From: a virus
Reading direction: 5' to 3' (one strand)
Length of the DNA stretch: 64,000 nt
IMG/VR virus record: IMGVR_UViG_3300032087_003094
Location: 1-64,000 of that record
In this document: positions 1-64,000 of the stretch, in pieces
Numbering within the stretch: the stretch's first letter is position 1
How the letters are laid out: each line of letters opens with the position of its first letter
The notes under the pieces: generated by a model
Told to the model about the DNA's origin: nothing
What the model saw: the letters and a program-made list of their open reading frames with translations, nothing else
The model's database searches: none
Position numbers and translations under genes: made by a program

Positions 1-91
1 ATATGGGGATTATATTATTTTTGATGTAGGGCAGGACGGCTGTATAGTTAACTATTCAAATAAAATTAATATTGAAGATTGGGAAGGAGAG
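1..91 (+). repeat. Exact direct repeat of 39457-39547
   Basis: 91 nt identical by direct comparison; first difference is T/C at 92/39548. Confidence 0.95.
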
Positions 92-99
92 TAATAACA

Positions 100-345
100 A
101 TGAGTGAATATTCACAAGGTATCTGCCAAGACGGCACCGCAATAATGAAAGATGGAGAAATGCTAACAATTGAAGAAATTTTATCGGAGCTTAGAAAGGC
201 CGAGCAACTACAAAAAGAGAATGAAGAAAGCTTTAGAAAGGGGTTTTGGGCTGGTTATGAGGATTCTAAATGTTTTCCTGATGAAAGTAACATATTGCAG
301 CGCTATACAGCTCTAATCGAAAATAGGAATAGCCATGACCAATAA
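100..345 (+). CDS. Hypothetical protein; C-terminus shared with 39556-39804
   Basis: ATG at 100 after GGAG; shared EQLQKENEESFRKGFWAGYED segment. Confidence 0.7.
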   Translation: MSEYSQGICQDGTAIMKDGEMLTIEEILSELRKAEQLQKENEESFRKGFWAGYEDSKCFPDESNILQRYTALIENRNSHDQ

Positions 346-388
346 AATAACAATACATAACGAGTCAAACTAGTTTATAATGCATATA

Positions 389-483
389 CGCGGCTAAGAG
401 CTTGATTGATCCCTTGCTTTCCTCCCTCCCCTTGAGTTAGCCGCGCATTATTTCGATAAAGGGGATAAAAACTTGAGGGGTTA
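389..483 (+). ncRNA. C4-like antisense/leader RNA with downstream targets
   Basis: TATAAT at 376-381; stem 389-397/437-445; internal loops complementary to 459-465 and 475-483. Confidence 0.55.
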
Positions 484-486
484 CAA

Positions 487-999
487 ATGATAGACCTAAA
501 AACCTGCACAAGAGCCGATTTTATAAAGGCTTACACAAACCTAGAAAACTCACATAAGCACCTAGAAAGCGAAGTTCATTATCTTAACGAACGCCTCCAG
601 GAATACGAAGGCATTCAAACTGATGATGAAAAAGAAGCTGAGTTTCAGAAATTCTGGACGATGTATGAAAAGAAAGGAAACCTCAAAACTACTCGCGCTA
701 GATGGAACAAGCTAAGTAATAAGAAAAAGAAGCTAATATTCGACCATCTACCCAAGTACATAAAATCAACCTATAAAGATGCGAGATACCCATCAAGAAA
801 GAACGCAGAAGTCTATATCAGCAAAGAGGCATGGCTTGATGAGATAATCGAGAATAAAGACTATCAGAAGTTTTCACCACAGCCAGCAGTGGGAAGCGCA
901 TCATTTAAGCCAAGCCCGATAAAAAATAGAAGCAAGGAGCTTGAAAGGCTTAGAGAGGAAAGTAAATCGGTCAACATTAAAGAGAGGTTAGGATTATGA
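487..999 (+). CDS. Putative phage replication protein (initiator C-terminal-like domain)
   Basis: FQKFWTMYEKK...KNAEVYISKEAWLDE resembles the C-terminal motif of phage replication proteins; homolog in B. Confidence 0.55.
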   Translation: MIDLKTCTRADFIKAYTNLENSHKHLESEVHYLNERLQEYEGIQTDDEKEAEFQKFWTMYEKKGNLKTTRARWNKLSNKKKKLIFDHLPKYIKSTYKDARYPSRKNAEVYISKEAWLDEIIENKDYQKFSPQPAVGSASFKPSPIKNRSKELERLREESKSVNIKERLGL

Positions 1000-1880
1000 A
1001 GCCTGTAATGGTGTGCAGTTTTAGCGGCGGACGAACTTCGGCTTATATGGCCAAGTGGCTAATCGACAACAAATCAAATGAATTCGATTTAAAATTTGTT
1101 TTTGCTAACACCGGCCTCGAGCATGAAAAAACTTTAGATTTTATTAATCGTTGTGATAATGAGTGGAGGTTAAATCTAGATTGGATCGAGGCTGTTACGC
1201 ATAAAGAGCTAGGAAAAGGTCAAACCTATAAAGTGGTAGACTTTAATGCTGCCTCAAGGAGCGGCGAGCCTTATAAGCTTTTAGCGTCTATCGAAGGCAT
1301 TCCATGCCCAACGCGACCAATTTGCACCGACAGACTAAAGAGCGCAATCTTAATCAAGTACCGAAACCAGTTTGGGAAAAAAGCGCGTAGTGCTATAGGA
1401 ATAAGGATTGATGAAATAGATCGCATGAATCCAAATTTTGACAAGCAAAGAATTATTTACCCTCTTATATCAATGCGGCCCACAACCAAGTCGGAGATAT
1501 TAGACTGGTGGCGCCAGCAACCTTTCGATCTGGAGATTGAGGAGCATTTAGGTAATTGTGTAACGTGCTGGAAAAAATCAGATAGGAAGCTTTTAACTAT
1601 AGCAAAAAACCACCCTGAAAGCTTTGAAGTTTATAGGGAAATAGAGAAAAAACATAGCTCGATACTCTCAAAAAAAGATGGAAGCATTGAAGGGGTAGAT
1701 AAGAAGATTTTTAGGAATAAGCGCTCAGTGAATGATATTTTTGAAGCGTCGAAAGGCGGGTTTGTGGAGTTTAAAGAGCTTGATAGCGGGTATCAGTTGG
1801 ACCTGCTGGGGTTGGATAGTTATAACGGCTGCTCGGAATCTTGCGAGCCGTTTTAGCTAAATTAAAGAGAGGTTAGGATT
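976..1880 (+). repeat. 20-bp direct repeat ATTAAAGAGAGGTTAGGATT flanking the PAPS reductase-like gene
   Basis: Copies at 976-995 and 1861-1880; a single near-copy at 40424-40443. Confidence 0.9.
996..1856 (+). CDS. PAPS reductase family protein (PP-loop)
   Basis: SFSGGRTS PP-loop, FANTGLEH, GNCVTCWKK, terminal GCSESCEPF. Confidence 0.85.
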   Translation: MKPVMVCSFSGGRTSAYMAKWLIDNKSNEFDLKFVFANTGLEHEKTLDFINRCDNEWRLNLDWIEAVTHKELGKGQTYKVVDFNAASRSGEPYKLLASIEGIPCPTRPICTDRLKSAILIKYRNQFGKKARSAIGIRIDEIDRMNPNFDKQRIIYPLISMRPTTKSEILDWWRQQPFDLEIEEHLGNCVTCWKKSDRKLLTIAKNHPESFEVYREIEKKHSSILSKKDGSIEGVDKKIFRNKRSVNDIFEASKGGFVEFKELDSGYQLDLLGLDSYNGCSESCEPF

Positions 1881-2281
1881 GTGAGTCAAGACAAAAAAGA
1901 AAACTATTGCGCTAGATGTTCAAATTCTATCGGCGAGTCTAATGGTATAAGCAGAATTCATAATAGTTTCACTGGTAAAGTTTTATATAAAGGGTCTGGA
2001 ATTTGTGGCGTATGCAGCTCTGAAATTTGGAGAGAGGTAAAGAGTAATGAATAACGGATTAATAATCTACCAAGTGATGAGGGTTTTAGCAGCTCAGCCC
2101 TTTGTTGAGATTGTAAACTTTCAGCAGAAGAGAATAAGTAAGCATAACAAAAACCCGCAAAATCATTTTGGTTACAATTTTGAGAGGATTAGCTGTGAAT
2201 AACAATAACTGGATAGATGTGAATCACTGTAGATTGTGCAGCGAAGTTAATCAAAACGCCACCAAAGCAAAAGGATAGCGA

Positions 2282-2449
2282 ATGAACTGGCAACGCAAAA
2301 ACAAATACTACACTGATAGCGGCCCGTATCGAATATGCTGGACAGATGCCAGACCCACGTTATTTATGTGCAGTTATAAAAAAGAGTTCATCGGCAAGTC
2401 AAACAATGCCGAGGAAGCCAAGCGAATTTGTGAAAACCACTCTATTTGA
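2282..2449 (+). CDS. Small hypothetical protein (MNWQRKNKYYTDSGPYRICW...)
   Basis: 55-codon ORF conserved in B at about 41370-41540. Confidence 0.65.
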   Translation: MNWQRKNKYYTDSGPYRICWTDARPTLFMCSYKKEFIGKSNNAEEAKRICENHSI

Positions 2450-2471
2450 TAGAAGGGTTAGATATGTTAAC

Positions 2472-2660
2472 TCACTCACCTAAAGCTATAAGCTCTGACA
2501 ATTTGATATTCCAATAATCTGCATATTCTTGAAGTGTTGAAATCTTGATATCTTTACTTCGTTTTTGATAGTTGATGGTGTTAATAGACTTATCTAGCCC
2601 GCTAGCAACATCAGAAGTCGAAGAATTAAATTTAACCATGGCCATTTGTAAACATTTCAT
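2472..2660 (-). CDS. Cro/CI-type HTH regulator
   Basis: Small divergent ORF with HTH pattern DVASGLDKSINTINY...ISTLQEYADYW. Confidence 0.7.
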   Translation of the reverse strand: MKCLQMAMVKFNSSTSDVASGLDKSINTINYQKRSKDIKISTLQEYADYWNIKLSELIALGE

Positions 2661-2679
2661 ATTTTAGTTAAAATACCTA

Positions 2680-2708
2680 TTGTAATAGTTCGATTGTTAG
2701 ATTATACT
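2680..2708 (+). promoter_or_regulatory. Sigma70-like promoter of the recombination operon
   Basis: TTGTAA-17-TATACT; equivalent TTGCAT-16-TATACT at 41728-41755. Confidence 0.65.
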
Positions 2709-2741
2709 AGATTCATCAGATAAAGTTAAGGAATAAATTAA

Positions 2742-3119
2742 ATGAGTCAATTAACATTTTTTGAACAGTACATAGAATCAGTATTTCATCTTGAGGATGT
2801 AACGTACATCTCAGACGAGCAAGCATTGTCAAATCTAGGATTTATGCAAGCCAATCATCCTGATGAATACCAAGAGATAATCGACCAAGTGAACGCTAGT
2901 TACGAGCCTCCAGAGGGTAAAGAGTGCGACCTTGACGAGCTAACCGACGCTATCACTAATAGAAATCCAATGAAATTCGTTATGGAATTAGAGCGATTAA
3001 TGATAGTCGAGCTCAAAGCTTACATTGACGAAGTGCAGCAAGAAATCGCATACAAGAGCGCGAATCCAGAGCGTGATAGCTCTTACGAAGCTAAGCAAGC
3101 AAGGGAGATAGCGTTATGA
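2742..3119 (+). CDS. Hypothetical protein (homolog of 42365-42742)
   Basis: Near-identical copy in B. Confidence 0.8.
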   Translation: MSQLTFFEQYIESVFHLEDVTYISDEQALSNLGFMQANHPDEYQEIIDQVNASYEPPEGKECDLDELTDAITNRNPMKFVMELERLMIVELKAYIDEVQQEIAYKSANPERDSSYEAKQAREIAL

Positions 3120-3201
3120 AACTAAAATCAAGAGCATTAACATTCTTTGAAATGTGGCTAATTATATTATCAATGCTAGCTATTTACGGAGTGATATTCT
3201 A

Positions 3202-3375
3202 ATGAAAACAGAAACTCAAGAAATGGAGAGCAATTTAGCTCTCGCATGGTTCGAGGGTGTTTATACTCAAGACCAAGCGCAGGTATCGGCTGAGCTGCAA
3301 AGTGTAAGCTTTGAAAATGTAGTCAATGAATACTCAAAACTTTATCACGAAACGGAGAGCTTGAGTAATGGATGA
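3202..3375 (+). CDS. Hypothetical protein (homolog of 43538-43720)
   Basis: Shared MKTETQEMESNLALAWF start defines the likely ATG. Confidence 0.7.
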   Translation: MKTETQEMESNLALAWFEGVYTQDQAQVSAELQSVSFENVVNEYSKLYHETESLSNG

Positions 3376-3817
3376 ATTAGATAGATTCAAGCGGCCGTTC
3401 TCTGAAAATGAAATACATTGGAGGGTTGGCAGAAAATCAAAGGATGGAAACACAGCGACTGCTCTAGCTTATATTAACGCTAGAGATGCAATGAAAAGGC
3501 TTGACGAGGTCGTTGGGATTGATGGCTGGCAAGATGATTACCAGGAAACAGCAACAGGTCGAGTTATTTGTAAGTTGTCCGTGAAAATTGGCGATCAGTG
3601 GATAACTAAATCCGATGGTGCTGGCGGGACTAATATTGAAGGTGAGAAGGGTGGCATATCTGACGCATTTAAAAGAGCTGCGGTTAAGTTTGGTATAGGC
3701 CGATACCTATACTATCTTGATGGGTCTCGTTATTTACCTGTCGATAAATGGGGGAAATTTACAACCCTCCCTCAACTGCCAGATTGGGCAAAACCTAAAA
3801 AGGATAAAAAGCAATGA
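3368..3817 (+). CDS. Rad52/Sak-like ssDNA annealing protein
   Basis: YINARDAMKRLDEVVG and EKGGISDAFKRAAVKFGIGRYLY motifs. Confidence 0.85.
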   Translation: MDELDRFKRPFSENEIHWRVGRKSKDGNTATALAYINARDAMKRLDEVVGIDGWQDDYQETATGRVICKLSVKIGDQWITKSDGAGGTNIEGEKGGISDAFKRAAVKFGIGRYLYYLDGSRYLPVDKWGKFTTLPQLPDWAKPKKDKKQ

Positions 3818-4311
3818 CTGCATTATATGAATTAACTGATCAATACAACAAAGCTCTAACCGAGCTATTAGATATTGAAGGCCTAGACAGTGAGTCATTC
3901 AGTGACACAATGGAAGGTTTGGAGCTAGAGCTTAAAGATAAGCTTTTTAATACTGCTGCCTATATGCAGAATATTGAAGCCGATGCAAAAGCCTTAAAAG
4001 AGGCCGAAGATAGAATTAAAGCAAGGCGAATCATTATTGAAAATAAAGCCAAACTACTAAAAGAGTACGTAAGATTTAATCTCGAACTGTCTGGGATCCC
4101 AAAAATTGAACGCCCAGAGTTTAAGCTGTCACTAAGAAAAGGTGTCGAATCTGTAAATGTGAAAGAGGAATCGTTAGTCCCTCAGAAATACATTGTTACT
4201 AAAACAATAAAATCAGTAGACAAAAAGCTAGCAGCAAAAGCTTTAAAATCCGGCGAAATTATTAACGGCCTAGAGCTAAAGCGCGGCAAGTCGTCACTAG
4301 TAATTAAATAA
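3814..4311 (+). CDS. Siphovirus Gp157 family protein
   Basis: MTALYELT start, coiled coil, C-terminal GEIINGLELKRGKSSLVIK. Confidence 0.8.
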   Translation: MTALYELTDQYNKALTELLDIEGLDSESFSDTMEGLELELKDKLFNTAAYMQNIEADAKALKEAEDRIKARRIIIENKAKLLKEYVRFNLELSGIPKIERPEFKLSLRKGVESVNVKEESLVPQKYIVTKTIKSVDKKLAAKALKSGEIINGLELKRGKSSLVIK

Positions 4312-4341
4312 ATCAACCATTAACCACAAAAGGGTAATTAA

Positions 4342-4659
4342 ATGAAATACGGTGTAAATCTTAAGATTGACGTTTCAAAGATTGAAAAAGGTAGATTATT
4401 CAAAGGAGCTAAAGGTACTTATTTGGATGCTCAAGTGTTTATCGATGTTAATAATGTTGGCGAATTCGGTGATAACGGAATGATAGTTCAGCAAATAACC
4501 AAAGAAGAACGCCAAAACGGCGTGAAAGGGCAAATACTGGGCAATGCCACAGTGTTCTGGAAAGGTCAGAGTGATAACAATCAAACTAAACAGCAAACAC
4601 CAAGCCAGCCTCAAGAGCAGAGCTTTGATAATAGTTTTGACGACGACATACCCTTTTAA
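4342..4659 (+). CDS. Non-canonical ssDNA-binding protein
   Basis: Acidic DDDIPF tail; occupies the same slot as the canonical SSB in B. Confidence 0.7.
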   Translation: MKYGVNLKIDVSKIEKGRLFKGAKGTYLDAQVFIDVNNVGEFGDNGMIVQQITKEERQNGVKGQILGNATVFWKGQSDNNQTKQQTPSQPQEQSFDNSFDDDIPF

Positions 4660-4679
4660 CCATAAGGAAGGTAACGAGA

Positions 4680-4961
4680 ATGAAAATTAATAAATTTATA
4701 ACTATTTCAAGTAGAGGTTCTTGTCGTTTAACAGCTTCTAGCCCGCGCTTAGAAGTGGATGAAATATCTATGAACTTAAAGATAGAAATACCTGACGCTA
4801 TTTTTAAAAAGCCAAGACTTGAAGCTAGTATCACCGTTCCAGATGAGGCTGCAGCTACCGAAGCAATGAAAAGCATTGTCTACGATAATGTTGAAGAAAT
4901 TGTCAATCAAGCAACTGGACTGAATTTTTCAATTTCAGTAAAGAAATATGACGATGAATAA
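4680..4961 (+). CDS. Hypothetical protein
   Basis: ORF with RBS in the operon. Confidence 0.65.
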   Translation: MKINKFITISSRGSCRLTASSPRLEVDEISMNLKIEIPDAIFKKPRLEASITVPDEAAATEAMKSIVYDNVEEIVNQATGLNFSISVKKYDDE

Positions 4962-4985
4962 CCTAACACAAGAGCAAGCTAAATA

Positions 4986-5411
4986 ATGACGTCCTTTACC
5001 ATAAACTCAAAGCAAGCAGTGGAAAGCTTCCAAGAGTTTATACAAGAAGAATTCATAAAAGAAAAATACTTGATAGCTAAGATAGTCAAGGCTACTAGGC
5101 TGCAAATACAAAACCGATGGATTCAAAAGTTTTATAATATGGTATCAGGTCAAACAGGACAACCAAGGCAAACGCTAGTCAACCACTGCAAGTATTATCA
5201 CGGCATGCCTATACTGTTAGCAGACCAGCCAGAACAAGCGGAACTATGGCGTAAAATGATGATTCCGTTAACAGAGCAAGAAAGGCTTGCAGCTATGGAA
5301 ATAACAGCTGTAACAAGCTTGATGGACGTTCACGAGTGTTCAGATTATATTAAACAATTAATAGCTCATTTTGACCACTGTGAGCTACCAAGAAAACAAT
5401 GGAGAGAGTAG
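4986..5411 (+). CDS. NinB-like recombination protein
   Basis: RLQIQNRW and VTSLM motifs, upstream of ninG; near-identical copy at 46179-46604. Confidence 0.6.
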   Translation: MTSFTINSKQAVESFQEFIQEEFIKEKYLIAKIVKATRLQIQNRWIQKFYNMVSGQTGQPRQTLVNHCKYYHGMPILLADQPEQAELWRKMMIPLTEQERLAAMEITAVTSLMDVHECSDYIKQLIAHFDHCELPRKQWRE

Positions 5412-5725
5412 TGATAATTCTAAAAGATGATGAATGTCTTGAAAAGATGGAGCCTCTAAGGGAGGAGTGGGCGCAAGAAGCTATCGATAAATACAAAAAA
5501 ATGATTATTGATCTAGATGCGCTTCACCTTAAAGCCTTCGCAGATCAATCAAACCCATCATTAACTATGACAAGTTATAGCAATATTAAGGCGATCGAAG
5601 CGAGAAAGGCAATCATAGAAGACCCATTCAGAAAAGCGCTACTCAAGCAAATTACCCTCTTAATGCAATTTGACAAACCTAGATTTTTGGTGGCTAAACA
5701 AAGAATAAATAATGCCAAACGCTAA
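5399..5725 (+). CDS. Hypothetical protein
   Basis: Coupled ORF between the ninB-like gene and ninG. Confidence 0.6.
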   Translation: MERVVIILKDDECLEKMEPLREEWAQEAIDKYKKMIIDLDALHLKAFADQSNPSLTMTSYSNIKAIEARKAIIEDPFRKALLKQITLLMQFDKPRFLVAKQRINNAKR

Positions 5726-6281
5726 ACTAAAATGCGTACAGTGCGGAAAAAGATCCCCCCGAGAGGAAATGGAAAAGGTTAACAATATAAGCTCAGTATG
5801 CGGTTTAGATTGCAAGGTTGAATGGGCGGCCAATAAGGGCAAAAAAGCAGTTAAGGATAAAGCCAAGAAAGACCACGCACTAAGAAAGAGGGTATTTTAT
5901 GCAAACGATCTCAAAACAAGAAAAGCAGCAGCAAAAAAAGCATGTCACGAATATATTAGGCTTCGAGATAAAGGAAATCCCTGCATTTGCTGCGGAAGGC
6001 CTCTTGGCTATAAGTTCGACGCAGGACACTACCTTGAGTCGGGCAATAATCCCAAAATTAGATACGATGAAAATAACATCCACGCACAAAGCGTCTACTG
6101 CAATCAGTATCAAGGTGGAAACTCAGATGACTACCGTGGCCGCCTTATTGCCAAGATTGGAGTTGACGAGGTTGAAAGATTAGAATCAATGAAAGGCGGC
6201 ACAGTAAAGCGAACCGCTCAAGATTACAAAGATATTGAAGATTACTACAAAGATAAGATTAAACTATTAGAGGGTAAGTGA
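5712..6281 (+). CDS. ninG: NinG/Rap junction endonuclease
   Basis: YIRLRD..PCICCG..DAGHY..RYDENNIHAQ..CNQ. Confidence 0.9.
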   Translation: MPNAKLKCVQCGKRSPREEMEKVNNISSVCGLDCKVEWAANKGKKAVKDKAKKDHALRKRVFYANDLKTRKAAAKKACHEYIRLRDKGNPCICCGRPLGYKFDAGHYLESGNNPKIRYDENNIHAQSVYCNQYQGGNSDDYRGRLIAKIGVDEVERLESMKGGTVKRTAQDYKDIEDYYKDKIKLLEGK

Positions 6282-6488
6282 ATGGCTTCAAAAAAAGTAA
6301 TAACCTATGAGCTAGATCAAGATAGTGGCCTATTAACAATCTACTGCAACTTAATAAAAGTTGTTGAATGGTCCTGCGATGATACGGATAGTGTTGAATA
6401 CCTTATGGATGACTTCAAAAAGATTTTTGATTTGGGGGTTTCTTTTGGCTCACAGGTTAAAGATGAAATTATGCGTGACGGTCATTAA
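6282..6488 (+). CDS. Hypothetical protein
   Basis: ORF abutting ninG; absent in B. Confidence 0.55.
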   Translation: MASKKVITYELDQDSGLLTIYCNLIKVVEWSCDDTDSVEYLMDDFKKIFDLGVSFGSQVKDEIMRDGH

Positions 6489-6543
6489 GTGATGATAGAA
6501 AAAATACAAACAGGACGGCAATATAAAAGATAAGCAGCTTAAC

Positions 6544-6615
6544 AGCGTCTAGCACTTCTTTTCTGTGGGTTTTGGCCGAATATCCCAACTCCCACCTTAT
6601 GCTGGGCGCTTTTTT
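6544..6615 (+). terminator. Structured RNA element / intrinsic terminator
   Basis: Nested stems followed by a U tract; conserved with a compensatory change at 47474-47545. Confidence 0.7.
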
Positions 6616-6629
6616 ATTGAATGTAAGGA

Positions 6630-7124
6630 GTGAGGATGATAACCCAAGAAAAATTAAATGAAATTTTTTATTATGACGGTTTTGATCTCTACTGGGCTAA
6701 ACCTACAGGCAGAATGAGGAAGGGGGATTTGGCTGGTACTGATTCTCACGGTTATAGGCAGGTTCAAATCAATAAAAAAATATACAGGGTTCACCGTATT
6801 ATATGGTTTATGGCATTTGGGCATTTTCCTTACGGTGTCATTGATCATATTAACGGCAACAGGTCAGATAATAGACTGCAAAATCTAAGAGATGTCACGT
6901 ATAAAGAAAACAATAGAAATCAGAAAATATCCAAGATAAATACCAGCGGAATGACTGGGGTTTCATGGAATTGGAGGAGGAAAAAATACAGTTCTTATTT
7001 TTGGAGGAATGGAAAGCAAAACTACTTAGGGTTCTTTTCTTCTTATAAAGACGCTGTTAATGCAAGGTTGGAAGCCAATAAAAAACACGGATTTCATAAA
7101 GGTCATGGAAAAGCCGCGGTTTGA
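6630..7124 (+). CDS. HNH homing endonuclease with AP2-like domain
   Basis: HRIIW..IDHINGNRSDNRLQNLR..NTSGMTGVSW..YLGFF. Confidence 0.9.
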   Translation: MRMITQEKLNEIFYYDGFDLYWAKPTGRMRKGDLAGTDSHGYRQVQINKKIYRVHRIIWFMAFGHFPYGVIDHINGNRSDNRLQNLRDVTYKENNRNQKISKINTSGMTGVSWNWRRKKYSSYFWRNGKQNYLGFFSSYKDAVNARLEANKKHGFHKGHGKAAV

Positions 7125-7431
7125 GGTGGCTGGATATATAGTTTATAATTAAAACTCAACTAACTTAAGGCTTATGAAATGAGTTTATCGTGTTTTATGC
7201 AATCGTCCAAGATAACTCTTGGCGAATATACAGAAAGGGATGGGGAAGACCTGTCCTTTCTGGATTCGGCGAGATTGAAACTGCAATAGAAATATCGCGG
7301 TTATATGACGTTGTATTAACAGAATTTTATAACCTTCCAGCATTGAGGATAGCATAATGAACGATCTATATATTGACGGCGGAGATGGACAAGGCGACGA
7401 TCCACCGGACAACGACTCAAAAAAATAAATA

Positions 7432-7911
7432 ATGGGCGCATATTTTTCAATAGCAGCATTAGCTCTATGCTTATTTGCAGATAGAAAGCACAAACTCACG
7501 GCCACACTGTTAGCTGCTGAGTTTTTTGCTATGTGGGCTATTCATTACTTTGGGCATACTGTTTTTGGTGTTTTAGGTGAGCCCGAACTTTATTTAACTT
7601 ACATTTTAGCTCAGATGCCTATACTATTTTTTATGTGGCTAACTCATTGCTCTTTGTATGTCCGATGGTTGATCACAATATCTCTAGTGTATAATGTTTT
7701 AACTATTTCTCAGTATTCACTCAATGTGATTGAGTTTTACGGAAACTATAAAATATTCATGCAGGTTATAATGGTGCTTCAATTAGCATTTCTAGTGTGG
7801 GCGAACAGGTATGTCACTGTCTATCGAAGAAGTAAAAAACCTAATCATATTAGCAATGGCTATAAGCTGTTTAATATTCGCCCTCGGATGGGTGTTAGGG
7901 GTAAGGTTTGA
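7432..7911 (+). CDS. Multi-pass membrane protein
   Basis: About five hydrophobic segments. Confidence 0.65.
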   Translation: MGAYFSIAALALCLFADRKHKLTATLLAAEFFAMWAIHYFGHTVFGVLGEPELYLTYILAQMPILFFMWLTHCSLYVRWLITISLVYNVLTISQYSLNVIEFYGNYKIFMQVIMVLQLAFLVWANRYVTVYRRSKKPNHISNGYKLFNIRPRMGVRGKV

Positions 7912-8357
7912 AAAATCAAGAGCTAGAGCAGAAGCAGAGCGAGACCGTATTAGCCGAGGCTTTGACAGGATTCGCAAAAATTCAGACCCAGCTGGCGGAA
8001 AATCAAGCAGAACAAACAGCTAGCACCAATAAAAGAATAGATAAGCTATCAGATAAGATGGGAGAACTGGTTGAGGTCATGGTTAGGTCTGAGGAAAGGC
8101 ATAATACTCACTCAGAAAAGAATGAGCGATTAGAAAAAAACCAGATTGAGCTAGGTAAAGAATTTAAAGACTACAGAAAAAACAATGATGATCGCATTGT
8201 AGATATAGAAAAGCAGGTTTTATTACTAGAAAACGACGACAAATCCAACAAAGAGAACTCAAAAGACAGGAAGCAATTAAGGAATACAATTATTGGCGGA
8301 GTGGCCGTTGTTATGATTTTATCTATCCTTGGCATTGTGTTTGGGGTTAAGCCATGA
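7908..8357 (+). CDS. Coiled-coil protein with C-terminal transmembrane segment (lysis-associated)
   Basis: Heptad-rich, terminal TM, precedes the putative endolysin. Confidence 0.6.
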   Translation: MKNQELEQKQSETVLAEALTGFAKIQTQLAENQAEQTASTNKRIDKLSDKMGELVEVMVRSEERHNTHSEKNERLEKNQIELGKEFKDYRKNNDDRIVDIEKQVLLLENDDKSNKENSKDRKQLRNTIIGGVAVVMILSILGIVFGVKP

Positions 8358-8752
8358 GTGCATTAGAGCAAATCAAGATAAAAAGGTCATACCTAGAGAA
8401 TTGCACTATAGGCTATCTGACTTATGGAGACTTTAATTGTTTTACTCTTGAACTTCCTGATTTAGATAACCAAACAAATATATCTTGCATACCAGAAGGC
8501 ACATATGAATTTAAAACAAGGCTAAGCAATAAGAATGGCTTTGTCTTAGAGCTTCAAGATGTGGAAGATAGAACTTACATTCAAGTTCATTCAGGCAATT
8601 TCACAAGCCAAATTCGCGGCTGCATCTTGGTTGGTGATTCTCTGAAAGATATCAATCAAGACAGTATCCCAGACGTAACTAATTCAAAAAACACACTAAA
8701 GAAACTGCTTGAGCTTGTTGGCGATAGTGGCGAAATTAGAATTCGAGGTTAA
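8354..8752 (+). CDS. DUF5675-family putative endolysin
   Basis: CFTLELP..ISCIPEGTY..RTYIQVHSGN..GCILVG. Confidence 0.75.
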   Translation: MSALEQIKIKRSYLENCTIGYLTYGDFNCFTLELPDLDNQTNISCIPEGTYEFKTRLSNKNGFVLELQDVEDRTYIQVHSGNFTSQIRGCILVGDSLKDINQDSIPDVTNSKNTLKKLLELVGDSGEIRIRG

Positions 8753-8872
8753 TATGAGTGCAGAAACGGTAATTGAAAGAGGTGGGGATTGGCGTCCTTG
8801 TTGCGGGTATTTTGTTTTTGACGACGAAGTTTGTGAATGTGAAAAACGTCGAGAAGGTGGTGGAGACGGCTA

Positions 8873-9091
8873 ATGAATGATCTAGTTAAAGACGTAAACG
8901 GCAAAGTCTGCAATGCTAAAATCATGTATAACATGGGCGTTATTGTTGGTCTTTTTGTTATAGCTGCAAAAGCCATTATGGCTGATGGTCCAGACTATAG
9001 CGGGTTGGCGGTGCTGTTTGCTGGTATCACAACTCCATTAGGGGCGGTTTACTACGGACGTAACAAAACCAAGGCAGATAGTCATGTTTAA
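8873..9091 (+). CDS. Putative holin
   Basis: Two TM segments; homolog of 48907-49104. Confidence 0.6.
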   Translation: MNDLVKDVNGKVCNAKIMYNMGVIVGLFVIAAKAIMADGPDYSGLAVLFAGITTPLGAVYYGRNKTKADSHV

Positions 9092-9246
9092 ACCACCCGA
9101 GGTCTTTAAGCTGTTTTACACACAAGAAGAGATAGCCAATATGACTAAGCTAGATGTTTTTAAATACAAGCTATGGGAGGCTTGGTATAATTTTTCCGAG
9201 TGGTTTTTAACATTAAGAGAAAGCGATAATCGATGGATGAATAGAA

Positions 9247-9579
9247 ATGTTTAGCGGAATATGGGCAAAGATAACGGCTGGACTTTCTGTGCTGGTGGGC
9301 ATCTTATTTTTAATGCTTAGGGGTGAAAAATCCAAGCGTAAGTCTGCTGAATTTGAAGCGTCTACCGAAAAGGGTAATAGAGAGCTTCTTGAGAAAGAAA
9401 AAACAGTCCTAAATAAGATAGAAGAAGACCGCAAAGTGTGGGATGAAGAGCAAGCTGAATCTCACCTAGATAACGTTGTCGAATTGGAGAAACTAAAAAA
9501 TGAAGATAATGATTCTGTTGTTGTCGATTCTATGCTCAGCATGTACAACAAAGACAGTAACAAAGATAAAGCTAATTGA
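9247..9579 (+). CDS. Putative i-spanin
   Basis: N-terminal TM plus coiled coil; overlaps a lipoprotein gene. Confidence 0.65.
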   Translation: MFSGIWAKITAGLSVLVGILFLMLRGEKSKRKSAEFEASTEKGNRELLEKEKTVLNKIEEDRKVWDEEQAESHLDNVVELEKLKNEDNDSVVVDSMLSMYNKDSNKDKAN

Positions 9580-9793
9580 TATACCGCCAAAGTACCTTGT
9601 TGGCTGTGAAAACCCTAACTTTGAAACATCCAAACAAGCTATTGATGCAGCTAAAAATGGCGACTACAAACAGTTTTCTATTGATCAAGCTATACACAGC
9701 CAGAAGCAAGAGAAGGAAATCACAAGATGCGATAAAAACATCCAGGATTTAATAAAGTACCAAGAGGAACTAAAGAGCCATGACAATGATTAA
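9500..9793 (+). CDS. Putative o-spanin lipoprotein
   Basis: Signal peptide with lipobox-like LCSAC; overlaps the i-spanin. Confidence 0.6.
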   Translation: MKIMILLLSILCSACTTKTVTKIKLIDIPPKYLVGCENPNFETSKQAIDAAKNGDYKQFSIDQAIHSQKQEKEITRCDKNIQDLIKYQEELKSHDND

Positions 9794-9986
9794 CGTACAA
9801 TTAGAAGAAAATGGCCCAATCACCCAAATGGACAAATCCAAATTAAAGGAAGTTAAATCAATTGATGCAACAGGTGATAATAGCGCCCACATAACCGAAT
9901 ATTGGCTAAACGACAGATGCGTCCACCGGTCTGTTAATGTACACCTAAAAAAGATATAATAAGGCTCTTTCAAAGAGGATTAACTA

Positions 9987-10412
9987 ATGGCCAACTCGCA
10001 AGAACTTTGCAACAGTTTCAAAACTGATAACATGGCAGGTAATATCGCGCTAGGTACTGACACCTTAAACGCAGCATTATATCTAGCCACTGCAACTATC
10101 GATAAAAACACCACTGTTTACACCGCAACTGGTGAAGTGTCCGGCACAAACTATGTGGCAGGTGGCGTGGCAGTTACCACTGCAAACCCTCCAGCCTTAG
10201 ATGGTGATACAGCCCATTTCACCCCAAGCGCTTCAATTGTTTACTCTAACGTAACCCTTTCGACCGCTTTTGATGCTGTCTTGCTTTACAGAGCTACAGG
10301 CCTTAACGCGGTTTCAGTGCACACATTCTCAAGCCAAACAGTTACAGCGGGCGACTTTACCTTAACCATGCCTACTGATGACGGCACAACAGGCCTAATT
10401 CGATTAACATAG
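9987..10412 (+). CDS. Small virion fibre subunit-like protein
   Basis: GEVSGTNYVAGG motif; similar to 49559-50014 and 52091-52513. Confidence 0.6.
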   Translation: MANSQELCNSFKTDNMAGNIALGTDTLNAALYLATATIDKNTTVYTATGEVSGTNYVAGGVAVTTANPPALDGDTAHFTPSASIVYSNVTLSTAFDAVLLYRATGLNAVSVHTFSSQTVTAGDFTLTMPTDDGTTGLIRLT

Positions 10413-10428
10413 GTCGGAGCTATGACTC

Positions 10429-11559
10429 ATGACCTTAACAATCGGAAAGACTAGCTTTGACTGGGCGCCCAACACCATAGACGACACTATAAGCTCTTTT
10501 GATAGCCCCGAGTCCCCTAATTGGCGCGTATCAAACCTTGTCGCCGGAACTAAAGTAAATCTAGGCACTGGCACAAACACGTCCGATGTAGGATATAACC
10601 CTTTCACTAAACGATTTGGATTCATTCGTAACAACTTTGGCACTGTCACTGAAATAAGTGAATCGGACATTGTTAATAGCGTAGCCTCCCCCACCTTAAT
10701 TAGAGCCGTTACTATTTTAGGTTTGGGTGGTTTGAATGATACCGAGGGTCTTACTGATGTTTATCAGAATTTAACGGAAGGTGGGTACGAGTTTTGGTTT
10801 TGTATCGAGAATGGTGGAAGAAACTGGATCTATAACGCCCCCTTCACTGAAGATGACATGTTCAGCACTTCTAATGTTAACGTTACTCAAAGACAAGAGT
10901 TAATTGTTGCAAAAAATTCAGCTGGAACCAATGACGGCTTAGAGGGGGTAGGATTTCACCTGACCAATCAGCAATTATTAGCATGCCAGGAAGGTGCTGT
11001 GGATGTTAGAAGGCTATTCTTAATGAACAGGCCTACCAATAGAGATACAGATTACAGTTATTCAAACACGGGGGCCCACACTGGAGCAGATAACGCCGCA
11101 ACATTAACCGATTCAGCTCAAGATTGGGAGGTTAACCACTGGACCGGTGAGAACATCGACAATATTACCGACGGCTCATCAAATAGCAGCGTCACATCGA
11201 ACACAGCAACAACCATCACAGCTACTCTATCAGGCGGCACAGATAACGACTGGGACACAGGTGATGAGTACTTAGTGGGTGATGGCAATTTAGTGGTAAC
11301 AGAGCCTTTTGATGCTGACTCGGTAATCCCGTCTGGAGAGCTAGCAAGTTGTATATTTCACCCGCCTACAGGTCATATGCTGCTGTTATCAAGTTCTGGA
11401 ACATCTGTCTATCAATACACCTTCGACGGAACTCTAATCGACACCTTAGATATATCAGGGCAATCGTTTGGAAATGCGGAAGGTTTATGTATGCATGGTG
11501 ACAACCTGGTAATTATGGGGGAGGTGGACGAATGCGTTTATTACACCTATACGCCATAG
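10429..11559 (+). CDS. YjiK/SdiA-regulated-like beta-propeller protein
   Basis: Blade motifs TSDVGY, DTEGLT, GLEGVGF, AEGLC. Confidence 0.6.
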   Translation: MTLTIGKTSFDWAPNTIDDTISSFDSPESPNWRVSNLVAGTKVNLGTGTNTSDVGYNPFTKRFGFIRNNFGTVTEISESDIVNSVASPTLIRAVTILGLGGLNDTEGLTDVYQNLTEGGYEFWFCIENGGRNWIYNAPFTEDDMFSTSNVNVTQRQELIVAKNSAGTNDGLEGVGFHLTNQQLLACQEGAVDVRRLFLMNRPTNRDTDYSYSNTGAHTGADNAATLTDSAQDWEVNHWTGENIDNITDGSSNSSVTSNTATTITATLSGGTDNDWDTGDEYLVGDGNLVVTEPFDADSVIPSGELASCIFHPPTGHMLLLSSSGTSVYQYTFDGTLIDTLDISGQSFGNAEGLCMHGDNLVIMGEVDECVYYTYTP

Positions 11560-13545
11560 ATGGCTGATTATTTAGGCTCAGCAGTAGCTGCAGACGGCGA
11601 TAGTTATACGGTTAATACTGGTGCTGATTTTTTAGTCTGGATACCTTACGGCTACAGAAGCGGCACAACAACAGCTAGCGGGCAAGATTTTGGCGGCGCT
11701 GCGCTAACGGAGGTTCAAGACAACAGTATCAACTTGGCTGGTCTTGGTGATCCAACAATAAACCTATCTTACAAAGTTGCCCCCGTTCTTACTGCGCAAA
11801 CTCTTAGTCTAACTTGGTCGGGCGCTTTAACTGATGAGAATGGTTATGGGATTTCTCTTGAAGATGTTGATCAAATAAACCCAATACCAGCAGTCAATGG
11901 TGAAGACTCTGGAACCTACACAACAGACAACTCGCCATCGCTAACTTATGACGCGCCCGCAGGCGCAACAGTGCTTTACTATAAGTTTCATTGCACAAAC
12001 GGCGCCAGCACAATAGGAACCCCTACAGGATTTACTTTAGTAGCTAATGACATTCTACTGACTACTCCAGCATATAGACAGGTATCAATCTTTAGAAAAA
12101 AGGTAACAGCTGACGAGACCGGTGAAACTGTAATAGCGACAACCTCTGGAAGCTCGCCAATAGGGGGCTGTCATGGGCTTGTTGTAATTCAATCACCCGT
12201 AGTATTGCCAGGGGTTAATATAGCTACCGTTGGCGGTGATGACGTTGTAGAGATAGGTGAAAACAATGTAATTATCGCTGGCACAGGATTTGAGGCAGTT
12301 CAAGGTACTGGCGATATAACAATTAGCCCATCTGATAATGTAGCAGACCCTTTAGCGGTAACTATATCAACAGTTGATTCGTGGGCTGACACTAGCATTC
12401 AATTCGATATACCCTCAGCTATAAGCCTCCTGTATGGGGACGTTTACTTTTTTGTCACAAATGACAGCGCAGAGGTTAACGCTAGCGGGCATTTAGCCTC
12501 ATTAACCACGCCAGCCGGAAGGCAGTATTTAACCATAAGAGAGCAAAACGATTTAGGTGTTCTTTTAAATACCACCGGAATAGAGTTAGATGCTGACCAG
12601 CTAGAATGGCAAACCCTATCCAATGGCGGCGGAACAGTTTATATAGGCCCATCAGGCACAGTTTACATTTACAATTATGCTGGCTCAGTGCCGGCAACTG
12701 AAGAAATTTATATAAGGCTTGGAGATGATACTGATAAAACGTGGTCAGCAGACGCGCTAGAAACAATCACTATAGGCTCACTCTCTGCTACGCTATCAGG
12801 TGTTTCAGGTGTTTATGTCGCTGGAAATCTATCGGTAGAGACAAATATTGCATTAACTGGAAATTCTGGAGCGTACGCAGTAGGCAGCGTGACTGCATCC
12901 ACAGCTATCGATATAGAGCTAACAGGAAATGCAGGAACTTACAGTGTTGGAAGTGTCGATAACCAAACACAAATCAACCTAACGGGCGTAGCTGGAGCAT
13001 ATTCAGTAGGCAACCTAGACAATCAAACCGATATATCAATCACTGGTAATGCAGGCTCTTATGCCGTCGGAAACGTTGTGCCTGTAGGTGATGTTACCAT
13101 TCCATTAACCGGCAACTCTGGAACTTACTCGGTAGGTAATTTATCACCAGAAGGCGATCAAACATTAGCTGTAACAGGTAACGTCGGAACTTATCAAGTA
13201 GGCAATGTAACCGTATCAACAGCAATTAACACACCAATAACTGGAGTAACTGCTTCCTATTCTGTTGGAAATCTAGAAAATGCCACACAAGCTCAATTAA
13301 CAGGCGTTTCAGGCTCTTATGATGTAGGAAGTCTAGGCGTTGCCGGACCAGTCACTACGTTTATAACCGGCGTAAGTGGAAGCTTCTCAGTAGGCTCTAT
13401 GGGCGTAATAAACCAAATAGACCAAACAACCAGAAACAACGCAAGAACAAGTTTTGAAGCAAGGCAAAATAGAGAATCAAGTTCAGGCGCAAGAGCTAAC
13501 AGAACAAGTAACTCATCAGTGCGACCAAACAGAACCAGCAGATAA
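11560..13545 (+). CDS. Repeat-containing virion/fibre protein
   Basis: Ten LTGxxGxYxVG repeats, Arg-rich tail; N-domain similar to 50016-52091. Confidence 0.65.
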   Translation: MADYLGSAVAADGDSYTVNTGADFLVWIPYGYRSGTTTASGQDFGGAALTEVQDNSINLAGLGDPTINLSYKVAPVLTAQTLSLTWSGALTDENGYGISLEDVDQINPIPAVNGEDSGTYTTDNSPSLTYDAPAGATVLYYKFHCTNGASTIGTPTGFTLVANDILLTTPAYRQVSIFRKKVTADETGETVIATTSGSSPIGGCHGLVVIQSPVVLPGVNIATVGGDDVVEIGENNVIIAGTGFEAVQGTGDITISPSDNVADPLAVTISTVDSWADTSIQFDIPSAISLLYGDVYFFVTNDSAEVNASGHLASLTTPAGRQYLTIREQNDLGVLLNTTGIELDADQLEWQTLSNGGGTVYIGPSGTVYIYNYAGSVPATEEIYIRLGDDTDKTWSADALETITIGSLSATLSGVSGVYVAGNLSVETNIALTGNSGAYAVGSVTASTAIDIELTGNAGTYSVGSVDNQTQINLTGVAGAYSVGNLDNQTDISITGNAGSYAVGNVVPVGDVTIPLTGNSGTYSVGNLSPEGDQTLAVTGNVGTYQVGNVTVSTAINTPITGVTASYSVGNLENATQAQLTGVSGSYDVGSLGVAGPVTTFITGVSGSFSVGSMGVINQIDQTTRNNARTSFEARQNRESSSGARANRTSNSSVRPNRTSR

Positions 13546-13590
13546 TGCTATAATTAACCCGACAACAGCAAAGAAAGAGAGATAAAGATA

Positions 13591-14010
13591 GTGAACACTA
13601 ACCTGACAGACAAGCAAAGACGCTTTGTAGAATTTTATTGTGGTGAATGTAAATTTAACGCAACTCAAGCAGCTATTAAAGCTGGGTACAGTAAAGCATC
13701 TGCAGATGTGATTGGATGTGAGAACTTAGTAAAACCTAGTATACAAAAAGCAATACAAGCTTTTATGGATAAAGTAACAGATGAGGCTCTAGTAACGACA
13801 GAATGGGTAGTAGAAAGGCTTAAACTTGAATCAGAGAGGGATGATGAAGGGTCAAGTCATTCAGCTCGTATAAGCGCTCTTGGAAAGCTTAGCGACTATA
13901 CCGGCGGATTTGATAAGAATAAGAATCATACTGTTCACTCTGGCTCTGTAGGATTTAAAGATATCACCCAAATGACAGATGAAGAGCTCGAAAACGAACT
14001 CAATCAGTAG
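13591..14010 (+). CDS. terS: Terminase small subunit (Terminase_2 type)
   Basis: LTDKQRRFVEFY..NATQAAIKAGYS. Confidence 0.9.
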   Translation: MNTNLTDKQRRFVEFYCGECKFNATQAAIKAGYSKASADVIGCENLVKPSIQKAIQAFMDKVTDEALVTTEWVVERLKLESERDDEGSSHSARISALGKLSDYTGGFDKNKNHTVHSGSVGFKDITQMTDEELENELNQ

Positions 14011-14053
14011 CATACTGACCTGAGTCGACCTCGAACGCGACTAACGTGCAGTA

Positions 14054-14080
14054 GCCTCCCTTTATCACGGAGGCTTTTTT
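14054..14080 (+). terminator. Intrinsic terminator after terS
   Basis: GCCTCC...GGAGGC stem followed by a T run. Confidence 0.7.
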
Positions 14081-14275
14081 ATGCCCAAAACACTAAATAT
14101 AACGAATAATTCCTTTAATCTATTGATTATGATGAATAGTTCGGTATAATAGTTAGCGTATTTGAAAAAAGGAGTATCTAATGTTTGAGCTTATTTTAAT
14201 AGCCACTTTATGGGTGATTATATTCTCGCTTTGGGGTATAGAATGCGCGATAAAAAAGTTAAGAGGCGGCCAGTA

Positions 14276-14572
14276 ATGACAGGGGTGACATTTGACAGAG
14301 GCCTTTTAATATGGGTTGTTGGCGAGAGGCAGCATTATGTTAAAGGCATGATGAGAGCCATCGATAAAGCTAGGAATCCAAGTTTAATTTATGATAAACG
14401 CTTCTCTAAAACCGACGGGCTTCGAGTTATACGATCATTCGAGAGAGTTAACGAAATACCATTTGACCCCTACAACAAAACGCACCTTCTTTACATCTCA
14501 AGGATGGCTGGGCACGAACACTTTTTCAGAAGGTTTAAAAAAGTTATGCAGGAAGCTGGATTGAGGGGGTAA
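14276..14572 (+). CDS. Hypothetical protein (insert between terS and terL)
   Basis: Likely ATG at 14276, coupled to a short TM ORF at 14181-14276. Confidence 0.55.
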   Translation: MTGVTFDRGLLIWVVGERQHYVKGMMRAIDKARNPSLIYDKRFSKTDGLRVIRSFERVNEIPFDPYNKTHLLYISRMAGHEHFFRRFKKVMQEAGLRG

Positions 14573-14575
14573 GCA

Positions 14576-14740
14576 ATGAGCGCATCACAAACAGCCAGAC
14601 TTATGGGAGCATCATCTATCAAAGATATAGCCTCATACTATGGTAAACACCCAGATACGATTCAAAACTATTACAAGAATAACCGTGAGCTATTTAATGC
14701 CATGGTTAAATACTATGTTGAGAATAAGGAGGTGGAATGA
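14576..14740 (+). CDS. Small HTH-like protein
   Basis: Hand translation MSASQTARLMGASSIKDIASYYGKHPDTIQNYYK; coupled to its neighbours. Confidence 0.5.
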   Translation: MSASQTARLMGASSIKDIASYYGKHPDTIQNYYKNNRELFNAMVKYYVENKEVE

Positions 14741-16070
14741 TGCCATACTCTGCGTTGATTTACGCTGCCGCTGAGGCGGAGCGATCTTACTGGTCAAAGC
14801 AAGTGCCTATAGATTATGATCGATACAAGGACGACTGTATTCTAACTGGCTCCCATGTGCCAACTTACACCCAGTACGTGCTAGGCTGCAAAATGGATAG
14901 AGATATAAGGATGGCCAAAGCTAGAGAGGAGAAGGCTAAGGATGAGGCTGTAGATTGGGAGGTGTTTTGCAATAGATTTTACCGAGAAGAGGTAGAGCTG
15001 AGATCAAAAAGGTCGAAGTTTAATCTTGTAGCAAGCTATATATTGCTAGGTATTATCAAGACTGTTGAATTTATAAGGGAAAAGAGGCAATGAACAATAA
15101 AGATATAAAAACATTAGAAATAAGGGTTAGAAATTTAGAACGTATGGTTTATTGCATGACTGGGCTAATACTTCGTCGCGCAGATAAGGATGACTTTCTT
15201 GAGTCTTTGAATAGTTTTAATATATCCCTAGACCGCCTTGGTGTTGACAAGTCTGCTACGGATTTTATAAAGGAGGTCGAATGATTTTTTGGAGTGAAGA
15301 TGAATATAACAGGCTGGATGAGGCCAAAAGTAGGAATGATGCGCTGTTTTTAAATAGTCTTATATGTCCACAGGCTCACCGATCTCTATTCACCACTTCA
15401 GCCACGCAGCGCTTGAGCGGTTTACAGCAGAACAGCAACCAAGCAGAGATAGATAGGTTCTTTAAATTGCGAGAAAAATCAGCCAGCAAGTCGTTTGAAG
15501 TAGAGATTAAGGTGGCGCTTGACGATCTTCATGATAGCGTTTTCAGCGTCATTGAAGAATCCATTTGCGAGCTTAAAATTTCAGATAAAACAATAATGCC
15601 TTTAAGGGGTGAGGGAAATCAATGACTAAAAAAATTAACTGGAAATCAAGAGCGGCTGAAATATACCACATATCACTAGCTGAAGCTGAAGAGCTAAAGG
15701 AGTCTGGAAATACCAAAGACGCGCCACTAGCATTCATGAAGATAGGTGCAGCTATGGCACTACAAGACTTGTTGCTCGAGTATGGTGTAGATGTCGAGCA
15801 AGAAAAGAAATCTAAGATAGTGCTGCTGTCATGAGTGAGTTCAAGTTAAATGATAAGGTTTGGGTTATTCGAAACAATGAAGTGTCGGAGGTTGTTGTTT
15901 GCGGAGTTACTGATGAGCTAGTTGCTAAAGGTGGGATGGTTAGGGAATGCTCTTATTACTTTGTAGCAGATTCTGACCTTTTTGTAGATATTCAAGGGCG
16001 CATGAAGCTAGAGCAGCATTTAGTTTTTAGAACTAAAGAGGCTTTAATAAAAAGCTTGTTAGATGAATAA
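14737..16070 (+). CDS. Five coupled hypothetical ORFs (14737-15093, 15090-15284, 15281-15625, 15622-15834, 15831-16070)
   Basis: Chain of ATGA overlaps leading into terL. Confidence 0.65.
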
Positions 16071-17556
16071 AAAAAATCCAGCTAAGAAAAAAAGGGCTGA
16101 GCTAGAAAGAAAAGTCCTAATCAAAAGAGAGTTAGAGAGGCGTAAGAAAGCTAATCTAGCTTTTGATCAATACAATCAGTTTTACGACTGGCAAAAAGAC
16201 TTCTGCGCAGCCACCGCTGATTACTTCGAGTCGTGTCTATGTGCAGCAAATCAAATCGGTAAGACGTTCACCGGTACAACTATTGACTCGTTCCATCTCA
16301 CCGGCGACTATCCAGAAGGCTACCAAGGGCATAAGTTTGACTTCGCTCCTTTGTGCTGGGGTCTTGGTTATTCTATGGAAAAGTGTCGAGACCTACTACA
16401 AAAAGCTTTGTTCGGTGATTATGTTGGTAAAGAGTTTACTGGCGGTCTAGTCCCTAAAGATAAGATAGTAAGCTGGGAGTCTGCCACTGGGACGCCTAAT
16501 GCAATGAGAACAGTTAGAGTTAGGCATAAAACTGGCGGCACATCAGTTATTCAATTCTGGTCATATACTCAAGGCCAGCATGCCATTATGGGAGATGTTG
16601 TTGACTGGTTCCATGTGGATGAAGAGCCGAGAGACCAAACAATCAGACCTCAAGTTCTAACCAGGACTATTAATGGTGACAAAGGCAAAGGTGGTAGAGG
16701 GATATATACCTTTACTCCTGAGAATGGTCGAACAGAGCTAGTCATTAAGTTTATGGACGACCCAAGCAAAGACCAGTTCTTTATGCAGAAAGGCTGGATT
16801 GATGCGCCTCATATCACAGAAGAGAAACGGGAAAGGATGCTCGAACAGTATCCGGCTCATCAGAGAGATATGAGAACCAAAGGTATTCCAATGCTAGGTC
16901 ATGGTCGAATCTATGACTTGTCCGAAGAGTTTATTAAGTGTGACCCATTTGAAATCCCAAGTCACTGGTTTGTTATTGGGGGAATGGACTTTGGTTGGGA
17001 CCATCCTCAATCTCAAGTTAAACTGGTTGAAGATAGGGATACTGGCACGTTTTACTTAACTCACTGCTGGAAAGCCTCTAAAGTTTCTGCCAATGACGCT
17101 TGGGGCGCCGTTAAATCATGGCAATCTAATATTCCTGTAGCTTGGCCTCATGACGGACTGCAAAACGAGAAGGGTCGAGATGATGCCGTACAACAGAAGG
17201 TTCATTATCAAAATGCTGGATTTAGAATGACCTCGGAACATGCTACTCACCCCCCAATCAACAAAGCCGGAAAGATCCACGCGGGAGGAAATAGTGTCGA
17301 GCATGGGCTTTACGAAATAAGAGATTTAATGTGCAAAGGCAAGTTTAAAGTGTTTAGTGGATGCCTAGAGTTTTTTAACGAGTTCAATCAATACCATAGA
17401 GATGACAAAGGTAAAATTGTAAAAGTAATGGATGACATCTTGGACGGAGTGCGCTACGCCTATATGATGCGTCGATATTCTGTTAGAATTGGTGATATAA
17501 TGGCACCAATCAAGAAAGTTTACATACCCCAGCCTTTAAAAACTATGGGAAGATAG
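16063..17556 (+). CDS. terL: Terminase large subunit, P22 gp2-like
   Basis: Walker A AANQIGKT, Walker B HVDEEP, TFTPENG, nuclease GMDFGWDHP and DDILDGVRYA. Confidence 0.95.
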   Translation: MNKKNPAKKKRAELERKVLIKRELERRKKANLAFDQYNQFYDWQKDFCAATADYFESCLCAANQIGKTFTGTTIDSFHLTGDYPEGYQGHKFDFAPLCWGLGYSMEKCRDLLQKALFGDYVGKEFTGGLVPKDKIVSWESATGTPNAMRTVRVRHKTGGTSVIQFWSYTQGQHAIMGDVVDWFHVDEEPRDQTIRPQVLTRTINGDKGKGGRGIYTFTPENGRTELVIKFMDDPSKDQFFMQKGWIDAPHITEEKRERMLEQYPAHQRDMRTKGIPMLGHGRIYDLSEEFIKCDPFEIPSHWFVIGGMDFGWDHPQSQVKLVEDRDTGTFYLTHCWKASKVSANDAWGAVKSWQSNIPVAWPHDGLQNEKGRDDAVQQKVHYQNAGFRMTSEHATHPPINKAGKIHAGGNSVEHGLYEIRDLMCKGKFKVFSGCLEFFNEFNQYHRDDKGKIVKVMDDILDGVRYAYMMRRYSVRIGDIMAPIKKVYIPQPLKTMGR

Positions 17557-17557
17557 A

Positions 17558-19618
17558 ATGCTAACAGCTACAGACGTAAGAGACCTCCACGACAAAGCTT
17601 ATACCCACGGACAAACAACAAGAGAAAAAGCGGCAGACGATTTACTGTTTTTTTGGTTAAGCCAGTGGGATGACACACAGCTAGGAGGCTCATCGCTTCA
17701 GTATCGTGGCCAATTCGATATGCTTCGAAAGGCTGCTCGTCAAATTATATCAGACATTAAAGCAAACCCAGTGCAGGTTGACTTCGAGCCAATTGAAGAC
17801 ACTGACGAGTCAGGCGCAGACATTATTGACGGCATGTATCGTTCAGATATGCGTAACAATTCAGCATTAGAGGCAAGAGAAAACGCTATCACGGAATCAA
17901 TTGTTTGCGGCGTTGGCGCATGGGAGCTCTACACTACCTATAAAACTAGACGAAACGGCGACAATCGACAGATAATCAACCGCAGGCCGCTATTTGAAGC
18001 CAACAATCAAGTATTCTGGGATCCTAACGCAAAGCTTAATGACAAATCGGACGCTAATTACGTGTCGTGCTTGGTTGGGTATTCAGAAGATGGATATAAG
18101 CAGCTTGTTAAAGAGTTAGGTGGCGATGAGGTAGATGATGTTCCTAAGTCGTTCGCATTTCCTGAGCACTCCTACGTTTTCCCATGGCTTACTGGAAACA
18201 CCGATTATTACGTCACTCGATTCTATCATCGAACCAAGAAGAAAGTTAAGATATTCCTATTTGCTGATGCGATTGGTAGCGAGCAAGAGGTTAGAGAAGA
18301 TGATCTCGACGATAAAGAAGACGAATTGATTGATAATGACTTTCAGTTAATCGACGAAATCGAAAAGGAAGTCTACGAGGTTAAGCTTTACATCGTGGGC
18401 GGCGGTGATGAGGTATTAGATTGCTCAGTTATACCTGGTGAGCATATACCAGTCATCCCCAATTACGGAGAAAGGGCTTTTGTTGAAGGTGAGGAGCATT
18501 ACGAAGGTATAGTCAGGCTAGCAAAAGACCCTCAAAGGCTGAGAAACTTCCAGCTGTCCTATCTTGCAGATATTGTATCTAAGAGCCCGAGACAGAAACC
18601 TATATTCTTTCCTGAGCAGATACAAGGTTTCGAGTATATGTATGAAGAAGCTGGGGCTGATAACAACTTCCCTTACCAACTTCAAAACATGAAGGACGCT
18701 AACGGAGACCCGTTACCAATTGGCGCTCAAAGTGTTATGCCTGAACAGCCAATGCCTCAAGCTCTTATCGCAAGTATACAAGCGTCAAGAGAAGCTATTA
18801 ATGATGTAGCCAGTGAAGGTCTACCCCAAAATATTACTGATATGGATTTAAGTGGTGAGGCTTTAGTCCAAATAGAAAAATTATTTGATAAGCAATCTTT
18901 TATTTATCAACACAACCTTAAAGCAGCTCTTAGGCGCGATGGTGAGGTTTATGCCTCAATGGCTTCTGTTGTATATGATACAGAGCAAGAAGTCTCACTA
19001 GTTAAGCCTGACGGTGTAGCATCTAAAGAAGTTATCAATCAGCAGGAGATAGATCCAGAAACGCTACAACTTGTAGTCAAAAATGACGTCAAAAGTTACA
19101 TATTTGACGTCTATGCCGACATTGGACCAAGCTTTCAATCCGTTAAAGAGCAGAGCCGCAAAGAGTTAAAGGAGATGATTAACAGTGAAGCCCCTGACAG
19201 TCCTATGCGTCAAATGATGCTGCTTGAATATATGACTATGATTGATGGTGTAGCGTTTAAATCAATGAGAGAGTACGCGAGGAATCAATTGGTGCTACAG
19301 GGTTATGCTGAACCTGAAACTGATGAAGAGAAGCAGATGCTTGCTCAACAGCAGCAATCACAACAAGAACAACCAGATCCAGCTCTATTGATAGCTCAAG
19401 CTGAAATGGGTAAGGCTCAGGCTGAGCAAATGAATGCTCAATCCAATATGATGGATACTCAAATAGATCAATATAATGCAGAAACTAGCAGGGCTAAAGT
19501 TATGGTTGATGCTAAAAAAGCGGATGCCGAGATAAACTTCAAGAACATCCAATCACAAGGCGCTCGAATAGACAACGTAAGAAAAGTCACCGGCGCAGAC
19601 CTAAGGCAGAGAGCATAG
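17558..19618 (+). CDS. Portal protein, P22 gp1-like
   Basis: Position and size; YRGQFD and GIVRLAKDPQRLRN motifs; helical C-terminal barrel. Confidence 0.9.
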   Translation: MLTATDVRDLHDKAYTHGQTTREKAADDLLFFWLSQWDDTQLGGSSLQYRGQFDMLRKAARQIISDIKANPVQVDFEPIEDTDESGADIIDGMYRSDMRNNSALEARENAITESIVCGVGAWELYTTYKTRRNGDNRQIINRRPLFEANNQVFWDPNAKLNDKSDANYVSCLVGYSEDGYKQLVKELGGDEVDDVPKSFAFPEHSYVFPWLTGNTDYYVTRFYHRTKKKVKIFLFADAIGSEQEVREDDLDDKEDELIDNDFQLIDEIEKEVYEVKLYIVGGGDEVLDCSVIPGEHIPVIPNYGERAFVEGEEHYEGIVRLAKDPQRLRNFQLSYLADIVSKSPRQKPIFFPEQIQGFEYMYEEAGADNNFPYQLQNMKDANGDPLPIGAQSVMPEQPMPQALIASIQASREAINDVASEGLPQNITDMDLSGEALVQIEKLFDKQSFIYQHNLKAALRRDGEVYASMASVVYDTEQEVSLVKPDGVASKEVINQQEIDPETLQLVVKNDVKSYIFDVYADIGPSFQSVKEQSRKELKEMINSEAPDSPMRQMMLLEYMTMIDGVAFKSMREYARNQLVLQGYAEPETDEEKQMLAQQQQSQQEQPDPALLIAQAEMGKAQAEQMNAQSNMMDTQIDQYNAETSRAKVMVDAKKADAEINFKNIQSQGARIDNVRKVTGADLRQRA

Positions 19619-19629
19619 TTTCAATAAAT

Positions 19630-19713
19630 TTGCAGCTGGTACTTAATAGTTTTATACTATAGGTACTGGCGAGTGAGTACGCAAACCCGAATATAGGCGG
19701 TCTTACCTATAGT
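19630..19713 (+). promoter_or_regulatory. Promoter and structured leader of the scaffold gene
   Basis: TTGCAG-17-TATACT; 10-bp stem 19656-19665/19704-19713. Confidence 0.55.
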
Positions 19714-19738
19714 TATCGTTCACTACGAGGATAATCAA

Positions 19739-20788
19739 GTGGAAACATTATCGTTAAGCGAGCTTAAAGCTCAAAACGAGGCTGCTGAACAGCCTAAAGA
19801 TACACCGGAAGATGAGTATGTTGAGGTGGATAACGAAACTTTAGAGCCGATTGAGGTTGAGGAACCCGAAGAGCTAGAAGTTGAAGAAGAAGCTGAGACT
19901 GATGACGAAAAGTCAGAACCAGAAGGTGAATTGGAAGACTGGCAGAAGACCGAAGACGATAATAAAAGCGGTTTCATTCCAAGCGCTGAAGCTAAACATC
20001 TACGTCTAAAAAACAAAGATTTAAAGGCTCAGAAAGAGGAAAGAGACGCCGAGCTAGAAGAGCTTAGACAGAAAGTTGAAGCCTTATCTAATCAACCCAA
20101 GAAAGCTGAGGATGTTTTACCTCCAAGGCCGGTATTAGAGGATTATGATTATGATGAGAAGCTTCATGGTGATGCGCTTGAGGCGTGGTTTGATAAAAAG
20201 ATCGAGTTAAAACTTAACAAAGGTCTCGAGTCAACCCAGCAAGATAGGGCTAAACAGCTTGAAATTGAAGCGGCAAACAAAGCTCGGGAAAATGCAGTTC
20301 ATGAGCATTTAAACAAAGCAAGCAAATTAATTGCTGAGAAGAAGATAACCCAAGACGCTTGGCTAGCTGGAGATTTATTAATCCGGCAGACTTTGGATCA
20401 AGTGTTTCCAGGTTCAGGCAATGAAGTTGCAGATCAATTTGTCTCACTCATGGAAAGCAATGGCGAAGGTAGCGAGAAAGCTTGGTTTTACTTAGGCAGA
20501 AATCCTAAAGCCCTTAATGAGTTCAAAGACAAACTAATGAACGACAAGACAGGCGCTAGCGGAGTTATGTATTTAGCTAAGATTCAAGAGAAAGCCTCAA
20601 AACCTCCACGTAAAAAACGTAGTGACGCACCAAAACCAGCAGCGGAACTCAAGGGTGACGCAGCAACCGGAACAGCCAAGTCATTAAAGAAGCAATATGA
20701 CAAAGCGGTAAAGGATGGCGACACTCAAGGCAGAATTGACGCCAAGAGAGCAGCCAAAAAAGCTGGTGCAGATGTGTCCAAATGGTAA
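19739..20788 (+). CDS. Scaffolding protein
   Basis: Acidic and helical, between portal and coat, basic C-terminal helix. Confidence 0.8.
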   Translation: METLSLSELKAQNEAAEQPKDTPEDEYVEVDNETLEPIEVEEPEELEVEEEAETDDEKSEPEGELEDWQKTEDDNKSGFIPSAEAKHLRLKNKDLKAQKEERDAELEELRQKVEALSNQPKKAEDVLPPRPVLEDYDYDEKLHGDALEAWFDKKIELKLNKGLESTQQDRAKQLEIEAANKARENAVHEHLNKASKLIAEKKITQDAWLAGDLLIRQTLDQVFPGSGNEVADQFVSLMESNGEGSEKAWFYLGRNPKALNEFKDKLMNDKTGASGVMYLAKIQEKASKPPRKKRSDAPKPAAELKGDAATGTAKSLKKQYDKAVKDGDTQGRIDAKRAAKKAGADVSKW

Positions 20789-20801
20789 AAGGTAACTAAA
20801 A

Positions 20802-22067
20802 ATGTCTAGTACAGGTAAGATTGTAGAAGTAATGTTTGAGTCCGCGTTAGAGACTTACGAAACCCAAGACATGATGCTCCCCTTAACGAATTTCTTTGAG
20901 CCGGAAGCGGGCGACATGCAGAACTCGGGCAACTTTATTTGGCGCCCAGTCCAGCAACATGCACCAATTATCGACGGCTGGGATTTAACAGGGTTAGAAA
21001 CTGATATTATCGAGGAGACCTATCCTGCGATTCTAGGAAGCCCTAAAAATGATTTTGTAGAGCAGCGTGCTGATGATTTGCGTGATATGACGTTCTGGAA
21101 GCGCAGAGGCGAGCAGTCTGGTAGGCGTCAAGCGTCTAACCTTAATCAAACTATCGCGACAGCAGTGGCCACACAAGGCTCCTTATTCTATCGTGATGTA
21201 GCATCGACCAGTGGTTATGATTTCATTGCTCAAGGTCAAGCTATCATGAATGAGAGGCAAGGCGCTCAAAGTGAAAGATGTTACGTTCTTAATGATCGCT
21301 CAACACTTCGTTTTGGTCAGGATTTAGCAGCCAGACAAACTCTTCAGGGTCGCCCTGCGGAAACTTGGAACACTGGTCAAATCGGCCAAAATGTAGCCGA
21401 GTTTGATGTCTACACTGGCTCATATTTGCCAAACCTAGTAGGCGGTGCAAATCCAGCAACTACCGTAACAGGAGCACAATCATTCGCTCCAGAAGGTGGA
21501 ACGGTTGACGCAGCTACCGGCGTTTGTACTAATGTTGACTATCGTTCAGCAGAGATTCCGGTCGCAGATTCAAGCGGTTACAATATTGGAGACAAGGTTA
21601 CTATTGGCTCTCTTAATGCTGTTGGTCTTGATGACAAAACCGACACTGGTGAGTTGATGACATTCACTATTGTGGCAAAACCTTCAGGAACCAGTATCAC
21701 TGTATATCCTAAACCCATTGCGGCTGATGATGCGGCATTATCAACTTTAGAAAAGGCTTATGCTAATGTTAATACAACAATTGCAAACCTTGATACAGTA
21801 GATCGTTTAAATACAGACGCTTCAGCAAAAACCAATTTATTTTGGGATAAAGACGCTGTTGAGGTTCTTGGTGGCAGCATTCCAGCCAACTTGTTTAAAG
21901 AGTTTGACGGCATGAAGGTTGTTTCTAGCACTATGAGCAACGGTCAGACTATGTACATGGTCTACGATGGCGACATTGCTAAAATGACATTCAGATACCG
22001 CTTATTCACTTGGTTTGGCGTGACAATTGCCAACCCTAGCCAGTGTGGTGTTTCAGTATCAGGCTAA
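20802..22067 (+). CDS. Major capsid protein, P22 gp5-like
   Basis: 421 aa; DMQNSGNFIWRP and YRLFTWFGV..NP motifs. Confidence 0.9.
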   Translation: MSSTGKIVEVMFESALETYETQDMMLPLTNFFEPEAGDMQNSGNFIWRPVQQHAPIIDGWDLTGLETDIIEETYPAILGSPKNDFVEQRADDLRDMTFWKRRGEQSGRRQASNLNQTIATAVATQGSLFYRDVASTSGYDFIAQGQAIMNERQGAQSERCYVLNDRSTLRFGQDLAARQTLQGRPAETWNTGQIGQNVAEFDVYTGSYLPNLVGGANPATTVTGAQSFAPEGGTVDAATGVCTNVDYRSAEIPVADSSGYNIGDKVTIGSLNAVGLDDKTDTGELMTFTIVAKPSGTSITVYPKPIAADDAALSTLEKAYANVNTTIANLDTVDRLNTDASAKTNLFWDKDAVEVLGGSIPANLFKEFDGMKVVSSTMSNGQTMYMVYDGDIAKMTFRYRLFTWFGVTIANPSQCGVSVSG

Positions 22068-22087
22068 CTTAAGCTTTAGTGTTGTAT

Positions 22088-22116
22088 GGGGTGGCTTTTG
22101 GCTGCCCCTTTTTTTT
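22088..22116 (+). terminator. Intrinsic terminator after the coat gene
   Basis: GC-rich hairpin followed by a long T run. Confidence 0.75.
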
Positions 22117-22147
22117 GCTATAATGAAAGAAAACCGGAGATTAATAT

Positions 22148-22387
22148 ATGTCAGTTGTTATTTGGAAAGATGGTGTTAGTTCTTTATGCGAACCTAAATA
22201 CCTAGCTAATGAGCTAGCCGCTGGTTACACGTTGGAAAATATCAAAAAGGAAGTTAAGAAAGAAGAAAGTGATGAGGATAAAGATATTAGACTACAAGCA
22301 AAAGAGCTAGGCATTAAAAGCCCTCACAACAAAAAAATACCAACGTTGATAAAAGAAATCGAGGCCAAGTTAAATGATAGCGACTAA
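22148..22387 (+). CDS. Small hypothetical protein
   Basis: ORF with RBS after the coat gene. Confidence 0.65.
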   Translation: MSVVIWKDGVSSLCEPKYLANELAAGYTLENIKKEVKKEESDEDKDIRLQAKELGIKSPHNKKIPTLIKEIEAKLNDSD

Positions 22388-23123
22388 AGATGATCTCCTT
22401 ATTGGGGCCTTTGATGAATTGAGGATTAGCGGCTTAACTGTTGACCCCACCCCAAAAGAAAAGCAACAGGCGCTAATCAAGATGGAGGAAATAGCGGCCG
22501 AATATGAAAGCCGCAACATCTGCATCAACTATCTTTTTGAGGATGAGCCAGACCCGAGCACCACCAGCGGGATACCACCTCAATTCAATCAAATGATGAA
22601 AACTAATGTTGCAGTGAGATTGATACCAATGTTTGGTAAAAACTCTCAAGCGTCCCCAGCATTAATGGATTTAAAAAAACAAGCTTCAGGCGCCCTATCC
22701 AACGCTAGCGCTAGGACTGCAGTCGTTAATGAAACGAACTACCCAGACAGGCAGCCAGTAGGCTCTGGGAATAACTTTAGATGGGGTCAGAAATGGCGTA
22801 GATTCTACAAAGAATCTCCTAATGCACCTATATCTTGCTCAACAGAAAAAATGCAACTAAATACGATAGATAGCTTTATTGCATCGTGGGCTAATTTCCT
22901 TGGTGAAGGTGAAACAATATCCAGTTATGAGATAAAATCTAGTAATGGTCTAACTATTTCTGGCGATCAAATACAAAACGACAGCACCGAGGTTTTTTAT
23001 AGGGCGCTTGCTACTTTATGCGGTTACCAAACCGTGACCATATCTATTGTAACAACATCTAGCACCCCTGAATTTGCTGACGTCAGAACAATTAACTTTA
23101 ATGTTATTGATAATTTAAGCTGA
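22374..23123 (+). CDS. P22 gp4-like head-tail connector with an extra C-terminal domain
   Basis: TKDDLLIGAF..YPDRQPVGSGN gp4 pattern plus about 95 extra residues. Confidence 0.75.
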   Translation: MIATKDDLLIGAFDELRISGLTVDPTPKEKQQALIKMEEIAAEYESRNICINYLFEDEPDPSTTSGIPPQFNQMMKTNVAVRLIPMFGKNSQASPALMDLKKQASGALSNASARTAVVNETNYPDRQPVGSGNNFRWGQKWRRFYKESPNAPISCSTEKMQLNTIDSFIASWANFLGEGETISSYEIKSSNGLTISGDQIQNDSTEVFYRALATLCGYQTVTISIVTTSSTPEFADVRTINFNVIDNLS

Positions 23124-23216
23124 TATAATAGCGCTAGGCCGTGTCGGGCGGCCTAGGTAGCGCTACCGTCCACCATCCCGACAACCCGATAAGCTTTGTC
23201 CTCCCGACCTTGGACA
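23121..23216 (+). promoter_or_regulatory. Extended -10 promoter and structured leader
   Basis: TGATATAAT; hairpin loop TGTCGGG complementary to downstream CCCGAC copies. Confidence 0.5.
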
Positions 23217-23246
23217 TGGAAGTTCAATTTTTTAATGAGGCTTATC

Positions 23247-25271
23247 ATGGCGTTTAATCAATTTAAACTCGACCGCTCAAACTCTCAATCTCGCGGAATT
23301 TTCGATTCTTATATCTATTCAACCTCAGACACTATTGCGGAAGTTCAGGCAACTTCTTATTTCATAGAGAGCCGTTTTGCCGGAAGAGTCCCTGAGAAAT
23401 GGGTCGGCAGCTTTATTACTTGCAAGTGTGCTGACGGAGTATACGAAGGTGAGATAGATGAAAATGGCACTGCTCAACCTATTGCTACAGGCGCAGCCGA
23501 TGGAGATGTGGTTGGCCCAGCGTCCAGCACTGATACGTCGCTTGTTTTATTTAGTGGCGCGACCGGAAAAGTCATTGATGAGGCCCCTGTAACTGTCGAC
23601 TTAGATGGGAAGATGACTTTTACAAATCTAAATAATGTTAAGGGTTCTTTTGTCGGGGTTAATGTTTATGAAATATTAAGCGCTTCAGATTTAGACGACT
23701 TAGCTGTAGGTGGTGTTATTACAGTTAATTCGGTTACTGTTTTTCTATGGAATAGTATCGATACAGAAATAGAGTCTGACGTGAGGATTGTCTGTGAAAA
23801 TGGCGGAATATTTCAAGTTCAATCCTCGGCTGGCAGAATGGTCTGGATATACACCGGAACCGATACGTTCATATCGGGTGACGGAGCATTTACAGCAATC
23901 AATATGACCCTAGAGAGCAATTCAGGAAGTGCTAAGTTTATTGATTTAGGTACTAGAGCTCTATTACTAGAAAATGCGGGAGTTAGAGGTTGGAATGATT
24001 TGGGAGAGTTTTTCGGCGGAGTTGTGAATCTAGATTCCACTAGATTTATAGCAAACTCAACCACTCTATCACTAAGAAATTGCAGCAGTATAACTATTGA
24101 TAAAGTGTCGCCTATTGCCTTAGCTCCAGGGCTTAACATGATCACAATAACTAATCAGTTTGCAAAAACGCAAGCTGTAAGAATTTTATTTGCGACTGGG
24201 GCTATATCAAGCACTAGTAACATAGTTAGGATCGACCCTGCAGTACTTGATGGCTCTAGATTCTTAGTGACCGGTTGTACAGTTTCAGGTGGCGGCGTAT
24301 TTGATACATCGGGCTCCAGTGGTACATTTACCGCTGTTGCAGATGCGACTATTGCGACAACCACTGTAACTAGCGTCACCGATTCGGGAGGGCTAGCAAG
24401 ATTCAATTATACTGGCTCCAGTGTGCACGCTGGCCAAATAGTTGAGCTCACAGGCTTTGCTACGAGCTCCTACAATACGAGCGGGAGAGTCATAACCACT
24501 GCTGGCGCTGGTTTTTTTGAGTTTGAAAATGTCAGTTATAGTGTTAATGATAGCGGATCTTTCACTTCCAATTCTGTTACGTTAACCGACATTGGAACCG
24601 CTCTAGTTGATGGCGATACCATTACTGTCAATACCGATTCCTCAACTGATTACGATGGCGGTTCATATGTTTACAATCAACAGCTTGACAGCTTTCAAAT
24701 AAACAGAGAGTTTACAGTTACAGCTAGCGGAACTTGGAGTGCGGCAGGATTGGATGGTTCAGATTCAAGAGTTATTGCTATATCTAATGTTGGCTTTGAA
24801 GATAGCTCGTATATTGGCAGCGGCTTTGTTAATGATAACTCAGTACAAACGACTGGCATTGTTAATGGTGTATATCAGGACATAGTTTTTGGCACGGCTG
24901 GTAGCTCATTAATACAGGCGACCAATACCGAAAGATTTAAATTAATTGATGATGTCAGTGGTACTTGGGAATGCACCTCAAATGAAGAGGTTAACGGGGA
25001 GATAACAAGCCCAATAACAGCAGTCAGCTCCGGAGGGGCTAGAGAGTTTTTATTTAAGTGGGTAATTGACCGAAGAGATGGGAATGGTTTTGTTGATATG
25101 ACTAACGCAGCTATAGCAATGAATGAGATTGGATCGTCTGCTGGTAATACTTCATTCGCCGCTCCTATATCAATGCAAAAAACATGGAGAATGAAACCTC
25201 AAGTAACTAGACAGGATGGAAGTAGCGATTTAACAATAAGATATGCTCAAATCTACATAAGAGGAAAATAG
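23247..25271 (+). CDS. Virion fibre/appendage-like protein
   Basis: Beta-rich, Gly/Thr-rich; likely start at MAFNQ after GAGG. Confidence 0.6.
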   Translation: MAFNQFKLDRSNSQSRGIFDSYIYSTSDTIAEVQATSYFIESRFAGRVPEKWVGSFITCKCADGVYEGEIDENGTAQPIATGAADGDVVGPASSTDTSLVLFSGATGKVIDEAPVTVDLDGKMTFTNLNNVKGSFVGVNVYEILSASDLDDLAVGGVITVNSVTVFLWNSIDTEIESDVRIVCENGGIFQVQSSAGRMVWIYTGTDTFISGDGAFTAINMTLESNSGSAKFIDLGTRALLLENAGVRGWNDLGEFFGGVVNLDSTRFIANSTTLSLRNCSSITIDKVSPIALAPGLNMITITNQFAKTQAVRILFATGAISSTSNIVRIDPAVLDGSRFLVTGCTVSGGGVFDTSGSSGTFTAVADATIATTTVTSVTDSGGLARFNYTGSSVHAGQIVELTGFATSSYNTSGRVITTAGAGFFEFENVSYSVNDSGSFTSNSVTLTDIGTALVDGDTITVNTDSSTDYDGGSYVYNQQLDSFQINREFTVTASGTWSAAGLDGSDSRVIAISNVGFEDSSYIGSGFVNDNSVQTTGIVNGVYQDIVFGTAGSSLIQATNTERFKLIDDVSGTWECTSNEEVNGEITSPITAVSSGGAREFLFKWVIDRRDGNGFVDMTNAAIAMNEIGSSAGNTSFAAPISMQKTWRMKPQVTRQDGSSDLTIRYAQIYIRGK

Positions 25272-25348
25272 CGCCACCCAAACAAGCTAACGCGGGACTG
25301 TTTATTATTGTGTGGTACAATGGCTTATAATTTTAAATAGGTAGCGCT

Positions 25349-26752
25349 ATGGAATTAAAACTCCCAATTTCTATAGGTGATAAGCACGGCTCAGAAACCG
25401 ATTATCGCGATCAATTATTAGTTAACTACACTTTAATTTCTAGAGAAATAAAAGGCGATCAAGGATATATATTATCTCATCCAGGGCTAACTCTTCTTGG
25501 TAACGCTGTAGGGGTAGATCGGGGTGGGTGGTTCAATCCGCGCCAAAACTCTCACCTTAGGGTTTCAGAAACTACATTAATATCCCTTAATACAAACGGC
25601 TCTTATGATGCTGTCGGCGTTATTCCAGGCTCTCAACATGTCATCATGGATAACTCCTTCGAGACTCAAGGTATCTTATCAGATGGTAGATTTTGGCTGT
25701 ACGATGGCGCAACATTAGCTGAGGTAATAGACGAAGATTTAGGCTCGCCTATAGACTTTAAATGGATAAATGGCGTCTACTTTTTCACTGATGGCGAAAA
25801 CCTATATCATACTACAGCAACATCTGAATTTAACATAGACCCGTTAACCTTTGCCACTTCTGAATTTTCACCCGATAGAACATACGGGCTGATAAAAAAT
25901 GAGCAAAACCAAATGGTTGTTCTTAACAGGTACACTATTGAATGGTTTAGAGATACTGGCGCCGCTGTAAACTTTAGATTTGAGAGAATTCAAGGTAAGG
26001 CCGTTAAGGTCGGAATTGTCGGCACTAATTGCAAGGTCGAGATGAATGGTCAGATATTTATTCTTGGTGGCAGGAAAAACGAAGACCCGAGCGTTCATAT
26101 TGTATCAGGCGGAAAGAACTCCAGAATAGCCACTAGAGAAATAGACAAGCTGATTAATGCTTACACCGAGGCTGAACTCCAATCTGTTGTCATGGAGACG
26201 AGGACTCAATATGGTGATCAATTTATTATCATAAGACTACCTGATACAACGCTTTTGTATAACTTCACCATCGCCTCTAAATATGGCAACAAATATGGCT
26301 GGACAATAGCCAAAACAGGTGTTGTTGACAGTTCTCCATGGAGGGGAAGAAACGGTGTGTTTGATCCGAGGCTGTCAAAGTGGATTTATGGTGACTCGCT
26401 TGATGGCTCTATTGGTTATCTTGATGAAATGACCGCCGCTCAATATGGCGAGCAAATGGAAGGATTGTTTTATAGTCCGATCGTTAAATTGGAAACGTTT
26501 AGCATTAATGAGATGGAGATGGAAACCATACCAGGCTTTCATTCTGGCCCTATCACTGTATTCATGTCTCAATCTCTTAATGGTGTTAATTACGCGCAAG
26601 AATATAAATTTTTAGAAAGCGAAGAATTCAATTACGATTTGAGGTTTATTGGCAGGAATATCGGTTATGTGAGGGATAATTTCAACTTCAAATTTAGAGT
26701 TGTTTCCACCGGTAGAACCGCATTTGGAGGGTTGGAAATAGAATATGATTAA
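25349..26752 (+). CDS. P22 gp10-like DNA stabilization/tail hub protein
   Basis: ETDYRDQLLVN, FATSEFSPD and IATREIDK motifs. Confidence 0.9.
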   Translation: MELKLPISIGDKHGSETDYRDQLLVNYTLISREIKGDQGYILSHPGLTLLGNAVGVDRGGWFNPRQNSHLRVSETTLISLNTNGSYDAVGVIPGSQHVIMDNSFETQGILSDGRFWLYDGATLAEVIDEDLGSPIDFKWINGVYFFTDGENLYHTTATSEFNIDPLTFATSEFSPDRTYGLIKNEQNQMVVLNRYTIEWFRDTGAAVNFRFERIQGKAVKVGIVGTNCKVEMNGQIFILGGRKNEDPSVHIVSGGKNSRIATREIDKLINAYTEAELQSVVMETRTQYGDQFIIIRLPDTTLLYNFTIASKYGNKYGWTIAKTGVVDSSPWRGRNGVFDPRLSKWIYGDSLDGSIGYLDEMTAAQYGEQMEGLFYSPIVKLETFSINEMEMETIPGFHSGPITVFMSQSLNGVNYAQEYKFLESEEFNYDLRFIGRNIGYVRDNFNFKFRVVSTGRTAFGGLEIEYD

Positions 26753-27023
26753 GTCAAATCAAACCATTGAGGATTGGAGCGACTGCTCTACAGAGCATAC
26801 TGGATGGTCAGACAACTCTGTAGAGGACTATATGGCTGTAAAGGGTGACTTGCAAAGAGTTGAAGGGTTAATCAATGATGGTGCGCTGTCTCCACAGTTC
26901 GGCACTGGAAGCCCGGAGGGCGTAGTTATAGCTAATTATTCCTTAAAGTACATCGATACAAGCGTTCCAACAGAATACTACAACCCAACATTTGGTTCCG
27001 ATACTGGATGGGTAGCATTGTGA
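26745..27023 (+). CDS. Small tail protein in the gp26 position
   Basis: Synteny; GTGSPEGVV motif. Confidence 0.5.
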   Translation: MIKSNQTIEDWSDCSTEHTGWSDNSVEDYMAVKGDLQRVEGLINDGALSPQFGTGSPEGVVIANYSLKYIDTSVPTEYYNPTFGSDTGWVAL

Positions 27024-27553
27024 GTTACTTTATTTCTGGATTGCCAAGAAGTAGGACGGCATGGTTATCAGTGTTTATGTCTCAATCAGGACAGTATTGC
27101 CATCATGACGGCTTTAATCATTGCCAATCGATGGAGGAGTATCGAAATAAAATAAAAGGCTGCGGCGACAGCTCTACTGGATTAACTTTAATTAACTTAA
27201 ATAAAGATTTTCCAGACTCCAAAGTGGTAATCATAGAAAAAAACGAACAAGAGTTTGAAAGATGTGTTGAATGGTGCGATGCAATGTACGGAAAAGGCTC
27301 GCGTGGCAACTTGATTGAGATGAGGGAAAAGCAAAAGACAATAGAAGGGCTTAGGGTGAATCAATACGATTTGGACAATAAGTTAAGAGACATCTGGGAG
27401 TATTTGGTCGATACGCCGTGGAGTAATAGATATTTAAAATTAACACAATTTAACATTCAGTCAGATCCCTTTAACATCAATTTACAAGCAGCAAAATCAC
27501 TATATGAAAGCATTCAACAAGATAAGCTCAACAGTAGACGCGTCCAAAGCTAG
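27008..27553 (+). CDS. Sulfotransferase-like P-loop protein
   Basis: FISGLPRSRTAWLS resembles the 5'-PSB motif. Confidence 0.55.
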   Translation: MGSIVSYFISGLPRSRTAWLSVFMSQSGQYCHHDGFNHCQSMEEYRNKIKGCGDSSTGLTLINLNKDFPDSKVVIIEKNEQEFERCVEWCDAMYGKGSRGNLIEMREKQKTIEGLRVNQYDLDNKLRDIWEYLVDTPWSNRYLKLTQFNIQSDPFNINLQAAKSLYESIQQDKLNSRRVQS

Positions 27554-28088
27554 GCAAGAGCTTTATAATAATTATGGATTATTTGGTGAATTTAATGCCA
27601 GAAAAGAGGCTGGTCCAGTGCATGCAGATATGGATGATATATGGCTAAGATATGGCGATATATCTGGAATGAATGAAAGTGGGGACTATTCAAAAATAGC
27701 CGACGAGCATGACTCTATCTGGCTTAAAAACTTACCTGAATGTAAAAAGCTGTGTTTTAAGGTTATGTCCTTAGTGGATGGGGAAAGGTTGGGAGGTGTT
27801 TTAATTACAAAGTTACCTCCTGGGGGAAAAATACAGCCGCACGCTGATTCTGGCTGGCACGCTGAATATTATGACAAATACTACATCCCAATCCAGAACG
27901 CCAAGGGCGCGATATTCGGTTTTGAATGTGGTATTATAGAGCCAAACTATGGTGATGTATGGGCGTTTGATAATTCCTATACTCACTGGGTGGAAAACAA
28001 CTCTGATGAAGAGAGGATAGCGATGATTATTTGTATTAAGCAATCTAAAATGGATAAGTCAGGCTTTATGCTTGGCGATAGAGTGTAA
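27504..28088 (+). CDS. Aspartyl/asparaginyl beta-hydroxylase-like 2OG-Fe(II) oxygenase
   Basis: LPPGGKIQPHAD...FDNSYTHWVEN...RIAMII (HxD..H triad). Confidence 0.8.
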   Translation: MKAFNKISSTVDASKARQELYNNYGLFGEFNARKEAGPVHADMDDIWLRYGDISGMNESGDYSKIADEHDSIWLKNLPECKKLCFKVMSLVDGERLGGVLITKLPPGGKIQPHADSGWHAEYYDKYYIPIQNAKGAIFGFECGIIEPNYGDVWAFDNSYTHWVENNSDEERIAMIICIKQSKMDKSGFMLGDRV

Positions 28089-28090
28089 AA

Positions 28091-28660
28091 TTGCCTTGGG
28101 GTTACGCTGCCGCGGCGGTAGGCACCTATTTAGGCTCTAGAGAAGCAGGTAGGGGAGCAGAGAGCGCGGCTAGAACAGAAGCTGACGCCATGAATAGAGC
28201 GCTAGATTATCAGCAAGAGGTTGAGAGGCTTCCGCTTGAGATTAGAAATCAGTTTTTGCCATTAATGTCCGATTTTTACTCTGGAGGGGAAGGTCAAAAC
28301 CAGTTTATCGAAGACACTAAATCAAGTCCTTTTTATCAACAGATGATTCAAGCAGGACAGGAAGGTGTATTGGCTAATGCTGGCGCTAGAGGTTTAACTC
28401 GATCAGGGAACACGGCACAAGATTTATCCCTATCCAATCAAAATGTTTTAAATAGCCTTGTTAACCAAAGGCTTGCTGGCGTCTCCACGCTTGCTAACCA
28501 GCCATTAAATACCAACGCAATAGCTAACTCTATGAGCGGCATTGGTCGAACTATGGGTCAAGGTCAGATTGCTCAAGCTAACGCTATGCAGCAGGGTTAT
28601 GGCGGGATGTTCGACGCAATCATACAAGGCACGAATGAATACAACAGGAGCGGCGGCTAA
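28091..28660 (+). CDS. Ejection/DNA transfer protein, gp7-like
   Basis: Gly/Ala/Gln-rich, ARGLTRSGNT motif, synteny. Confidence 0.75.
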   Translation: MPWGYAAAAVGTYLGSREAGRGAESAARTEADAMNRALDYQQEVERLPLEIRNQFLPLMSDFYSGGEGQNQFIEDTKSSPFYQQMIQAGQEGVLANAGARGLTRSGNTAQDLSLSNQNVLNSLVNQRLAGVSTLANQPLNTNAIANSMSGIGRTMGQGQIAQANAMQQGYGGMFDAIIQGTNEYNRSGG

Positions 28661-29775
28661 TGAATCGTTTTTCGGTCAATCCTTTAGGTGGGTTTAATCC
28701 AGTTCAAGCTGTTACGAATATCAAACAGCAGAACCGCGAAGAAGATGCACAAAAAGCTCAACTTCAAGCAGATAGGGATAAGAGGTTGGCATTCGCCAAT
28801 GCCGCTAGTGGCGACCCTCAAGCTATGATCAAGCTTGCAGAGGCTGACCCTAATCTATTTCAATGGATGGATCAGAGAAACGCTAAAAGAGCTGCCACAG
28901 AGGGTGCTGCAAGAGCGCAAATAAAACAGCAAGCAGAACAGCAATGGCTGATTAGATATGATCAAGCTTTAGAATCTGAAGACGAGCAAGCAAAGCAAGC
29001 TTTAATGCAAGAAGCGATCGACGACCCTAATAATGATTTAGAGCATGGCGCAATTGGCAAAGACCCAATGGCAGATAGAGCTATTACCAAGGCCATCTTG
29101 TTTAATTCGATGGGTAAAGATGCCTATAATCAGTTTTATGGACAGGATAGAGGGCTTGAGAAAGGTGTTTTTTCAATAACTCAAACGCCAACTGGCTTTT
29201 TAAGATTAAACAATAAGACAGGTCAAGTTACTGAAATATCAAGCTCATCAAAAGAGGCAGCTGAAGCAAGAAAGGCTGAGAAAGAAAGAATTGAGCAGGA
29301 GCTTAAGCAGTCTAATACAACTTTTGATAGATCTAAAAAAATAAGAGATAGGTACGATAAGCAGAGTGGTGACTTTGTTAAGGTTAGGGATGCTTTTGGT
29401 CGTATTGAGGCTTCCTCTAGCGATCCAGATCCAGCAGGAGACCTATCCTTAATATTTAATTACATGAAAATGCTAGACCCAGGCTCAACCGTAAGAGAGG
29501 GCGAGTTTGCAACCGCCGAAGGAGCTGCCTCAGTTCCCGAAAGGTTTAAGGGGGCTTACAATAAAGTTATAAGTGGCGAAAAGCTGACAGAAAAGCAAAG
29601 AAACGGCTTTGTTAATCGAGCCAAGATGCTTATGAAAAAAGCAAACTCTCAACAGTCTAAAGATAAAGCAGAAGCTATCAGGCTTGGAAAGCAGTTTGGT
29701 ATCACAGAGAATGATATTTTTGGTGTTCAGCCTGAAGAGCCAGCAGCAAACGCAGTCAACTGGAGCGACCTGTAA
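28660..29775 (+). CDS. Ejection protein, gp20 position
   Basis: Helical; YMKMLDPGSTVREGEF motif; synteny. Confidence 0.65.
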   Translation: MNRFSVNPLGGFNPVQAVTNIKQQNREEDAQKAQLQADRDKRLAFANAASGDPQAMIKLAEADPNLFQWMDQRNAKRAATEGAARAQIKQQAEQQWLIRYDQALESEDEQAKQALMQEAIDDPNNDLEHGAIGKDPMADRAITKAILFNSMGKDAYNQFYGQDRGLEKGVFSITQTPTGFLRLNNKTGQVTEISSSSKEAAEARKAEKERIEQELKQSNTTFDRSKKIRDRYDKQSGDFVKVRDAFGRIEASSSDPDPAGDLSLIFNYMKMLDPGSTVREGEFATAEGAASVPERFKGAYNKVISGEKLTEKQRNGFVNRAKMLMKKANSQQSKDKAEAIRLGKQFGITENDIFGVQPEEPAANAVNWSDL

Positions 29776-31745
29776 TGGATGTCACACTTCCTAACGGAAA
29801 AGTCATAAAAGGCGTTCCTGACGGCACCCCTAAAGAGGTTGTTATGCAGAAGGCTATAGATTCTGGGCTTGCTGTGGCTTCAGATTTTCCAGTTGAGCAA
29901 CCTCGGGCGCAAATTCAACCTGAAGAGGATGTCGGATTTATTGATAAGTTATCGACCATTGTGTCTGGTTCTGATAGAACAACTCCTGAAATAGAAGCTC
30001 TCCCAACCATCGGCAACGCTCCAGAGTTTAGCGAAATGTCTAGCGACGCATTTAAGGCTAATTTAGGAACCTTTACAACTGGCGACTTGTCCGAGCAGGC
30101 GAAAATAATTAAACAGCAATATGGCGATAGGGTTAATTTCAGGCGGGATGAGAAAGGGAATTACATAGCGGACTTTCCATCGGGTTCTTATGCTTTAAAT
30201 AAGCCAGGCCTATCTCTCCAGGACATTCCAAAATTTATGGGTGATATTTTAGCTTTCAGTCCAGCAGGGAGAGCCACAACAATACCTTCCGCGATAGGTA
30301 GGAGTGCCACTGGTGAGGCGTTGCTAGAGGGCGGAGATGTGGCTTTAGGTGGAGACTTTGACGCTGGAGAGGTAGCAACTTCCGCCGCTCTTGGGGGCGT
30401 ATTCAAGGGTGCTGAGGATTTGCTTGGCGCTGCGTGGAGAGCTTTGAGAGGGAAATCCCCAGATGAGGCTGCTGCTCTACTAAAATCAGCAGAGGATTCC
30501 GGCATACCAATTATGACTAGCGATGTCATGCCGCCTCAAACATTCCCTGGTAAGGTGGCCCAGCAAACGGGTGAGAAGATACCATTGGCTGGAACTGCTG
30601 GAGCAAGAGAGGGTCAACAAGAGTTTCGAGTACAGGCAGTTGATGAGATCGCTCAAAAGTATAATTCGTTTAGCTATAAATCTATAATTGATAGTCTGAA
30701 AAGTAAAAAAGATAGAGTTAAGCTTGCGGCCGGCAATGTATTAGAATCCGCCGGAAACAAGCTGGATGATGCGGGAGTAATACCAACCGATAATACAACT
30801 AAAAGAATAAATAGCGTTAAGGAAGAGCTTTCTAAGCCTGGAGTAATGACTCAATCTAGCGCTTTGGATGATTTGGCCGAAATTTCTAATGCGGTAGGGT
30901 CGGCGCCTCAAACCTATTCAACATTAAAGGAAAATAGGACAGCCTTTAGAGAAGTTGTTGATGGTCTAGATCCAACAGCTAGGAGTCAACTTTCAACTAG
31001 GGCGAAATCTCTTTTAAAAAGTGTCGAGCATGCCATGACTGCTGACATGAAGGCTTTTGCTAAAAACAATCTTACGCCACAAGAATTCATGAAGCTTAAT
31101 AAGGCTAATGCAGTTTACGCAGAAGAGGCTAAAAAACTAACAAAAACCAAACTTAAAAACATTTTAGATAAGGGTGATTTCACTCCTGAAAACGTTAAAC
31201 AATTATTATTTAGCAAGAACCAGTCAGATATGAAGCTGCTTTATGATGGATTAACTCAAACAGGTAGAGCTAATAGTCGAGCGGCCATTATTAATAAAAT
31301 TGTGTCCGATTTATCTTCTAGGCAAAGCGGGTTGACGCCAAATTCTTTTGCATCCCAGCTTAAGAAATACGACCCTCAAATAAAGACCTTTTTCAAAGGC
31401 AAGGAAAGAAAGCAATTAGAGGGTTTAAGAAGGGCTTTGGAGGCAACCAGAAGAGCGCAGGATGCAGCAGTGACAACGCCAACAGGTCAATCTCTTGCTG
31501 GAGGGTTAACTGCTTACTCAGCCTTTACAGACTTAGGCGCCACGCTAGGCATAGGAGGCACGGCAGGAGGATTAGCAAGGCTTTACGAGTCTGCTCCAGT
31601 TCGAAATGCTTTACTGAATCTCTCCGGCGCTCCAAAAGGCTCGACGGCATTTGAGCAGGCCTTGCGAGAGGTGAACGAATCTTTGCTAGTTGCAGCTCAA
31701 GCAATGCGGAGCGAATTACAGGATAGAGAAGAATCCCAAGAATAA
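29775..31745 (+). CDS. Ejection protein, gp16-like
   Basis: Size, synteny, C-terminal ARLYESAPVRNALL. Confidence 0.7.
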   Translation: MDVTLPNGKVIKGVPDGTPKEVVMQKAIDSGLAVASDFPVEQPRAQIQPEEDVGFIDKLSTIVSGSDRTTPEIEALPTIGNAPEFSEMSSDAFKANLGTFTTGDLSEQAKIIKQQYGDRVNFRRDEKGNYIADFPSGSYALNKPGLSLQDIPKFMGDILAFSPAGRATTIPSAIGRSATGEALLEGGDVALGGDFDAGEVATSAALGGVFKGAEDLLGAAWRALRGKSPDEAAALLKSAEDSGIPIMTSDVMPPQTFPGKVAQQTGEKIPLAGTAGAREGQQEFRVQAVDEIAQKYNSFSYKSIIDSLKSKKDRVKLAAGNVLESAGNKLDDAGVIPTDNTTKRINSVKEELSKPGVMTQSSALDDLAEISNAVGSAPQTYSTLKENRTAFREVVDGLDPTARSQLSTRAKSLLKSVEHAMTADMKAFAKNNLTPQEFMKLNKANAVYAEEAKKLTKTKLKNILDKGDFTPENVKQLLFSKNQSDMKLLYDGLTQTGRANSRAAIINKIVSDLSSRQSGLTPNSFASQLKKYDPQIKTFFKGKERKQLEGLRRALEATRRAQDAAVTTPTGQSLAGGLTAYSAFTDLGATLGIGGTAGGLARLYESAPVRNALLNLSGAPKGSTAFEQALREVNESLLVAAQAMRSELQDREESQE

Positions 31746-31820
31746 CAGAAAGAACCATATAACCTCCTTAAAAAAGGTTATTATAACATATAAGCCATAA
31801 ACCAATACTAGAGGCGAAAG

Positions 31821-32981
31821 ATGACTGAAATTACTAACCCTTATATCTATATTCCTGATCCAGATAAATCTAGAGCTTTATTTAACGCTCAGCTTTACTT
31901 TGGCCTACCTGATACCGATCCAACTATAGCCTCCAACCAGAAGCTCGTTAGAGGCATTCAAGAGGATGGCATACCTGTTAGCTTAGCGCAGCCCGTGCTA
32001 ACAAATTCAGGCGGCGTTCCTGAGTTAAACGGCAAGCCTTTAAGGTTGGACATTTCTGGCGATTACTCTTTCGCTGCTAGAGATAGACTTGATGTCCCAA
32101 AGTACTATGCACCAAACGTAGAAAACCCAGAAAGCGGAAGCGATGGATTTAGTGGCGTAGTTGTTATTGAAGATCAAGAGTTATCACTAGGTCAATTAGA
32201 TGTTACGTTTTCAAATGTTGGAGCAAATGAGTCTGTCTTCTATCTACAAACGAATATAGGTGATCAAGGTTTTTTAGCTAAAGATATCGATTACACCGTT
32301 AAAAACTCAACCACAATCACATTAACAAGCTCAAAAAACGCTGGCGATAAAGTTATTGGAAGGCAGAATGACCCAACCGGACAACTAGTTCCAGTTAACG
32401 ATGATGCTGAATCGCTGTTAGTTTTTTCAGACTTGGCAGACGCTGCTGCAAGCGCGGCAGCAGGTAACTTGGTTGCAGGTAACACTGTCACTTTAAATGG
32501 CAATGCAGTTTCAGGGGATGGTCTTGGAGGTGATAAATATTTAGTCCAAGTTACAGGCCCAGCCAATGACGGAGTGAATTATTTAGATTTAAATGGCACG
32601 CTTCAACTAGCATTGCAAAACAACTATTATAGATTTCAAAATTACTCTGAAACTATAGCAGTCGCCTCCTCTGCTGCTGGCGTTCTGAATATAAATCTTA
32701 ATAGCGGATCTTCACAACAAATCATATTAACAGAAAGCATATCAAGCTTAGCTTTTGTTAATTTTAATCCAGGCGGCGATTACTCAAGCACGGTAACGTT
32801 AAAAGTTCAACAAGATGGTGTTGGCGGGTGGGGTATAACTTGGCCAGCATCTATAGTATGGGCTGGAGGTATTGCCCCATCAGTGACTGCAACGGCTAAT
32901 GCTATAGACATGTACGGATTTACAACTTATGACGCCGGCGTGAGCTGGTTTGGCTTCTCTCTGGGTGCGGACTTCTCATGA
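31821..32981 (+). CDS. Tail protein with P22 tailspike head-binding domain
   Basis: NAQLYFGLPDTDPT..QPVLTNSGGVP. Confidence 0.85.
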   Translation: MTEITNPYIYIPDPDKSRALFNAQLYFGLPDTDPTIASNQKLVRGIQEDGIPVSLAQPVLTNSGGVPELNGKPLRLDISGDYSFAARDRLDVPKYYAPNVENPESGSDGFSGVVVIEDQELSLGQLDVTFSNVGANESVFYLQTNIGDQGFLAKDIDYTVKNSTTITLTSSKNAGDKVIGRQNDPTGQLVPVNDDAESLLVFSDLADAAASAAAGNLVAGNTVTLNGNAVSGDGLGGDKYLVQVTGPANDGVNYLDLNGTLQLALQNNYYRFQNYSETIAVASSAAGVLNINLNSGSSQQIILTESISSLAFVNFNPGGDYSSTVTLKVQQDGVGGWGITWPASIVWAGGIAPSVTATANAIDMYGFTTYDAGVSWFGFSLGADFS

Positions 32982-33325
32982 TTGGGGTAGCTAAAAACTT
33001 TGCAGCGACAGTTGCATCAACAACATACAGTGCTTTTGTTACCCCCTTTGAGGCTGTTGCTATTGGCCCCCCTGGAAGTTTAACAACAAACACTGTGACA
33101 ATTAACGTCTCAGGCGGCGCACCCCCTTATACATATGCTTGGTTAAAGCTGATTGGTGATGATATCACTGTAGCAGATACAACTGCTGCGTCTGTAACGT
33201 TTTCAGCCTCTGGAGCCAATGGAGACGGCAAGCTTGCTGTCTTCAGATGCACAGTAACAGATAACGCCTTAGACGAAGTCTTTGTCGATGTTAACGTATC
33301 TTTTTCATTTGGAACGCAATTATGA
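32978..33325 (+). CDS. Small Ig-like tail protein
   Basis: VSGGAPPYTYAW..FRCTVTD. Confidence 0.55.
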   Translation: MIGVAKNFAATVASTTYSAFVTPFEAVAIGPPGSLTTNTVTINVSGGAPPYTYAWLKLIGDDITVADTTAASVTFSASGANGDGKLAVFRCTVTDNALDEVFVDVNVSFSFGTQL

Positions 33326-35466
33326 TTAAATTTGACACTGCAGTATCTTTCATTAATAACCATCTAAACCCTTCAGGCTACAGCGCGGGGCAGATAATCT
33401 CGTTTGAAGGCTATACAACCACTGGTGATAAAGGTGCGGCGAGGTGGCGCTCTCTTGGCACTGTTGGGACGGCAAGCGTAGATCCATTAACAAACAACAG
33501 CCCCAACCTATCAGACGCCTCTGGAAATGAGTTTGTGCTGGTTGGTGAGGGCGTTATCGATTTAAATGTGCTTGGCGGAACAGGGGTCTCATACCAAAAC
33601 ATTGCTGATGCAGCAGGACTTGTTTACTCTCAAGGGCTTACAAGCAACCCGAACGTCTCAGACAGGTATATTATAGCTGACGAGGCCGGAATGGTGGCTA
33701 GGGCCAACCCTCAAGTGGATGAGGCTTACATCGTATCAGACAGAGCTGATGGCATATTTGACACTGTAACAGTCGGAACTACTGCAAACGTAGACCTACC
33801 CAACACTTATAATATTATCGTATCAACGGTTGATGCGACTAAGTGCTTTGTGTTGAGAGTTCAAGATGCTGTTTACGCTAAGCAGCTGGGTATGTTTGAC
33901 GGGGTATCAGACGATGCTCCTGCATGGCCTATATTCTTATCTTTATCAACTCAATGCTTTGGCGCTGAGGGCTCAACATCAATAACATCGGAAGAGATAG
34001 TTTTACCCGAAGGGGTGACGTTAGACCTGCTTGGTGGGGCTATTAAGGCAGATCCAGACCTACCAAATACAGGCAATATTGTTAAATTATCAAATGCCAA
34101 GTCGATAATTAAAAACGGGAAGGTTGATGGGAATAAAAGCAATTTAAATAATGCTTTTGCATCGGGAACAACTGGTAATTGCATATATATAACGACTGGG
34201 GCTGACGGTTCAAGGGCTATCGATATAGAGGCGTTTAACGGGCCGACAAATGGGATTGTAGTTGTTGGTAATGCTGTTGACGACATACAGATTGTTGGCT
34301 TTAACTGCCATGATAATGATTTTACAGGGACAGGTGTGGAACTACTTAACAATGGCGGCGGCGAGCCTTCAAATATACTTATTAAAGATGGCATTACAAA
34401 GAACAACAACACAGGCGGCGGAATTAGAATTCAGGCTTGTAATGGGTATGTTATCGATAATTGCGTTGCGGTAGACGAGCAAAAAGAAGGCTTGGTTATA
34501 GGTGTTGCTGAGGCGAATGGTGTTTGTGTTGGTAAAATAACAAATTCTACATTCGGCACTGCTAATGCGGCTACTGATGGAATATCTATTGATGGTATGG
34601 TTGGTGGGGGTGGGGCGCAGGCTGGAAAAATAAACACATGCCTTGTTCAGATGGCAAATGTTAGAGCTGAGGGTGCTGGAGGCGCGACCGGTTTAAGGGT
34701 TGAGAATTTTGCTAGGGTAGAAGGGGTTAATGTAACAAGTAATAATTTCACCAACGGCCACAACTACAACTCAAACGCATCGGTATCAATTTACAACCCA
34801 TGTGCATTGAACAGCGGTGGATCTGGTTTTGATATAGACGCCAAAGTGTTTTTGTCAAGACCCAAGGTCGAGATCTGGAGTTCAACGGGTGATGCGGTGT
34901 TATTTAGAGCTAATAGCGGAGGCTCTGCAATATTGAGTGGTAATTTTGGCGCGCAAATAAGAGAGTCAGGATCACATGACGGTGCTGGCAACGCATCAAC
35001 ATTATCAGATAGTACTGCCAACTTCATTGCGGATGAACTGGTGGGCTTTTTTGTTAGGAATACCACTGACGGATCACAGGGTGCAATAACAGCAAACACA
35101 GCAACCACGGTAACAGCTACATTGTCAGGCGGGACTGATAATGACTGGGACGCCTCAGATGTTTACGAGATTACTTCTGAAAACGGTCAGGATGCGTTAG
35201 GCGTTGTTGGCACTCCGGCCGATATAAGGTTTGAGGTTCAATCCTTTACGGGTACGAGAAATACCGTAGGCGGTGTTGGTGGGTCTGTTCTTAATACGTG
35301 GGAGGTTGTCGATCTTGGATCTAAAAACATGGTTGAGCTTATAGACGGGATAGCCGCTCCAGCATCTGAAACTGGGCGAGCAAAAATGTATATAAATTCG
35401 TCAAACGGGGATCTACAAATAATATTTGGCGATGGCGTGACTAAAACAATAGTAACCGATATTTAA
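33322..35466 (+). CDS. Tailspike with right-handed beta-helix (putative depolymerase)
   Basis: DGVSDDAPA motif followed by Asn/Gly-rich beta-helix repeats. Confidence 0.8.
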   Translation: MIKFDTAVSFINNHLNPSGYSAGQIISFEGYTTTGDKGAARWRSLGTVGTASVDPLTNNSPNLSDASGNEFVLVGEGVIDLNVLGGTGVSYQNIADAAGLVYSQGLTSNPNVSDRYIIADEAGMVARANPQVDEAYIVSDRADGIFDTVTVGTTANVDLPNTYNIIVSTVDATKCFVLRVQDAVYAKQLGMFDGVSDDAPAWPIFLSLSTQCFGAEGSTSITSEEIVLPEGVTLDLLGGAIKADPDLPNTGNIVKLSNAKSIIKNGKVDGNKSNLNNAFASGTTGNCIYITTGADGSRAIDIEAFNGPTNGIVVVGNAVDDIQIVGFNCHDNDFTGTGVELLNNGGGEPSNILIKDGITKNNNTGGGIRIQACNGYVIDNCVAVDEQKEGLVIGVAEANGVCVGKITNSTFGTANAATDGISIDGMVGGGGAQAGKINTCLVQMANVRAEGAGGATGLRVENFARVEGVNVTSNNFTNGHNYNSNASVSIYNPCALNSGGSGFDIDAKVFLSRPKVEIWSSTGDAVLFRANSGGSAILSGNFGAQIRESGSHDGAGNASTLSDSTANFIADELVGFFVRNTTDGSQGAITANTATTVTATLSGGTDNDWDASDVYEITSENGQDALGVVGTPADIRFEVQSFTGTRNTVGGVGGSVLNTWEVVDLGSKNMVELIDGIAAPASETGRAKMYINSSNGDLQIIFGDGVTKTIVTDI

Positions 35467-35514
35467 GCCAATAAAGAATATTGCTTAAAGCCGCAAACCC
35501 GCTCGAAATTAAAT

Positions 35515-35543
35515 TTGACAGCGGGCATTATTTTATCTATCCT
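35515..35543 (+). promoter_or_regulatory. Sigma70-like early promoter
   Basis: TTGACA-17-TATCCT; the -35 lies inside a CCCGCT...AGCGGG inverted repeat. Confidence 0.55.
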
Positions 35544-35572
35544 ATTACTACAGTAATTAATGAGGAGTCAGA

Positions 35573-35752
35573 ATGATAAAGAAAAGAGGTCCAAAACGAT
35601 TAACCGAGGATGAGCGCAGAAAGCGATTTCAGATGGTTGTATCGCCAGCTACATCAGAGTGGCTAGAATCTCAACCTGAGGCCGCTGGAAGGGTTGTAGA
35701 TAGGTTGGTAGAGAATCATCGAATCAAACAAGACTACGACAGTAAGGGGTAA
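35573..35752 (+). CDS. Small ribbon-helix-helix-like protein
   Basis: GAGGAG RBS; hand translation MIKKRGPKRLTEDERRKRFQMVVSPATSEWLESQ. Confidence 0.55.
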   Translation: MIKKRGPKRLTEDERRKRFQMVVSPATSEWLESQPEAAGRVVDRLVENHRIKQDYDSKG

Positions 35753-35865
35753 ATTATGAATAACGAGCAAGATAACGCAACAGAGGGTCAAGTAAGCCTA
35801 TTATGGCTAGGATTAATTGCGCTAGGATTTTGGTTAAGCGCATTATTTATAGGGTGGTTAGTGTC

Positions 35866-36315
35866 ATGAGAACCATTCAAAGCAGAATACAGCACTGTAA
35901 AAACAGAGTTCCGATCGCCGCGCCAAAAGTTGAAGAAAGCGCAAAGCTTCAAGCTGATGTGGACGCGTGGCTAGCGAAGGGTAACGAGATTTACGACGCT
36001 GATAAAAAAGAGGCTAATTTCAGGAATGATATTGAAAAATCTCGAGCCTACAAAAGGCGCACCAAGCCAGTATTAAACCTATCCATGTGGCGCTTTAGAG
36101 GTGAAGATACCATCCTAACCACTAAAGATATGGTCAGAGTTTTAGAGTGCTCCAGCGATTGGGTTGTGACTGAATACACTAAGAAACATCTTATTCCAGC
36201 GCCCTATAAAATCAGAGATTTAGATGGAAAAGTAAAAATAACCAAGAAAAATCACAACGCCAACTATTGGAAGTTAGGCGATTTAATTAAACACAATAAG
36301 GAGCTAGAAAAATGA
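35866..36315 (+). CDS. Hypothetical protein, possible excisionase-like HTH C-terminus
   Basis: ILTTKDMVRVLECS..LIPAP..YWKLGDL pattern. Confidence 0.45.
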   Translation: MRTIQSRIQHCKNRVPIAAPKVEESAKLQADVDAWLAKGNEIYDADKKEANFRNDIEKSRAYKRRTKPVLNLSMWRFRGEDTILTTKDMVRVLECSSDWVVTEYTKKHLIPAPYKIRDLDGKVKITKKNHNANYWKLGDLIKHNKELEK

Positions 36316-38148
36316 GACAATCAACCGAACTAAGCAACTTAGTCGCTAGGCACCTGCAAGGCCAAGTACCACCTACCGTAGTCAACGAGTTTAACAAGCT
36401 AATTGTAAAAATGCGTAAAGATGAATCAACTATTGCGGATGCTGTGGATAAGTTTGAAGCTATCCACAACCCTCAAGTTGGAGCAAACAACCTAAACGGT
36501 GAAATTCTTAAGGGGAAGCTTTTTGAAATTTAGACTTGAATCGCTCGTGAAGAGCTACAACAAGCCTAAGAAGCGCGATATAGAGAAAGACGTAGAAGTT
36601 ATCGATTTAGAAGAGAAAACGCCGTCAGAGCCAGATTTCGAGCTTGCTGACGCCATGATAGAGTATTCTAGGGAGAAATTATGAAAGATGCTATTTTAGT
36701 TGTGCTAATTGTCTTTACGGCTGCTCTTAGCTTTATCTTTGGTGCGATATGGGAGCAGAGGCAAAATTTCAAGAAAGGTCGCCAACCAACATGCCAAAGC
36801 GAATTAAAAGACCCATGCCAAGAGATACACGGGTTAAACACTAAAGGCATGCGAGATTACAAGCCTAAGTATGACCGTAATTTAAAACAAGTAGTATTAA
36901 CATGTGAGGTGGAGTGATGAGAAGCGCGATAATCGGGTTTTGTATAGGCTTATTGGCTACAATGATTGCTTTTCTAGCGGTTCTCACTTTCAGGTTTCTG
37001 TTGATTGTCAATTTTGGCGACCCGCAGCAGCCAACATGCCAAAGCGAATTCAGCCAGCAAATCAACCAGTATCGAGTATGGCCAGAATATCCCACACAAG
37101 GGAAAGCGGCCTAATCGAATAGTCATTGAATGCGAGGATAAGTAGATGAAAATAGAAACGAGAGCAACTTTATATGATTGGGTAGAGTTTAAGGTTGAAT
37201 GTGGTAGCACAGTAATTAACGAGGATATTCATCCAGAGCAGGCGGCCGACCTAATTGAGCAGCTTGAAAGCGCTATAGACGATCTAAAAGGGCTAGCTAG
37301 AGAGGTTGATGTTGAAGAGATATTCGCAGGGACCAGAAAGAAAGTCGAATCTTTAAATATTAGAGGATAACAAACAATGAGCATAGAAAACCATAAGTGG
37401 AGTGATGAAGATTTAAGTCTTTTTGACACCTCTGAATCTGAATATGCAGGGTTATTATTTAGCCTAAGATGCAATTCTATCATGAGTTCGTTTAGCGATT
37501 TTTACATCAACAAACAAGACGCCATAGCTATAGCCAAACACTTTAACGTAGACAATGAGTCTCTAGTGGAGGGTATAAAGGAGTTGATTAACTCTGTTGA
37601 CTGCTCGTCTTGCTGCCCAAACACAGAGGTATTCTCAATTGACGACCTACAAAAACTAATAACTAAGGAGGATATAGAAGAATGAGTAATGTAATAGAGT
37701 TTCCGCAAACTGATGTTGAGTATATATTCAACAGTACTGGCGAAATTGTAGAGTCAATTATCATCGATTTATCAAGACTAAAAAGCATCGAACTAAGAAG
37801 GGATGAGTCAGACGAAGTCAGAGGCCGCATAACTAGACTGTGTATTGCTTGGCTAGCTTTAGAGAATCCAGAGGTATTAAATTTTGATGATGAATTAAAT
37901 GAGGAGGATGGAGAGTGAATGATATAGAGTTTATTATCTTGTGGTTTTTGTCTGGATTTTTGCCATTTTTATTATCAGGGATTGTGATGGAATCAAGAAG
38001 CCCTAAAATTGATTTTGAGTTGGTGTCGCTTTCGATTTTGTCTGGCGGCTTTGGATTTTTATCGTTTTTTTTATTTTTTCCAGTATTTATATTTATTTGC
38101 TTCCAAAGGGTATTCTTTTTTATTAATGATAGGAGGGCTAGACAATAA
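36312..38148 (+). CDS. Run of small coupled hypothetical ORFs (36312-36533, ~36523-36684, 36681-36917, 36914-37114, 37146-37370, 37377-37685, 37682-37918, 37915-38148)
   Basis: Overlapping stop/start codons; several have TM segments. Confidence 0.6.
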
Positions 38149-38309
38149 CCAAGAATGAGGTATAATTAAAAGGCTGATTGAAACCGGCGTCAAGAATCAC
38201 AAAACGAGAAAGAGACTTTAAGTAAGAATCCAGAAGCCTAGTTGTTAAATCGTTTTGTGTAACTAGAGATGCTTGTTTCAACTGGGTTCTTTCTTAAGGT
38301 CTTTTTTTT
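38139..38309 (+). promoter_or_regulatory. Promoter with attenuator-like long hairpin terminator
   Basis: TAGACA-16-TATAAT; ~20-bp stem 38214-38233/38282-38301 followed by T8. Confidence 0.65.
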
Positions 38310-38331
38310 CGCCTCAAGTTTCCTCAGTAAA

Positions 38332-38786
38332 TAGATGATATATGTGGTGGAGTTAGTTGTAACCGTGGCGCGCGGATATAGTTACATGCTGGCAATGGCC
38401 TTATTCAGTTGACTAGACCGGCCTAGCTCCCCTTCATATATCATCTACAATTAGCATATCAACGACCACTTGTCACAGATTGGGTTTAAGTCCCTTTTGG
38501 AGATAACTGGCGGGAATATTAATTCCGACGATGCCGTTTCAATAGGTGACGTTGATATGCTAATTGACAAGTCCTTAAGAATTTAGATTCTTGTTCAGCA
38601 AAAAATGAAAATGAATGCCTATAGCTAAAGGCTTTAAACAGCAAATTTACAAAGTTTTACATTTTCTACTTATCACTACGACATTTAGACCGTGGACAAA
38701 GCAGGTTAAGTTGATGTGCCAACTATCTTAAGCTGGATATCGGAGCGACAACTCTAAAAACTGTTCTGCATATTGAGAGTGATAAG
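38332..38786 (+). ncRNA. Candidate structured ncRNA or origin: three long stem-loop domains
   Basis: Inverted repeats of 13+, 17 and 9 bp in an ORF-free region. Confidence 0.5.
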
Positions 38787-38850
38787 AATATAGATTTACC
38801 TTTATATCAACTAAAGGTCTAATGACCACTATTAACTAAAGGAAAACAAT

Positions 38851-39108
38851 ATGAAAGTAGAAGAAACACTGAAAGAGCGAGGAGAGCGATACGGAAGCTT
38901 TGATGGTTATGCACTGCAATTAGAAGCATTGAAAAATGCGGTTGATTTGGAGGCTTCGTCACTTAATTGTGTGCACAAAGCCGGAATGGAGATGATATTA
39001 ACTAAAATAGCTAGGATTATGAATGGCGATCCTGATTATGTTGATAACTGGCATGATATAGCTGGATATGCAACATTGGTAGAAAGAGATATTGAAAAGA
39101 ATTTTTAA
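38851..39108 (+). CDS. DUF6378-like protein
   Basis: TLKERGERYGSF..KIARIMNGDPDYVDNWHDIAGYATL. Confidence 0.8.
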   Translation: MKVEETLKERGERYGSFDGYALQLEALKNAVDLEASSLNCVHKAGMEMILTKIARIMNGDPDYVDNWHDIAGYATLVERDIEKNF

Positions 39109-39127
39109 CTAAATAGGAGATAAGAGA

Positions 39128-39553
39128 GTGATAGCAAACGTAATGGTAAAAAAGAATATTGATGTTAAGTACCTAAAGGTTTCGGCGAATGTTCGATATT
39201 GGGGAGATTCAGAAATTAACGGCGAAATGTCAGATGATGAAGGTGAGGGAGTCCCGTTTAAAAATGCAGAGTTATGGGAGCCTGTCATTGATGTTGATAA
39301 AGGGGCGGTTTGTGACTGGCCTATTGGTACTGTAGCAAAATTTCATTTTAAGGTTTGCGATGCTGGCAGTTACTATTTGTTGGATGATAACTTTAATGAA
39401 TTGTTATCAAGGGTAAATAATTACGTTCCTGACGGTTTATGTCATGGCGATGAAGGATATGGGGATTATATTATTTTTGATGTAGGGCAGGACGGCTGTA
39501 TAGTTAACTATTCAAATAAAATTAATATTGAAGATTGGGAAGGAGAGCAATAA
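39128..39553 (+). CDS. Hypothetical protein
   Basis: Its 3' end is duplicated at window positions 1-94. Confidence 0.75.
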   Translation: MIANVMVKKNIDVKYLKVSANVRYWGDSEINGEMSDDEGEGVPFKNAELWEPVIDVDKGAVCDWPIGTVAKFHFKVCDAGSYYLLDDNFNELLSRVNNYVPDGLCHGDEGYGDYIIFDVGQDGCIVNYSNKINIEDWEGEQ

Positions 39554-39555
39554 CA

Positions 39556-39804
39556 ATGAGTAACAAGTGTAAAAATTGTGATTCAGGTATTTATTGCCAT
39601 GATTGCGGGGTGTGTGGAGAGTGTCACACTAGAAAGATATGGGTATTAAAAGAGCAAATAGAGCAACTACAAAAAGAGAATGAGGAAAGCTTTAGAAAGG
39701 GTTTTTGGGCTGGATATGAAGACGCTAGATGCTTTCCTGATGAAAATAACATATTGCAGCGCTATGCAGCTCTGACTGAAAATAGGAATAGCAATGACCA
39801 ATAA
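39556..39804 (+). CDS. Hypothetical Cys-rich protein
   Basis: CxxC-rich N-terminus joined to the C-terminus shared with 100-345. Confidence 0.7.
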   Translation: MSNKCKNCDSGIYCHDCGVCGECHTRKIWVLKEQIEQLQKENEESFRKGFWAGYEDARCFPDENNILQRYAALTENRNSNDQ

Positions 39805-39848
39805 AATAATAATACACAACCAGTCAAACTAGTTTATAATACATATAC

Positions 39849-39927
39849 GCGGCTAGGTTTAGCGACCGAAAAACAAACCCCTTATTTGTTTGCCGCTCAT
39901 ATTTCATAAGGGCTGATGCTAAAGGAG
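39849..39927 (+). ncRNA. C4-like antisense/leader RNA with downstream targets
   Basis: Three-way junction; loops TTTAGCG and CCCTTAT pair with TGCTAAA and ATAAGGG next to the RBS. Confidence 0.65.
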
Positions 39928-39933
39928 CGTTAA

Positions 39934-40447
39934 ATGATAGATCTAAAAACCTGCACAAGAGCCGATTTTATAGAGGCTTACACAAATCTAGAAAACTCTC
40001 ACAAGCACCTAGAAAGCGAAGTTCATCATCTTAACGAGCGCCTGCAGGAATACGAAGGCATTCAAACTGATGATGAAAAGGAGGCGGAGTTTCAAAAAAT
40101 TCTGGACGATGTACGAAAAGAAAGGAAATCTCAAAACTACCCGAACTAGGTGGAATAAGCTAAGCAATAAGAAAAAGAAGCTAATATTCGACCACCTGCC
40201 AAAGTATGTGAAATCAACCTACAAAGATGCTCGATACCCATCAAGAAAAAATGCAGAGGTCTACATTAGTAAAGAAGCATGGCTTGATGAAATTATTGAG
40301 AATAAAGACTATCAGAAGTTTTCACCACAGCCAGCGGTAGGAAGCGCATCATTTAAACCAAGCCCGATAAAAAATAGAAGCAAGGAGCTAGATAGGCTTA
40401 GAGAGCAGAGTAAATCGGTTAACATTAAAGAGAGGTTAGGGTTATGA
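39934..40447 (+). pseudogene. Frameshifted homolog of the 487-999 replication protein
   Basis: One extra A in the run at 40094-40099 splits the ORF. Confidence 0.8.
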
Positions 40448-40629
40448 GTAGCAATAACTGGATAGATGTGAATCACTGTAGATTATGTGGCGGTCCTATA
40501 AATTATGATAGGGGTATAGTGCTGACAAGTTCACCACCTCAATATTAAGGGCGATGCCAAGATTGCGGAGATTTAACAAATAGATTGTGCGGCGAGGTTG
40601 ATCAAAACACCAACAAAGCAAAAGGATAG
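40444..40629 (+). pseudogene. Zn-ribbon ORF with an internal TAA
   Basis: CRLCGG..LTSSPPQY*GRCQDCG; stop at 40546-40548. Confidence 0.6.
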
Positions 40630-40635
40630 TAAATA

Positions 40636-41373
40636 ATGATTGAGATACATAATATTGATTGCATGGAATATATGAAAAGCATGAGTGATGAAAGCGTTGA
40701 TTTGATTGTTACCGATCCGCCTTATGATATAAAAAACACAACATCGGGCGGCGACTCCGATCTTTCTCGCAGCATCCAATCTCAACATGATCAATTAATC
40801 AGAGACAATATAACCAACTCCATAGATTATTCTAAAGTTTGCGCGGAGATGGTTAGAGTCTGTAAGAAGATAAATATCTATATATGGTGCAACAAAGCCC
40901 AAATTCCCTACTATTTGAAAGAGTTTTACGCCGATAGGGGCTGCTCGTTCGATATTATTAAATGGGTTAAAACAAATCCCGTACCGGCTTATTGCAACAA
41001 ATATATGACAGACACCGAATATTGTTTATATTTCAGGAAAGGCGGTTATTGCATGCCTCAAAATTCGTCTGATGCATCAACGCTATATAGTGCACCAATA
41101 AACCAGCTAGATAAAAAGAAATATAAACATCCAACCATAAAACCTGTTGATATCCTCAAGCGGCTAATAAGGAATAGTTCAAAAGTTGGCGATCTGGTAT
41201 TTGATCCTTTTGCTGGTTCGGGTAGTACGGGGGTTGCATCAGCGATTGAAGGCAGGGGGTTTATAGGGTGTGAGCTTTTGCAAGAATATACCGATATTGC
41301 TAGGTATAGAGTAAGCGAGATAATAGGGGGCAACAAAGTCAACTCTCACACTGGTCAAGCGGCACTGTTTTGA
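40636..41373 (+). CDS. DNA N4/N6 methyltransferase (beta class)
   Basis: DPPY precedes HPTIKP and DPFAGSGST. Confidence 0.95.
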   Translation: MIEIHNIDCMEYMKSMSDESVDLIVTDPPYDIKNTTSGGDSDLSRSIQSQHDQLIRDNITNSIDYSKVCAEMVRVCKKINIYIWCNKAQIPYYLKEFYADRGCSFDIIKWVKTNPVPAYCNKYMTDTEYCLYFRKGGYCMPQNSSDASTLYSAPINQLDKKKYKHPTIKPVDILKRLIRNSSKVGDLVFDPFAGSGSTGVASAIEGRGFIGCELLQEYTDIARYRVSEIIGGNKVNSHTGQAALF

Positions 41374-41528
41374 ACTGGTCAAGAAAGCACAAATACTACA
41401 CTGATAGCGGCCCATATAGAATATGCTGGACAGATGCTAGGCCACCGCTATTTATGTGTAGTTATAAGAAAGAGTTTATTGGCAAGTCGAACAATGCCGA
41501 TGAAGCCAGGCGAATTTGTGAAAGCCAT

Positions 41529-41699
41529 TCACTCACCTGAAGCTACAAAGCTAGAGTTATTCTCTTTTTCAAGTTCTTCTTCTATCAGTTGAGCAATGAT
41601 ATCCTGTTTTGTTTTGATGATAGCATCTCTATTTTTTCTGATAGCCGATAAGGTGCTTAAGTTTTCGTTAGCCAAGTCTGAGATTTTAATTGTTTTCAT
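41529..41699 (-). CDS. Small ribbon-helix-helix-like regulator
   Basis: Hand translation MKTIKISDLANENLSTLSAIRK...VASGE; same slot as 2472-2660. Confidence 0.6.
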   Translation of the reverse strand: MKTIKISDLANENLSTLSAIRKNRDAIIKTKQDIIAQLIEEELEKENNSSFVASGE

Positions 41700-41788
41700 G
41701 TATTCACCTAAGTAGTCAAAAAAGTAGTTGCATAATTAGTAAGATGAAGTATACTAGATTCATTGGATAAAGTTAAGGAATAAATCAA

Positions 41789-42364
41789 ATGAAAACAACA
41801 TTAGGTAAGATTTGGGAGTTCGGTCCTTGCTGTAGAGAGGATGAGTCTGGCGGGTGGGGTTTGCTAACTAAAAACTTAGGAACTAGCGATCACTCAAAAG
41901 AAGTTGATTTGATGGAAATATTAAAATCAAACGGAATTAAAGATGCAGTTTGGGCTTTAAGATGTTTTGATTATCTTGATTATTGCCTTTTTCTTGCTGA
42001 TGTTGCAGAAAGCGTACTTGATATTTATGAGAAGAAAAACAGTTCAAGCGCTCCGAGATTAGCAATTCAGGCAGTTAGAGATTATAAGGCTGGAGGTATA
42101 ACAAAAGAAAAATTACGATCTGCTGCTGATGCTTATGCTGCTTATGCTGCTGCTGATGCTTATGCTGCTGCTTATGCTGCTGATGCTGCTTCTGCTTATG
42201 CTGCTGCTTATGCTGCTTATGCTGCTGATGCTGCTTATGCTGCTGCTGATGCTGCTGCTGATGCTTCTGCTGCTGCTGATGCTTCTGCTGCTTATGCTGA
42301 TGCTAGATCAAAAAAATGGGATGAAATAGAACAATTATTCATTAAGCATTTTGGAGATAAATAA
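41789..42364 (+). CDS. Ala-rich low-complexity phage protein
   Basis: ADVAESVL..PRLAIQAVR followed by an A/D/Y/S tract. Confidence 0.75.
   Translation: MKTTLGKIWEFGPCCREDESGGWGLLTKNLGTSDHSKEVDLMEILKSNGIKDAVWALRCFDYLDYCLFLADVAESVLDIYEKKNSSSAPRLAIQAVRDYKAGGITKEKLRSAADAYAAYAAADAYAAAYAADAASAYAAAYAAYAADAAYAAADAAADASAAADASAAYADARSKKWDEIEQLFIKHFGDK
42121..42304 (+). repeat. GCT-based coding microsatellite
   Basis: Only GCT, GAT, TAT and TCT codons. Confidence 0.95.
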
Positions 42365-42742
42365 ATGAGTCAATTAACATTTTTCGAACAGTATGTAGAA
42401 TCAGTATTCGGCCTTGAAGATGTAACTTACATCTCAGACGAGCAAGCGCTATCAAATCTAGGTTTTATGCAAGTCAACCATCCTGATGAGTATCAAGAGA
42501 TAATCGACCAAGTAAACGCAAGCTATGAGCCGCCAGAGGGTAAAGAATGCGACCTCGATGAATTAACAGACGCTATCACTAATAGAAACCCAATGAAGTT
42601 CGTTGTGGAATTAGAGCGATTAATGATAGTCGAGTTCAAAGCTTACATTGATGAAGTTCAGCAAGAAATCGCATACAAGAGTGCAAATCCAGAGCGTGAC
42701 GGCTCTTATGAGACTAAGCAAGCAAGGGAGATGGTGTTATGA
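42365..42742 (+). CDS. Hypothetical protein (homolog of 2742-3119)
   Basis: Near-identical sequence. Confidence 0.8.
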
Positions 42743-43449
42743 GAGAGATTAAGTTCAGGGCGTGGGATAAAGATAAAAGCAAGGGTTATCTGATGCACGG
42801 CTATCAGTATAGAAAAGCTGAATATCACCCTTTAGCCACTTCTCGCGGTTATGTTTTAGAGCATAGGCTTGTTATGGAGAATCATCTTGGTAGGTATTTG
42901 GAAAAAGGGGCGGTTATCCATCATAAAAATGGTGTTAGAGATGATAACAGGTTGGAAAACTTAGAGTATCATCAAGAGCAGTCTAGGCACGCAAAGTCAC
43001 ATGATTCCGGAGTTAGAAATAAAAACGGGCAGTTTGTTGCAGAATCGCAAGAATTTCAAAACAAAAAATTTAAACTTTTTAATAAAAATTCTAAACAGGT
43101 TCAAATTTTTACTCTGCAAAAGCTTATATCTACAACATTTAGAAGAAGTCAATTTGAGTATTGCGGAGAGTTTACCGGTCTAAAAGACAAGAATGACGTT
43201 GAGATTTATGAGGGGGATATAGTTAAAGTAGTATATGAGGAATATCCAGATGAAGATTTTGCGATCGGAAAGGTGTGGTGGTTTCAATGCTATTATCCGG
43301 CTTTTGATGTTTATGTTCCTTCGGAGCGAGCAAAGACAGGATTTGAAAGCTACTCTGATGGATATAACGCGTTCACATGCGATGAAATATCAATTGAGGT
43401 AATCGGCAACATCTACGAAAACCCAGAACTACTAGAGGTTAAACAATGA
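42739..43449 (+). CDS. YopX-family protein with an inserted HNH domain
   Basis: [11 protein letters not shown] / [22 protein letters not shown] / [27 protein letters not shown]. Confidence 0.85.
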
Positions 43450-43537
43450 AACTAACAATAGAAGAAAGAAAAGAGCTAGCATGGGTAATAGCTGGCTGCA
43501 TATTTTTAATATCATTAATGAGTTTGGTGGAGTCGAT

Positions 43538-43720
43538 ATGAAAACAGAAACGCAAGAAATGGAGAGCAATTTAGCTCTCGCGTGGTTCGATGGTGTTTAT
43601 ACTCAAGATCAAGCACAAGTATCTGCCGAGCTTCAAGGGTTGAGTTTTGAAAATATAGTAAACGAATACTCAAAGCTTTATCACGATGCAGAAAGCGCGG
43701 GGGCTTATCAATGGAATTAG
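43538..43720 (+). CDS. Hypothetical protein (homolog of 3202-3375)
   Basis: Conserved sequence. Confidence 0.7.
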   Translation: MKTETQEMESNLALAWFDGVYTQDQAQVSAELQGLSFENIVNEYSKLYHDAESAGAYQWN

Positions 43721-44367
43721 TAGAAAAATTAGCAAATATTCAACAACGCTTAGTTGCGCCAAAAGGGCAAACTAACAAGTTTGGCGGGTACAAATATCGA
43801 TCTTGCGAGGATATTTTAACGGCCTTAAAACCATTACTTGATGATTGCGCGCTTACCATTACCGACGAAATTCAAATGATAGGCGACCGCTTTTATGTAG
43901 TCGCAACAGCAACATTAACAAACGGCAAAGACTCAATTAGTGTTAAAGGCTACGCTAGGGAGTGCGAAAGCAAAAAAGGGATGGATGATAGCCAGTTAAC
44001 CGGCTCGTGTAGCAGCTACGCTAGAAAGTACGCCCTAAACGGCTTGTTCTGTATTGATGACTCAAAAGACGCTGATGCGATGGACAATAGAAAACCGCAA
44101 CTGCCAAGCAAGCTAAAAAAGATTTATCAGCAAGCGCGTGAGCACTACGATGCTGGTGATTTGCAGGCGGTTAGAGAGGTTTTAGCTAGCTTTGAAATGA
44201 TTGAGCAACAAAGAGCGGTAATGCTTGAGTTCGTATCAAATGAAAGAGCGGCAATAACCAAATATGTAAAAGAAAACGCGGATAGTCGGTGCGATGTCCA
44301 AAAAGCGGATTACTTAACAGCGAAAGAGCATGATCAACTGTGTAAAAACTACGGATTCAACGGATAA
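43711..44367 (+). CDS. erf: ERF-family ssDNA annealing protein
   Basis: APKGQTNKFGGYKYRSCEDI..QLTGSCSSYARKYALNGLF. Confidence 0.9.
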   Translation: MELVEKLANIQQRLVAPKGQTNKFGGYKYRSCEDILTALKPLLDDCALTITDEIQMIGDRFYVVATATLTNGKDSISVKGYARECESKKGMDDSQLTGSCSSYARKYALNGLFCIDDSKDADAMDNRKPQLPSKLKKIYQQAREHYDAGDLQAVREVLASFEMIEQQRAVMLEFVSNERAAITKYVKENADSRCDVQKADYLTAKEHDQLCKNYGFNG

Positions 44368-44382
44368 CAAAAGGGTAATAAA

Positions 44383-44844
44383 ATGAAAGGCGTAAACAAA
44401 GCAATAATAGTGGGGACGTTAGGTAAAGACCCAGAAATTAGATACGCTCCAGCAGGCGCAGCAATAACAAATATCAGCGTTGCAACAAGCGAAAGCTGGA
44501 AAGATAAAAATTCTGGCCAAAAACAAGAGAAGACAGAATGGCATCGAGTGGTATTTTTTGGGAAGCTGGCTGAAATTGCTGGCGAATACTTGAAGAAAGG
44601 CTCTCAAGCTTATATTGAAGGCAAGCTTCAAACCCGTAAATGGCAGGATAAACAAGGTCAAGACCGTTACACAACTGAAATCGTTGTTGATGGCTTTAAC
44701 GGCGTTATGCAAATGTTAGGCGGCAAGGGTGACAACAATCAAGCAAAGCCGCAATCAGAAAGTCAAGGTAGTCAACAATACCAAAAAGACGCACAGCAAG
44801 CGCAGCAATTTGATAATAGCTTTGACGACGACATACCCTTTTAA
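44383..44844 (+). CDS. ssb: Single-stranded DNA-binding protein
   Basis: Canonical [25 protein letters not shown]. Confidence 0.97.
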
Positions 44845-44857
44845 CCATAAGGAATAG

Positions 44858-45088
44858 ATGATGTTTGAATCGGTAGCGGTATGGGCAGATGTTGGGCATG
44901 GAAAGTTTTTAACTAAAGACAGACACCTTACTAGTAGAGAGGCTCGGACAGTCTGCGAATTGTTGGAGAAAAACGGCTTTGGAGGTGAGGGTTTAGTATT
45001 TCCAGAGTCAACAGAGGTTAGAGAAATTAACACCGACGGCTCGCACTTAACAGAATTCGAGAAAAAAGCTGGCTTCGACGGTAAATAA
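44858..45088 (+). CDS. Cassette gene 1, hypothetical
   Basis: Starts inside the repeat. Confidence 0.7.
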   Translation: MMFESVAVWADVGHGKFLTKDRHLTSREARTVCELLEKNGFGGEGLVFPESTEVREINTDGSHLTEFEKKAGFDGK

Positions 45089-45105
45089 TCAACCATAAGG
45101 AATAG

Positions 45106-45237
45106 ATGATGGGACCAATAAGATTTAGTTTTAAACCATTAGTGGTAATAGCCATTCTTCTTTCTGCGGTTGTAGGGTGGGCGGTCATAGAACTTTTGAT
45201 ATGGCTGATTAAAAATGTCAGTGTAACTTTTGGATAA
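45106..45237 (+). CDS. Cassette gene 2, 43-aa membrane peptide
   Basis: Hand translation MMGPIRFSFKPLVVIAILLSAVVGWAVIELLIWL. Confidence 0.65.
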   Translation: MMGPIRFSFKPLVVIAILLSAVVGWAVIELLIWLIKNVSVTFG

Positions 45238-45244
45238 GGAATAG

Positions 45245-45517
45245 ATGATGAGTGTAGGCGGGAAAGTAATAGATCATAAAATATTCGATGAAAAAGTTTA
45301 TATAAACACAACTGACGGTAGTGAGTGCGCTATCTATGTGGAAAGAGACAAAAACTCAGAGTCGGTATCAATTAACGATGTTGTTTGGTGGCAGGGCGAT
45401 AAAGCATACTGGACTACAAAGGATAGAAAGGCTCAGGTTGAAACAGTCTTATTTAGACGCGGCTTTTCTGGTGTTCCTTATCCGCACGACAAGCCAGAAG
45501 TGAAGCCTAAATATTAA
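45245..45517 (+). CDS. Cassette gene 3, hypothetical
   Basis: Starts inside the repeat. Confidence 0.7.
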   Translation: MMSVGGKVIDHKIFDEKVYINTTDGSECAIYVERDKNSESVSINDVVWWQGDKAYWTTKDRKAQVETVLFRRGFSGVPYPHDKPEVKPKY

Positions 45518-45534
45518 CCAACCATAAGGAATAG

Positions 45535-45801
45535 ATGATGATTGAGCTATCTAATAATCAAATTTCAATACTAGGCAAGCCAAATTTTGCATGCGCACCT
45601 ATTGCAAAACTACTGATAAAGCATTCGATTTATGAAGATAAAGAAAACAAGGCGGAATATGAGCAAGCTGTTTTCATCCATTGGGCGAGTGATTTGCTTG
45701 AAAAATTTGGTGATGGCTGGGTTGATGAAGCAAAAAGAATAATTGACAAGCTGTTAGAAGCCGAATCTTTAATCAACCATAAGGAAGGTAACGAGAAATG
45801 A
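45535..45801 (+). CDS. Cassette gene 4, hypothetical
   Basis: Starts inside the repeat; ILGKPNFAC..KAEYEQA. Confidence 0.7.
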   Translation: MMIELSNNQISILGKPNFACAPIAKLLIKHSIYEDKENKAEYEQAVFIHWASDLLEKFGDGWVDEAKRIIDKLLEAESLINHKEGNEK

Positions 45802-45944
45802 GGTGGCTTTGGATAAAAATTAGATGTTTCTTTGGTTGGCATGTATGGGCTTGGAAACTTAGAAGCGGGTCAATCATCTATATGCAAGGTGACCCTCCAA
45901 GTGATGTTAAATGTAAATATTGTGGAGAGATATGGGATGAATAA
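45798..45944 (+). CDS. Small Cys/His protein
   Basis: CFFGWH..CKYCG; occupies the slot of 4680-4961. Confidence 0.6.
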   Translation: MRWLWIKIRCFFGWHVWAWKLRSGSIIYMQGDPPSDVKCKYCGEIWDE

Positions 45945-46179
45945 CCTAACACAAGAGCAAGTGAGGGAAAAAAGAATTAATGCGTTTTGGAACGGTGTTT
46001 TACTTAACTGGTATTTTAGTGGTAAGTATTGGTATTGCGGGACAGCTAAAAGAAATGCCAAAGTGAATGGAATAACTTGCAGAAAAAGTGGCAGCGGAAA
46101 CAACAAAGACGAGGCTTTTCAGGATTTTAGGAATGCTAATGGGGTTTATGATTGTCAGCCACAAGAGAAAGCTAAATAA
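45937..46179 (+). CDS. Hypothetical protein
   Basis: MNNLTQEQ start shared with the minigene at 4954. Confidence 0.6.
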   Translation: MNNLTQEQVREKRINAFWNGVLLNWYFSGKYWYCGTAKRNAKVNGITCRKSGSGNNKDEAFQDFRNANGVYDCQPQEKAK

Positions 46180-46604
46180 TGACCTCTTTCACCATAAACT
46201 CAAAACAAGCCGTTGAAAGCTTTCAAGAGTTTATACAAGAAGAATTTATAAAAGAAAAATACTTGATAGCTAAGATAGTCAAGGCCACAAGGTTGCAAAT
46301 TCAAAATCGATGGATACAACAGTTTTACAATATGGTGTCAGGTCAGACAGGCCAGCCAAGGCAAACGCTAGTCAACCACTGCAAGTATTATCACGGCATG
46401 CCTATACTGCTAGCAGACCAGCCAGAACAAGCGGAACTATGGCGCAAGATGATGATTCCGCTAACGGAAGAAGAAAGGCTTGCAGCTATGGAAATAACGG
46501 CTGTAACTAGCTTGATGGACGTTCACGAGTGTTCAGATTATATTAAACAGTTGATAGCTCATTTCGATCACTGCGAGCTACCAAGAAAACAATGGAGAGA
46601 GTAA
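46179..46604 (+). CDS. NinB-like protein
   Basis: Near-identical to 4986-5411. Confidence 0.6.
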   Translation: MTSFTINSKQAVESFQEFIQEEFIKEKYLIAKIVKATRLQIQNRWIQQFYNMVSGQTGQPRQTLVNHCKYYHGMPILLADQPEQAELWRKMMIPLTEEERLAAMEITAVTSLMDVHECSDYIKQLIAHFDHCELPRKQWRE

Positions 46605-46837
46605 TGAAAGTAGATGAGTATGATGTGCCAAGGCTTATTCAAAAAATGGAATACAGCTACTCTGCAATGGCGTTTACGGTTTTATTCTTTAATGATAGGC
46701 AAAGCTCATTCCCTACTGATCTTGTATGTCCATCCATAGGCTTAATGCAAAGCAAGCCAACAAGAATGCAGTGGCTGGAGGCTGAAAACAATATAAGAAA
46801 ATACGTTGATAAGAATTGGAAATCAATGAATTCTTAA
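46592..46837 (+). CDS. Hypothetical protein
   Basis: Swapped ORF between the ninB-like gene and ninG. Confidence 0.55.
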   Translation: MERVMKVDEYDVPRLIQKMEYSYSAMAFTVLFFNDRQSSFPTDLVCPSIGLMQSKPTRMQWLEAENNIRKYVDKNWKSMNS

Positions 46838-46851
46838 GAGATAGCTAAATA

Positions 46852-47472
46852 ATGCCAAACGCTAAACTAAAATGCTGCAACTGCAAAGATAGGTTCAAGC
46901 GCGAATCTATGACCAAATTACCAGTGGGCAACTTCTGTAGCCAGGATTGCATTGTTGAGTACGCAGCTAATAAGGGCAAGAGGGCAGTTAAGAGGCAAAT
47001 AGCAAAAAAAAAGAAAAAAGACAACCTAGAAAAAAAGCTTTTTAATATTAACGATGTCAAGAAGCAGTTAGAGCTAACACAGCCTGTATTTAACAAGCTT
47101 AGACGATTACAAGAGTTTGAATGGTTCAAGCAAAGAGGTTTGGAGCCTGAGTGTATAAGTTGTGGAAAAAAGAATATGGACTGGTGTAACGGCCATTTTA
47201 AAACGGTAGGCTCTCAGGGAGGCTTAAGGTTCGACCCTATGAACAGTTATTTGCAATGTAATCGATATTGCAACAAAGGGCTAAGTGGGAATATTGAAGG
47301 CAATAAAAACACTCGAGGCTATAAGGTTGGACTGGCTGAGAGGTTCGGCGCTGACAGGGCTAAAGAGATAATAGAATACTGTGAGATTGATCAAGTAAGA
47401 AAGTGGACTGGTCAAGAGCTATTTGAAATGAGAAAAGAATTCAACAAGCAAATTAGAGATTTAGAAGCTTAA
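46852..47472 (+). CDS. ninG: NinG/Rap endonuclease
   Basis: CISCG..NGHFKTVGS..LRFDPMN..QCNRYCN. Confidence 0.9.
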   Translation: MPNAKLKCCNCKDRFKRESMTKLPVGNFCSQDCIVEYAANKGKRAVKRQIAKKKKKDNLEKKLFNINDVKKQLELTQPVFNKLRRLQEFEWFKQRGLEPECISCGKKNMDWCNGHFKTVGSQGGLRFDPMNSYLQCNRYCNKGLSGNIEGNKNTRGYKVGLAERFGADRAKEIIEYCEIDQVRKWTGQELFEMRKEFNKQIRDLEA

Positions 47473-47473
47473 C

Positions 47474-47545
47474 AGCGTCTAGCACTTCCTTTCTGCGGGT
47501 TTTGGCCGAATATCCCAACTCCCGCTTTAGGTTAGGCGTTTTTTT
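47474..47545 (+). terminator. Structured RNA element / terminator
   Basis: Homolog of 6544-6615. Confidence 0.7.
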
Positions 47546-47862
47546 ATATTTTTGATACAATAAAAGAGTTCTGCTGAAACGAGGGGCTGTTTGCCCCACT
47601 AAGCCGCCTTTCCTAACAGATTGGCGGTTTTTTTATCCCTGTTGTATAATTACCTATCTTTTAATCAAGGTGTAAGAACAATGCCGATACAATGGTCAAG
47701 CTATCCGTATTTAATAAACGGTGGCGAATCTCAGAAAACAACAAGACTGTATTGTCTGGGATTGGATCTACCCAACAAGCGATAGCAATTGCTAAGCGTT
47801 ACGGGTTTGTATTGTCAGAGTTAAAGTATATTGATTATTTGAAAGCGGCATAAGGTTTAGGA

Positions 47863-48575
47863 ATGAACGAAGGGAATACTTTGATCCAGATTAGCGGAGA
47901 TAATAAGGGCTCAATACCCTTAATAATTATTTTCCTGCTTGTCACAATTGGCTTGCTTATGTGGGTCACGCTTAGTCTAATCTCTCTGCGAGATACATTT
48001 AAAGAGGCTAAGACGGAGATAAGAATTCTTCAAATGCACATCCAAGACCAAAATGCTATTTTAATTCGAGAGGGCATTAAAAAGCCTGGAGACTCGACAA
48101 CGGGACCAACGGACCCAGATAAGCTAGAGGTTAAAAGTAGTGAGCGCTATTGAATGTAAGATTATTATATGCGGGAATGAGGCTGGAAACGCTTCCCAAT
48201 CATCAAAGGATGTTGTGAGCGATTTAGCCAAAAATCCAGAGCTTGCAAAAAAAGTAATCAGCGTGCAGGAAGATTACGTTGCAAAAATGCACAAGGCGCT
48301 TTCTGAGCTAACGAAAAATGACTGATAAAGCGAGGATTATAACTTATTGGCCGGTCGCTTTAGTTACCGTTGTTCACATTCTTGCAGTTGGCGTTTTGTA
48401 TGGAACATTAACCACTGAAATGCAGACGTTTAACAAGTCGCTTATTAATGTCGTTGATGAGCTAAAAGAGACTAATCGCTCTATACAAGGCTTGAAGGAG
48501 AAAGATATTGAGTTGGGTTTTTTGCAAAAAAGGCTTGATGAAAAAGTTAAGCGGCTAGAGACTAAGCATCCATGA
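47863..48575 (+). CDS. Three small ORFs before the endolysin (47863-48153 TM, 48140-48325, 48318-48575 TM plus coiled coil)
   Basis: Overlapping ORFs with TM segments; holin candidates. Confidence 0.55.
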
Positions 48576-48907
48576 CGCTAGGGCAAAAGCAAAGAAAGTT
48601 CACTTTAATGATTAGCGATTTGATCTGTTGGGCTTATAATCACGGTTACGAGTTAACATTTGGTGACGCTTACAGAGATAGGCGACTGCATGGTAATATA
48701 GGCGAAAAGAAAGCTTACGGCCATAAAAACAGCAACCACAAGCAGCGACTAGCTGTCGATTTTAATCTATTTAAAGATGGCGAATATCTAACCTCAACAG
48801 AATCTCATAAACCCCTTGGTGAATACTGGGAGTCAGTAGGTGGGACTTGGGGTGGTCGATTTAATGACGGCAACCACTACAGCTTAGAGCATAACGGGTA
48901 TAAATAA
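48572..48907 (+). CDS. M15-family peptidase endolysin
   Basis: GDAYR..SNHKQRLAVDFNL..WGGRFNDGNHYS. Confidence 0.9.
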   Translation: MTLGQKQRKFTLMISDLICWAYNHGYELTFGDAYRDRRLHGNIGEKKAYGHKNSNHKQRLAVDFNLFKDGEYLTSTESHKPLGEYWESVGGTWGGRFNDGNHYSLEHNGYK

Positions 48908-49104
48908 TGAATGACATGGTAAAAGATAAATCCGGTAAAGTATGCGCTGCAAAGATAGCGTATTGGATAACATTAATATCATGCCTTGTTAAAATATTCA
49001 TGCAAGAGTCCCCAGATTACTCAGGACTAGCTTTATTTCTATCGCCTGTAGCTGCAACTTACTTCGGGCGTAACTGGTCTAAGGAGCATAAGAAAGATGC
49101 TTAA
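48907..49104 (+). CDS. Putative holin
   Basis: Two TMs; homolog of 8873-9091. Confidence 0.6.
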   Translation: MNDMVKDKSGKVCAAKIAYWITLISCLVKIFMQESPDYSGLALFLSPVAATYFGRNWSKEHKKDA

Positions 49105-49354
49105 AGGTATTTGGTTAAAGGTGGCGGCATTCTTCGCAGCATTAAGTGGTATTCTGTTAGTTTGGGGTAGGCGCCAGCAAAGCCAAAGAGAAAAGGCAGA
49201 GCATGAAGTAAAAATCAAAGACACTATCGAAGAAATCGACGCAGAGCAGGAATTATTCGAGCAGGAATTGAGAAAAGATGAACAAAAACGAATTAATCAA
49301 AAGGTTAAAAACAGCCAGTTTGCTAGTAGGCGTGATCGCGCTTCCAAGTTGTAG
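49097..49354 (+). CDS. Putative i-spanin
   Basis: N-terminal TM plus coiled coil. Confidence 0.65.
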   Translation: MLKGIWLKVAAFFAALSGILLVWGRRQQSQREKAEHEVKIKDTIEEIDAEQELFEQELRKDEQKRINQKVKNSQFASRRDRASKL

Positions 49355-49559
49355 CAGTTTAGAAATAGCTCATAGCGACCTAAATTGCGTACTATATCCT
49401 GATAAATCACTTGCTGATAGAATGAGTGATGAAGAATTAAACTCAATGTCTGACGAAGTGTTTAATAAGGTAGAGATTCATATAATCAGCTACCAAGAGC
49501 GCATGAATACTCAATGTGAAGCAATTAAGAAGCATAATCAATTACACGGTGATAAATAA
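49278..49559 (+). CDS. Putative o-spanin lipoprotein
   Basis: Lipobox LPSC; overlaps the i-spanin. Confidence 0.65.
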   Translation: MNKNELIKRLKTASLLVGVIALPSCSSLEIAHSDLNCVLYPDKSLADRMSDEELNSMSDEVFNKVEIHIISYQERMNTQCEAIKKHNQLHGDK

Positions 49560-50014
49560 TGGCTCAAGGTGATTTTCAACTTTTTGAAGAATTTGCATTA
49601 AGTCTTGGTAGGGGTGACCACGACCTAACTAGTGACACTATTTCTGTAATTCTGATAACTACACTCCCTACAGCCTCCGACACAACGCCAGACAGAGCCG
49701 ATTATACAGAATGCTCAGCTGGAGGAAGTTATGCAACAGGCGGTATAGCTTTAACTAGAACTTACACTGAATCGGGCGGGGTCGGAACCTTTGACTTTAC
49801 TAATGATCCAGAGTGGGCGGCAGCGGCATCAAGTCCAGAAAACATTAAAGCGGCTCTATTTGTTAACGATACGCACACCGGAACGACCGACGCTATAGGC
49901 TTTACAGATCTAACTACCGACAACGGAACGACAGCCATCTCAATGGTGGCAGGCAAAATAAAAGTTGTTGCCAATCCGTCTGGAATGTTTACTGTAACGG
50001 TAAACGCCGCATAA
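49559..50014 (+). CDS. Small virion fibre subunit-like protein
   Basis: TECSAGGSYATGG; similar to 9987-10412. Confidence 0.6.
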   Translation: MAQGDFQLFEEFALSLGRGDHDLTSDTISVILITTLPTASDTTPDRADYTECSAGGSYATGGIALTRTYTESGGVGTFDFTNDPEWAAAASSPENIKAALFVNDTHTGTTDAIGFTDLTTDNGTTAISMVAGKIKVVANPSGMFTVTVNAA

Positions 50015-50015
50015 A

Positions 50016-52091
50016 ATGGCTTTTGTTTCTGGGGCTACCACCAACCCATCAGCATCCTACAACCCTGCTAGCGGCACTAATACAATGCTTGTCTGGGTTA
50101 CTGGTGCTACCGGTGTCGGTACGGCTACAGTTAGCGGTCAAGATTTTGGTGGGACTTCAATGTCCGAGATTGCCAATTCTGACCAATCAGTCGATTTAGC
50201 GGGTAGTGGTGATCCTACAATTGCATCAGCCTTCCTATTAACTCCAGGAACAACAAGCCAAACCTGCTCCCTAACATGGTCTAGCTCTCGCCTAAACGAA
50301 GGCGGCTATGCGTTCACAGTGGGCGATGCTGGAAGTATAACCGGAACATCAGGTGGCACTTATTCAGGTTCAGGAACTACCGAGCCAAGCTTAAGTTACG
50401 ATGCAGAGGACGGTGATACAGTTGTTTATGTTAGGCAGCATTGCCGCGGTGGTGGGGCTATATCATGGACAGCGCCGACCAATTTCACGGAAAGGTCAAA
50501 TATCGCTCTAGTTACAAGTCCTGGACGTCGCTCAATGGCTGTATGGACTCGAGATGTAACAAGTACACTATCTGGCCAAACAGTTCAAGCAGGCGAATCA
50601 GCAGACGGTAACGGCGTTCATCATGTATTCGTTATTAAAAAATTCTCATCTGATGTGACAGCTAATATGACACTAGAGACTATCTCAATCGATAGTTTTA
50701 ACATGTTTGTACTGGCATCAAATATAGCCTCTCTAATCAACACAGTAGACAATTATGAATTAGTCGGAAGTGGAGTGTCTAATTTTGGCGCAGGAGGCTC
50801 AAATACCTCCGATGCTACCTATAGGGATGAAACTGACGAGCTAATCACTATTAGAAATGGCAGTGCAACAGCTGATGTTTATGATTTGGGAAGTTACGGC
50901 ACTGCAACAAAAACCATCACGCTAAACTTTGACGGCTCAGATTGTGAAGGTATTTGCGATATGGGTGGCGGTGAGTTTGCTACTTGCTCAGAGGATGGTG
51001 GAAGATACCAATTTAATATCTATGATTGGCCTAGCGACGTAGGAACGACCGCAACCAGCAAGCAAGAATTCACAATAGCCGCTAATGCCGCTAATAACAA
51101 CAGTCAGCTGGAGGGGATTGGTTACGACCGAGCAAACAAGATATTTTATTTGGTCGGCGAAGGTGAAGAAACTAGTACGGATAGGGAGTTTTTTAAGGTC
51201 TTGCGCCCCGGGGTTAATGGTCGTTTTGGTGATACGTCTACTAGTTATGCTTACAATGATGCGGATGACGGTGACGGATGGTCGCTAGATGATTATATTT
51301 CTCAGCCTTGGGACCCTGAAACGGCTTTTTCATCGTATGGCGCAACGGGTGCGACGTTTGACTTGTCGAGTATTGACTTTGATCACGATTCTGGCAATGT
51401 TTTAATCGCCTCGCACACAGGTCAAAAGGTTTTGCAGGTTGATGTTACTGACGGTTCAGTAGTTGCTGAGGTAGACAATACAGACCTAACCCAAATGGAA
51501 GGAATAGCAATACTTCCAGATGGCAAGCTGATGATGATGGGTGAAGCTGACGAGTATCAAATATTCGAATCAATTACCACAATTAACATGACTACTGCAA
51601 CAATGACAATTCAAGGGCATAATATGACCATTGAAACGGCTGTTGCGGAAGTTATGACGGCTGATTCAGGCAGTTATTCAACAACAGGAACAGATTTAGA
51701 CTTAAGGGCTGGTCGAAAAATATCAGCTGATAGCGGTGCCTACTCTACAACTGGAACAAATATAGACCTAGTTGGAGCGTTTAAGTTGCTGGCCGAGGCT
51801 GGGAGCTACTCAGTATCAGGAACTGATGCAGCTTTATCTAAAGGCTCTCGCCTAGAGGCTGAAACTGGTTCATATTCTTACACTGGCACAGCTTTAGATT
51901 TAGATATTGCTGCAAAAATGACTTTAGATAGTGGATCTTATATAATAACCGGAACAGATATATCTCTTTTAGATGGCGAAAGCCTCTGGACAGACACAGC
52001 TATTACAGAAGTATCTTGGGCAGATACAGCCTTAGATGGCTCTACTTGGACAGATACAACAAGCACGTCAACAACTTGGATTGATTTATAA
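50016..52091 (+). CDS. Fibre protein: N-domain, YjiK-like propeller and repeats
   Basis: Combines domains of 11560-13545 and 10429-11559; WTD-repeat tail. Confidence 0.65.
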   Translation: MAFVSGATTNPSASYNPASGTNTMLVWVTGATGVGTATVSGQDFGGTSMSEIANSDQSVDLAGSGDPTIASAFLLTPGTTSQTCSLTWSSSRLNEGGYAFTVGDAGSITGTSGGTYSGSGTTEPSLSYDAEDGDTVVYVRQHCRGGGAISWTAPTNFTERSNIALVTSPGRRSMAVWTRDVTSTLSGQTVQAGESADGNGVHHVFVIKKFSSDVTANMTLETISIDSFNMFVLASNIASLINTVDNYELVGSGVSNFGAGGSNTSDATYRDETDELITIRNGSATADVYDLGSYGTATKTITLNFDGSDCEGICDMGGGEFATCSEDGGRYQFNIYDWPSDVGTTATSKQEFTIAANAANNNSQLEGIGYDRANKIFYLVGEGEETSTDREFFKVLRPGVNGRFGDTSTSYAYNDADDGDGWSLDDYISQPWDPETAFSSYGATGATFDLSSIDFDHDSGNVLIASHTGQKVLQVDVTDGSVVAEVDNTDLTQMEGIAILPDGKLMMMGEADEYQIFESITTINMTTATMTIQGHNMTIETAVAEVMTADSGSYSTTGTDLDLRAGRKISADSGAYSTTGTNIDLVGAFKLLAEAGSYSVSGTDAALSKGSRLEAETGSYSYTGTALDLDIAAKMTLDSGSYIITGTDISLLDGESLWTDTAITEVSWADTALDGSTWTDTTSTSTTWIDL

Positions 52092-52513
52092 TGGCAACTT
52101 ACACAAAATTTAATCAAACGGTAGCCGATGTAAATAACGGTGTTCATAACATGGGTTCTGACACATTAAAATTTGCATTAACAAACACAGCGCCGGTGGC
52201 TGGAAATACGGTATTTGCGAATATCACTGAAATATCAGCAGGAAACGGTTATACAGCAGGCGGTACAGCGGTAGCAATTACAAGCTCAACCCAAACAGGT
52301 GGGACGTATTCTTTAGTACCTACGGCTGATGTAGTATTCACGGCCTCAGGCGGTAGTATTGGGCCGTTTAGGTATGTAGTTTTATACAATGATACGCCAA
52401 CAAGCCCAGCAGACCCTCTTATAAGTTATTATGACAGAGGTTCATCATTGACCTTGCTAGACACTGAAACCTTTACGGTAGATGTTGGCGCAACCTTGTA
52501 CACATCGAGCTAA
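52091..52513 (+). CDS. Small virion fibre subunit-like protein
   Basis: TEISAGNGYTAGG..IGPFRYVVLYNDT. Confidence 0.6.
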   Translation: MATYTKFNQTVADVNNGVHNMGSDTLKFALTNTAPVAGNTVFANITEISAGNGYTAGGTAVAITSSTQTGGTYSLVPTADVVFTASGGSIGPFRYVVLYNDTPTSPADPLISYYDRGSSLTLLDTETFTVDVGATLYTSS

Positions 52514-52615
52514 TTATGGGAAAAGGTAGCGGCGCAAGAAAATTCACCAAAGAAGGTGCAGACAATTACAGAAGTAATAAATTCTGGGATAGCTTGAAAG
52601 ATGTAAAACAAAGCC

Positions 52616-53159
52616 ATGAAAAGACCGTCAATAAAAAGCCTTGAGAATTACGCATCAAGACCGGTATTGGTTTTTTCAGGCTCGATACTGGTCTTATCAA
52701 TAGCGCTAAATAATATAGGCTTCAAAGGTGTTATAGACGCATGGGTTAAATCAATAGAACACAAGATAGAGCAAAACCCTAGCGATATACAGTTAAAACT
52801 AAACGAACTAGAAAAACGATTAGAAAAAGTGGAACATCTCGCCCACAAAAGCGGAGATAAACAACACGAATAACCGAGAGGACTCGTAACCAATGAAGCT
52901 TCAAAAAAACAAATATGGCAAGAGCTTTTTGGGAGGGTGCTATAAACGTAGCTACCCAAGCAAGAAAGATGCAAAAGTCGCTATGAAATCATCTAGAAAG
53001 GTCGGCAAAAAAAGAATGAAATCTTTCTATCTATGTAAAGCATGCGAAAAATTCCACTTAAGCCATTTAACAACTAAAGAGTTTCTAAGAAAACAGGCCG
53101 ATTATAAATTGATGGATTTTCTTAAAGGCAATTTAGCAGGTGAGAGCCATGGCCGGTAG
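52616..53159 (+). CDS. Two hypothetical ORFs (52616-52873 TM; 52893-53159 basic, Zn-finger-like)
   Basis: KRSYPSKKDA..YLCKACEKFHL. Confidence 0.55.
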
Positions 53160-53526
53160 ACCTACAGAGTGGAGTGAAGAGCTAGAGCAGGAAGCTTGGA
53201 ACTATATCAAAACATTTGCAGAACACGGGCATGCCGTCCCAAGTGTAGTAGGATTGTGCTCAGTATTAAATCGAGGAAAATCAACTATTTACGATTGGGC
53301 TGGTCAAGACGATAAACAATTTTCGGATATATTAGCCGCAATTAAGCAAGAACAAGAGCTTGTAACCTTCAATAAAAGCCTTACAGGGGAGTACAACGCA
53401 ACGATAGCAAAGCTACTACTAGGCAAGCATGGCTACCACGATAAACAAAGCACAGAGCTGTCTGGGAAGGATGGAAACCCCATAGAGATAGATCAGAGCT
53501 GGACGGTAGAGGTGGTAGGCGAATAA
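53149..53526 (+). CDS. terS: Terminase small subunit (DNA-packaging gp3-like)
   Basis: MAGRPT..PSVVGLC..STIYDW..IAKLLLGKHGY; directly before terL. Confidence 0.8.
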   Translation: MAGRPTEWSEELEQEAWNYIKTFAEHGHAVPSVVGLCSVLNRGKSTIYDWAGQDDKQFSDILAAIKQEQELVTFNKSLTGEYNATIAKLLLGKHGYHDKQSTELSGKDGNPIEIDQSWTVEVVGE

Positions 53527-54947
53527 TGCCTAAAATGCAAATCCCTAGAAAGCTCCTACCTTTAATCAAAAAGAAAAAAAGATTCAAAGTGATTATAGGT
53601 GGTAGAGGCTCAGGAAAGTCTCACACTGTAGCCGATATATGCTTAATGGACGCCCAAACAAAAGGAATTAAAACAGGCTGCTTCCGAGAATTCCAAAATT
53701 CAATCAGTGATTCCGTATACTCACTATTAACTGATGAGATAGAAAGATTAGAACTCCAAGGTTTCGAGATACAAAACAACCACATATTAAGAAAGGGGCA
53801 AGAGGCTTTTACGTTTAAAGGGCTGGCCAGAAATCCTGAATCAATTAAATCTATGCATGGTTATGAGCGATTCTTTGTCGAAGAAGCTCAAACTATCAGC
53901 TCCAAGTCGCTTAAGATGTTAACGCCTACTCTAAGGGTAGAGGGTTCTGAGGTCTGGATGGTTGGCAATCCTGCTAGTAGTGCAGACCCTTTTAGCCAAA
54001 GATTCATAGTCCCATTCCAAAAAGAGCTGGATAAGAATGGCTATTATGAAGATGATTTGCATCTAGTTATAGTTTGCAACTATTACGACAACCCATTCTT
54101 CCCCCAAGTATTAGAAGAAGAGAGGGTTTATGATTACGAACATTTAGATAGAGCTGAGTATGATCATATATGGCTAGGCAAATTCAATGACACGGTAGCT
54201 AACGCAATTATTAAGACAGAGTGGTTTGATGCTGCTATTGATGCACACAAGAAGCTTGGATTCAAACCAAGGGGTGCAGTGGTGGCCAGTCATGACCCTA
54301 GCGACACCGGTCCAGACGATAAAGGCTTGGCAATACGCAAAGGCTCAGTATTCTTAGATGTATTAGCTAAAGATTCTGGGGATGTTAATGAAGGTGCTGA
54401 TTGGGCTACAGAAATAGCCATAAATCATAACGCTGACTTGTTTACATGGGATTGTGACGGGATGGGGGTTAGTCTTAATAGACAAATATCATCATCATTT
54501 GATGGCATAAACTGCGAGGTTAGAATGTTTAAAGGCTCCATGGGCGTGGATGACCCAGATCAAATATATGAACCATTAGACAACATCAAAGAGCCAAAAA
54601 CCAACAAAGAAACGTTTAAAAACAAGCGGAGCCAGTATTACTGGAGGCTTAGAGACAGGTTTTACAATACGTATAGAGCAGTTGTTAAGGGTGAATACAT
54701 CGACCCAGATGAACTAATAAGCCTGTCGTCAAACATTAAAGACTTGCAAGCTTTAAGAAGTGAGATTTGTAGAATACCTAGAAAACCAAACGGATCTGGA
54801 TTAATACAAATAATGTCTAAAGATGACATGCTTAAGTTAGAAATACCATCACCAAATATGGCTGACTCTTTAATGATGAGTATGGAGCTTCCCGATATTG
54901 CTGAAAGCTTTGTACCGCTTAACTACCAGTCTATTAGCTATGCCTGA
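53526..54947 (+). CDS. terL: Terminase large subunit, PBSX family
   Basis: GGRGSGKS, CFREFQNSISDSV, FVEEAQ, SPNMADSL. Confidence 0.95.
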   Translation: MPKMQIPRKLLPLIKKKKRFKVIIGGRGSGKSHTVADICLMDAQTKGIKTGCFREFQNSISDSVYSLLTDEIERLELQGFEIQNNHILRKGQEAFTFKGLARNPESIKSMHGYERFFVEEAQTISSKSLKMLTPTLRVEGSEVWMVGNPASSADPFSQRFIVPFQKELDKNGYYEDDLHLVIVCNYYDNPFFPQVLEEERVYDYEHLDRAEYDHIWLGKFNDTVANAIIKTEWFDAAIDAHKKLGFKPRGAVVASHDPSDTGPDDKGLAIRKGSVFLDVLAKDSGDVNEGADWATEIAINHNADLFTWDCDGMGVSLNRQISSSFDGINCEVRMFKGSMGVDDPDQIYEPLDNIKEPKTNKETFKNKRSQYYWRLRDRFYNTYRAVVKGEYIDPDELISLSSNIKDLQALRSEICRIPRKPNGSGLIQIMSKDDMLKLEIPSPNMADSLMMSMELPDIAESFVPLNYQSISYA

Positions 54948-55014
54948 CAATAGTTTTTGTCTATATGCTTTATTATGATAGAATTAACATGTTTAAATCA
55001 CACGAGTTCAGCCC

Positions 55015-57060
55015 ATGCCTAATATGTCAGATCAAGAATTGCTATCAATTATAAGCAATGCTGAATCGCAAGCAGTAATCTATAACGGTGAATTTAGCCG
55101 TATTAACGAAAGACTTCTAAAAGACTACCTCCAAGACCCTTATGGCGACGAGGTGGCCGATCAATCTCAAGTTATATCACCAGACGTTCAAGACGTTGTT
55201 GAGTCCGATATGCCATCATTAGCAAGGGTATTCCTCGGCTCTAGTCAACCGGTAGTGTTCGAACCTAGATCAAACAATGAAGATGAAATAAAAGAAGTCG
55301 AAGAAAAGAATAAGTACGTCAATTATCTAATAATGAATAAGCCTGATTCATATCAAACACTATTCAACTGGATGAAAGATGCAGAAATACAAAAGAACGG
55401 AGTATTAAAATACTTTATCGAGGACTCAAGAAAAACGGAAGAAGTGTCGTATTCTGGAGTTAATGAAGATGAGCTACAACAGATTGTATTAGATTTACAG
55501 CGCGACCAAGTAAAAAAGATTGAAGTAGCATCAAGCTCAGAGGATGAATTTGGGTCATTTGATATTACATTTAAAGTGACTAGAGGCTCACAAGAGCTAA
55601 AGATAATCAATGTTCCTAATGAGCAATTTCTTATATCTAAGAACGCATCAACGCTTGATAATGCCGAATTAGTGGGCGACAAGGTTAATAATAAGACCCG
55701 TGGTCAATTGCTTTCTGAGGGTATTGATAGAGAATTAATTAATCAATTACCTAGGGTGTCGGTGCAAAGAGACAACAATTCAACTCTTAAGAATATCAGG
55801 AATAGAGATACAGGCCAGTCAGTTGAAGGTGAAGAAATAAACGACTGGGCTAACGAGCTGGTAGAAATTACAGACCTTTATGTAATGGTTGATTATGATC
55901 AAGACGGAGTAGCAGAAAGGCGACATATTCTAAAGTCTGGTAACCACATATTAATCAATGAAGCCTTCGATCATGTTCCATACGCCTCATTAAGTTGCTT
56001 ATTAATGCCTCACAAAGCTATCGGCAGAAGTCGAGCAGAGCTTACACAGCAAACACAGAGAGTTAAAACCGTACTAATGCGTCAAACTCTTGACAATATG
56101 TATGCTGTTAATAGGCCTCGAAATGTATTGCATCCCGATGTAAATATCGACGACTACCTACAAATGCGACCTAATGGAGCGGTAAGGCTTAAGTCTAAAA
56201 CTCAAGTTAATCCAGCTAACGCTGTAGTCCCTTTAGTTGTACCCCCTATGATGCAGCAATCACTACAAGTGGTTCAATACATGGACTCAGTAAGAGCGCA
56301 ATCAACAGGCACTTATCTAGCCTCTCAAGGGCTGGATGCTGACTCAATCGCTAAAGAAACAGCCACGAGATTTATGGGCGTACAAGAAAAAGGCGATGAA
56401 AAAATTGAACTAGTGGCCAGAACTATGGCTGAAACTGGATGGAGAAAACTCTATGAGGGTGTCGCTTGGATGGTCTCTCACTTCCAGGATGAAGAAACAG
56501 AGATATTTGTCCTTGGTGAATCTTTAAAGGTCAACCCTTCTGGCTGGCGTTATGAACACTTTGTATCGTCTAAAGTGGGTTTAGGTGCAGGAAGTCCTGA
56601 AAAGATGGTTGAGTCAATGCAGGGTATCTTGGGAATTCAGCAGCAATTACAAGCTGCAGGCTCGCCAATGGTTGACCAAGTTAAGCTGTATAATACGCTT
56701 GATGACATTATTAAAGGTTTAGGCCTTAAGCAGACGGATAAGTTCTTTAATGACCCAGAAAAGCCAGAGCAATTATTATTGGCTGAAAATGAAATATTAA
56801 AAGCTCAGTTATTGCAAACACAACAATTGCTAGAGCAATCACAAAACCCGTTAGCCGAAGCTGAAACTATCAAGGCTCAAGCTAGGCTGATAGAAGCTCA
56901 AGGTAAAAGTGGATTAGAGGCGGCAAAAATAGCAGAGAATGCAAGACAGTTTAATATAAAAACCGCCCAAGATGCTAAACAACATCAAGACGATTTAGTA
57001 TTTGATTTAACTAAGCTGGAAGTTGATAGCGGTGTCAATATTCAAGGGGCCAACGTATGA
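55015..57060 (+). CDS. Portal protein
   Basis: 681 aa after terL; SQVISPDVQDVVE and DYDQDGVAERR motifs. Confidence 0.85.
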   Translation: MPNMSDQELLSIISNAESQAVIYNGEFSRINERLLKDYLQDPYGDEVADQSQVISPDVQDVVESDMPSLARVFLGSSQPVVFEPRSNNEDEIKEVEEKNKYVNYLIMNKPDSYQTLFNWMKDAEIQKNGVLKYFIEDSRKTEEVSYSGVNEDELQQIVLDLQRDQVKKIEVASSSEDEFGSFDITFKVTRGSQELKIINVPNEQFLISKNASTLDNAELVGDKVNNKTRGQLLSEGIDRELINQLPRVSVQRDNNSTLKNIRNRDTGQSVEGEEINDWANELVEITDLYVMVDYDQDGVAERRHILKSGNHILINEAFDHVPYASLSCLLMPHKAIGRSRAELTQQTQRVKTVLMRQTLDNMYAVNRPRNVLHPDVNIDDYLQMRPNGAVRLKSKTQVNPANAVVPLVVPPMMQQSLQVVQYMDSVRAQSTGTYLASQGLDADSIAKETATRFMGVQEKGDEKIELVARTMAETGWRKLYEGVAWMVSHFQDEETEIFVLGESLKVNPSGWRYEHFVSSKVGLGAGSPEKMVESMQGILGIQQQLQAAGSPMVDQVKLYNTLDDIIKGLGLKQTDKFFNDPEKPEQLLLAENEILKAQLLQTQQLLEQSQNPLAEAETIKAQARLIEAQGKSGLEAAKIAENARQFNIKTAQDAKQHQDDLVFDLTKLEVDSGVNIQGANV

Positions 57061-57353
57061 ATGAGATTGAGCAGGCAAGGCAAGCTAAAAGCGACCTTAA
57101 TCGAGCAGAATTAGCTAGACAAGTTAAAGATAATTCAATCTATCAAGAGGCTTTTATGATGTTTAGAGCTGAATTGATGGAGAAATTTACAACAACAAAC
57201 TACAAACAAAGTGATGAGCGCGATGAAATATGGCGCAAAATGCAAACAATTCAATACGTCCAAGACTACCTAGAGGAAGTCATGGATACTGGGAAACTTG
57301 CAAACGAGACTCTTTCTATTTTGGAAAGGGCTAAAAAAACTATAGGATTATAA
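57057..57353 (+). CDS. Hypothetical head-associated protein
   Basis: Between portal and scaffold. Confidence 0.65.
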   Translation: MNEIEQARQAKSDLNRAELARQVKDNSIYQEAFMMFRAELMEKFTTTNYKQSDERDEIWRKMQTIQYVQDYLEEVMDTGKLANETLSILERAKKTIGL

Positions 57354-57354
57354 A

Positions 57355-58335
57355 ATGTTAGACAACCATCTTGGATCTAATGAAGAATCATTATTGAACA
57401 GAATTTCTCAAGTCAGAAACCCATCGGAGCCAAATGAGCCAACCGAAGTGGAAGAAAGCCTTGAGGTTACACCAGAAGAAGTAGAGGCGGAATCAGTCGA
57501 AGAATTAGCAACTGATGAAGTCGAGCTTGAAGCTGAGGAGTTGGATGAGTCAGCACCACAAACTGAAGAATCTGAAGAGTTTTACGTCGATATAGATGGG
57601 CGTGAAATATCCTTTAGTGATATCAAGGAGTGGGAGCAGGGCAACCTAAGACAATCCGACTATACTCGCAAAACACAAGAAGTAGCCGATAAGCGTAAAG
57701 CCTTAGAAGCTCAAGAACAAAGCCTTACTAGTAAAACAGCGGAGCTAGATGAAAAAATAGCAATGCTTGATACTTATATCGCTGAGTTTGACACGTCCGA
57801 AATTGATGGCATGTCACTTGATGAATTGCGAGATCTTGACCCAGGTCAGTACTTGAAGGTAAAAGAAGATCAAGAGAAAAGAAAAGCAGCCTTGGAAGCC
57901 GCCAAGAACTCTCGATCAACTTTATCTAGCGAAGAAATGCAAGCAAAGCAAAACGTTGAACTGTCAAAGCTTATTAAAAACAATCCTCAATGGATTAAAG
58001 ACGGCAAAGAAACCGAAAACTATCAAAACGATATGTCTATGGTTATGAGCTATCTAGATAAGTTAGGATATGATGACGCATCAAAGCAAGGAATCCTGAC
58101 TAATGGTCACGGACAAGTCTTTCTAGATGCAGCAAGGTTCAATGCAAGCAAAAAAGCTAACGCATCAATTGCCAAGAAAGTACGAAAAGCGCCTACGGTC
58201 ACTAAACCAAGTGGAGCAAGTAAGAGTCAGGCAACTTTAGCCCTAGAAAAAGCTAGAGAACACCATAAAAAGGTGGGAACTCCTGAGTCAGCGCTTGCAT
58301 TAAGAAAAGCTCAACGAAAATTTAAAGGTGAATAA
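57355..58335 (+). CDS. Scaffolding protein
   Basis: Acidic N-terminus, LRQSDYTRKTQEVA motif. Confidence 0.85.
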   Translation: MLDNHLGSNEESLLNRISQVRNPSEPNEPTEVEESLEVTPEEVEAESVEELATDEVELEAEELDESAPQTEESEEFYVDIDGREISFSDIKEWEQGNLRQSDYTRKTQEVADKRKALEAQEQSLTSKTAELDEKIAMLDTYIAEFDTSEIDGMSLDELRDLDPGQYLKVKEDQEKRKAALEAAKNSRSTLSSEEMQAKQNVELSKLIKNNPQWIKDGKETENYQNDMSMVMSYLDKLGYDDASKQGILTNGHGQVFLDAARFNASKKANASIAKKVRKAPTVTKPSGASKSQATLALEKAREHHKKVGTPESALALRKAQRKFKGE

Positions 58336-58337
58336 TT

Positions 58338-59291
58338 ATGGCAACTCCAACCAACACAACTAGTACATACGATGCGATTGGTAATCGCGAAGATTTGGCC
58401 GATGTAATTTATGACATTAGCCCAACTAAAACCCCGTTTATTAGCGGTATTGCTCACGTTCCTGCAACAGCAACTAATCACGAGTGGCAAACTGATAGTT
58501 TAGGCGCAGCGGCTAACAACGCCGTTATTGAGGGTGACGACGCTACAACCACAGCAGCGGTAGCAAGCGTTCGATTAGGTAACCGAACTCAAATCAGCAG
58601 CAAGGTTCCTCGCGTTACTCGAACTCAGCGACAAGTCAATTCGGCTGGCCGTGGTGATGAGCTTGACTATCAGATTATGAAAATGTCTAAGCTTCTCAAG
58701 AATGATATGGAAACTGCACTTTTAGCTAATAAAGCTAAGGTCACAGGTTCTGAGTCGGTCGCTAGAGAGCTTGCTGGTATCGAGTCTTGGATAGCTTCAA
58801 ACACTGATTTAGGTACTGGTGGCGTGGCTCCAACTGGTGATGGTACGGACGCAAGAACATCAGGAACAGACCGTGCATTTGCTCAAACTCAACTGGACGG
58901 TGTTTTGGCTGATATTTGGGATGCAGGTGGTGATCCGGACACAATCATGGTTGGGTCGACTGTTAAGCAGGCCTTATCGGGTTTGGTTAATGGTGGCGCA
59001 TCTGGTGCAGCCCAAAGAACTATCGACGGCACCGGGTCGACTGTTAACACGTCTATTGATGTTTACGTGTCTGACTTTGGTGATTTGGCGGTAGTTCCGA
59101 ATCGTTTTCAGGTTCAAGAGTCCATGCTTATTTTAGAGATGGATAAGTGGGCTATGGCTTCACTAGCAGAGTTTCAAGAGACCGAGCTAGCAAAAACCGG
59201 TGATTCAGATAGAGTTCAAATCCTATCAGAATACACTCTAGAAGCTAGAAACGAAGCAGCAAATGGTATTGTTTCTGACCTTAACGGGTAA
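58338..59291 (+). CDS. Major capsid protein (SU10/DUF5309-like)
   Basis: GNREDLADVIYDISPTKTPF..LAKTGDS..EYTLEARNE. Confidence 0.9.
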   Translation: MATPTNTTSTYDAIGNREDLADVIYDISPTKTPFISGIAHVPATATNHEWQTDSLGAAANNAVIEGDDATTTAAVASVRLGNRTQISSKVPRVTRTQRQVNSAGRGDELDYQIMKMSKLLKNDMETALLANKAKVTGSESVARELAGIESWIASNTDLGTGGVAPTGDGTDARTSGTDRAFAQTQLDGVLADIWDAGGDPDTIMVGSTVKQALSGLVNGGASGAAQRTIDGTGSTVNTSIDVYVSDFGDLAVVPNRFQVQESMLILEMDKWAMASLAEFQETELAKTGDSDRVQILSEYTLEARNEAANGIVSDLNG

Positions 59292-59307
59292 TCTTAACAA
59301 TTAGATT

Positions 59308-59325
59308 GGGGCGAAAGCCCCTTTC
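59308..59325 (+). terminator. Terminator after the capsid gene
   Basis: GGGGC-GAAA-GCCCC followed by T-rich sequence. Confidence 0.7.
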
Positions 59326-59341
59326 TTTAACAGGTGAATAT

Positions 59342-59832
59342 ATGAGCGAAGAAAAAAAGAAACCTAAACCAAAAAAAGCAAAAGTTCTAGTATTAAGAAA
59401 TTGCTGTGATTTGGAAGGTAATCAATTAAAGAAAGGTCAGCAGGTTGTAATTAGCTCAAAATCCTTAGATGCTCTCAAGGAAGTAAAGGCCGTAAAATGA
59501 ATGGCGTACTGCTTGATGATGATAAGTTTACAGGTATTAAAGAGGTCTATCACAAGGAAGGTAACAAGATTACCATCCACAAGAGTGCTGACGTATCTAA
59601 AGAGCTTAATCAAAATCAAATAGAATATAATAACGCCTCATCAGGTTGGAAAGGGCATTTTCATAAAGTGGCATCAATTCCCACTATTATGATCGAGATA
59701 TGGCGCGAAGAATTAAAGAGAAAAGGTTGTCCAGACGTCAATCCTCTATCAAAAAACAACAGGCCGTTTCTGATGGCAAAGTTAAATAATGGCGATTACG
59801 CAAAGCTTAGAACAAAAGGCGGCAATATATGA
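59342..59832 (+). CDS. Two small ORFs (59342-59500; 59497-59832)
   Basis: Coupled ORFs; HKVASIP motif in the second. Confidence 0.6.
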
Positions 59833-60455
59833 GTCTTAACACATATAACAACTTAAAAAAGTCAATTATTAATTGGTCTAAGCGTTCAGATTTGGATTTG
59901 TTGGTAGATGATTTTATAGACCTCACAGAAGTGGATATGTTTAAATCGAGCAGAATTCACGAAGCTTTAGAGATAAGGGGTGAAGAAACAACCTCAAGCG
60001 CCAGTGTTAGCACTAAGTTTTTTGCGCTGCCTGATAACTATCACTCATGGCGATCAATACGCCTTGCTTTATCTGATGGTAGCGGTGAAATAAACTACAA
60101 GGCACCTAACCAGCTGCAAAGAAGAGGCGGCACGGGCATGCCAAGGTATTTTACTATTGGCTCTCAGGTTGAATTCGATATAACGCCAGATCGAACGTAC
60201 ACTGTAGAAGTTAACTATTTTAAAAAGCCGGCTTCTTTATCGCCAACACAAACAACTAATATTGTTTTAGATAACCACCCAGATATCTACCTGCATGGTG
60301 CGCTGTATATGCTGTTCAATTACGCTCAAGACGACCAGCAAGCACTAAGGCATCAAGCTTTATACTCAGACGCTATAAACGGCGCTAACCAAGCCGATGA
60401 AGATGGAAGGTATGGGCCGGCTCCATACGCTAGAATTGACGGGCCTACGCCGTGA
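59829..60455 (+). CDS. Head-tail adaptor protein
   Basis: TYNNLKKSIINW.KRSDL..TNIVLDNHPDIYLHGAL. Confidence 0.8.
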   Translation: MSLNTYNNLKKSIINWSKRSDLDLLVDDFIDLTEVDMFKSSRIHEALEIRGEETTSSASVSTKFFALPDNYHSWRSIRLALSDGSGEINYKAPNQLQRRGGTGMPRYFTIGSQVEFDITPDRTYTVEVNYFKKPASLSPTQTTNIVLDNHPDIYLHGALYMLFNYAQDDQQALRHQALYSDAINGANQADEDGRYGPAPYARIDGPTP

Positions 60456-61858
60456 CATTTAAAAAAAACATTCCAATTAATATAACTGGGCCAAGCTACC
60501 AAAGCAGGTCTAAGCCTTTGTCTGTCCAGCAGACTAAAAATTTGTATCAAACAGTTGTAGAAGAAGGTAAAGATAATTACGTAATGCAGCAGTTTGCAGG
60601 ATTGACCCTTAAGGATTCAGCATCAGGGATTGACCGCGGCATGGTTAAAATGAAAGGCGTTCCCTACTGGGTATCAGGCAATAACCTGTATTCATTTAAT
60701 AATCAAGGGTTACTAACCAACTTAGGAGCTATTCCTGGTGGTGATCGATGCATCCTATCAAATGACGGAACCAATATAATTATTGTTTCAAGCTCGGGCG
60801 TTTTTAAGTATGACGGCGCAATAACCGAAGTAACAGACTCTAATATTACTGGTTCAGCAGCGGTAACATTTCTTAACAGTCAGATGATTTACACTAAGGA
60901 CCGGTTATTCACTATTGCCAACCCCAATCAACCAGACTCAGCAAGCGGGTTAAACTCAGCAGCAGCAGAATCTAAACCTGATGATTTAGTGATTGCTTAC
61001 GCATTTCAACAAAACGCCTACATGTTTGGAAAAGAATCAACCGAGCCGTGGTGGAATACTGGTGAAGGAAACCCTCCCTTAGCTAGGATTGATGGTCAAA
61101 TCTTTGAGGTTGGCTGCGCCTCTAAATATTCAGTGGATAACACAGATGAGTTTTTATACTGGCTAGGAGATGATTTTGCTATTTATAGAGCGACTGGAGG
61201 CAATAAAGATAGAGTTTCCACCGCTGCTATATCTCATGCAATTGAGAGTTATTCAAAAATAGATGATGCAATAGGTCAAACTTTCACGCTAGAGGGAATT
61301 AATTTCTACATGATAACTTTCCCATCAGCCGACAAAACGTGGTGCTTAAATGAGTCCCTTGGGAGTAATGGATGGTTTGAGTTATCCAGCGGATTAAATG
61401 ATGGTAAGTACCAAATTACTAGCATTATTCAAGCTTATGGTAAGTTGTGGGGCGCTGATGATGGTAATTTGTACGAGTTAGATGTTGATGTTTTTGACAA
61501 CGCTGGCCAAGAGATACAGCGAAGAAGGGTAACGAGCTCGATCAACGGTAAGGTTTTAGGTGCTCCAGGTGCCAGGTTGCAAATGAGCCGCTTTGAGGTG
61601 TTGATGGAGAAAGGTAACGGCCTTGCAAGTGGTCAAGGTGATGACCCCAGGATTCAATTTGAAGTCTCTTATGATGGCGGGAGATCGTGGGTCCCGAAAG
61701 GGTGGGGAAGGGTTGGCCGTAGAGGCGAGTTTGTCATTAAGGTTGAAATGTTTAATCTTGACTCATTTTTAGACTGTATTGTGAGGCTAACAACGACTGA
61801 CGCCAATAAATATACTTTGTATTCGGCATCGGCTGATTTAAGGCTTGCGGGGTGGTAA
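60452..61858 (+). CDS. gp10-like DNA stabilization/tail hub protein
   Basis: AAAESKPDDL, STEPWWNTG and RVSTAAI motifs; parallels 25349-26752. Confidence 0.8.
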   Translation: MTFKKNIPINITGPSYQSRSKPLSVQQTKNLYQTVVEEGKDNYVMQQFAGLTLKDSASGIDRGMVKMKGVPYWVSGNNLYSFNNQGLLTNLGAIPGGDRCILSNDGTNIIIVSSSGVFKYDGAITEVTDSNITGSAAVTFLNSQMIYTKDRLFTIANPNQPDSASGLNSAAAESKPDDLVIAYAFQQNAYMFGKESTEPWWNTGEGNPPLARIDGQIFEVGCASKYSVDNTDEFLYWLGDDFAIYRATGGNKDRVSTAAISHAIESYSKIDDAIGQTFTLEGINFYMITFPSADKTWCLNESLGSNGWFELSSGLNDGKYQITSIIQAYGKLWGADDGNLYELDVDVFDNAGQEIQRRRVTSSINGKVLGAPGARLQMSRFEVLMEKGNGLASGQGDDPRIQFEVSYDGGRSWVPKGWGRVGRRGEFVIKVEMFNLDSFLDCIVRLTTTDANKYTLYSASADLRLAGW

Positions 61859-61859
61859 A

Positions 61860-62150
61860 ATGGCTAACGTAAACCCGCCACCACAAATAAAACTACCAAA
61901 GAAGTTTCAGCAAGACAGGGATGCAAGGATATATTTCGACCATTTAAGTCGGGTTATACTTCAATTATGGGAAAGAACAGGCGGAAGTAGCGATCTAATT
62001 AGCGAGGCCGCAACAAATTTTAACACTAGCTCAGCCTCAGCTATATTTGATATATACAGTAGGATTGGGTCTGACATACCGGTAACTATCGATACAACTG
62101 GATTTACTATCGACAACACAAAGCAAACAACCGACAAAACAGAGGTCTAA
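61860..62150 (+). CDS. Small tail protein
   Basis: LWERTGG motif; C-terminal TIDTT repeats. Confidence 0.6.
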   Translation: MANVNPPPQIKLPKKFQQDRDARIYFDHLSRVILQLWERTGGSSDLISEAATNFNTSSASAIFDIYSRIGSDIPVTIDTTGFTIDNTKQTTDKTEV

Positions 62151-62152
62151 CC

Positions 62153-63454
62153 GTGGCTCAACAGAATTTAACAATAGGCACAGCAGACGCCAAAGCGGGT
62201 GACACTTATTTTGACGCCTTCACAAAGGTTGAGGCTAATTTTACAGAGCTTTACTCTCAAAACCTAACGGGTAGAGTTGTTGTATCTAGCGCAAGCGATT
62301 TAGCTGGTACTTTGGATAGCACTAAAGAATATTTTTTGGATGGCGTTATTGATATGGGGTCTCAGTCTATCGAGGTTCCATCAGGCGGCCTATACATCAG
62401 CGGCTACAACTTTGATACTTCAAAACTAACATCTGCACAAAGCTCTTACACAATGTTTACTTCACCAACTGGCGGAAGTGGTAACGTGGTATTTAAAGAC
62501 TTCGCTATCGAGGTAACAGGTACAGGCTCTCAGGTTTATAATTTAGAATCTGACACAGGAGCAGAAGCTTTTGAGGTCGCAAGAATAAACTATAACAACT
62601 GCACAAGTCTTGGAGAGATTGACAACTACAGACAGGGGTTAGAGATTGGTACTGGTCGTTTTGGTGGATCGCCTAGCCTAACCCTAACGGGTGCGTGGTC
62701 TGGTGGCTATCTTGCCGAAACGCTAATAGTTAGGAGTCTGACCGATGGGTCGTATTCTCTATTTCAAGCGGGGGCTGGGTTTGTTATGGCTTCACGGTTT
62801 AGAAGCAATATTAATGCTGACCTACCAGCAACTGCAAGTCTATTAGATTTTGCGCCTAGCAACTTTACCAACCCCTCAACGCTACAATTACAAGGGTGTA
62901 TATTGTCAAGGTCTGGCTCTTTTAATGCAGCGGACACCAATTTAACGCCTAATATCGACTCAACAGACCTAGAAAGCTCTTGGCGTGACAATATCGGCTT
63001 ACCTAATACATTTGAGGGCGGCACATCAACAATCACAACCGAGACGGCGACAACAGTCAGCGCATCTAGTACTTATTATGATTTAGCTGGCACTTGGACC
63101 GCTACTGACCTCCAGCACTTTGACGCACCATCTAACGGGCAGCTTAGGCACACCGGCCAATCGCCAATAGAATATAGAGTATCTGGAAATCTGGTTATTG
63201 ATGGGACTGCTAATGATGAAATTAATGTAAAAATAAGAAAATACGATGACAGTGCAGCTACTTTTAGTGATGTTTTAATACAGGCTAGGCAGATCAACTC
63301 ATTAGTAGGCGCTAGAGATGTGGCCTTTTTTACTCTAATCGCTAACGTAACACTAGAACAAAATGATTACATTTACTTACAAGTCAGCAATGAAACCGCG
63401 GCCAACAATGTAACAGTTGAGCTCGATTCTTTCTTTATGATTGAGACTAGATAA
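62153..63454 (+). CDS. Fibre/appendage-like protein
   Basis: N-terminal IGT..GD..DAFTKVEANFTELY motif typical of fibre attachment segments. Confidence 0.6.
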   Translation: MAQQNLTIGTADAKAGDTYFDAFTKVEANFTELYSQNLTGRVVVSSASDLAGTLDSTKEYFLDGVIDMGSQSIEVPSGGLYISGYNFDTSKLTSAQSSYTMFTSPTGGSGNVVFKDFAIEVTGTGSQVYNLESDTGAEAFEVARINYNNCTSLGEIDNYRQGLEIGTGRFGGSPSLTLTGAWSGGYLAETLIVRSLTDGSYSLFQAGAGFVMASRFRSNINADLPATASLLDFAPSNFTNPSTLQLQGCILSRSGSFNAADTNLTPNIDSTDLESSWRDNIGLPNTFEGGTSTITTETATTVSASSTYYDLAGTWTATDLQHFDAPSNGQLRHTGQSPIEYRVSGNLVIDGTANDEINVKIRKYDDSAATFSDVLIQARQINSLVGARDVAFFTLIANVTLEQNDYIYLQVSNETAANNVTVELDSFFMIETR

Positions 63455-63789
63455 TGGCAACTCCAACTCAATTGGCAGACAGCGCGACCAACTCGGTAGC
63501 TGATACAGCTCAGGCAATCTTTACAGCGCCATCGACAGGTAATGGCGTTTTAATCGATAGCTTTACAGCTGCAAATCAAAGTACCGCGAATGCAAGTTAC
63601 AAGGCTTACATAACAGGTCTAGGCGAGCCGGCTACTAATCCAGTCATACCCTACAGAATAGTCGTTTGGAATGAGATAGATTTAGGGGGTGGGTTAATAA
63701 ATCAATTAATCCCTCCTGGGGGAGCCTTGCAAGTAGAGCAGTCTACAGCTAATAGTATTTATTTTACAGTCTCGGGTAAGGCGGTTTGA
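63454..63789 (+). CDS. Hypothetical virion protein
   Basis: Beta-rich ORF in the tail operon. Confidence 0.6.
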   Translation: MATPTQLADSATNSVADTAQAIFTAPSTGNGVLIDSFTAANQSTANASYKAYITGLGEPATNPVIPYRIVVWNEIDLGGGLINQLIPPGGALQVEQSTANSIYFTVSGKAV

Positions 63790-64000
63790 TTTGCGAGGTT
63801 TTAAGCAACCCAAAGGAAATAAAAAGCCTTGTTTTAAAGGTTAGTCAATTAGCTTTTGAAGATGGTGTAAATGCCGACAATTGGACGCCAAAAGCATTTG
63901 GTAATAATTGTTGGTTAGCGATTAAAGAGGAAGGTGAGATATTTGGCTTGGCGGCTTTTAGGGCTATACAAGCGCACACGGTTGAAATACACATGTATGC
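63786..64000 (+). CDS. Partial ORF, possible GNAT-fold/P22 gp14-like protein
   Basis: TTG start overlapping the previous stop; open to the edge; GEIFGLAAF..TVEIHMY. Confidence 0.45.
   Translation, partial: MICEVLSNPKEIKSLVLKVSQLAFEDGVNADNWTPKAFGNNCWLAIKEEGEIFGLAAFRAIQAHTVEIHMY

Follow-up and report, generated by a model that had tools for sequence, protein, structure and literature searches.

A 74.5-kb seawater virus record holding two related phage genomes in tandem is very probably an assembly chimera

The stretch of DNA analysed here (the window, 64,000 bp) comprises bases 1-64000 of IMG/VR record IMGVR_UViG_3300032087_003094, whose full length is 74,480 bp and which IMG/VR classes as "linear" and rates as 100% complete. 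An earlier sequence-only reading had described the window as two sibling phage genomes in tandem and had called for a look at the contig outside it; there the record continues to 74480 and completes most of the second unit. The features on which the argument depends are the following, in record coordinates.

1..39456, plus strand: unit A, 39,456 bp, complete and circularly closing, as judged by self-BLAST, PHROG and Pfam matches and collinearity with the single-unit genome G001
1..91, plus strand: first copy of a 91-nt word that is exact in A and B; the record begins on its first base
16063..22067, plus strand: head module of A, with TerL (Terminase_6), P22-type portal, scaffold and P22-type coat
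35495..39456, plus strand: early-left region of A, homologous to record bases 70611-74480 at 87-95% identity in patches
38974..39547, plus strand: near-identical node of A and B, with 5 differences in 274 comparable nt; one contig of run X1 covers exactly this stretch
39128..39553, plus strand: 141-codon gene across the junction, intact over the joint; distant homologues align with residues 1-140
39171..39247, plus strand: 77-nt word identical to the record's last 77 bases (74404-74480)
39457..39547, plus strand: second copy of the 91-nt word, where the record crosses from A's end into B's start
39457..64000, continuing to 74480 of the record, plus strand: unit B, with the gene order of A, a Terminase_3 terminase and an SU10-type head module
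39548..47547, plus strand: early-right region of B, homologous in patches to A 92-6617 at 83-92% DNA identity
53526..59291, plus strand: head module of B, with TerL (Terminase_3), SU10-type portal, scaffold and SU10-type capsid

Self-BLAST showed that A and B are collinear and share one circular permutation, and the long ORFs of the record are all on the plus strand. Unit A runs from the early-right genes (1-6617) through the middle genes, the P22-type head module and the tail genes to the early-left genes (35495-39456). Unit B comprises 35,024 bp of the record and lacks about 209 bp, the counterpart of 39248-39456, for closure; with these bases added, the unit measures about 35.2 kb. In length, each unit (39.5 kb for A and 35.2 kb for B) matches whole genomes of its kind. 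Self-comparison detected almost no DNA similarity between A at 6.6-35.5 kb and B at 47.5-70.6 kb. The mean 21-mer frequency of the record is 1.03, and the repeated k-mers expected of a same-genome concatemer were not found in it.

The virion modules of the two units are of different types. As had been proposed from the sequence, A is P22-like and B combines an SU10-type capsid with a terminase then labelled PBSX-type (Terminase_3 here), all of which passed Pfam cut-offs. TerL of A matched Terminase_6N/6C at the Pfam cut-offs, its portal scored 395.3 bits against P22_portal (cut-off 26.1), and its coat scored 266.8 bits against P22_CoatProtein (cut-off 24) and is 34% identical to the coat of P22 itself. 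The capsid, portal and TerL of B scored 303.7, 479.1 and 115.1 bits against SU10_MCP, SU10_portal and Terminase_3, respectively, in each case above the Pfam cut-off. A Hc3-type head-closure gene occurs once in A and once in B. The earlier statement that each unit has its own recombination, lysis, terminase, portal, scaffold and capsid genes holds for all of these except lysis in A: an endolysin-like PHROG match lies at 48572-48907 in B, whereas no PHROG lysis match was found in A at 7432-8752. The product of A 33322-35466, previously called a tailspike, and its counterpart in B gave no Pfam, PHROG or PDB match, and the name is a positional guess for the last tail genes of both units.

The early region common to A and B is a mosaic with identities of 83-99%. 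The exact identity of 1-91 with 39457-39547 was confirmed, with the first mismatch at 92/39548, and so was the substituted state of the other shared blocks, which are 83-95% identical. By self-BLAST, 1-999 is 83% identical to 39457-40447, and the remaining shared blocks are 86-95% identical; the part of A's early-left region that matches 70611-74480 is 35495-39247. Among the encoded proteins, NinB of A and NinB of B share 98.6% of their amino acids, the two NinG/Rap proteins are 32% identical, and Erf is present once in each unit, from different PHROG families.

The record starts and stops within a single 141-codon gene, in each case at the border of a word common to A and B. Record base 1 corresponds to codon 110/111 of the junction gene, and B's own copy of this gene, which begins at 74361, is truncated at codon 40 by the record end. 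Both ends thus fall in one gene, and neither is a natural genome end. Together with the internal joint, they coincide with borders of exact A/B-shared words, namely the start, the 77th base after the last difference, and the second 91-nt copy. The last difference between A and B (39170 T, 74403 C) directly precedes the final 77 bases of the record. We infer that the record end reflects a de Bruijn graph built at k = 77, in which an edge finishes on the first k-mer that A and B have in common again beyond a difference; for 150-nt reads, 77 is a common choice of top k. A combination of k = 91 at the start with k = 77 at the end was also considered; a single k of 77 fits the start as well as the end only on condition that the base preceding the 91-nt word, which for B lies outside the record, is not the same in A and B.

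In IMG/VR, the junction gene has relatives of just 30-50% identity, located in unrelated phages. They establish the gene as real and are uninformative on the joint. An exact 30-nt word from the shared segment gave 0 matches in IMG/VR, a set from which the record itself may be missing. Likewise, a 35-nt word spanning the fork and a 35-nt word from the start of A gave 0 matches in JGI metagenome contigs, from which the record may also be missing, so that these empty scans carry no weight for or against the joint. The earlier observation that neither host DNA nor an integrase lies between the units was upheld: the junction is inside a phage gene, and searches for tyrosine integrases (PF00589) and serine recombinases (PF00239) found none in the whole 74.5 kb, while positive controls were detected.

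To compare the abundance of the two units, as the sequence-only reading had proposed, we used Logan contigs of sequencing runs placed on 31000-50999, so that all depths given here are contig k-mer depths and not the result of read mapping. A seawater metagenome run (X1) contains 96% of the words sampled from 34500-44499 and is the probable source run of the record. In X1, the A-specific part is represented by a 30,198-nt contig at depth 17.4 and the B-specific part by a 10,656-nt contig at depth 11.7. The A early-left contigs have depths of 18.4 and 22.4, and the B early contigs have depths of 10.6 and 10.7. The A and B contigs have no common 31-mer and differ little in GC (0.42 vs 0.41). Coverage is thus unequal (17.4 vs 10.6-11.7), a result that the sequence-only reading had named as one that would refute the tandem: the abundance of A in X1 is about 1.5-fold that of B, and depth about halves over the joint. 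These depths exclude a population made up of cointegrates only, and are compatible with cointegrates mixed with free A.

A 574-nt X1 contig (depth 22.3) spans 38974-39547 alone. On the left it begins one base past an A/B difference (38973), and on the right it stops where the two sequences fork (39548). The stretch 38974-39547 is therefore a node common to two paths and forked on both sides, as in a figure-8.

A second sample of the same study (X2) yielded a 925-nt contig at depth 7.99 that covers 38974-39561 and continues for 337 nt. This contig differs from B at 11 listed places within 39702-39776, and at all 11 its letters are those of A at 243-317; adjacency of the shared node to the start of A therefore occurs in nature. 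At 39006, 39045 and 39048 the letters of this contig are B-type, so that its node is a mosaic and the contig could also be read as a joint of B's end with A's start. Closure of A as its own circle, which the sequence-only reading had set against a real tandem, is thus borne out at contig level, in that the sister-sample contig continues beyond the shared segment as the start of A, with the reservation that its node has B-type letters. In X2, the A tail genes are covered and the B-specific bases at 48.3-51 kb are almost uncovered, although missing contig cover is not evidence. Eight further runs (X3-X10) contain small shares of the sampled words; two of them, X3 and X4, gave short pieces at 95-99% likeness and a depth spike on a low-complexity repeat at 41.7-42.3 kb, and none of these runs enters the argument.

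Six sibling genomes from other records bear on how the early regions are normally connected. The closest to A, G001 (IMGVR_UViG_3300031841_003318; 38,108 bp, 95% complete), comes from another sample and has A's virion module, with TerL and MCP each 99% identical; it is collinear with A over 9182-33636 at 92-97% identity. Within about 2.3 kb, it passes from early-left sequence of the 35745-37689 type to A-like early-right sequence of the 934-999, 2259-2470 and 3797-4359 types. Five more siblings, from two samples and 34,433-36,238 bp in size, carry the early gene at 35803-36315 with 94-97% amino-acid identity. In these five, early-right follows early-left after 0.6-2.6 kb; in one of them (G017) the link crosses the ends of the record, and another (G019, 36.2 kb) is closed by a 45-nt terminal repeat. 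No second virion module was found between early-left and early-right in any of the six siblings of 34-38 kb. The head genes of G017 and G019-G021 are unlike those of A or B, and those of G018 belong to a distant third type. In seawater phages, the early-gene module of A, B and the six siblings thus occurs together with four or more distinct virion modules.

Relatives selected by capsid are of similar size. Closed records with an A-type capsid (65-71% identity) measure 37,814, 39,208 and 42,016 bp, and the isolates nearest to A by MCP are Pseudomonas phage AH02 (70%; 39,095 bp) and Vibrio phage 1.275.O (57%; 37,915 bp). Closed records with a B-type capsid (74-78%) and TerL (51-54%) measure 35,034 and 37,170 bp, and the isolates nearest to B are podophage records of 33-46 kb at 41-48%. 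Five relatives of B's TerL (G002-G006) had been considered as size witnesses for B and were dropped, as they are without B's capsid; the capsid relatives were used instead. A search for a stand-alone record nearly identical to B found none, and a search for isolated phages nearly identical to 7000-31000 gave no match.

Taken together, these data make it very probable that the tandem is an assembly artefact, in which two related seawater phage genomes of about 39.5 and 35.2 kb were joined through a short shared stretch. The sequence-only reading had held a chimera to be at least as likely as a real element; the unequal depth, the X2 contig leading into A's start and the six single-unit siblings favour it. 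In the mechanism that we propose, two related phages are present in one seawater sample and have in common a recombining early-gene module that includes the near-identical stretch of about 0.57 kb at 38974-39547. Two genomes that are circular or circularly permuted and have one common node form a figure-8 in a de Bruijn graph. The assembler, presumably with a k of 77, would have begun at the shared word, gone round the A lobe and returned to the shared node, where it would have taken B's exit, A's exit being already used or the pair support ambiguous. It would then have walked the B lobe and stopped on meeting the shared node again. The product of such a path would be a 74.5-kb "linear" record consisting of genome A (39,456 bp) and genome B (about 35.2 kb, minus about 209 bp).

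Chimeric contigs arise from mosaic phage genomes that share unitigs, as described for Phables (PMC10104058), and the authors of CheckV state that chimeras of closely related viruses go undetected and that k-mer frequency is raised by same-genome concatemers only (PMC8116208). Given that its 21-mer frequency is just 1.03, the present record therefore stands as "complete" despite holding two genomes. As in the published cases of chimeric contigs from mosaic phage populations (PMC10104058; PMC8116208), graph nodes are shared, and a path that joins different genomes passes as "complete". Unlike in those cases, the path here did not exchange modules inside a single genome length but ran through two whole genomes in turn, and the record is about twice the expected size. 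The record also resembles the same-genome concatemers shown by CheckV (PMC8116208, Extended Data Fig. 9) in that more than one genome length lies head to tail in the same permutation. Unlike in those concatemers, the units are different genomes, and the k-mer flag would not fire at a mean 21-mer frequency of 1.03.

The alternative is a real cointegrate of about 74.7 kb, circular or concatemeric, in which homologous recombination within the shared node would have joined A and B into one replicon with two virion modules. It has the same graph topology in its favour, since a single 74.7-kb circle holding the node twice would give the same figure-8 as two circles. The presence of Erf, NinB and NinG/Rap in both units would favour crossovers, and the X2 contig, whose letters change from B-type to A-type across the shared word, would be consistent with the second joint of a cointegrate. 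Nevertheless, we regard such a cointegrate as improbable, given the roughly 1.5-fold difference in depth between A and B in the probable source run, the single-unit state of all six siblings (34-38 kb, one of them closed), and the sizes of closed relatives of both capsid types (35-42 kb), neither head type being known here to take 74 kb. Moreover, it is well established that headful or unit-length packaging would cut a dimer to unit size. It is equally improbable that a persistent 74.7-kb replicon with two unrelated complete virion modules exists beside free copies of A. The real cointegrate or tandem element that the sequence-only reading had offered as its other explanation is thus disfavoured by the unequal depth and the single-unit siblings, although a minority of molecules may be joined.

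Such joined molecules would also be expected if the record captured a transient hetero-concatemer, a replication intermediate of a cell co-infected by A and B and sampled in a cellular-fraction metagenome. A and B do occur in one sample with recombination-prone homology, and phages of this kind generally replicate through concatemers (PMC8116208). We consider this explanation very unlikely, because the joints would be a small minority that short-read assembly would not favour, and because it is not needed to account for the unequal depth or the graph breaks and no data call for it. Tandem prophages do occur in bacteria, but two prophages side by side in a bacterial chromosome are a scarcely credible source of the record. 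Such prophages would be expected to bring att repeats, host DNA flanks and an integrase or recombinase, whereas host DNA is absent at both ends and between the units, no tyrosine or serine recombinase was detected in 74.5 kb by searches whose positive controls worked, the junction is inside an intact phage gene, the genes are all on one strand, and the units share a circular permutation broken at an arbitrary point.

With the tandem read as an assembly artefact, what lies beneath it is ordinary modular mosaicism, and A and B are two new phages within a mosaic group of marine podophages. Modular mosaicism is characteristic of lambdoid and P22-like phages. As in those phages, A and B share an early, recombination and nin-type region (Erf, Gam, NinB and NinG/Rap) and have unrelated virion modules, and their identity is patchy with sharp borders. 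Unlike lambdoid and P22-like phages, A and B are marine, have all their genes on one strand, have no integrase that could be found, and have uncultivated sequence relatives.

If the tandem were true, one replicon with two virion systems would be striking. Read as an assembly artefact, a publicly available record with a completeness rating of 100% consists of two genomes and escapes the k-mer check for concatemers. Comparisons of "copy 1" with "copy 2" within the record are then comparisons of two phages and not of paralogues, and covariation between the copies is between-genome variation. A, B and their six siblings thus provide a clean example of ordinary mosaicism.

One recombination cassette is swapped for another between units A (P22-type head module) and B (Terminase_3 and SU10-type head module), two related seawater phage genomes that were probably joined by assembly, and the flanks of the swapped segment are 86-99% identical between them. 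This cassette and the other features compared between the two phages are as follows.

Features compared between units A and B
3368-4311, A: recombination cassette, with a short Erf (phrog_1097) and a Mu Gam-like protein
43711-44844, B: recombination cassette, with a different Erf (phrog_155) and a full SSB
487-999, A: gene of 170 codons in a single ORF, with weak replication-initiator matches
39934-40447, B: counterpart of A 487-999, in two overlapping ORFs (39934-40149 and 40070-40447)
42090-42323, B: GCT-rich repeat with a 9-nt period, 16 overlapping copies, within ORF 41789-42364
6630-7124, A: HNH endonuclease gene, free-standing, downstream of NinG
42739-43449, B: HNH endonuclease, the N-terminal half of a 236-residue protein
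50016-52091, B: 691-residue protein with an SdiA-regulated (propeller-type) Pfam domain, encoded between lysis genes and terminase

The replication-type gene is split in B because an A-run near position 40094 carries one additional A relative to the A copy. Since contigs of X1, the probable source metagenome, cover this position thinly or not at all, the extra base could reflect a mistake in assembly, a genuine frameshift or a slippery site. The gene that follows also differs, being PAPS-reductase-like in A (996-1856) and encoding a DNA methyltransferase at the matching position in B (40636-41373). The HNH endonuclease genes, too, differ in location between the units. The GCT-rich repeat, which encodes an Ala/Asp/Tyr-rich stretch of its ORF, has no counterpart in A; two unrelated runs show depth spikes on it (64.9 for X3 and 133 for X4).

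Similarity between the last tail proteins of A and B (63% identity) is confined to 73 residues. Within A, a short segment of the last tail gene (35089-35151) recurs in a middle-region protein gene (11194-11256) with 81% DNA identity, and the same segment is present twice in the last tail gene of B (69330-69474 and 70164-70308 of the full record). The 691-residue protein of B and a 661-residue protein of A (11560-13545) share 41% identity across 193 residues.

The early-gene module (35495-39456 plus 1-6617 of the window; loci L304-L322) is shared patchwise, at 70-98% patch identity, with six or more further IMG/VR records, each 34-38 kb long. Among A, B and these records, at least four different virion modules are found. 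Together they are a clean example of a single early module combined with many head types.

Follow-up and report, generated by a model that had tools for sequence, protein, structure and literature searches.

A hairpin loop complementary to two downstream boxes in int-alpA-class leader RNAs of a marine podophage record

Two homologous genes in a viral record of seawater origin (IMG/VR IMGVR_UViG_3300032087_003094) are each preceded by a structured 5' leader RNA, and these leaders, here termed sites A and B, are both best read as int-alpA-class 5' leader RNAs, with B a regular member and A a divergent form. Comparison across the family shows that a single loop, that of hairpin 2, is complementary in sequence to both of two boxes downstream, box 1 and the Shine-Dalgarno sequence (box 2), and that loop and boxes covary. 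From these patterns the RNA most likely sets the protein output level of the gene downstream, and we regard as probable, if by no means certain, a cis-acting int-alpA-class translational leader in which loop 2 and the boxes form a two-state switch. On this reading int-alpA, a catalogued motif without an assigned function, gains a concrete mechanism in which an anti-Shine-Dalgarno loop, a decoy and the real ribosome-binding site covary; if true, such leaders would be compact, reprogrammable modules of translational control, exchanged by phages as cassettes.

The record is 74.5 kb long and the window, i.e. the whole stretch of DNA analysed here, covers its positions 1 to 64,000 (64,000 nt). It is made up of two related genomes of ~35-39 kb with a head-to-tail junction at the same point in each, of the P22-like podophage kind and with P22-like portal, head and DNA-transfer genes. 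The junction may be an assembly join, in which case A and B could come from different cells. An identity of 83% between 1-999 and 39457-40447 confirms the view of the initial annotation that promoter and gene are homologous between the sites, and all of the motifs it had listed for A and B were found in the sequence where it had placed them. The controlled genes are as follows.

487 to 999, plus strand: controlled gene of site A, 170 aa, ATG at 487 (open reading frame list).
39934 to 40447, plus strand: homologue of the controlled gene at site B, ATG at 39934, in frames 39934-40149 and 40070-40447 (open reading frame list).

Compared with A, the gene at site B is split by a +1 frameshift caused by a one-nucleotide extension of an A run at ~40090-40101. 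The 170-aa protein matched PHROG families 270 and 9474 at E ~1e-4 over a region corresponding to the C-terminal part of replication-initiation proteins, and a Pfam search of the same protein returned no match, so that the term 'replication gene' used in the initial annotation is retained only weakly, as a label resting on these initiator families. None of the 18 homologues found carries a name, and a profile built from 14 homologues and run against viral contigs added only L194, which is without the leader, and L195, a fused form in which the homologous stretch, judged by eye from the sequence, seemingly lies inside a longer reading frame. Further relatives of the gene were found neither by protein search of genome contigs nor by metagenome scans with DNA pattern or protein, and blastn of positions 300-1000 against a phage GenBank collection gave no match. 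Downstream of the gene lies a PAPS-reductase-like gene at A, whereas the gene at B is succeeded by small ORFs ahead of a DNA methyltransferase. The long ORFs listed for the window all lie on one strand, and this arrangement, together with the P22-like podophage context, does not suggest the immunity role that had been put forward for the leaders.

With the Rfam family RF02996 (int-alpA), site B scored 46.0 bits, above the gathering score of 35.8 (E = 2.5e-6 for the window as a whole). Rfam types this family as 'Gene; sRNA', it is reportedly one of the candidate motifs described by Weinberg et al. in 2017, and our literature search found no published function for it. The RF02996 consensus already includes 'aaCCuUua' as the loop of hairpin 2 and ends in the 3' tail 'uaAgGG', and the second loop-target pair is therefore part of the known Rfam model; the rule that loop 2 faces two boxes was derived in this analysis and lies outside Rfam's definition. 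Site A (300-600) matched no Rfam family of any kind, C4 and isrK included, even at E<=10, nor did the A-type leaders of its relatives L002 and L006 or the B-like leader of L003 at E<=1. The int-alpA class is thus broader than the Rfam model, three forms standing before one gene in closely related marine phages and only one of them being recognised. The C4 model (RF01695) matched neither 301-nt stretches around A and B (E<=10) nor the whole window (E<=5), and with B belonging to int-alpA the C4-like family assignment made initially had to be given up. Elsewhere in the window an isrG candidate at 42215-42297 scored 23.5 bits, where the threshold is 100, and was taken as a chance match.

The leader at site B comprises the following features.

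39835 to 39840, plus strand: -10 box TATAAT (from sequence; distance to the closing stem as in A).
39846 to 39912, plus strand: int-alpA RNA (Rfam RF02996; the same structure is the MFE fold, and the match extends 3' through box 1).
39906 to 39912, plus strand: box 1, a putative decoy, AUAAGGG (complementary to loop 2; matches the conserved Rfam 3' tail 'uaAgGG').
39914 to 39932, plus strand: Shine-Dalgarno hairpin UGAUGCU-AAAGG-AGCGUUA (MFE fold of 39845-39940).

The B core folds as a closing stem and two hairpins (z = -1.74). The closing stem (39849-39853/39892-39896, 5 bp) starts with ACGCGGCUA as in A; hairpin 1 (39856-39859/39864-39867, GGUU-UAGC-GACC) has a 4-nt loop, UAGC, and is followed by the CGAAAA junction, and hairpin 2 (39871-39877/39885-39891) presents the loop CCCCUUA at 39878-39884. 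CUAG, CGAAAA and UUG are all present in the junction. TTTAGCG (39858-39864), which had been taken for a loop, borrows three of its seven bases from the stem of hairpin 1, the true loop being the four nucleotides given above; the corresponding motif of hairpin 2, CCCTTAT, lies at 39879-39885 and its target ATAAGGG at 39906-39912. Loop 2 and box 1 (39907-39912) can form 6 bp with a duplex energy of -7.3 kcal/mol, and loop 2 and the Shine-Dalgarno sequence only 4 bp (CCUU/AAGG), as is also the case in the similar family member L177. Box 2 (AAGG, 39922-39925) and the Shine-Dalgarno sequence AAGGAG (39922-39927) sit in and beside the loop of the Shine-Dalgarno hairpin, of which TGCTAAA (39917-39923) forms the 5' arm and loop. 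Counted from the closing stem (zero-based), box 1 begins at +9/10, box 2 at +25 and the start codon at +37.

Site A shows the same layout with the following features.

376 to 381, plus strand: -10 box TATAAT (from sequence; putative promoter).
389 to 445, plus strand: three-way-junction RNA (MFE fold; closing stem 389-397/437-445, 9 bp).
425 to 433, plus strand: hairpin 2 loop CCUCCCCUU, the proposed anti-Shine-Dalgarno loop (complementary to 459-465 and 475-480).
459 to 465, plus strand: box 1, a putative decoy, AAGGGGA (from sequence; starts 14 nt past the closing stem).
475 to 480, plus strand: box 2, the Shine-Dalgarno sequence GAGGGG (from sequence and family layout; 6 nt 5' of the ATG at 487).

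A consensus promoter scan flagged no -35 box at A, and from the position of the -10 box the transcript would start at ~388, 1-2 nt 5' of the closing stem. The A core has an MFE of -18 kcal/mol and a z of -3.25, with none of 200 shuffles as good. Hairpin 1 (398-401/416-419) carries a 14-nt loop (402-415), which includes the motif TGATCCCTT (407-415), and hairpin 2 (422-424/434-436) a 9-nt loop that includes TCCCCTT (427-433). This second loop can form 7 bp with box 1 (459-465; -11.3 kcal/mol) and, read from the sequence, its CCCCUU can form 6 bp with GAGGGG (475-480), one G-U pair included. A weak hairpin with an AAC/GUU stem (472-482) could hold box 2 in its loop. Offsets from the closing stem (zero-based) are +13 for box 1, +29 for box 2 and +41 for the start codon. 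CUAAG is present in the junction and CGAAAA absent.

The leader is thus a structured RNA lying 5' of the gene on the gene's own strand, to which the word 'antisense' of the initial annotation applies only in the sense in which it is used for C4. Set against the int-alpA family, B shares the closing stem, CUAG, a small hairpin 1, CGAAAA, a CCUU-type loop on hairpin 2 and the tail UAAGGG, whereas A and L003 escape detection by the model although their layout and loop-box rule are those of the family, A in addition having no conserved junction and a 14-nt hairpin 1 loop. The genomic setting also differs, being the early operon of a P22-like marine podophage here as opposed to the integrase-alpA region for int-alpA.

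Taken one locus at a time the duplexes remain within chance. With 2000 dinucleotide-preserving shuffles per leader, p was 0.19 for loop 1 and 0.42 for loop 2 of A, and 0.08 for loop 1 and 0.16 for loop 2 of B, and relatives were therefore needed to decide. On their own these values are what would be expected if there were no regulatory pairing at A or B at all, with a C/U-rich loop matching G-rich sequence by accident and the 5' structure serving only to stabilise the mRNA; 5'-terminal stems are indeed generally known to stabilise mRNAs. We consider this reading very improbable, as it conflicts with the covariation of the loop with both boxes across the family described below, with the place of B's box 1 in the conserved Rfam model and with the family spacing kept in A, B and L003.

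A search of bacterial genomes and viral contigs with the canonical hairpin 2 stem pattern yielded 176 places, which were reduced to 41 non-redundant int-alpA representatives by requiring a closing stem and removing duplicates. In 40 of these 41 members, a sample biased by a search pattern that fixes the hairpin 2 stem, two or more separate sites downstream are complementary to loop 2. Zero-based offsets from the closing stem range from +5 to +13 for box 1 and from +17 to +27 for box 2, and most start codons fall between +28 and +37. The second box, which is the Shine-Dalgarno sequence, is presented by a small hairpin's loop in 28 of 37 members; the arms of this hairpin covary, and box 1 adjoins it in most members. 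Paired with its own leader, loop 2 gave a longest Watson-Crick run of 5.54 and a duplex energy of -8.4 kcal/mol, compared with 4.47 and -7.0 kcal/mol for leaders other than its own, and none of 10,000 permutations reached the own-leader value, a statistic inflated by the relatedness of the members.

The flanks of the match were examined with an anchor that is independent of complementarity, aligning the last CC of the loop with the first GG of the leader; an anchoring script was used because MAFFT puts box 1 out of register. Watson-Crick pairs were found at 106 of 117 flanking positions as against 59% in permuted combinations (0/10,000 permutations as high), with four pair types represented at positions 2 and 3. 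The covariation can be followed from loop to boxes in individual members: UCCUGUU faces AACAGGA twice, UCUCGG faces CCGAGA and CGAGAGG, CCCCGAUU faces AAUCGGG and UCGGGG, CCGUG faces CACGG and ACGG, and CCUUGA faces UCAAGG and CAAGG. The junction itself also covaries. Among 35 sequences, B included, 91.7% of cells were paired compared with 71.3% after shuffling, no shuffle or slid register coming near the observed value; 13 pairs had changed on both sides, and double changes were seen in seven of the eight closing-stem pairs. The covariation across relatives that the initial annotation had called for was thus found for loop 2 and its boxes (0/10,000 permutations) but not for hairpin 1, and its proposal that the loops pair with their own leader, ribosome-binding site included, survives for the hairpin 2 loop on the strength of family covariation and is not supported for loop 1, less clearly so in the A type with its three copies. 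Similarly, loops and targets do 'differ together' family-wide for loop 2, but only weakly between A and B, in which UCCCCUU/AAGGGGA and CCCUUA/UAAGGG have the common core CCCUU/AAGGG and differ in the extended flank.

Hairpin 1 behaved differently. Its Watson-Crick run was 4.0 with the own leader and 3.77 with others, and 410 of 10,000 permutations reached the own-leader value. B's hairpin 1, GGUUUAGCGACC, is identical in L034, from a Hwanghaeella genome, in which the leader is unrelated and GCUAAA is missing; conversely, B's leader is combined in L003 with another hairpin 1, and TGCTAAA is conserved there, its partner loop having been replaced, because the Shine-Dalgarno hairpin uses it as 5' arm and loop. 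In L006 the A loop 1 match is interrupted in the middle by a C-to-A change, and the target is unchanged. Hairpin 1 occurs as a few recurring types with conserved loops, AUUGCAAC for example being present in both L003 and L063, and it looks like a structural module, with no sign in these comparisons of a second specificity loop.

These results bear directly on a trans-acting antisense RNA of the C4 or P4 CI type, in which a ~55-60-nt junction RNA, freed by processing or termination, would accumulate and repress incoming or sister transcripts through pairing with their boxes, and which the initial annotation had framed as two loops acting on two targets, with A and B as heteroimmune alleles. In phages P1 and P7, RNase P excises C4, an RNA with three stems, from the leader of the operon that C4 represses; the b' loop of C4 occludes the ribosome-binding site and its a' loop gives specificity (PMC5320573). 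The leaders resemble it in being small multi-stem RNAs in which a loop is complementary to the next gene's ribosome-binding site and loop and target covary between relatives (PMC5320573). In P4 CI RNA one antisense sequence acts on two sites, seqA and seqC, through premature transcription termination, and here too one antisense sequence faces two complementary sites in the same transcript, P4's RNA likewise controlling replication genes (PMC4825925). These precedents favour release and action in trans, as do the Rfam typing of int-alpA as an sRNA, the U-rich tracts 3' of the closing stem in A and B, and loop 1 of A, which also contains CCCUU and could form 9 bp with GAGGGGTTA (475-483) at -11.0 kcal/mol. 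The differences weigh more heavily. Whereas C4, once cleaved by RNase P, acts in trans with two loops (a' and b') directed at a pair of adjacent boxes, a single loop faces two boxes here, loop 1 pairing is unconserved, and neither an antirepressor (icd/ant-type) nor an immunity operon context is seen; P4 CI is a processed trans-acting RNA that works by termination and whose sites flank it (seqA upstream, seqC downstream), whereas both boxes lie downstream here, one being the Shine-Dalgarno sequence, and a scan of 1-1200 showed no terminator-like site. With the -10 box 8 nt 5' of the closing stem, 5' processing of the kind known from C4 is unnecessary if, as we infer, the 5' end is primary, and the tightly fixed spacing of the boxes would be needless for an RNA acting in trans. 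Together with the lack of a C4 model match at A and B, the near-absent own-leader preference of hairpin 1 (410/10,000) and the behaviour of hairpin 1 in L034, L003 and L006, which undoes the design of two loops and two targets, these points leave the trans-acting RNA unlikely, and the leaders are best read as like C4 and P4 CI in logic only.

Duplex energies also contradict the orthogonality of the two sites. Loop 2 of B would pair more strongly with the A leader (-10.5 kcal/mol) than with its own (-7.3 kcal/mol), and loop 2 of A with the B leader gave -6.4 kcal/mol; as judged from these energies A and B are not orthogonal alleles, and the expectation that they would not cross-react is not borne out. 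Two-loop, C4-like heteroimmunity alleles do not hold as a description of these sites.

The cis-acting leader that we favour would work as follows. Transcription would begin from the TATAAT 8 nt upstream, placing the 5' end of the RNA at the base of the closing stem, and the junction RNA would remain part of the mRNA. Pairing of loop 2 with box 1 would form a decoy pseudoknot and keep the ribosome-binding site accessible, pairing with box 2 instead would be a loop-loop contact blocking the 30S subunit, and the balance of the two states would set translation of the first gene of the early operon (170 aa). Candidates for shifting this balance are the kinetics of folding during transcription or a factor acting on the highly conserved junction. 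Action in cis is favoured because the spacing of the boxes is fixed, no terminator was found 3' of the closing stem at A and the -10 box lies at the base of that stem; as with the sign of regulation, we infer cis rather than trans action from sequence features of this sort.

A different use of the same elements would be an activating pseudoknot, in which pairing of loop 2 with box 1 is required for opening or positioning the ribosome-binding site, the leader acts as an enhancer and the complementarity to box 2 is a by-product of the boxes being Shine-Dalgarno-like. In ColIb-P9 the repZ leader pseudoknot (PK-repZ) activates translation and is blocked by the antisense RNA Inc. As in repZ, a leader hairpin loop would pair beside the ribosome-binding site of what resembles part of a replication initiator gene; box 1 lies directly beside the Shine-Dalgarno hairpin in most members, and its matches to the loop equal or exceed those of box 2 (6 bp vs 4 bp in B). 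Against this, the flanks of box 2 that are not Shine-Dalgarno sequence track the loop (AACAGGA twice, UCGGGG, ACGG), which implies that box 2 is also selected for pairing; furthermore, no antisense partner was found that would regulate such a pseudoknot, and the leaders differ from repZ in having two boxes instead of one and no similarity in sequence or model. We therefore hold an activating pseudoknot to be unlikely, if marginally less so than the trans-acting RNA.

Conservation in the family is highest at the unpaired bases of the junction, with C, G, A and A invariant in 43 sequences, and together with the recurring hairpin 1 types and their conserved loops, which suggest a tertiary or protein contact, these bases raise the possibility of a factor-sensing leader, whose invariant junction (CUAG, CGAAAA, CUG) would bind a protein or small molecule and whose loop-box pairings would be the expression platform, in the manner of a riboswitch or of a protein-binding leader under autoregulation. 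This is hard to reconcile with A, which has no such junction, and with L003, which largely lacks it, as both keep the loop-box layout, and the two operon compositions downstream of A and B make a single metabolite signal unlikely; we accordingly give factor sensing little credence, though somewhat more than chance matching. For the cis-acting switch, in turn, some observations pull the other way, namely the single-locus pairings within chance, the match of only 4 bp between loop 2 and the Shine-Dalgarno sequence in B, the lack of an Rfam match and of CGAAAA in A, and the sRNA typing in Rfam.

Six relatives of the gene were found in IMG/VR, of which L002 and L006 have an A-type leader, L003 has a third form and three are without the leader. 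In the collections searched the A-type leader is present in three near-identical copies only, and scans with A-type and promoter patterns added none; with copies this similar the A fold is without covariation support, and its support is thermodynamic only. Hairpin 2 of L002 has an ACUC/GAGU stem and the 9-nt loop CAUCCCCUU, and the three-way junction is the MFE fold of A, B, L002 and L003. The spacing TATAAT-N7-CGCGG is common to A, B, L002, L003 and L006, the upstream sequence of L006 otherwise being different. It is conceivable, but rather improbable, that the A type represents a new, int-alpA-derived structural class, in which both loops (402-415 and 425-433) carry an anti-Shine-Dalgarno CCCUU and clamp both G-rich boxes simultaneously in a C4-like manner, and that co-occurring phages exchange the cassette between the conserved -10 box and the start codon as a specificity module that would also target the transcript of a competitor in trans.

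L003 is close to B, with a nearly identical leader in which the loop 2 sequence CCCCUUA, box 1 and the Shine-Dalgarno hairpin are all kept. Its hairpin 1, GUCGG-AUUGCAACC-CCGAU, is quite unlike that of B. From B to L003 the closing stem changes from GCGGC/GCCGC to GCGGA/UCCGC, a compensatory exchange, and the stem of hairpin 2 differs as well.

A third allele of the leader RNA found 5' of the 170-aa gene, in addition to the window's leaders A and B (of which B belongs to the Rfam family int-alpA, RF02996), was located in L003, a relative retrieved by homology to that gene, and the B copy of the gene itself proved to be split:

L003:1144-1206 (IMGVR_UViG_3300031841_003125), third leader allele, 5' of the same 170-aa gene
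Window 39934-40149 and 40070-40447, open reading frames of the split 170-aa gene, B copy, with the disruption at 40090-40101

The L003 leader, for which there was no Rfam detection, carries a loop 2 (the loop of hairpin 2) and complementary boxes identical to those of B; its closing stem differs by a compensatory change, and its hairpin 1 is long, with AUUGCAACC as the loop. Across int-alpA RNAs hairpin 1 falls into a few recurrent types with conserved loops (UUAGCG, AUUGCAAC and UUCGAAAC), and since these types recur across distant hosts (L034, L063, L041 and L129 versus B and L003), a tertiary or protein contact of hairpin 1 is suggested.

Among the int-alpA members L010-L185 and at window 39914-39932, the loop of a small hairpin usually presents the Shine-Dalgarno sequence of the gene 3' of the RNA, and in L010-L185 the arms of this hairpin covary. 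The int-alpA leaders, including window 39914-39932, also contain an imperfect direct repeat of ~12 nt, in which box 1 (the proximal decoy site) plus the 5' arm corresponds to box 2 (the Shine-Dalgarno sequence) plus the 3' arm. Near-identical int-alpA RNAs are carried by a large group of enterobacterial-looking, satellite-sized elements of ~16 kb in IMG/VR (L130-L185); their loop is AAACCCUA, their boxes are UAGGG and GAGGGU, and the first gene after them is one of at least three different ones. A weak match to Rfam isrG at window 42215-42297, which scores 23.5 bits where the family threshold is 100 (E = 0.029), is probably due to chance.

The B copy of the 170-aa gene is interrupted by an extra single A within an A run (caaaaaattctgg in B versus cagaaattctgg in A); the additional base may be a sequencing error, or the copy may be frameshifted (+1) or a pseudogene. 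Residues 46-120 of the protein are homologous to L195:701-916 (IMGVR_UViG_3300024265_000144), a region enclosed by an apparent longer reading frame, as judged by eye; such an arrangement would be consistent with a 170-aa protein that represents the C-terminal domain of replication initiators as a stand-alone unit.

The 74.5-kb record (window 1-64000 plus L186, 64001-74480) is made up of two related mosaic podophage genomes joined head-to-tail, with window 1-999 matching 39457-40447 and the record tail, 70611-74480, matching 35495-39247. This arrangement could reflect tandem prophages, or two strains joined by assembly.

Follow-up and report, generated by a model that had tools for sequence, protein, structure and literature searches.

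The modular theory of phage genomes is reportedly due to Susskind and Botstein, and since that theory it has been argued, mostly from single-copy junctions, whether mosaicism is guided by linker sequences or arises by random illegitimate recombination followed by selection. In lambdoid phages the exchange of modules has been proposed to be directed by short conserved sequences on their flanks, according to the account of Clark et al. (2001 J Mol Biol 311:657) given in PMC2327257. Recombinases of the Red, RecET and Rad52-like kinds act on homologies that are diverged or very short, Orf and Rap contributing (PMC2327257, PMC3945230), and the minimum homology quoted for Red-beta is about 30 bp (PMC3945230). 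In T4-type phages, ORFans are shuffled by PeSL repeats (Arbiol et al. 2010, PMC2839356; PMC4122927), elements of about 100 bp composed of a sigma-70 early promoter and a stem-loop terminator, for which excised mini-circles have been shown (PMC2839356). The SAS of Cluster K mycobacteriophages is a 13-bp repeat, GGGATAGGAGCCC, found 3-7 bp before start codons in 11-19 copies per genome (Pope et al. 2011, PMC3203893); its copies are dispersed over the non-structural half of the genome and stay with the same gene families, and the role proposed for them is translational rather than one in shuffling (PMC3203893).

The locus described here lies in a window of 64,000 nucleotides, which makes up the opening 64 kb of an IMG/VR virus record of 74,480 nt. 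Self-comparison of the record shows two related phage genomes arranged head to tail, A (1-39456) and B (39457-74480), whose early regions form a mosaic of 83-95% identity and whose late regions have no DNA similarity. The two are joined at equivalent points: A and B agree at 99% over their opening 105 nt, and the record stops 209 nt before the second unit (B) is complete. The tandem may be genuine, or the assembly may have concatenated two phages that occur together. The array under study belongs to the early region of B and has a counterpart in A. Relatives were found by an exact 17-mer scan of IMG/VR, which returned seven related contigs, six of them from two samples; nine genomes were compared in all, plus one contig from an independent run, X4.

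A 12-nt core, AACCATAAGGAA, has five exact matches in the window, all on the plus strand (4658, 44843, 45091, 45520 and 45775), against 0.47 expected, and none of 100 shuffles reaches five. The copies that an earlier note on this DNA had placed at 44843, 45091, 45234 (partial), 45520 and 45775, and at 4658-4682 in A, are all present. The motif is found nowhere else in the 74-kb record, and the copies of B are contiguous within about 1 kb. We refer to the repeat with its adjoining bases as the joint, which occurs in two main forms: type 1 is ...ATAAGGAA-TAG-ATGATG, and type 2 is ...ATAAGGAA-GGTAACGAGAA-ATGA. The four type-1 copies of B continue ...TAGATGATG, and the core copy that follows them continues ...GGTAACGAGAAATG. 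The full 21-mer AACCATAAGGAATAGATGATG is present at 44843-44863, 45091-45111 and 45520-45540, and the 17-mer ATAAGGAATAGATGATG starts at 44847, 45095, 45234 and 45524, these four exact matches comparing with 0.27 expected even with three mismatches allowed. On the minus strand the window holds a single near-match to the 17-mer (50619-50635, two mismatches), which is at chance level.

All features of the array are encoded on the plus strand. It begins directly downstream of genes for a 218-aa ERF-family single-strand annealing protein (43711-44367; PF04404, E 1.7e-37; phrog_155) and a 153-aa SSB (44383-44844; PF00436, E 2.5e-39), as the earlier note had read it, and the TAA stop of the SSB gene supplies the first bases of joint copy 1 (44843-44863). 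This copy heads cassette c1 (44858-45088; 76 aa, no family), also present in X4. Copy 2 (45091-45111) heads F8 (45106-45237), a 43-aa hydrophobic peptide that is also found in G002, G006 and G007 and is precisely missing from X4. F8 stops at the TAA inside joint copy 3 (45234-45250), which consists of the 17-mer only and is preceded by TTGG, not AACC, the left 4 nt being the coding end of F8. Copy 3 heads the 90-aa F12 (45245-45517; also in G002, G007 and X4), and copy 4 (45520-45540) heads the 88-aa F13 (45535-45801), of which G004 and G006 have versions of 98% identity, flanked on either side by other neighbours. The four genes begin at the ATGATG of their joints and belong to separate families in an all-against-all blastp comparison, in agreement with the earlier description of them as unrelated. 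The last residues of F13, NHKEGNEK, are encoded by the type-2 joint AACCATAAGGAAGGTAACGAGAAATG(A) at 45775-45800, which in turn heads a 48-aa ORF, c5 (45798-45944); c5 is swapped for other sequence in X4 (306 nt) and in all relatives. Beyond it are a gene bounded by a second set of joints (45937-46179, discussed below), the conserved right flank formed by a 141-aa NinB/Orf recombination mediator (46179-46604; phrog_7283, E 1.6e-13; 89-94% nucleotide identity among relatives), a 206-aa NinG/Rap junction endonuclease (46852-47472; PF05766, E 2.6e-24), and a terminator-like hairpin with a T-run marking the operon end (47523-47545). The order of annealase, SSB, array, NinB, NinG and terminator places the array in a lambda-nin-like region. 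In a consensus scan of 42300-48000, promoter- and terminator-like sites were not in excess and the one terminator was that after NinG, suggesting that the cassettes are promoterless.

In genome A, a type-2 joint (AACCATAAGGAAGGTAACGAGAATG, 4658-4682) directly follows the gene for a 105-aa protein with an SSB-like acidic tail. The earlier note had called this an empty array; the single copy heads a unique 93-aa gene of its own (4680-4961), so that the site is occupied. Its description of the type-2 form as a closing copy must likewise be given up, as this variant also heads variable genes and occurs twice in a row in G003 and in mid-array in G001.

Across the nine genomes there are 38 core copies, all in one orientation: 24 of type 1, 10 of type 2 and four others. 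The 17-nt block is 90-100% invariant over these copies and the sequence immediately outside it is random; the type-2 consensus reaches about 34 nt. All 24 type-1 copies are in the sense orientation and have UAAGGA at 4-7 nt from the ATGATG that follows. UAAGGA is complementary to the anti-Shine-Dalgarno sequence, and at this spacing from an ATG it can surely serve as a Shine-Dalgarno site. The type-2 core, at 14-15 nt from the ATG, is not positioned to act as such. The type-1 joint also carries TAA, TAG and TGA, one in each frame, and real upstream ORFs terminate at each of the three; stop-to-start distances at joints are at most 17 nt. The C-terminus of F13 is set by whichever joint comes next, ending ...NHKE-stop before type 1 and ...NHKEGNEK-stop before type 2. 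One type-1 copy in G001 (locus L033, 5801-5817) has CAG in place of TAG, and there the upstream cassette runs in frame into the next to give a 138-aa fusion ORF, the kind of fusion that the stop within the joint ordinarily averts. In seven other phages, F13 has homologues (53-60% identity) with no joint, unrelated upstream sequence and a single initial methionine, indicating that the first ATG and the joint belong to this phage group and not to the gene. Ribosome binding alone cannot explain the conservation of the core, since the core is kept in type 2 and at a second, gene-less site described below. We found no symmetry, inverted repeat or conserved hairpin at the joints, and the folding z-scores of the four type-1 joints range from -0.9 to +1.5. 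As a target for antisense RNA the joint was rejected: a candidate C4-like RNA locus (39835-39936) has a target of its own next to it, and all that it has in common with the joint is ATAAGG.

Set beside the described systems, the locus resembles the PeSL regions in that a repeated expression signal flanks small ORFans in a hypervariable region, close relatives differ by gene insertion, loss or replacement located exactly at the repeat, and the mechanism proposed is homologous recombination between repeat copies. PeSL genes are their own transcription units, however, whereas the joint is 17-21 nt long (up to about 34) and has neither a -35/-10 pair nor a stem-loop; and PeSLs are found in T4-type phages, while the present genome is lambdoid-like (ERF, SSB, NinB, NinG), with apparently promoterless genes linked by stop, Shine-Dalgarno and start. 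The lambdoid boundary sequences, so far as the cited account describes them, share with this locus the region from recombination genes to NinB/NinG, densely packed small genes, phage recombination functions alongside, and non-homologous segments bounded by short conserved sequences, the breakpoints here falling on the joints. In lambdoid coliphages the boundaries vary from junction to junction and are usually present in a single copy per genome; here one identical sequence is repeated in tandem, in up to eight copies, in two otherwise unalignable lineages and at a second genomic site. Like the SAS, the joint is a short asymmetric repeat with Shine-Dalgarno core bases before ATG, associated with non-structural genes in one orientation and sometimes containing the upstream stop, but it differs in sequence, and its copies form a contiguous series whose intervening genes are exchanged. 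Integrons offer a further parallel in their single-gene cassettes of one orientation, variable in number and order and drawn from a pool common to several genomes; integron cassettes are also promoterless and stacked behind a common promoter, as the cassettes here may be. Unlike integrons, the array has no IntI, attI or imperfectly palindromic attC, its boundary being a linear translation joint of 17-21 nt. Morons carry their own promoter and terminator, and the cassettes, by consensus scan, have neither.

The absence of an integrase, which the earlier note had asserted for the array, was borne out in the five genomes profiled (G000, G001, G002, G006 and G007), none of which has a match to Phage_integrase (PF00589) or Resolvase (PF00239), that is, to a tyrosine or serine recombinase; all 14 control genomes matched PF00589. 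The note had also wondered whether the cassettes might be anti-defence genes, and searches of Pfam, PHROG and the ESM Atlas with cassette proteins gave no indication of such a role. In a comparison of 25 cassette proteins with Pfam, none scored above the curated cut-off except for one DUF3222 match; the five cassettes of the window had no match in PHROG, and two of them (F12 and F13) matched only unnamed ESM Atlas clusters.

The earlier note had named a fixed gene order in relatives as grounds for giving up its accordion-like array, and tabulation of the relatives shows that the order is not fixed. Each relative (the seven IMG/VR contigs and X4) has between one and eight joint copies, with differing genes and orders, and content and neighbours are combinatorial. 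In B the order is SSB, c1, F8, F12, F13 and type-2 c5. G002 and G007 have an HTH gene, F24, F8 and F12, then type 2 and different genes; G004 has an HTH gene, u69, F13 and u82; G003 and G005 have an SSB-like gene, F27 and type 2, with more following; and G006 has u75, F8, u69, u62, F13 and type-2 u67. The array of G001 holds at least eight cassettes, none in common with G006. F8 is thus found with three different left and two right neighbours, F12 with two left and at least four right, and F13 with three on each side.

Outside this group the joint appears to be lacking. The 21-mer gave three unrelated single matches in 185,579 species genomes (Fusibacter, a Chlamydiales MAG and a Clostridiales MAG), read as chance, and the 19-mer gave eight singletons in JGI/ENA metagenome contigs with no similarity past the motif. 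No relative of the cassette region was found among GenBank phages, where the SSB and ERF genes alone match, at about 70%. An exact repeat array is missing from three distant NinB-bearing phages (about 60% amino-acid identity), which suggests that the high-identity joint is specific to the clade. In one of them (L069, 6080-6610), three successive small genes are each preceded by a degenerate AACAATAAAGGAA, perhaps an earlier or degraded version of the joint.

Comparison of the arrays shows that their differences are located at the joints. Counting homology blocks of at least 100 nt and endpoints inside arrays only, 35 of 40 distinct endpoints fall within -12 to +32 of a core, where 22.6% would be expected (binomial P about 5e-18, the endpoints being partly interdependent), and two of the five off-joint endpoints sit at a degenerate copy. 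Shared cassettes are 95-98.5% identical, with homology opening 5-10 nt before one core and closing 7-22 nt past the next, as in the block B 45519-45786 against G004 (98.1%). Over their whole length, genomes B and G006 have just 949 nt of alignment, and the best two blocks are F8 (95.2%, 167 nt) and F13 (97.9%, 288 nt) with their joints. Such identity across diverged lineages indicates that single cassettes moved more recently than the lineages split. Conversely, G001 and G006 align over 38 kb and have no cassette in common, their arrays sharing the joints alone, which marks the array as a replacement hot spot. The cassette stacking put forward in the earlier note therefore stands as regards variable arrays with breakpoints on the repeat; recombination itself would be the reading that this comparative anatomy suggests.

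Pairs of empty and occupied sites point in the same direction. When contigs of four public runs were compared with the region, X4 (35.9 kb, 151x coverage, from a different study) was found to join c1 straight to F12, skipping 45095-45233, the 139-nt F8 unit; 17 nt are shared at the joint, and the junction has 238 nt on its shorter side. In the same contig F13 and c5 are replaced by other sequence. A second site is found in relatives just past the NinG terminator. In G007 it consists of a lone core copy followed by promoter-like sequence, with no start codon or gene; G002 has cassette F20 between two core copies there, and G005 has F19. F19 and F20 stand side by side in the array of G001. Direct repeats flanking an insert, with a single copy at the empty site, are as recombination at the repeat predicts. 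Junctions in two further runs, X2 and X3 (44863 to 45097, 45514 or 45767; 23-30 nt on one side), were not counted, since the repeat alone can produce them.

Other gene replacements in the window behave alike, as the earlier note had expected. Many different genes open with a second joint, J3 (ATGAATAACCTAACACAAGAGCAAG, encoding MNNLTQEQ), and close with J4 (AGAGAAAGCTAAATAATG), in which the gene ends ...AGAGAAAGCTAAATA-ATG (QEKAK-stop). These joints lie at 45937-45961, 46164-46181 and 46837-46854 in B and at 4954-4988 in A, and the gene at 45937-46179 opens with J3 and closes with J4. In A, J3 and J4 overlap by 8 nt, leaving an empty slot with a 10-codon remnant (MNNLTQEQAK-stop) where B has an 80-aa gene; relatives have one or two J3-headed genes.

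The genes for recombination are themselves variable. A block of about 148 nt (43394-43541), 93-95% identical among relatives and containing a 31-aa hydrophobic ORF, is followed by non-homologous annealase modules, ERF in B and G002 and RecT in G007, or by other genes in G004; A has Rad52 and Gp157 as its annealase module. Comparison of these sequences indicates that the recombination module is itself exchanged at this conserved joint. The earlier note had assigned a causal role to the adjacent ERF/Sak annealase, which the relatives do not bear out: arrays adjoin ERF (B, G002), Rad52 with Gp157 (A), RecT (G007) or an HTH gene, and the largest arrays, those of G001 and G006, lie between lysis-like genes and the small terminase in genomes with no match to ERF, RecT or Rad52. 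Upstream of the annealase gene in B, a single ORF (42739-43449) combines HNH_3 (residues 42-77) and YopX (113-233), the YopX-type genes of relatives being shorter with the same start. Also nearby, a tandem repeat with a 9-nt period (42090-42323, GCTGCTKMT-like) encodes an Ala/Tyr/Asp-rich low-complexity stretch in a 191-aa ORF (41789-42364). In A, an HNH_3 endonuclease gene (6636-7124) directly follows the NinG terminator, at the position of the second docking site of relatives.

We consider it probable, from the comparison of these genomes, that the joint has two functions, coupling the translation of neighbouring genes and offering a short homology at which cassettes are exchanged. It would be the standard link from one gene to the next in an operon that belongs to a lambda-nin-like region and carries small accessory genes, none with a promoter of its own. 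We propose that, because a single block of 17-21 nt gives three-frame stops (TAA, TAG, TGA), the UAAGGA Shine-Dalgarno sequence and the ATGATG start, any ORF on its left would be terminated and any ORF on its right translated by coupling; and that, since the same sequence lies between all cassettes and is common to co-living lineages, it would double as a short homology patch. Crossovers between non-allelic copies, whether in co-infecting genomes or within one genome (with a circle looped out), would add, delete, replace and reorder whole genes undamaged. We infer that the joint couples translation and that homology at the joint causes the exchanges, for which phage annealases, host RecA or both would be candidate enzymes. 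Several points count against this reading. The identity at the joint, 17-21 nt (about 34 nt in type 2), is at or below the Red-beta minimum of about 30 bp (PMC3945230), so that events at the joint should be rare. Selection after random illegitimate recombination would likewise leave junctions at gene boundaries, the largest arrays are in two phages with no detectable ERF, RecT or Rad52 annealase, the known array-bearing genomes number only nine, and, as most of them come from two metagenome samples, the long-range order of cassettes could be partly chimeric. On a broader claim the same comparisons leave us evenly divided: the joint may be a recombinase-free docking standard of co-occurring marine phages, such that ORFs gaining it would join a common promoterless cassette pool and move between unrelated lineages and between two genome sites purely by short-homology recombination.

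An alternative is that the repeat is an expression signal only. It could be a strong coupling ribosome-binding site, or the operator through which a translational repressor or a small RNA co-regulates these early genes, on the model proposed for T4 RegA and for the SAS of Cluster K mycobacteriophages, with exchange proceeding by ordinary illegitimate or flanking-gene recombination and selection keeping the junctions at gene boundaries. The placement and invariable sense orientation of UAAGGA in the type-1 copies would suit this, as would the invariance of positions outside the Shine-Dalgarno bases, which is what a binding site would show, and there is an established precedent in the SAS repeats, which are linked to starts and for which a role in translation was proposed (PMC3203893). 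However, the core is kept where it is not a ribosome-binding site, both in type 2 and at the second site of G007, which has no start codon; inserts are flanked by direct copies and empty sites have one; the motif is attached to no other gene of the record; and repeat-delimited cassettes of 95-98% identity occur in an otherwise unalignable phage. We therefore regard an exclusively regulatory repeat as rather unlikely, although the expression-signal and exchange roles of the joint are compatible and can coexist.

It is also conceivable that cassette movement depends on break-induced repair, and not on spontaneous crossover at short homology, after cleavage at or close to AACCATAAGGAA by a sequence-specific enzyme, which might be an HNH endonuclease of the homing type or a recombinase not recognised as such. 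The 12-nt core is invariant to an extreme degree that would fit a recognition site, and HNH_3 genes are close by, one fused to YopX in B and one at the second docking site in A, but these HNH genes are themselves variable, the regions examined contain no such enzyme that all genomes with arrays have in common, the five genomes profiled have neither integrase nor resolvase, and the site has neither symmetry nor a hairpin. This makes an enzyme-directed system very improbable. Least credible of all is that the shuffling is an artefact of assembly, with co-occurring strains joined at the repeat or at shared cassettes. The window itself consists of two related genomes head to tail, two samples account for six of the seven related contigs, and many of the short-sided X2/X3 junctions are explicable by the repeat alone. 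Against this, a 21-nt repeat is shorter than the k-mers and reads used, and reads must hence span each adjacency; a Logan contig matches 44825-46277 without a difference; the order F24-F8-F12 recurs in two samples (G002 and G007); G001 and G007 close on terminal repeats; and the c1-F12 junction, with 238 nt on its shorter side, lies in the 35.9-kb, 151x X4 contig from another study.

If our preferred reading of a coupling joint that doubles as a homology patch is correct, the array would illustrate cleanly, in nature, the long-standing proposal that phage genes are shuffled at "linker sequences". With an identical joint that occurs up to eight times, marks nearly every breakpoint, is shared across unrelated lineages and comes with empty and occupied pairs, the linker hypothesis becomes directly testable. 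The joint would also be a natural scarless part, with a three-frame stop, ribosome-binding site and start within 21 nt. The cassettes would form a pool of fast-moving early genes and, if the docking-standard claim also holds, the system may be a functional analogue of the integron that operates with neither integrase nor attC.
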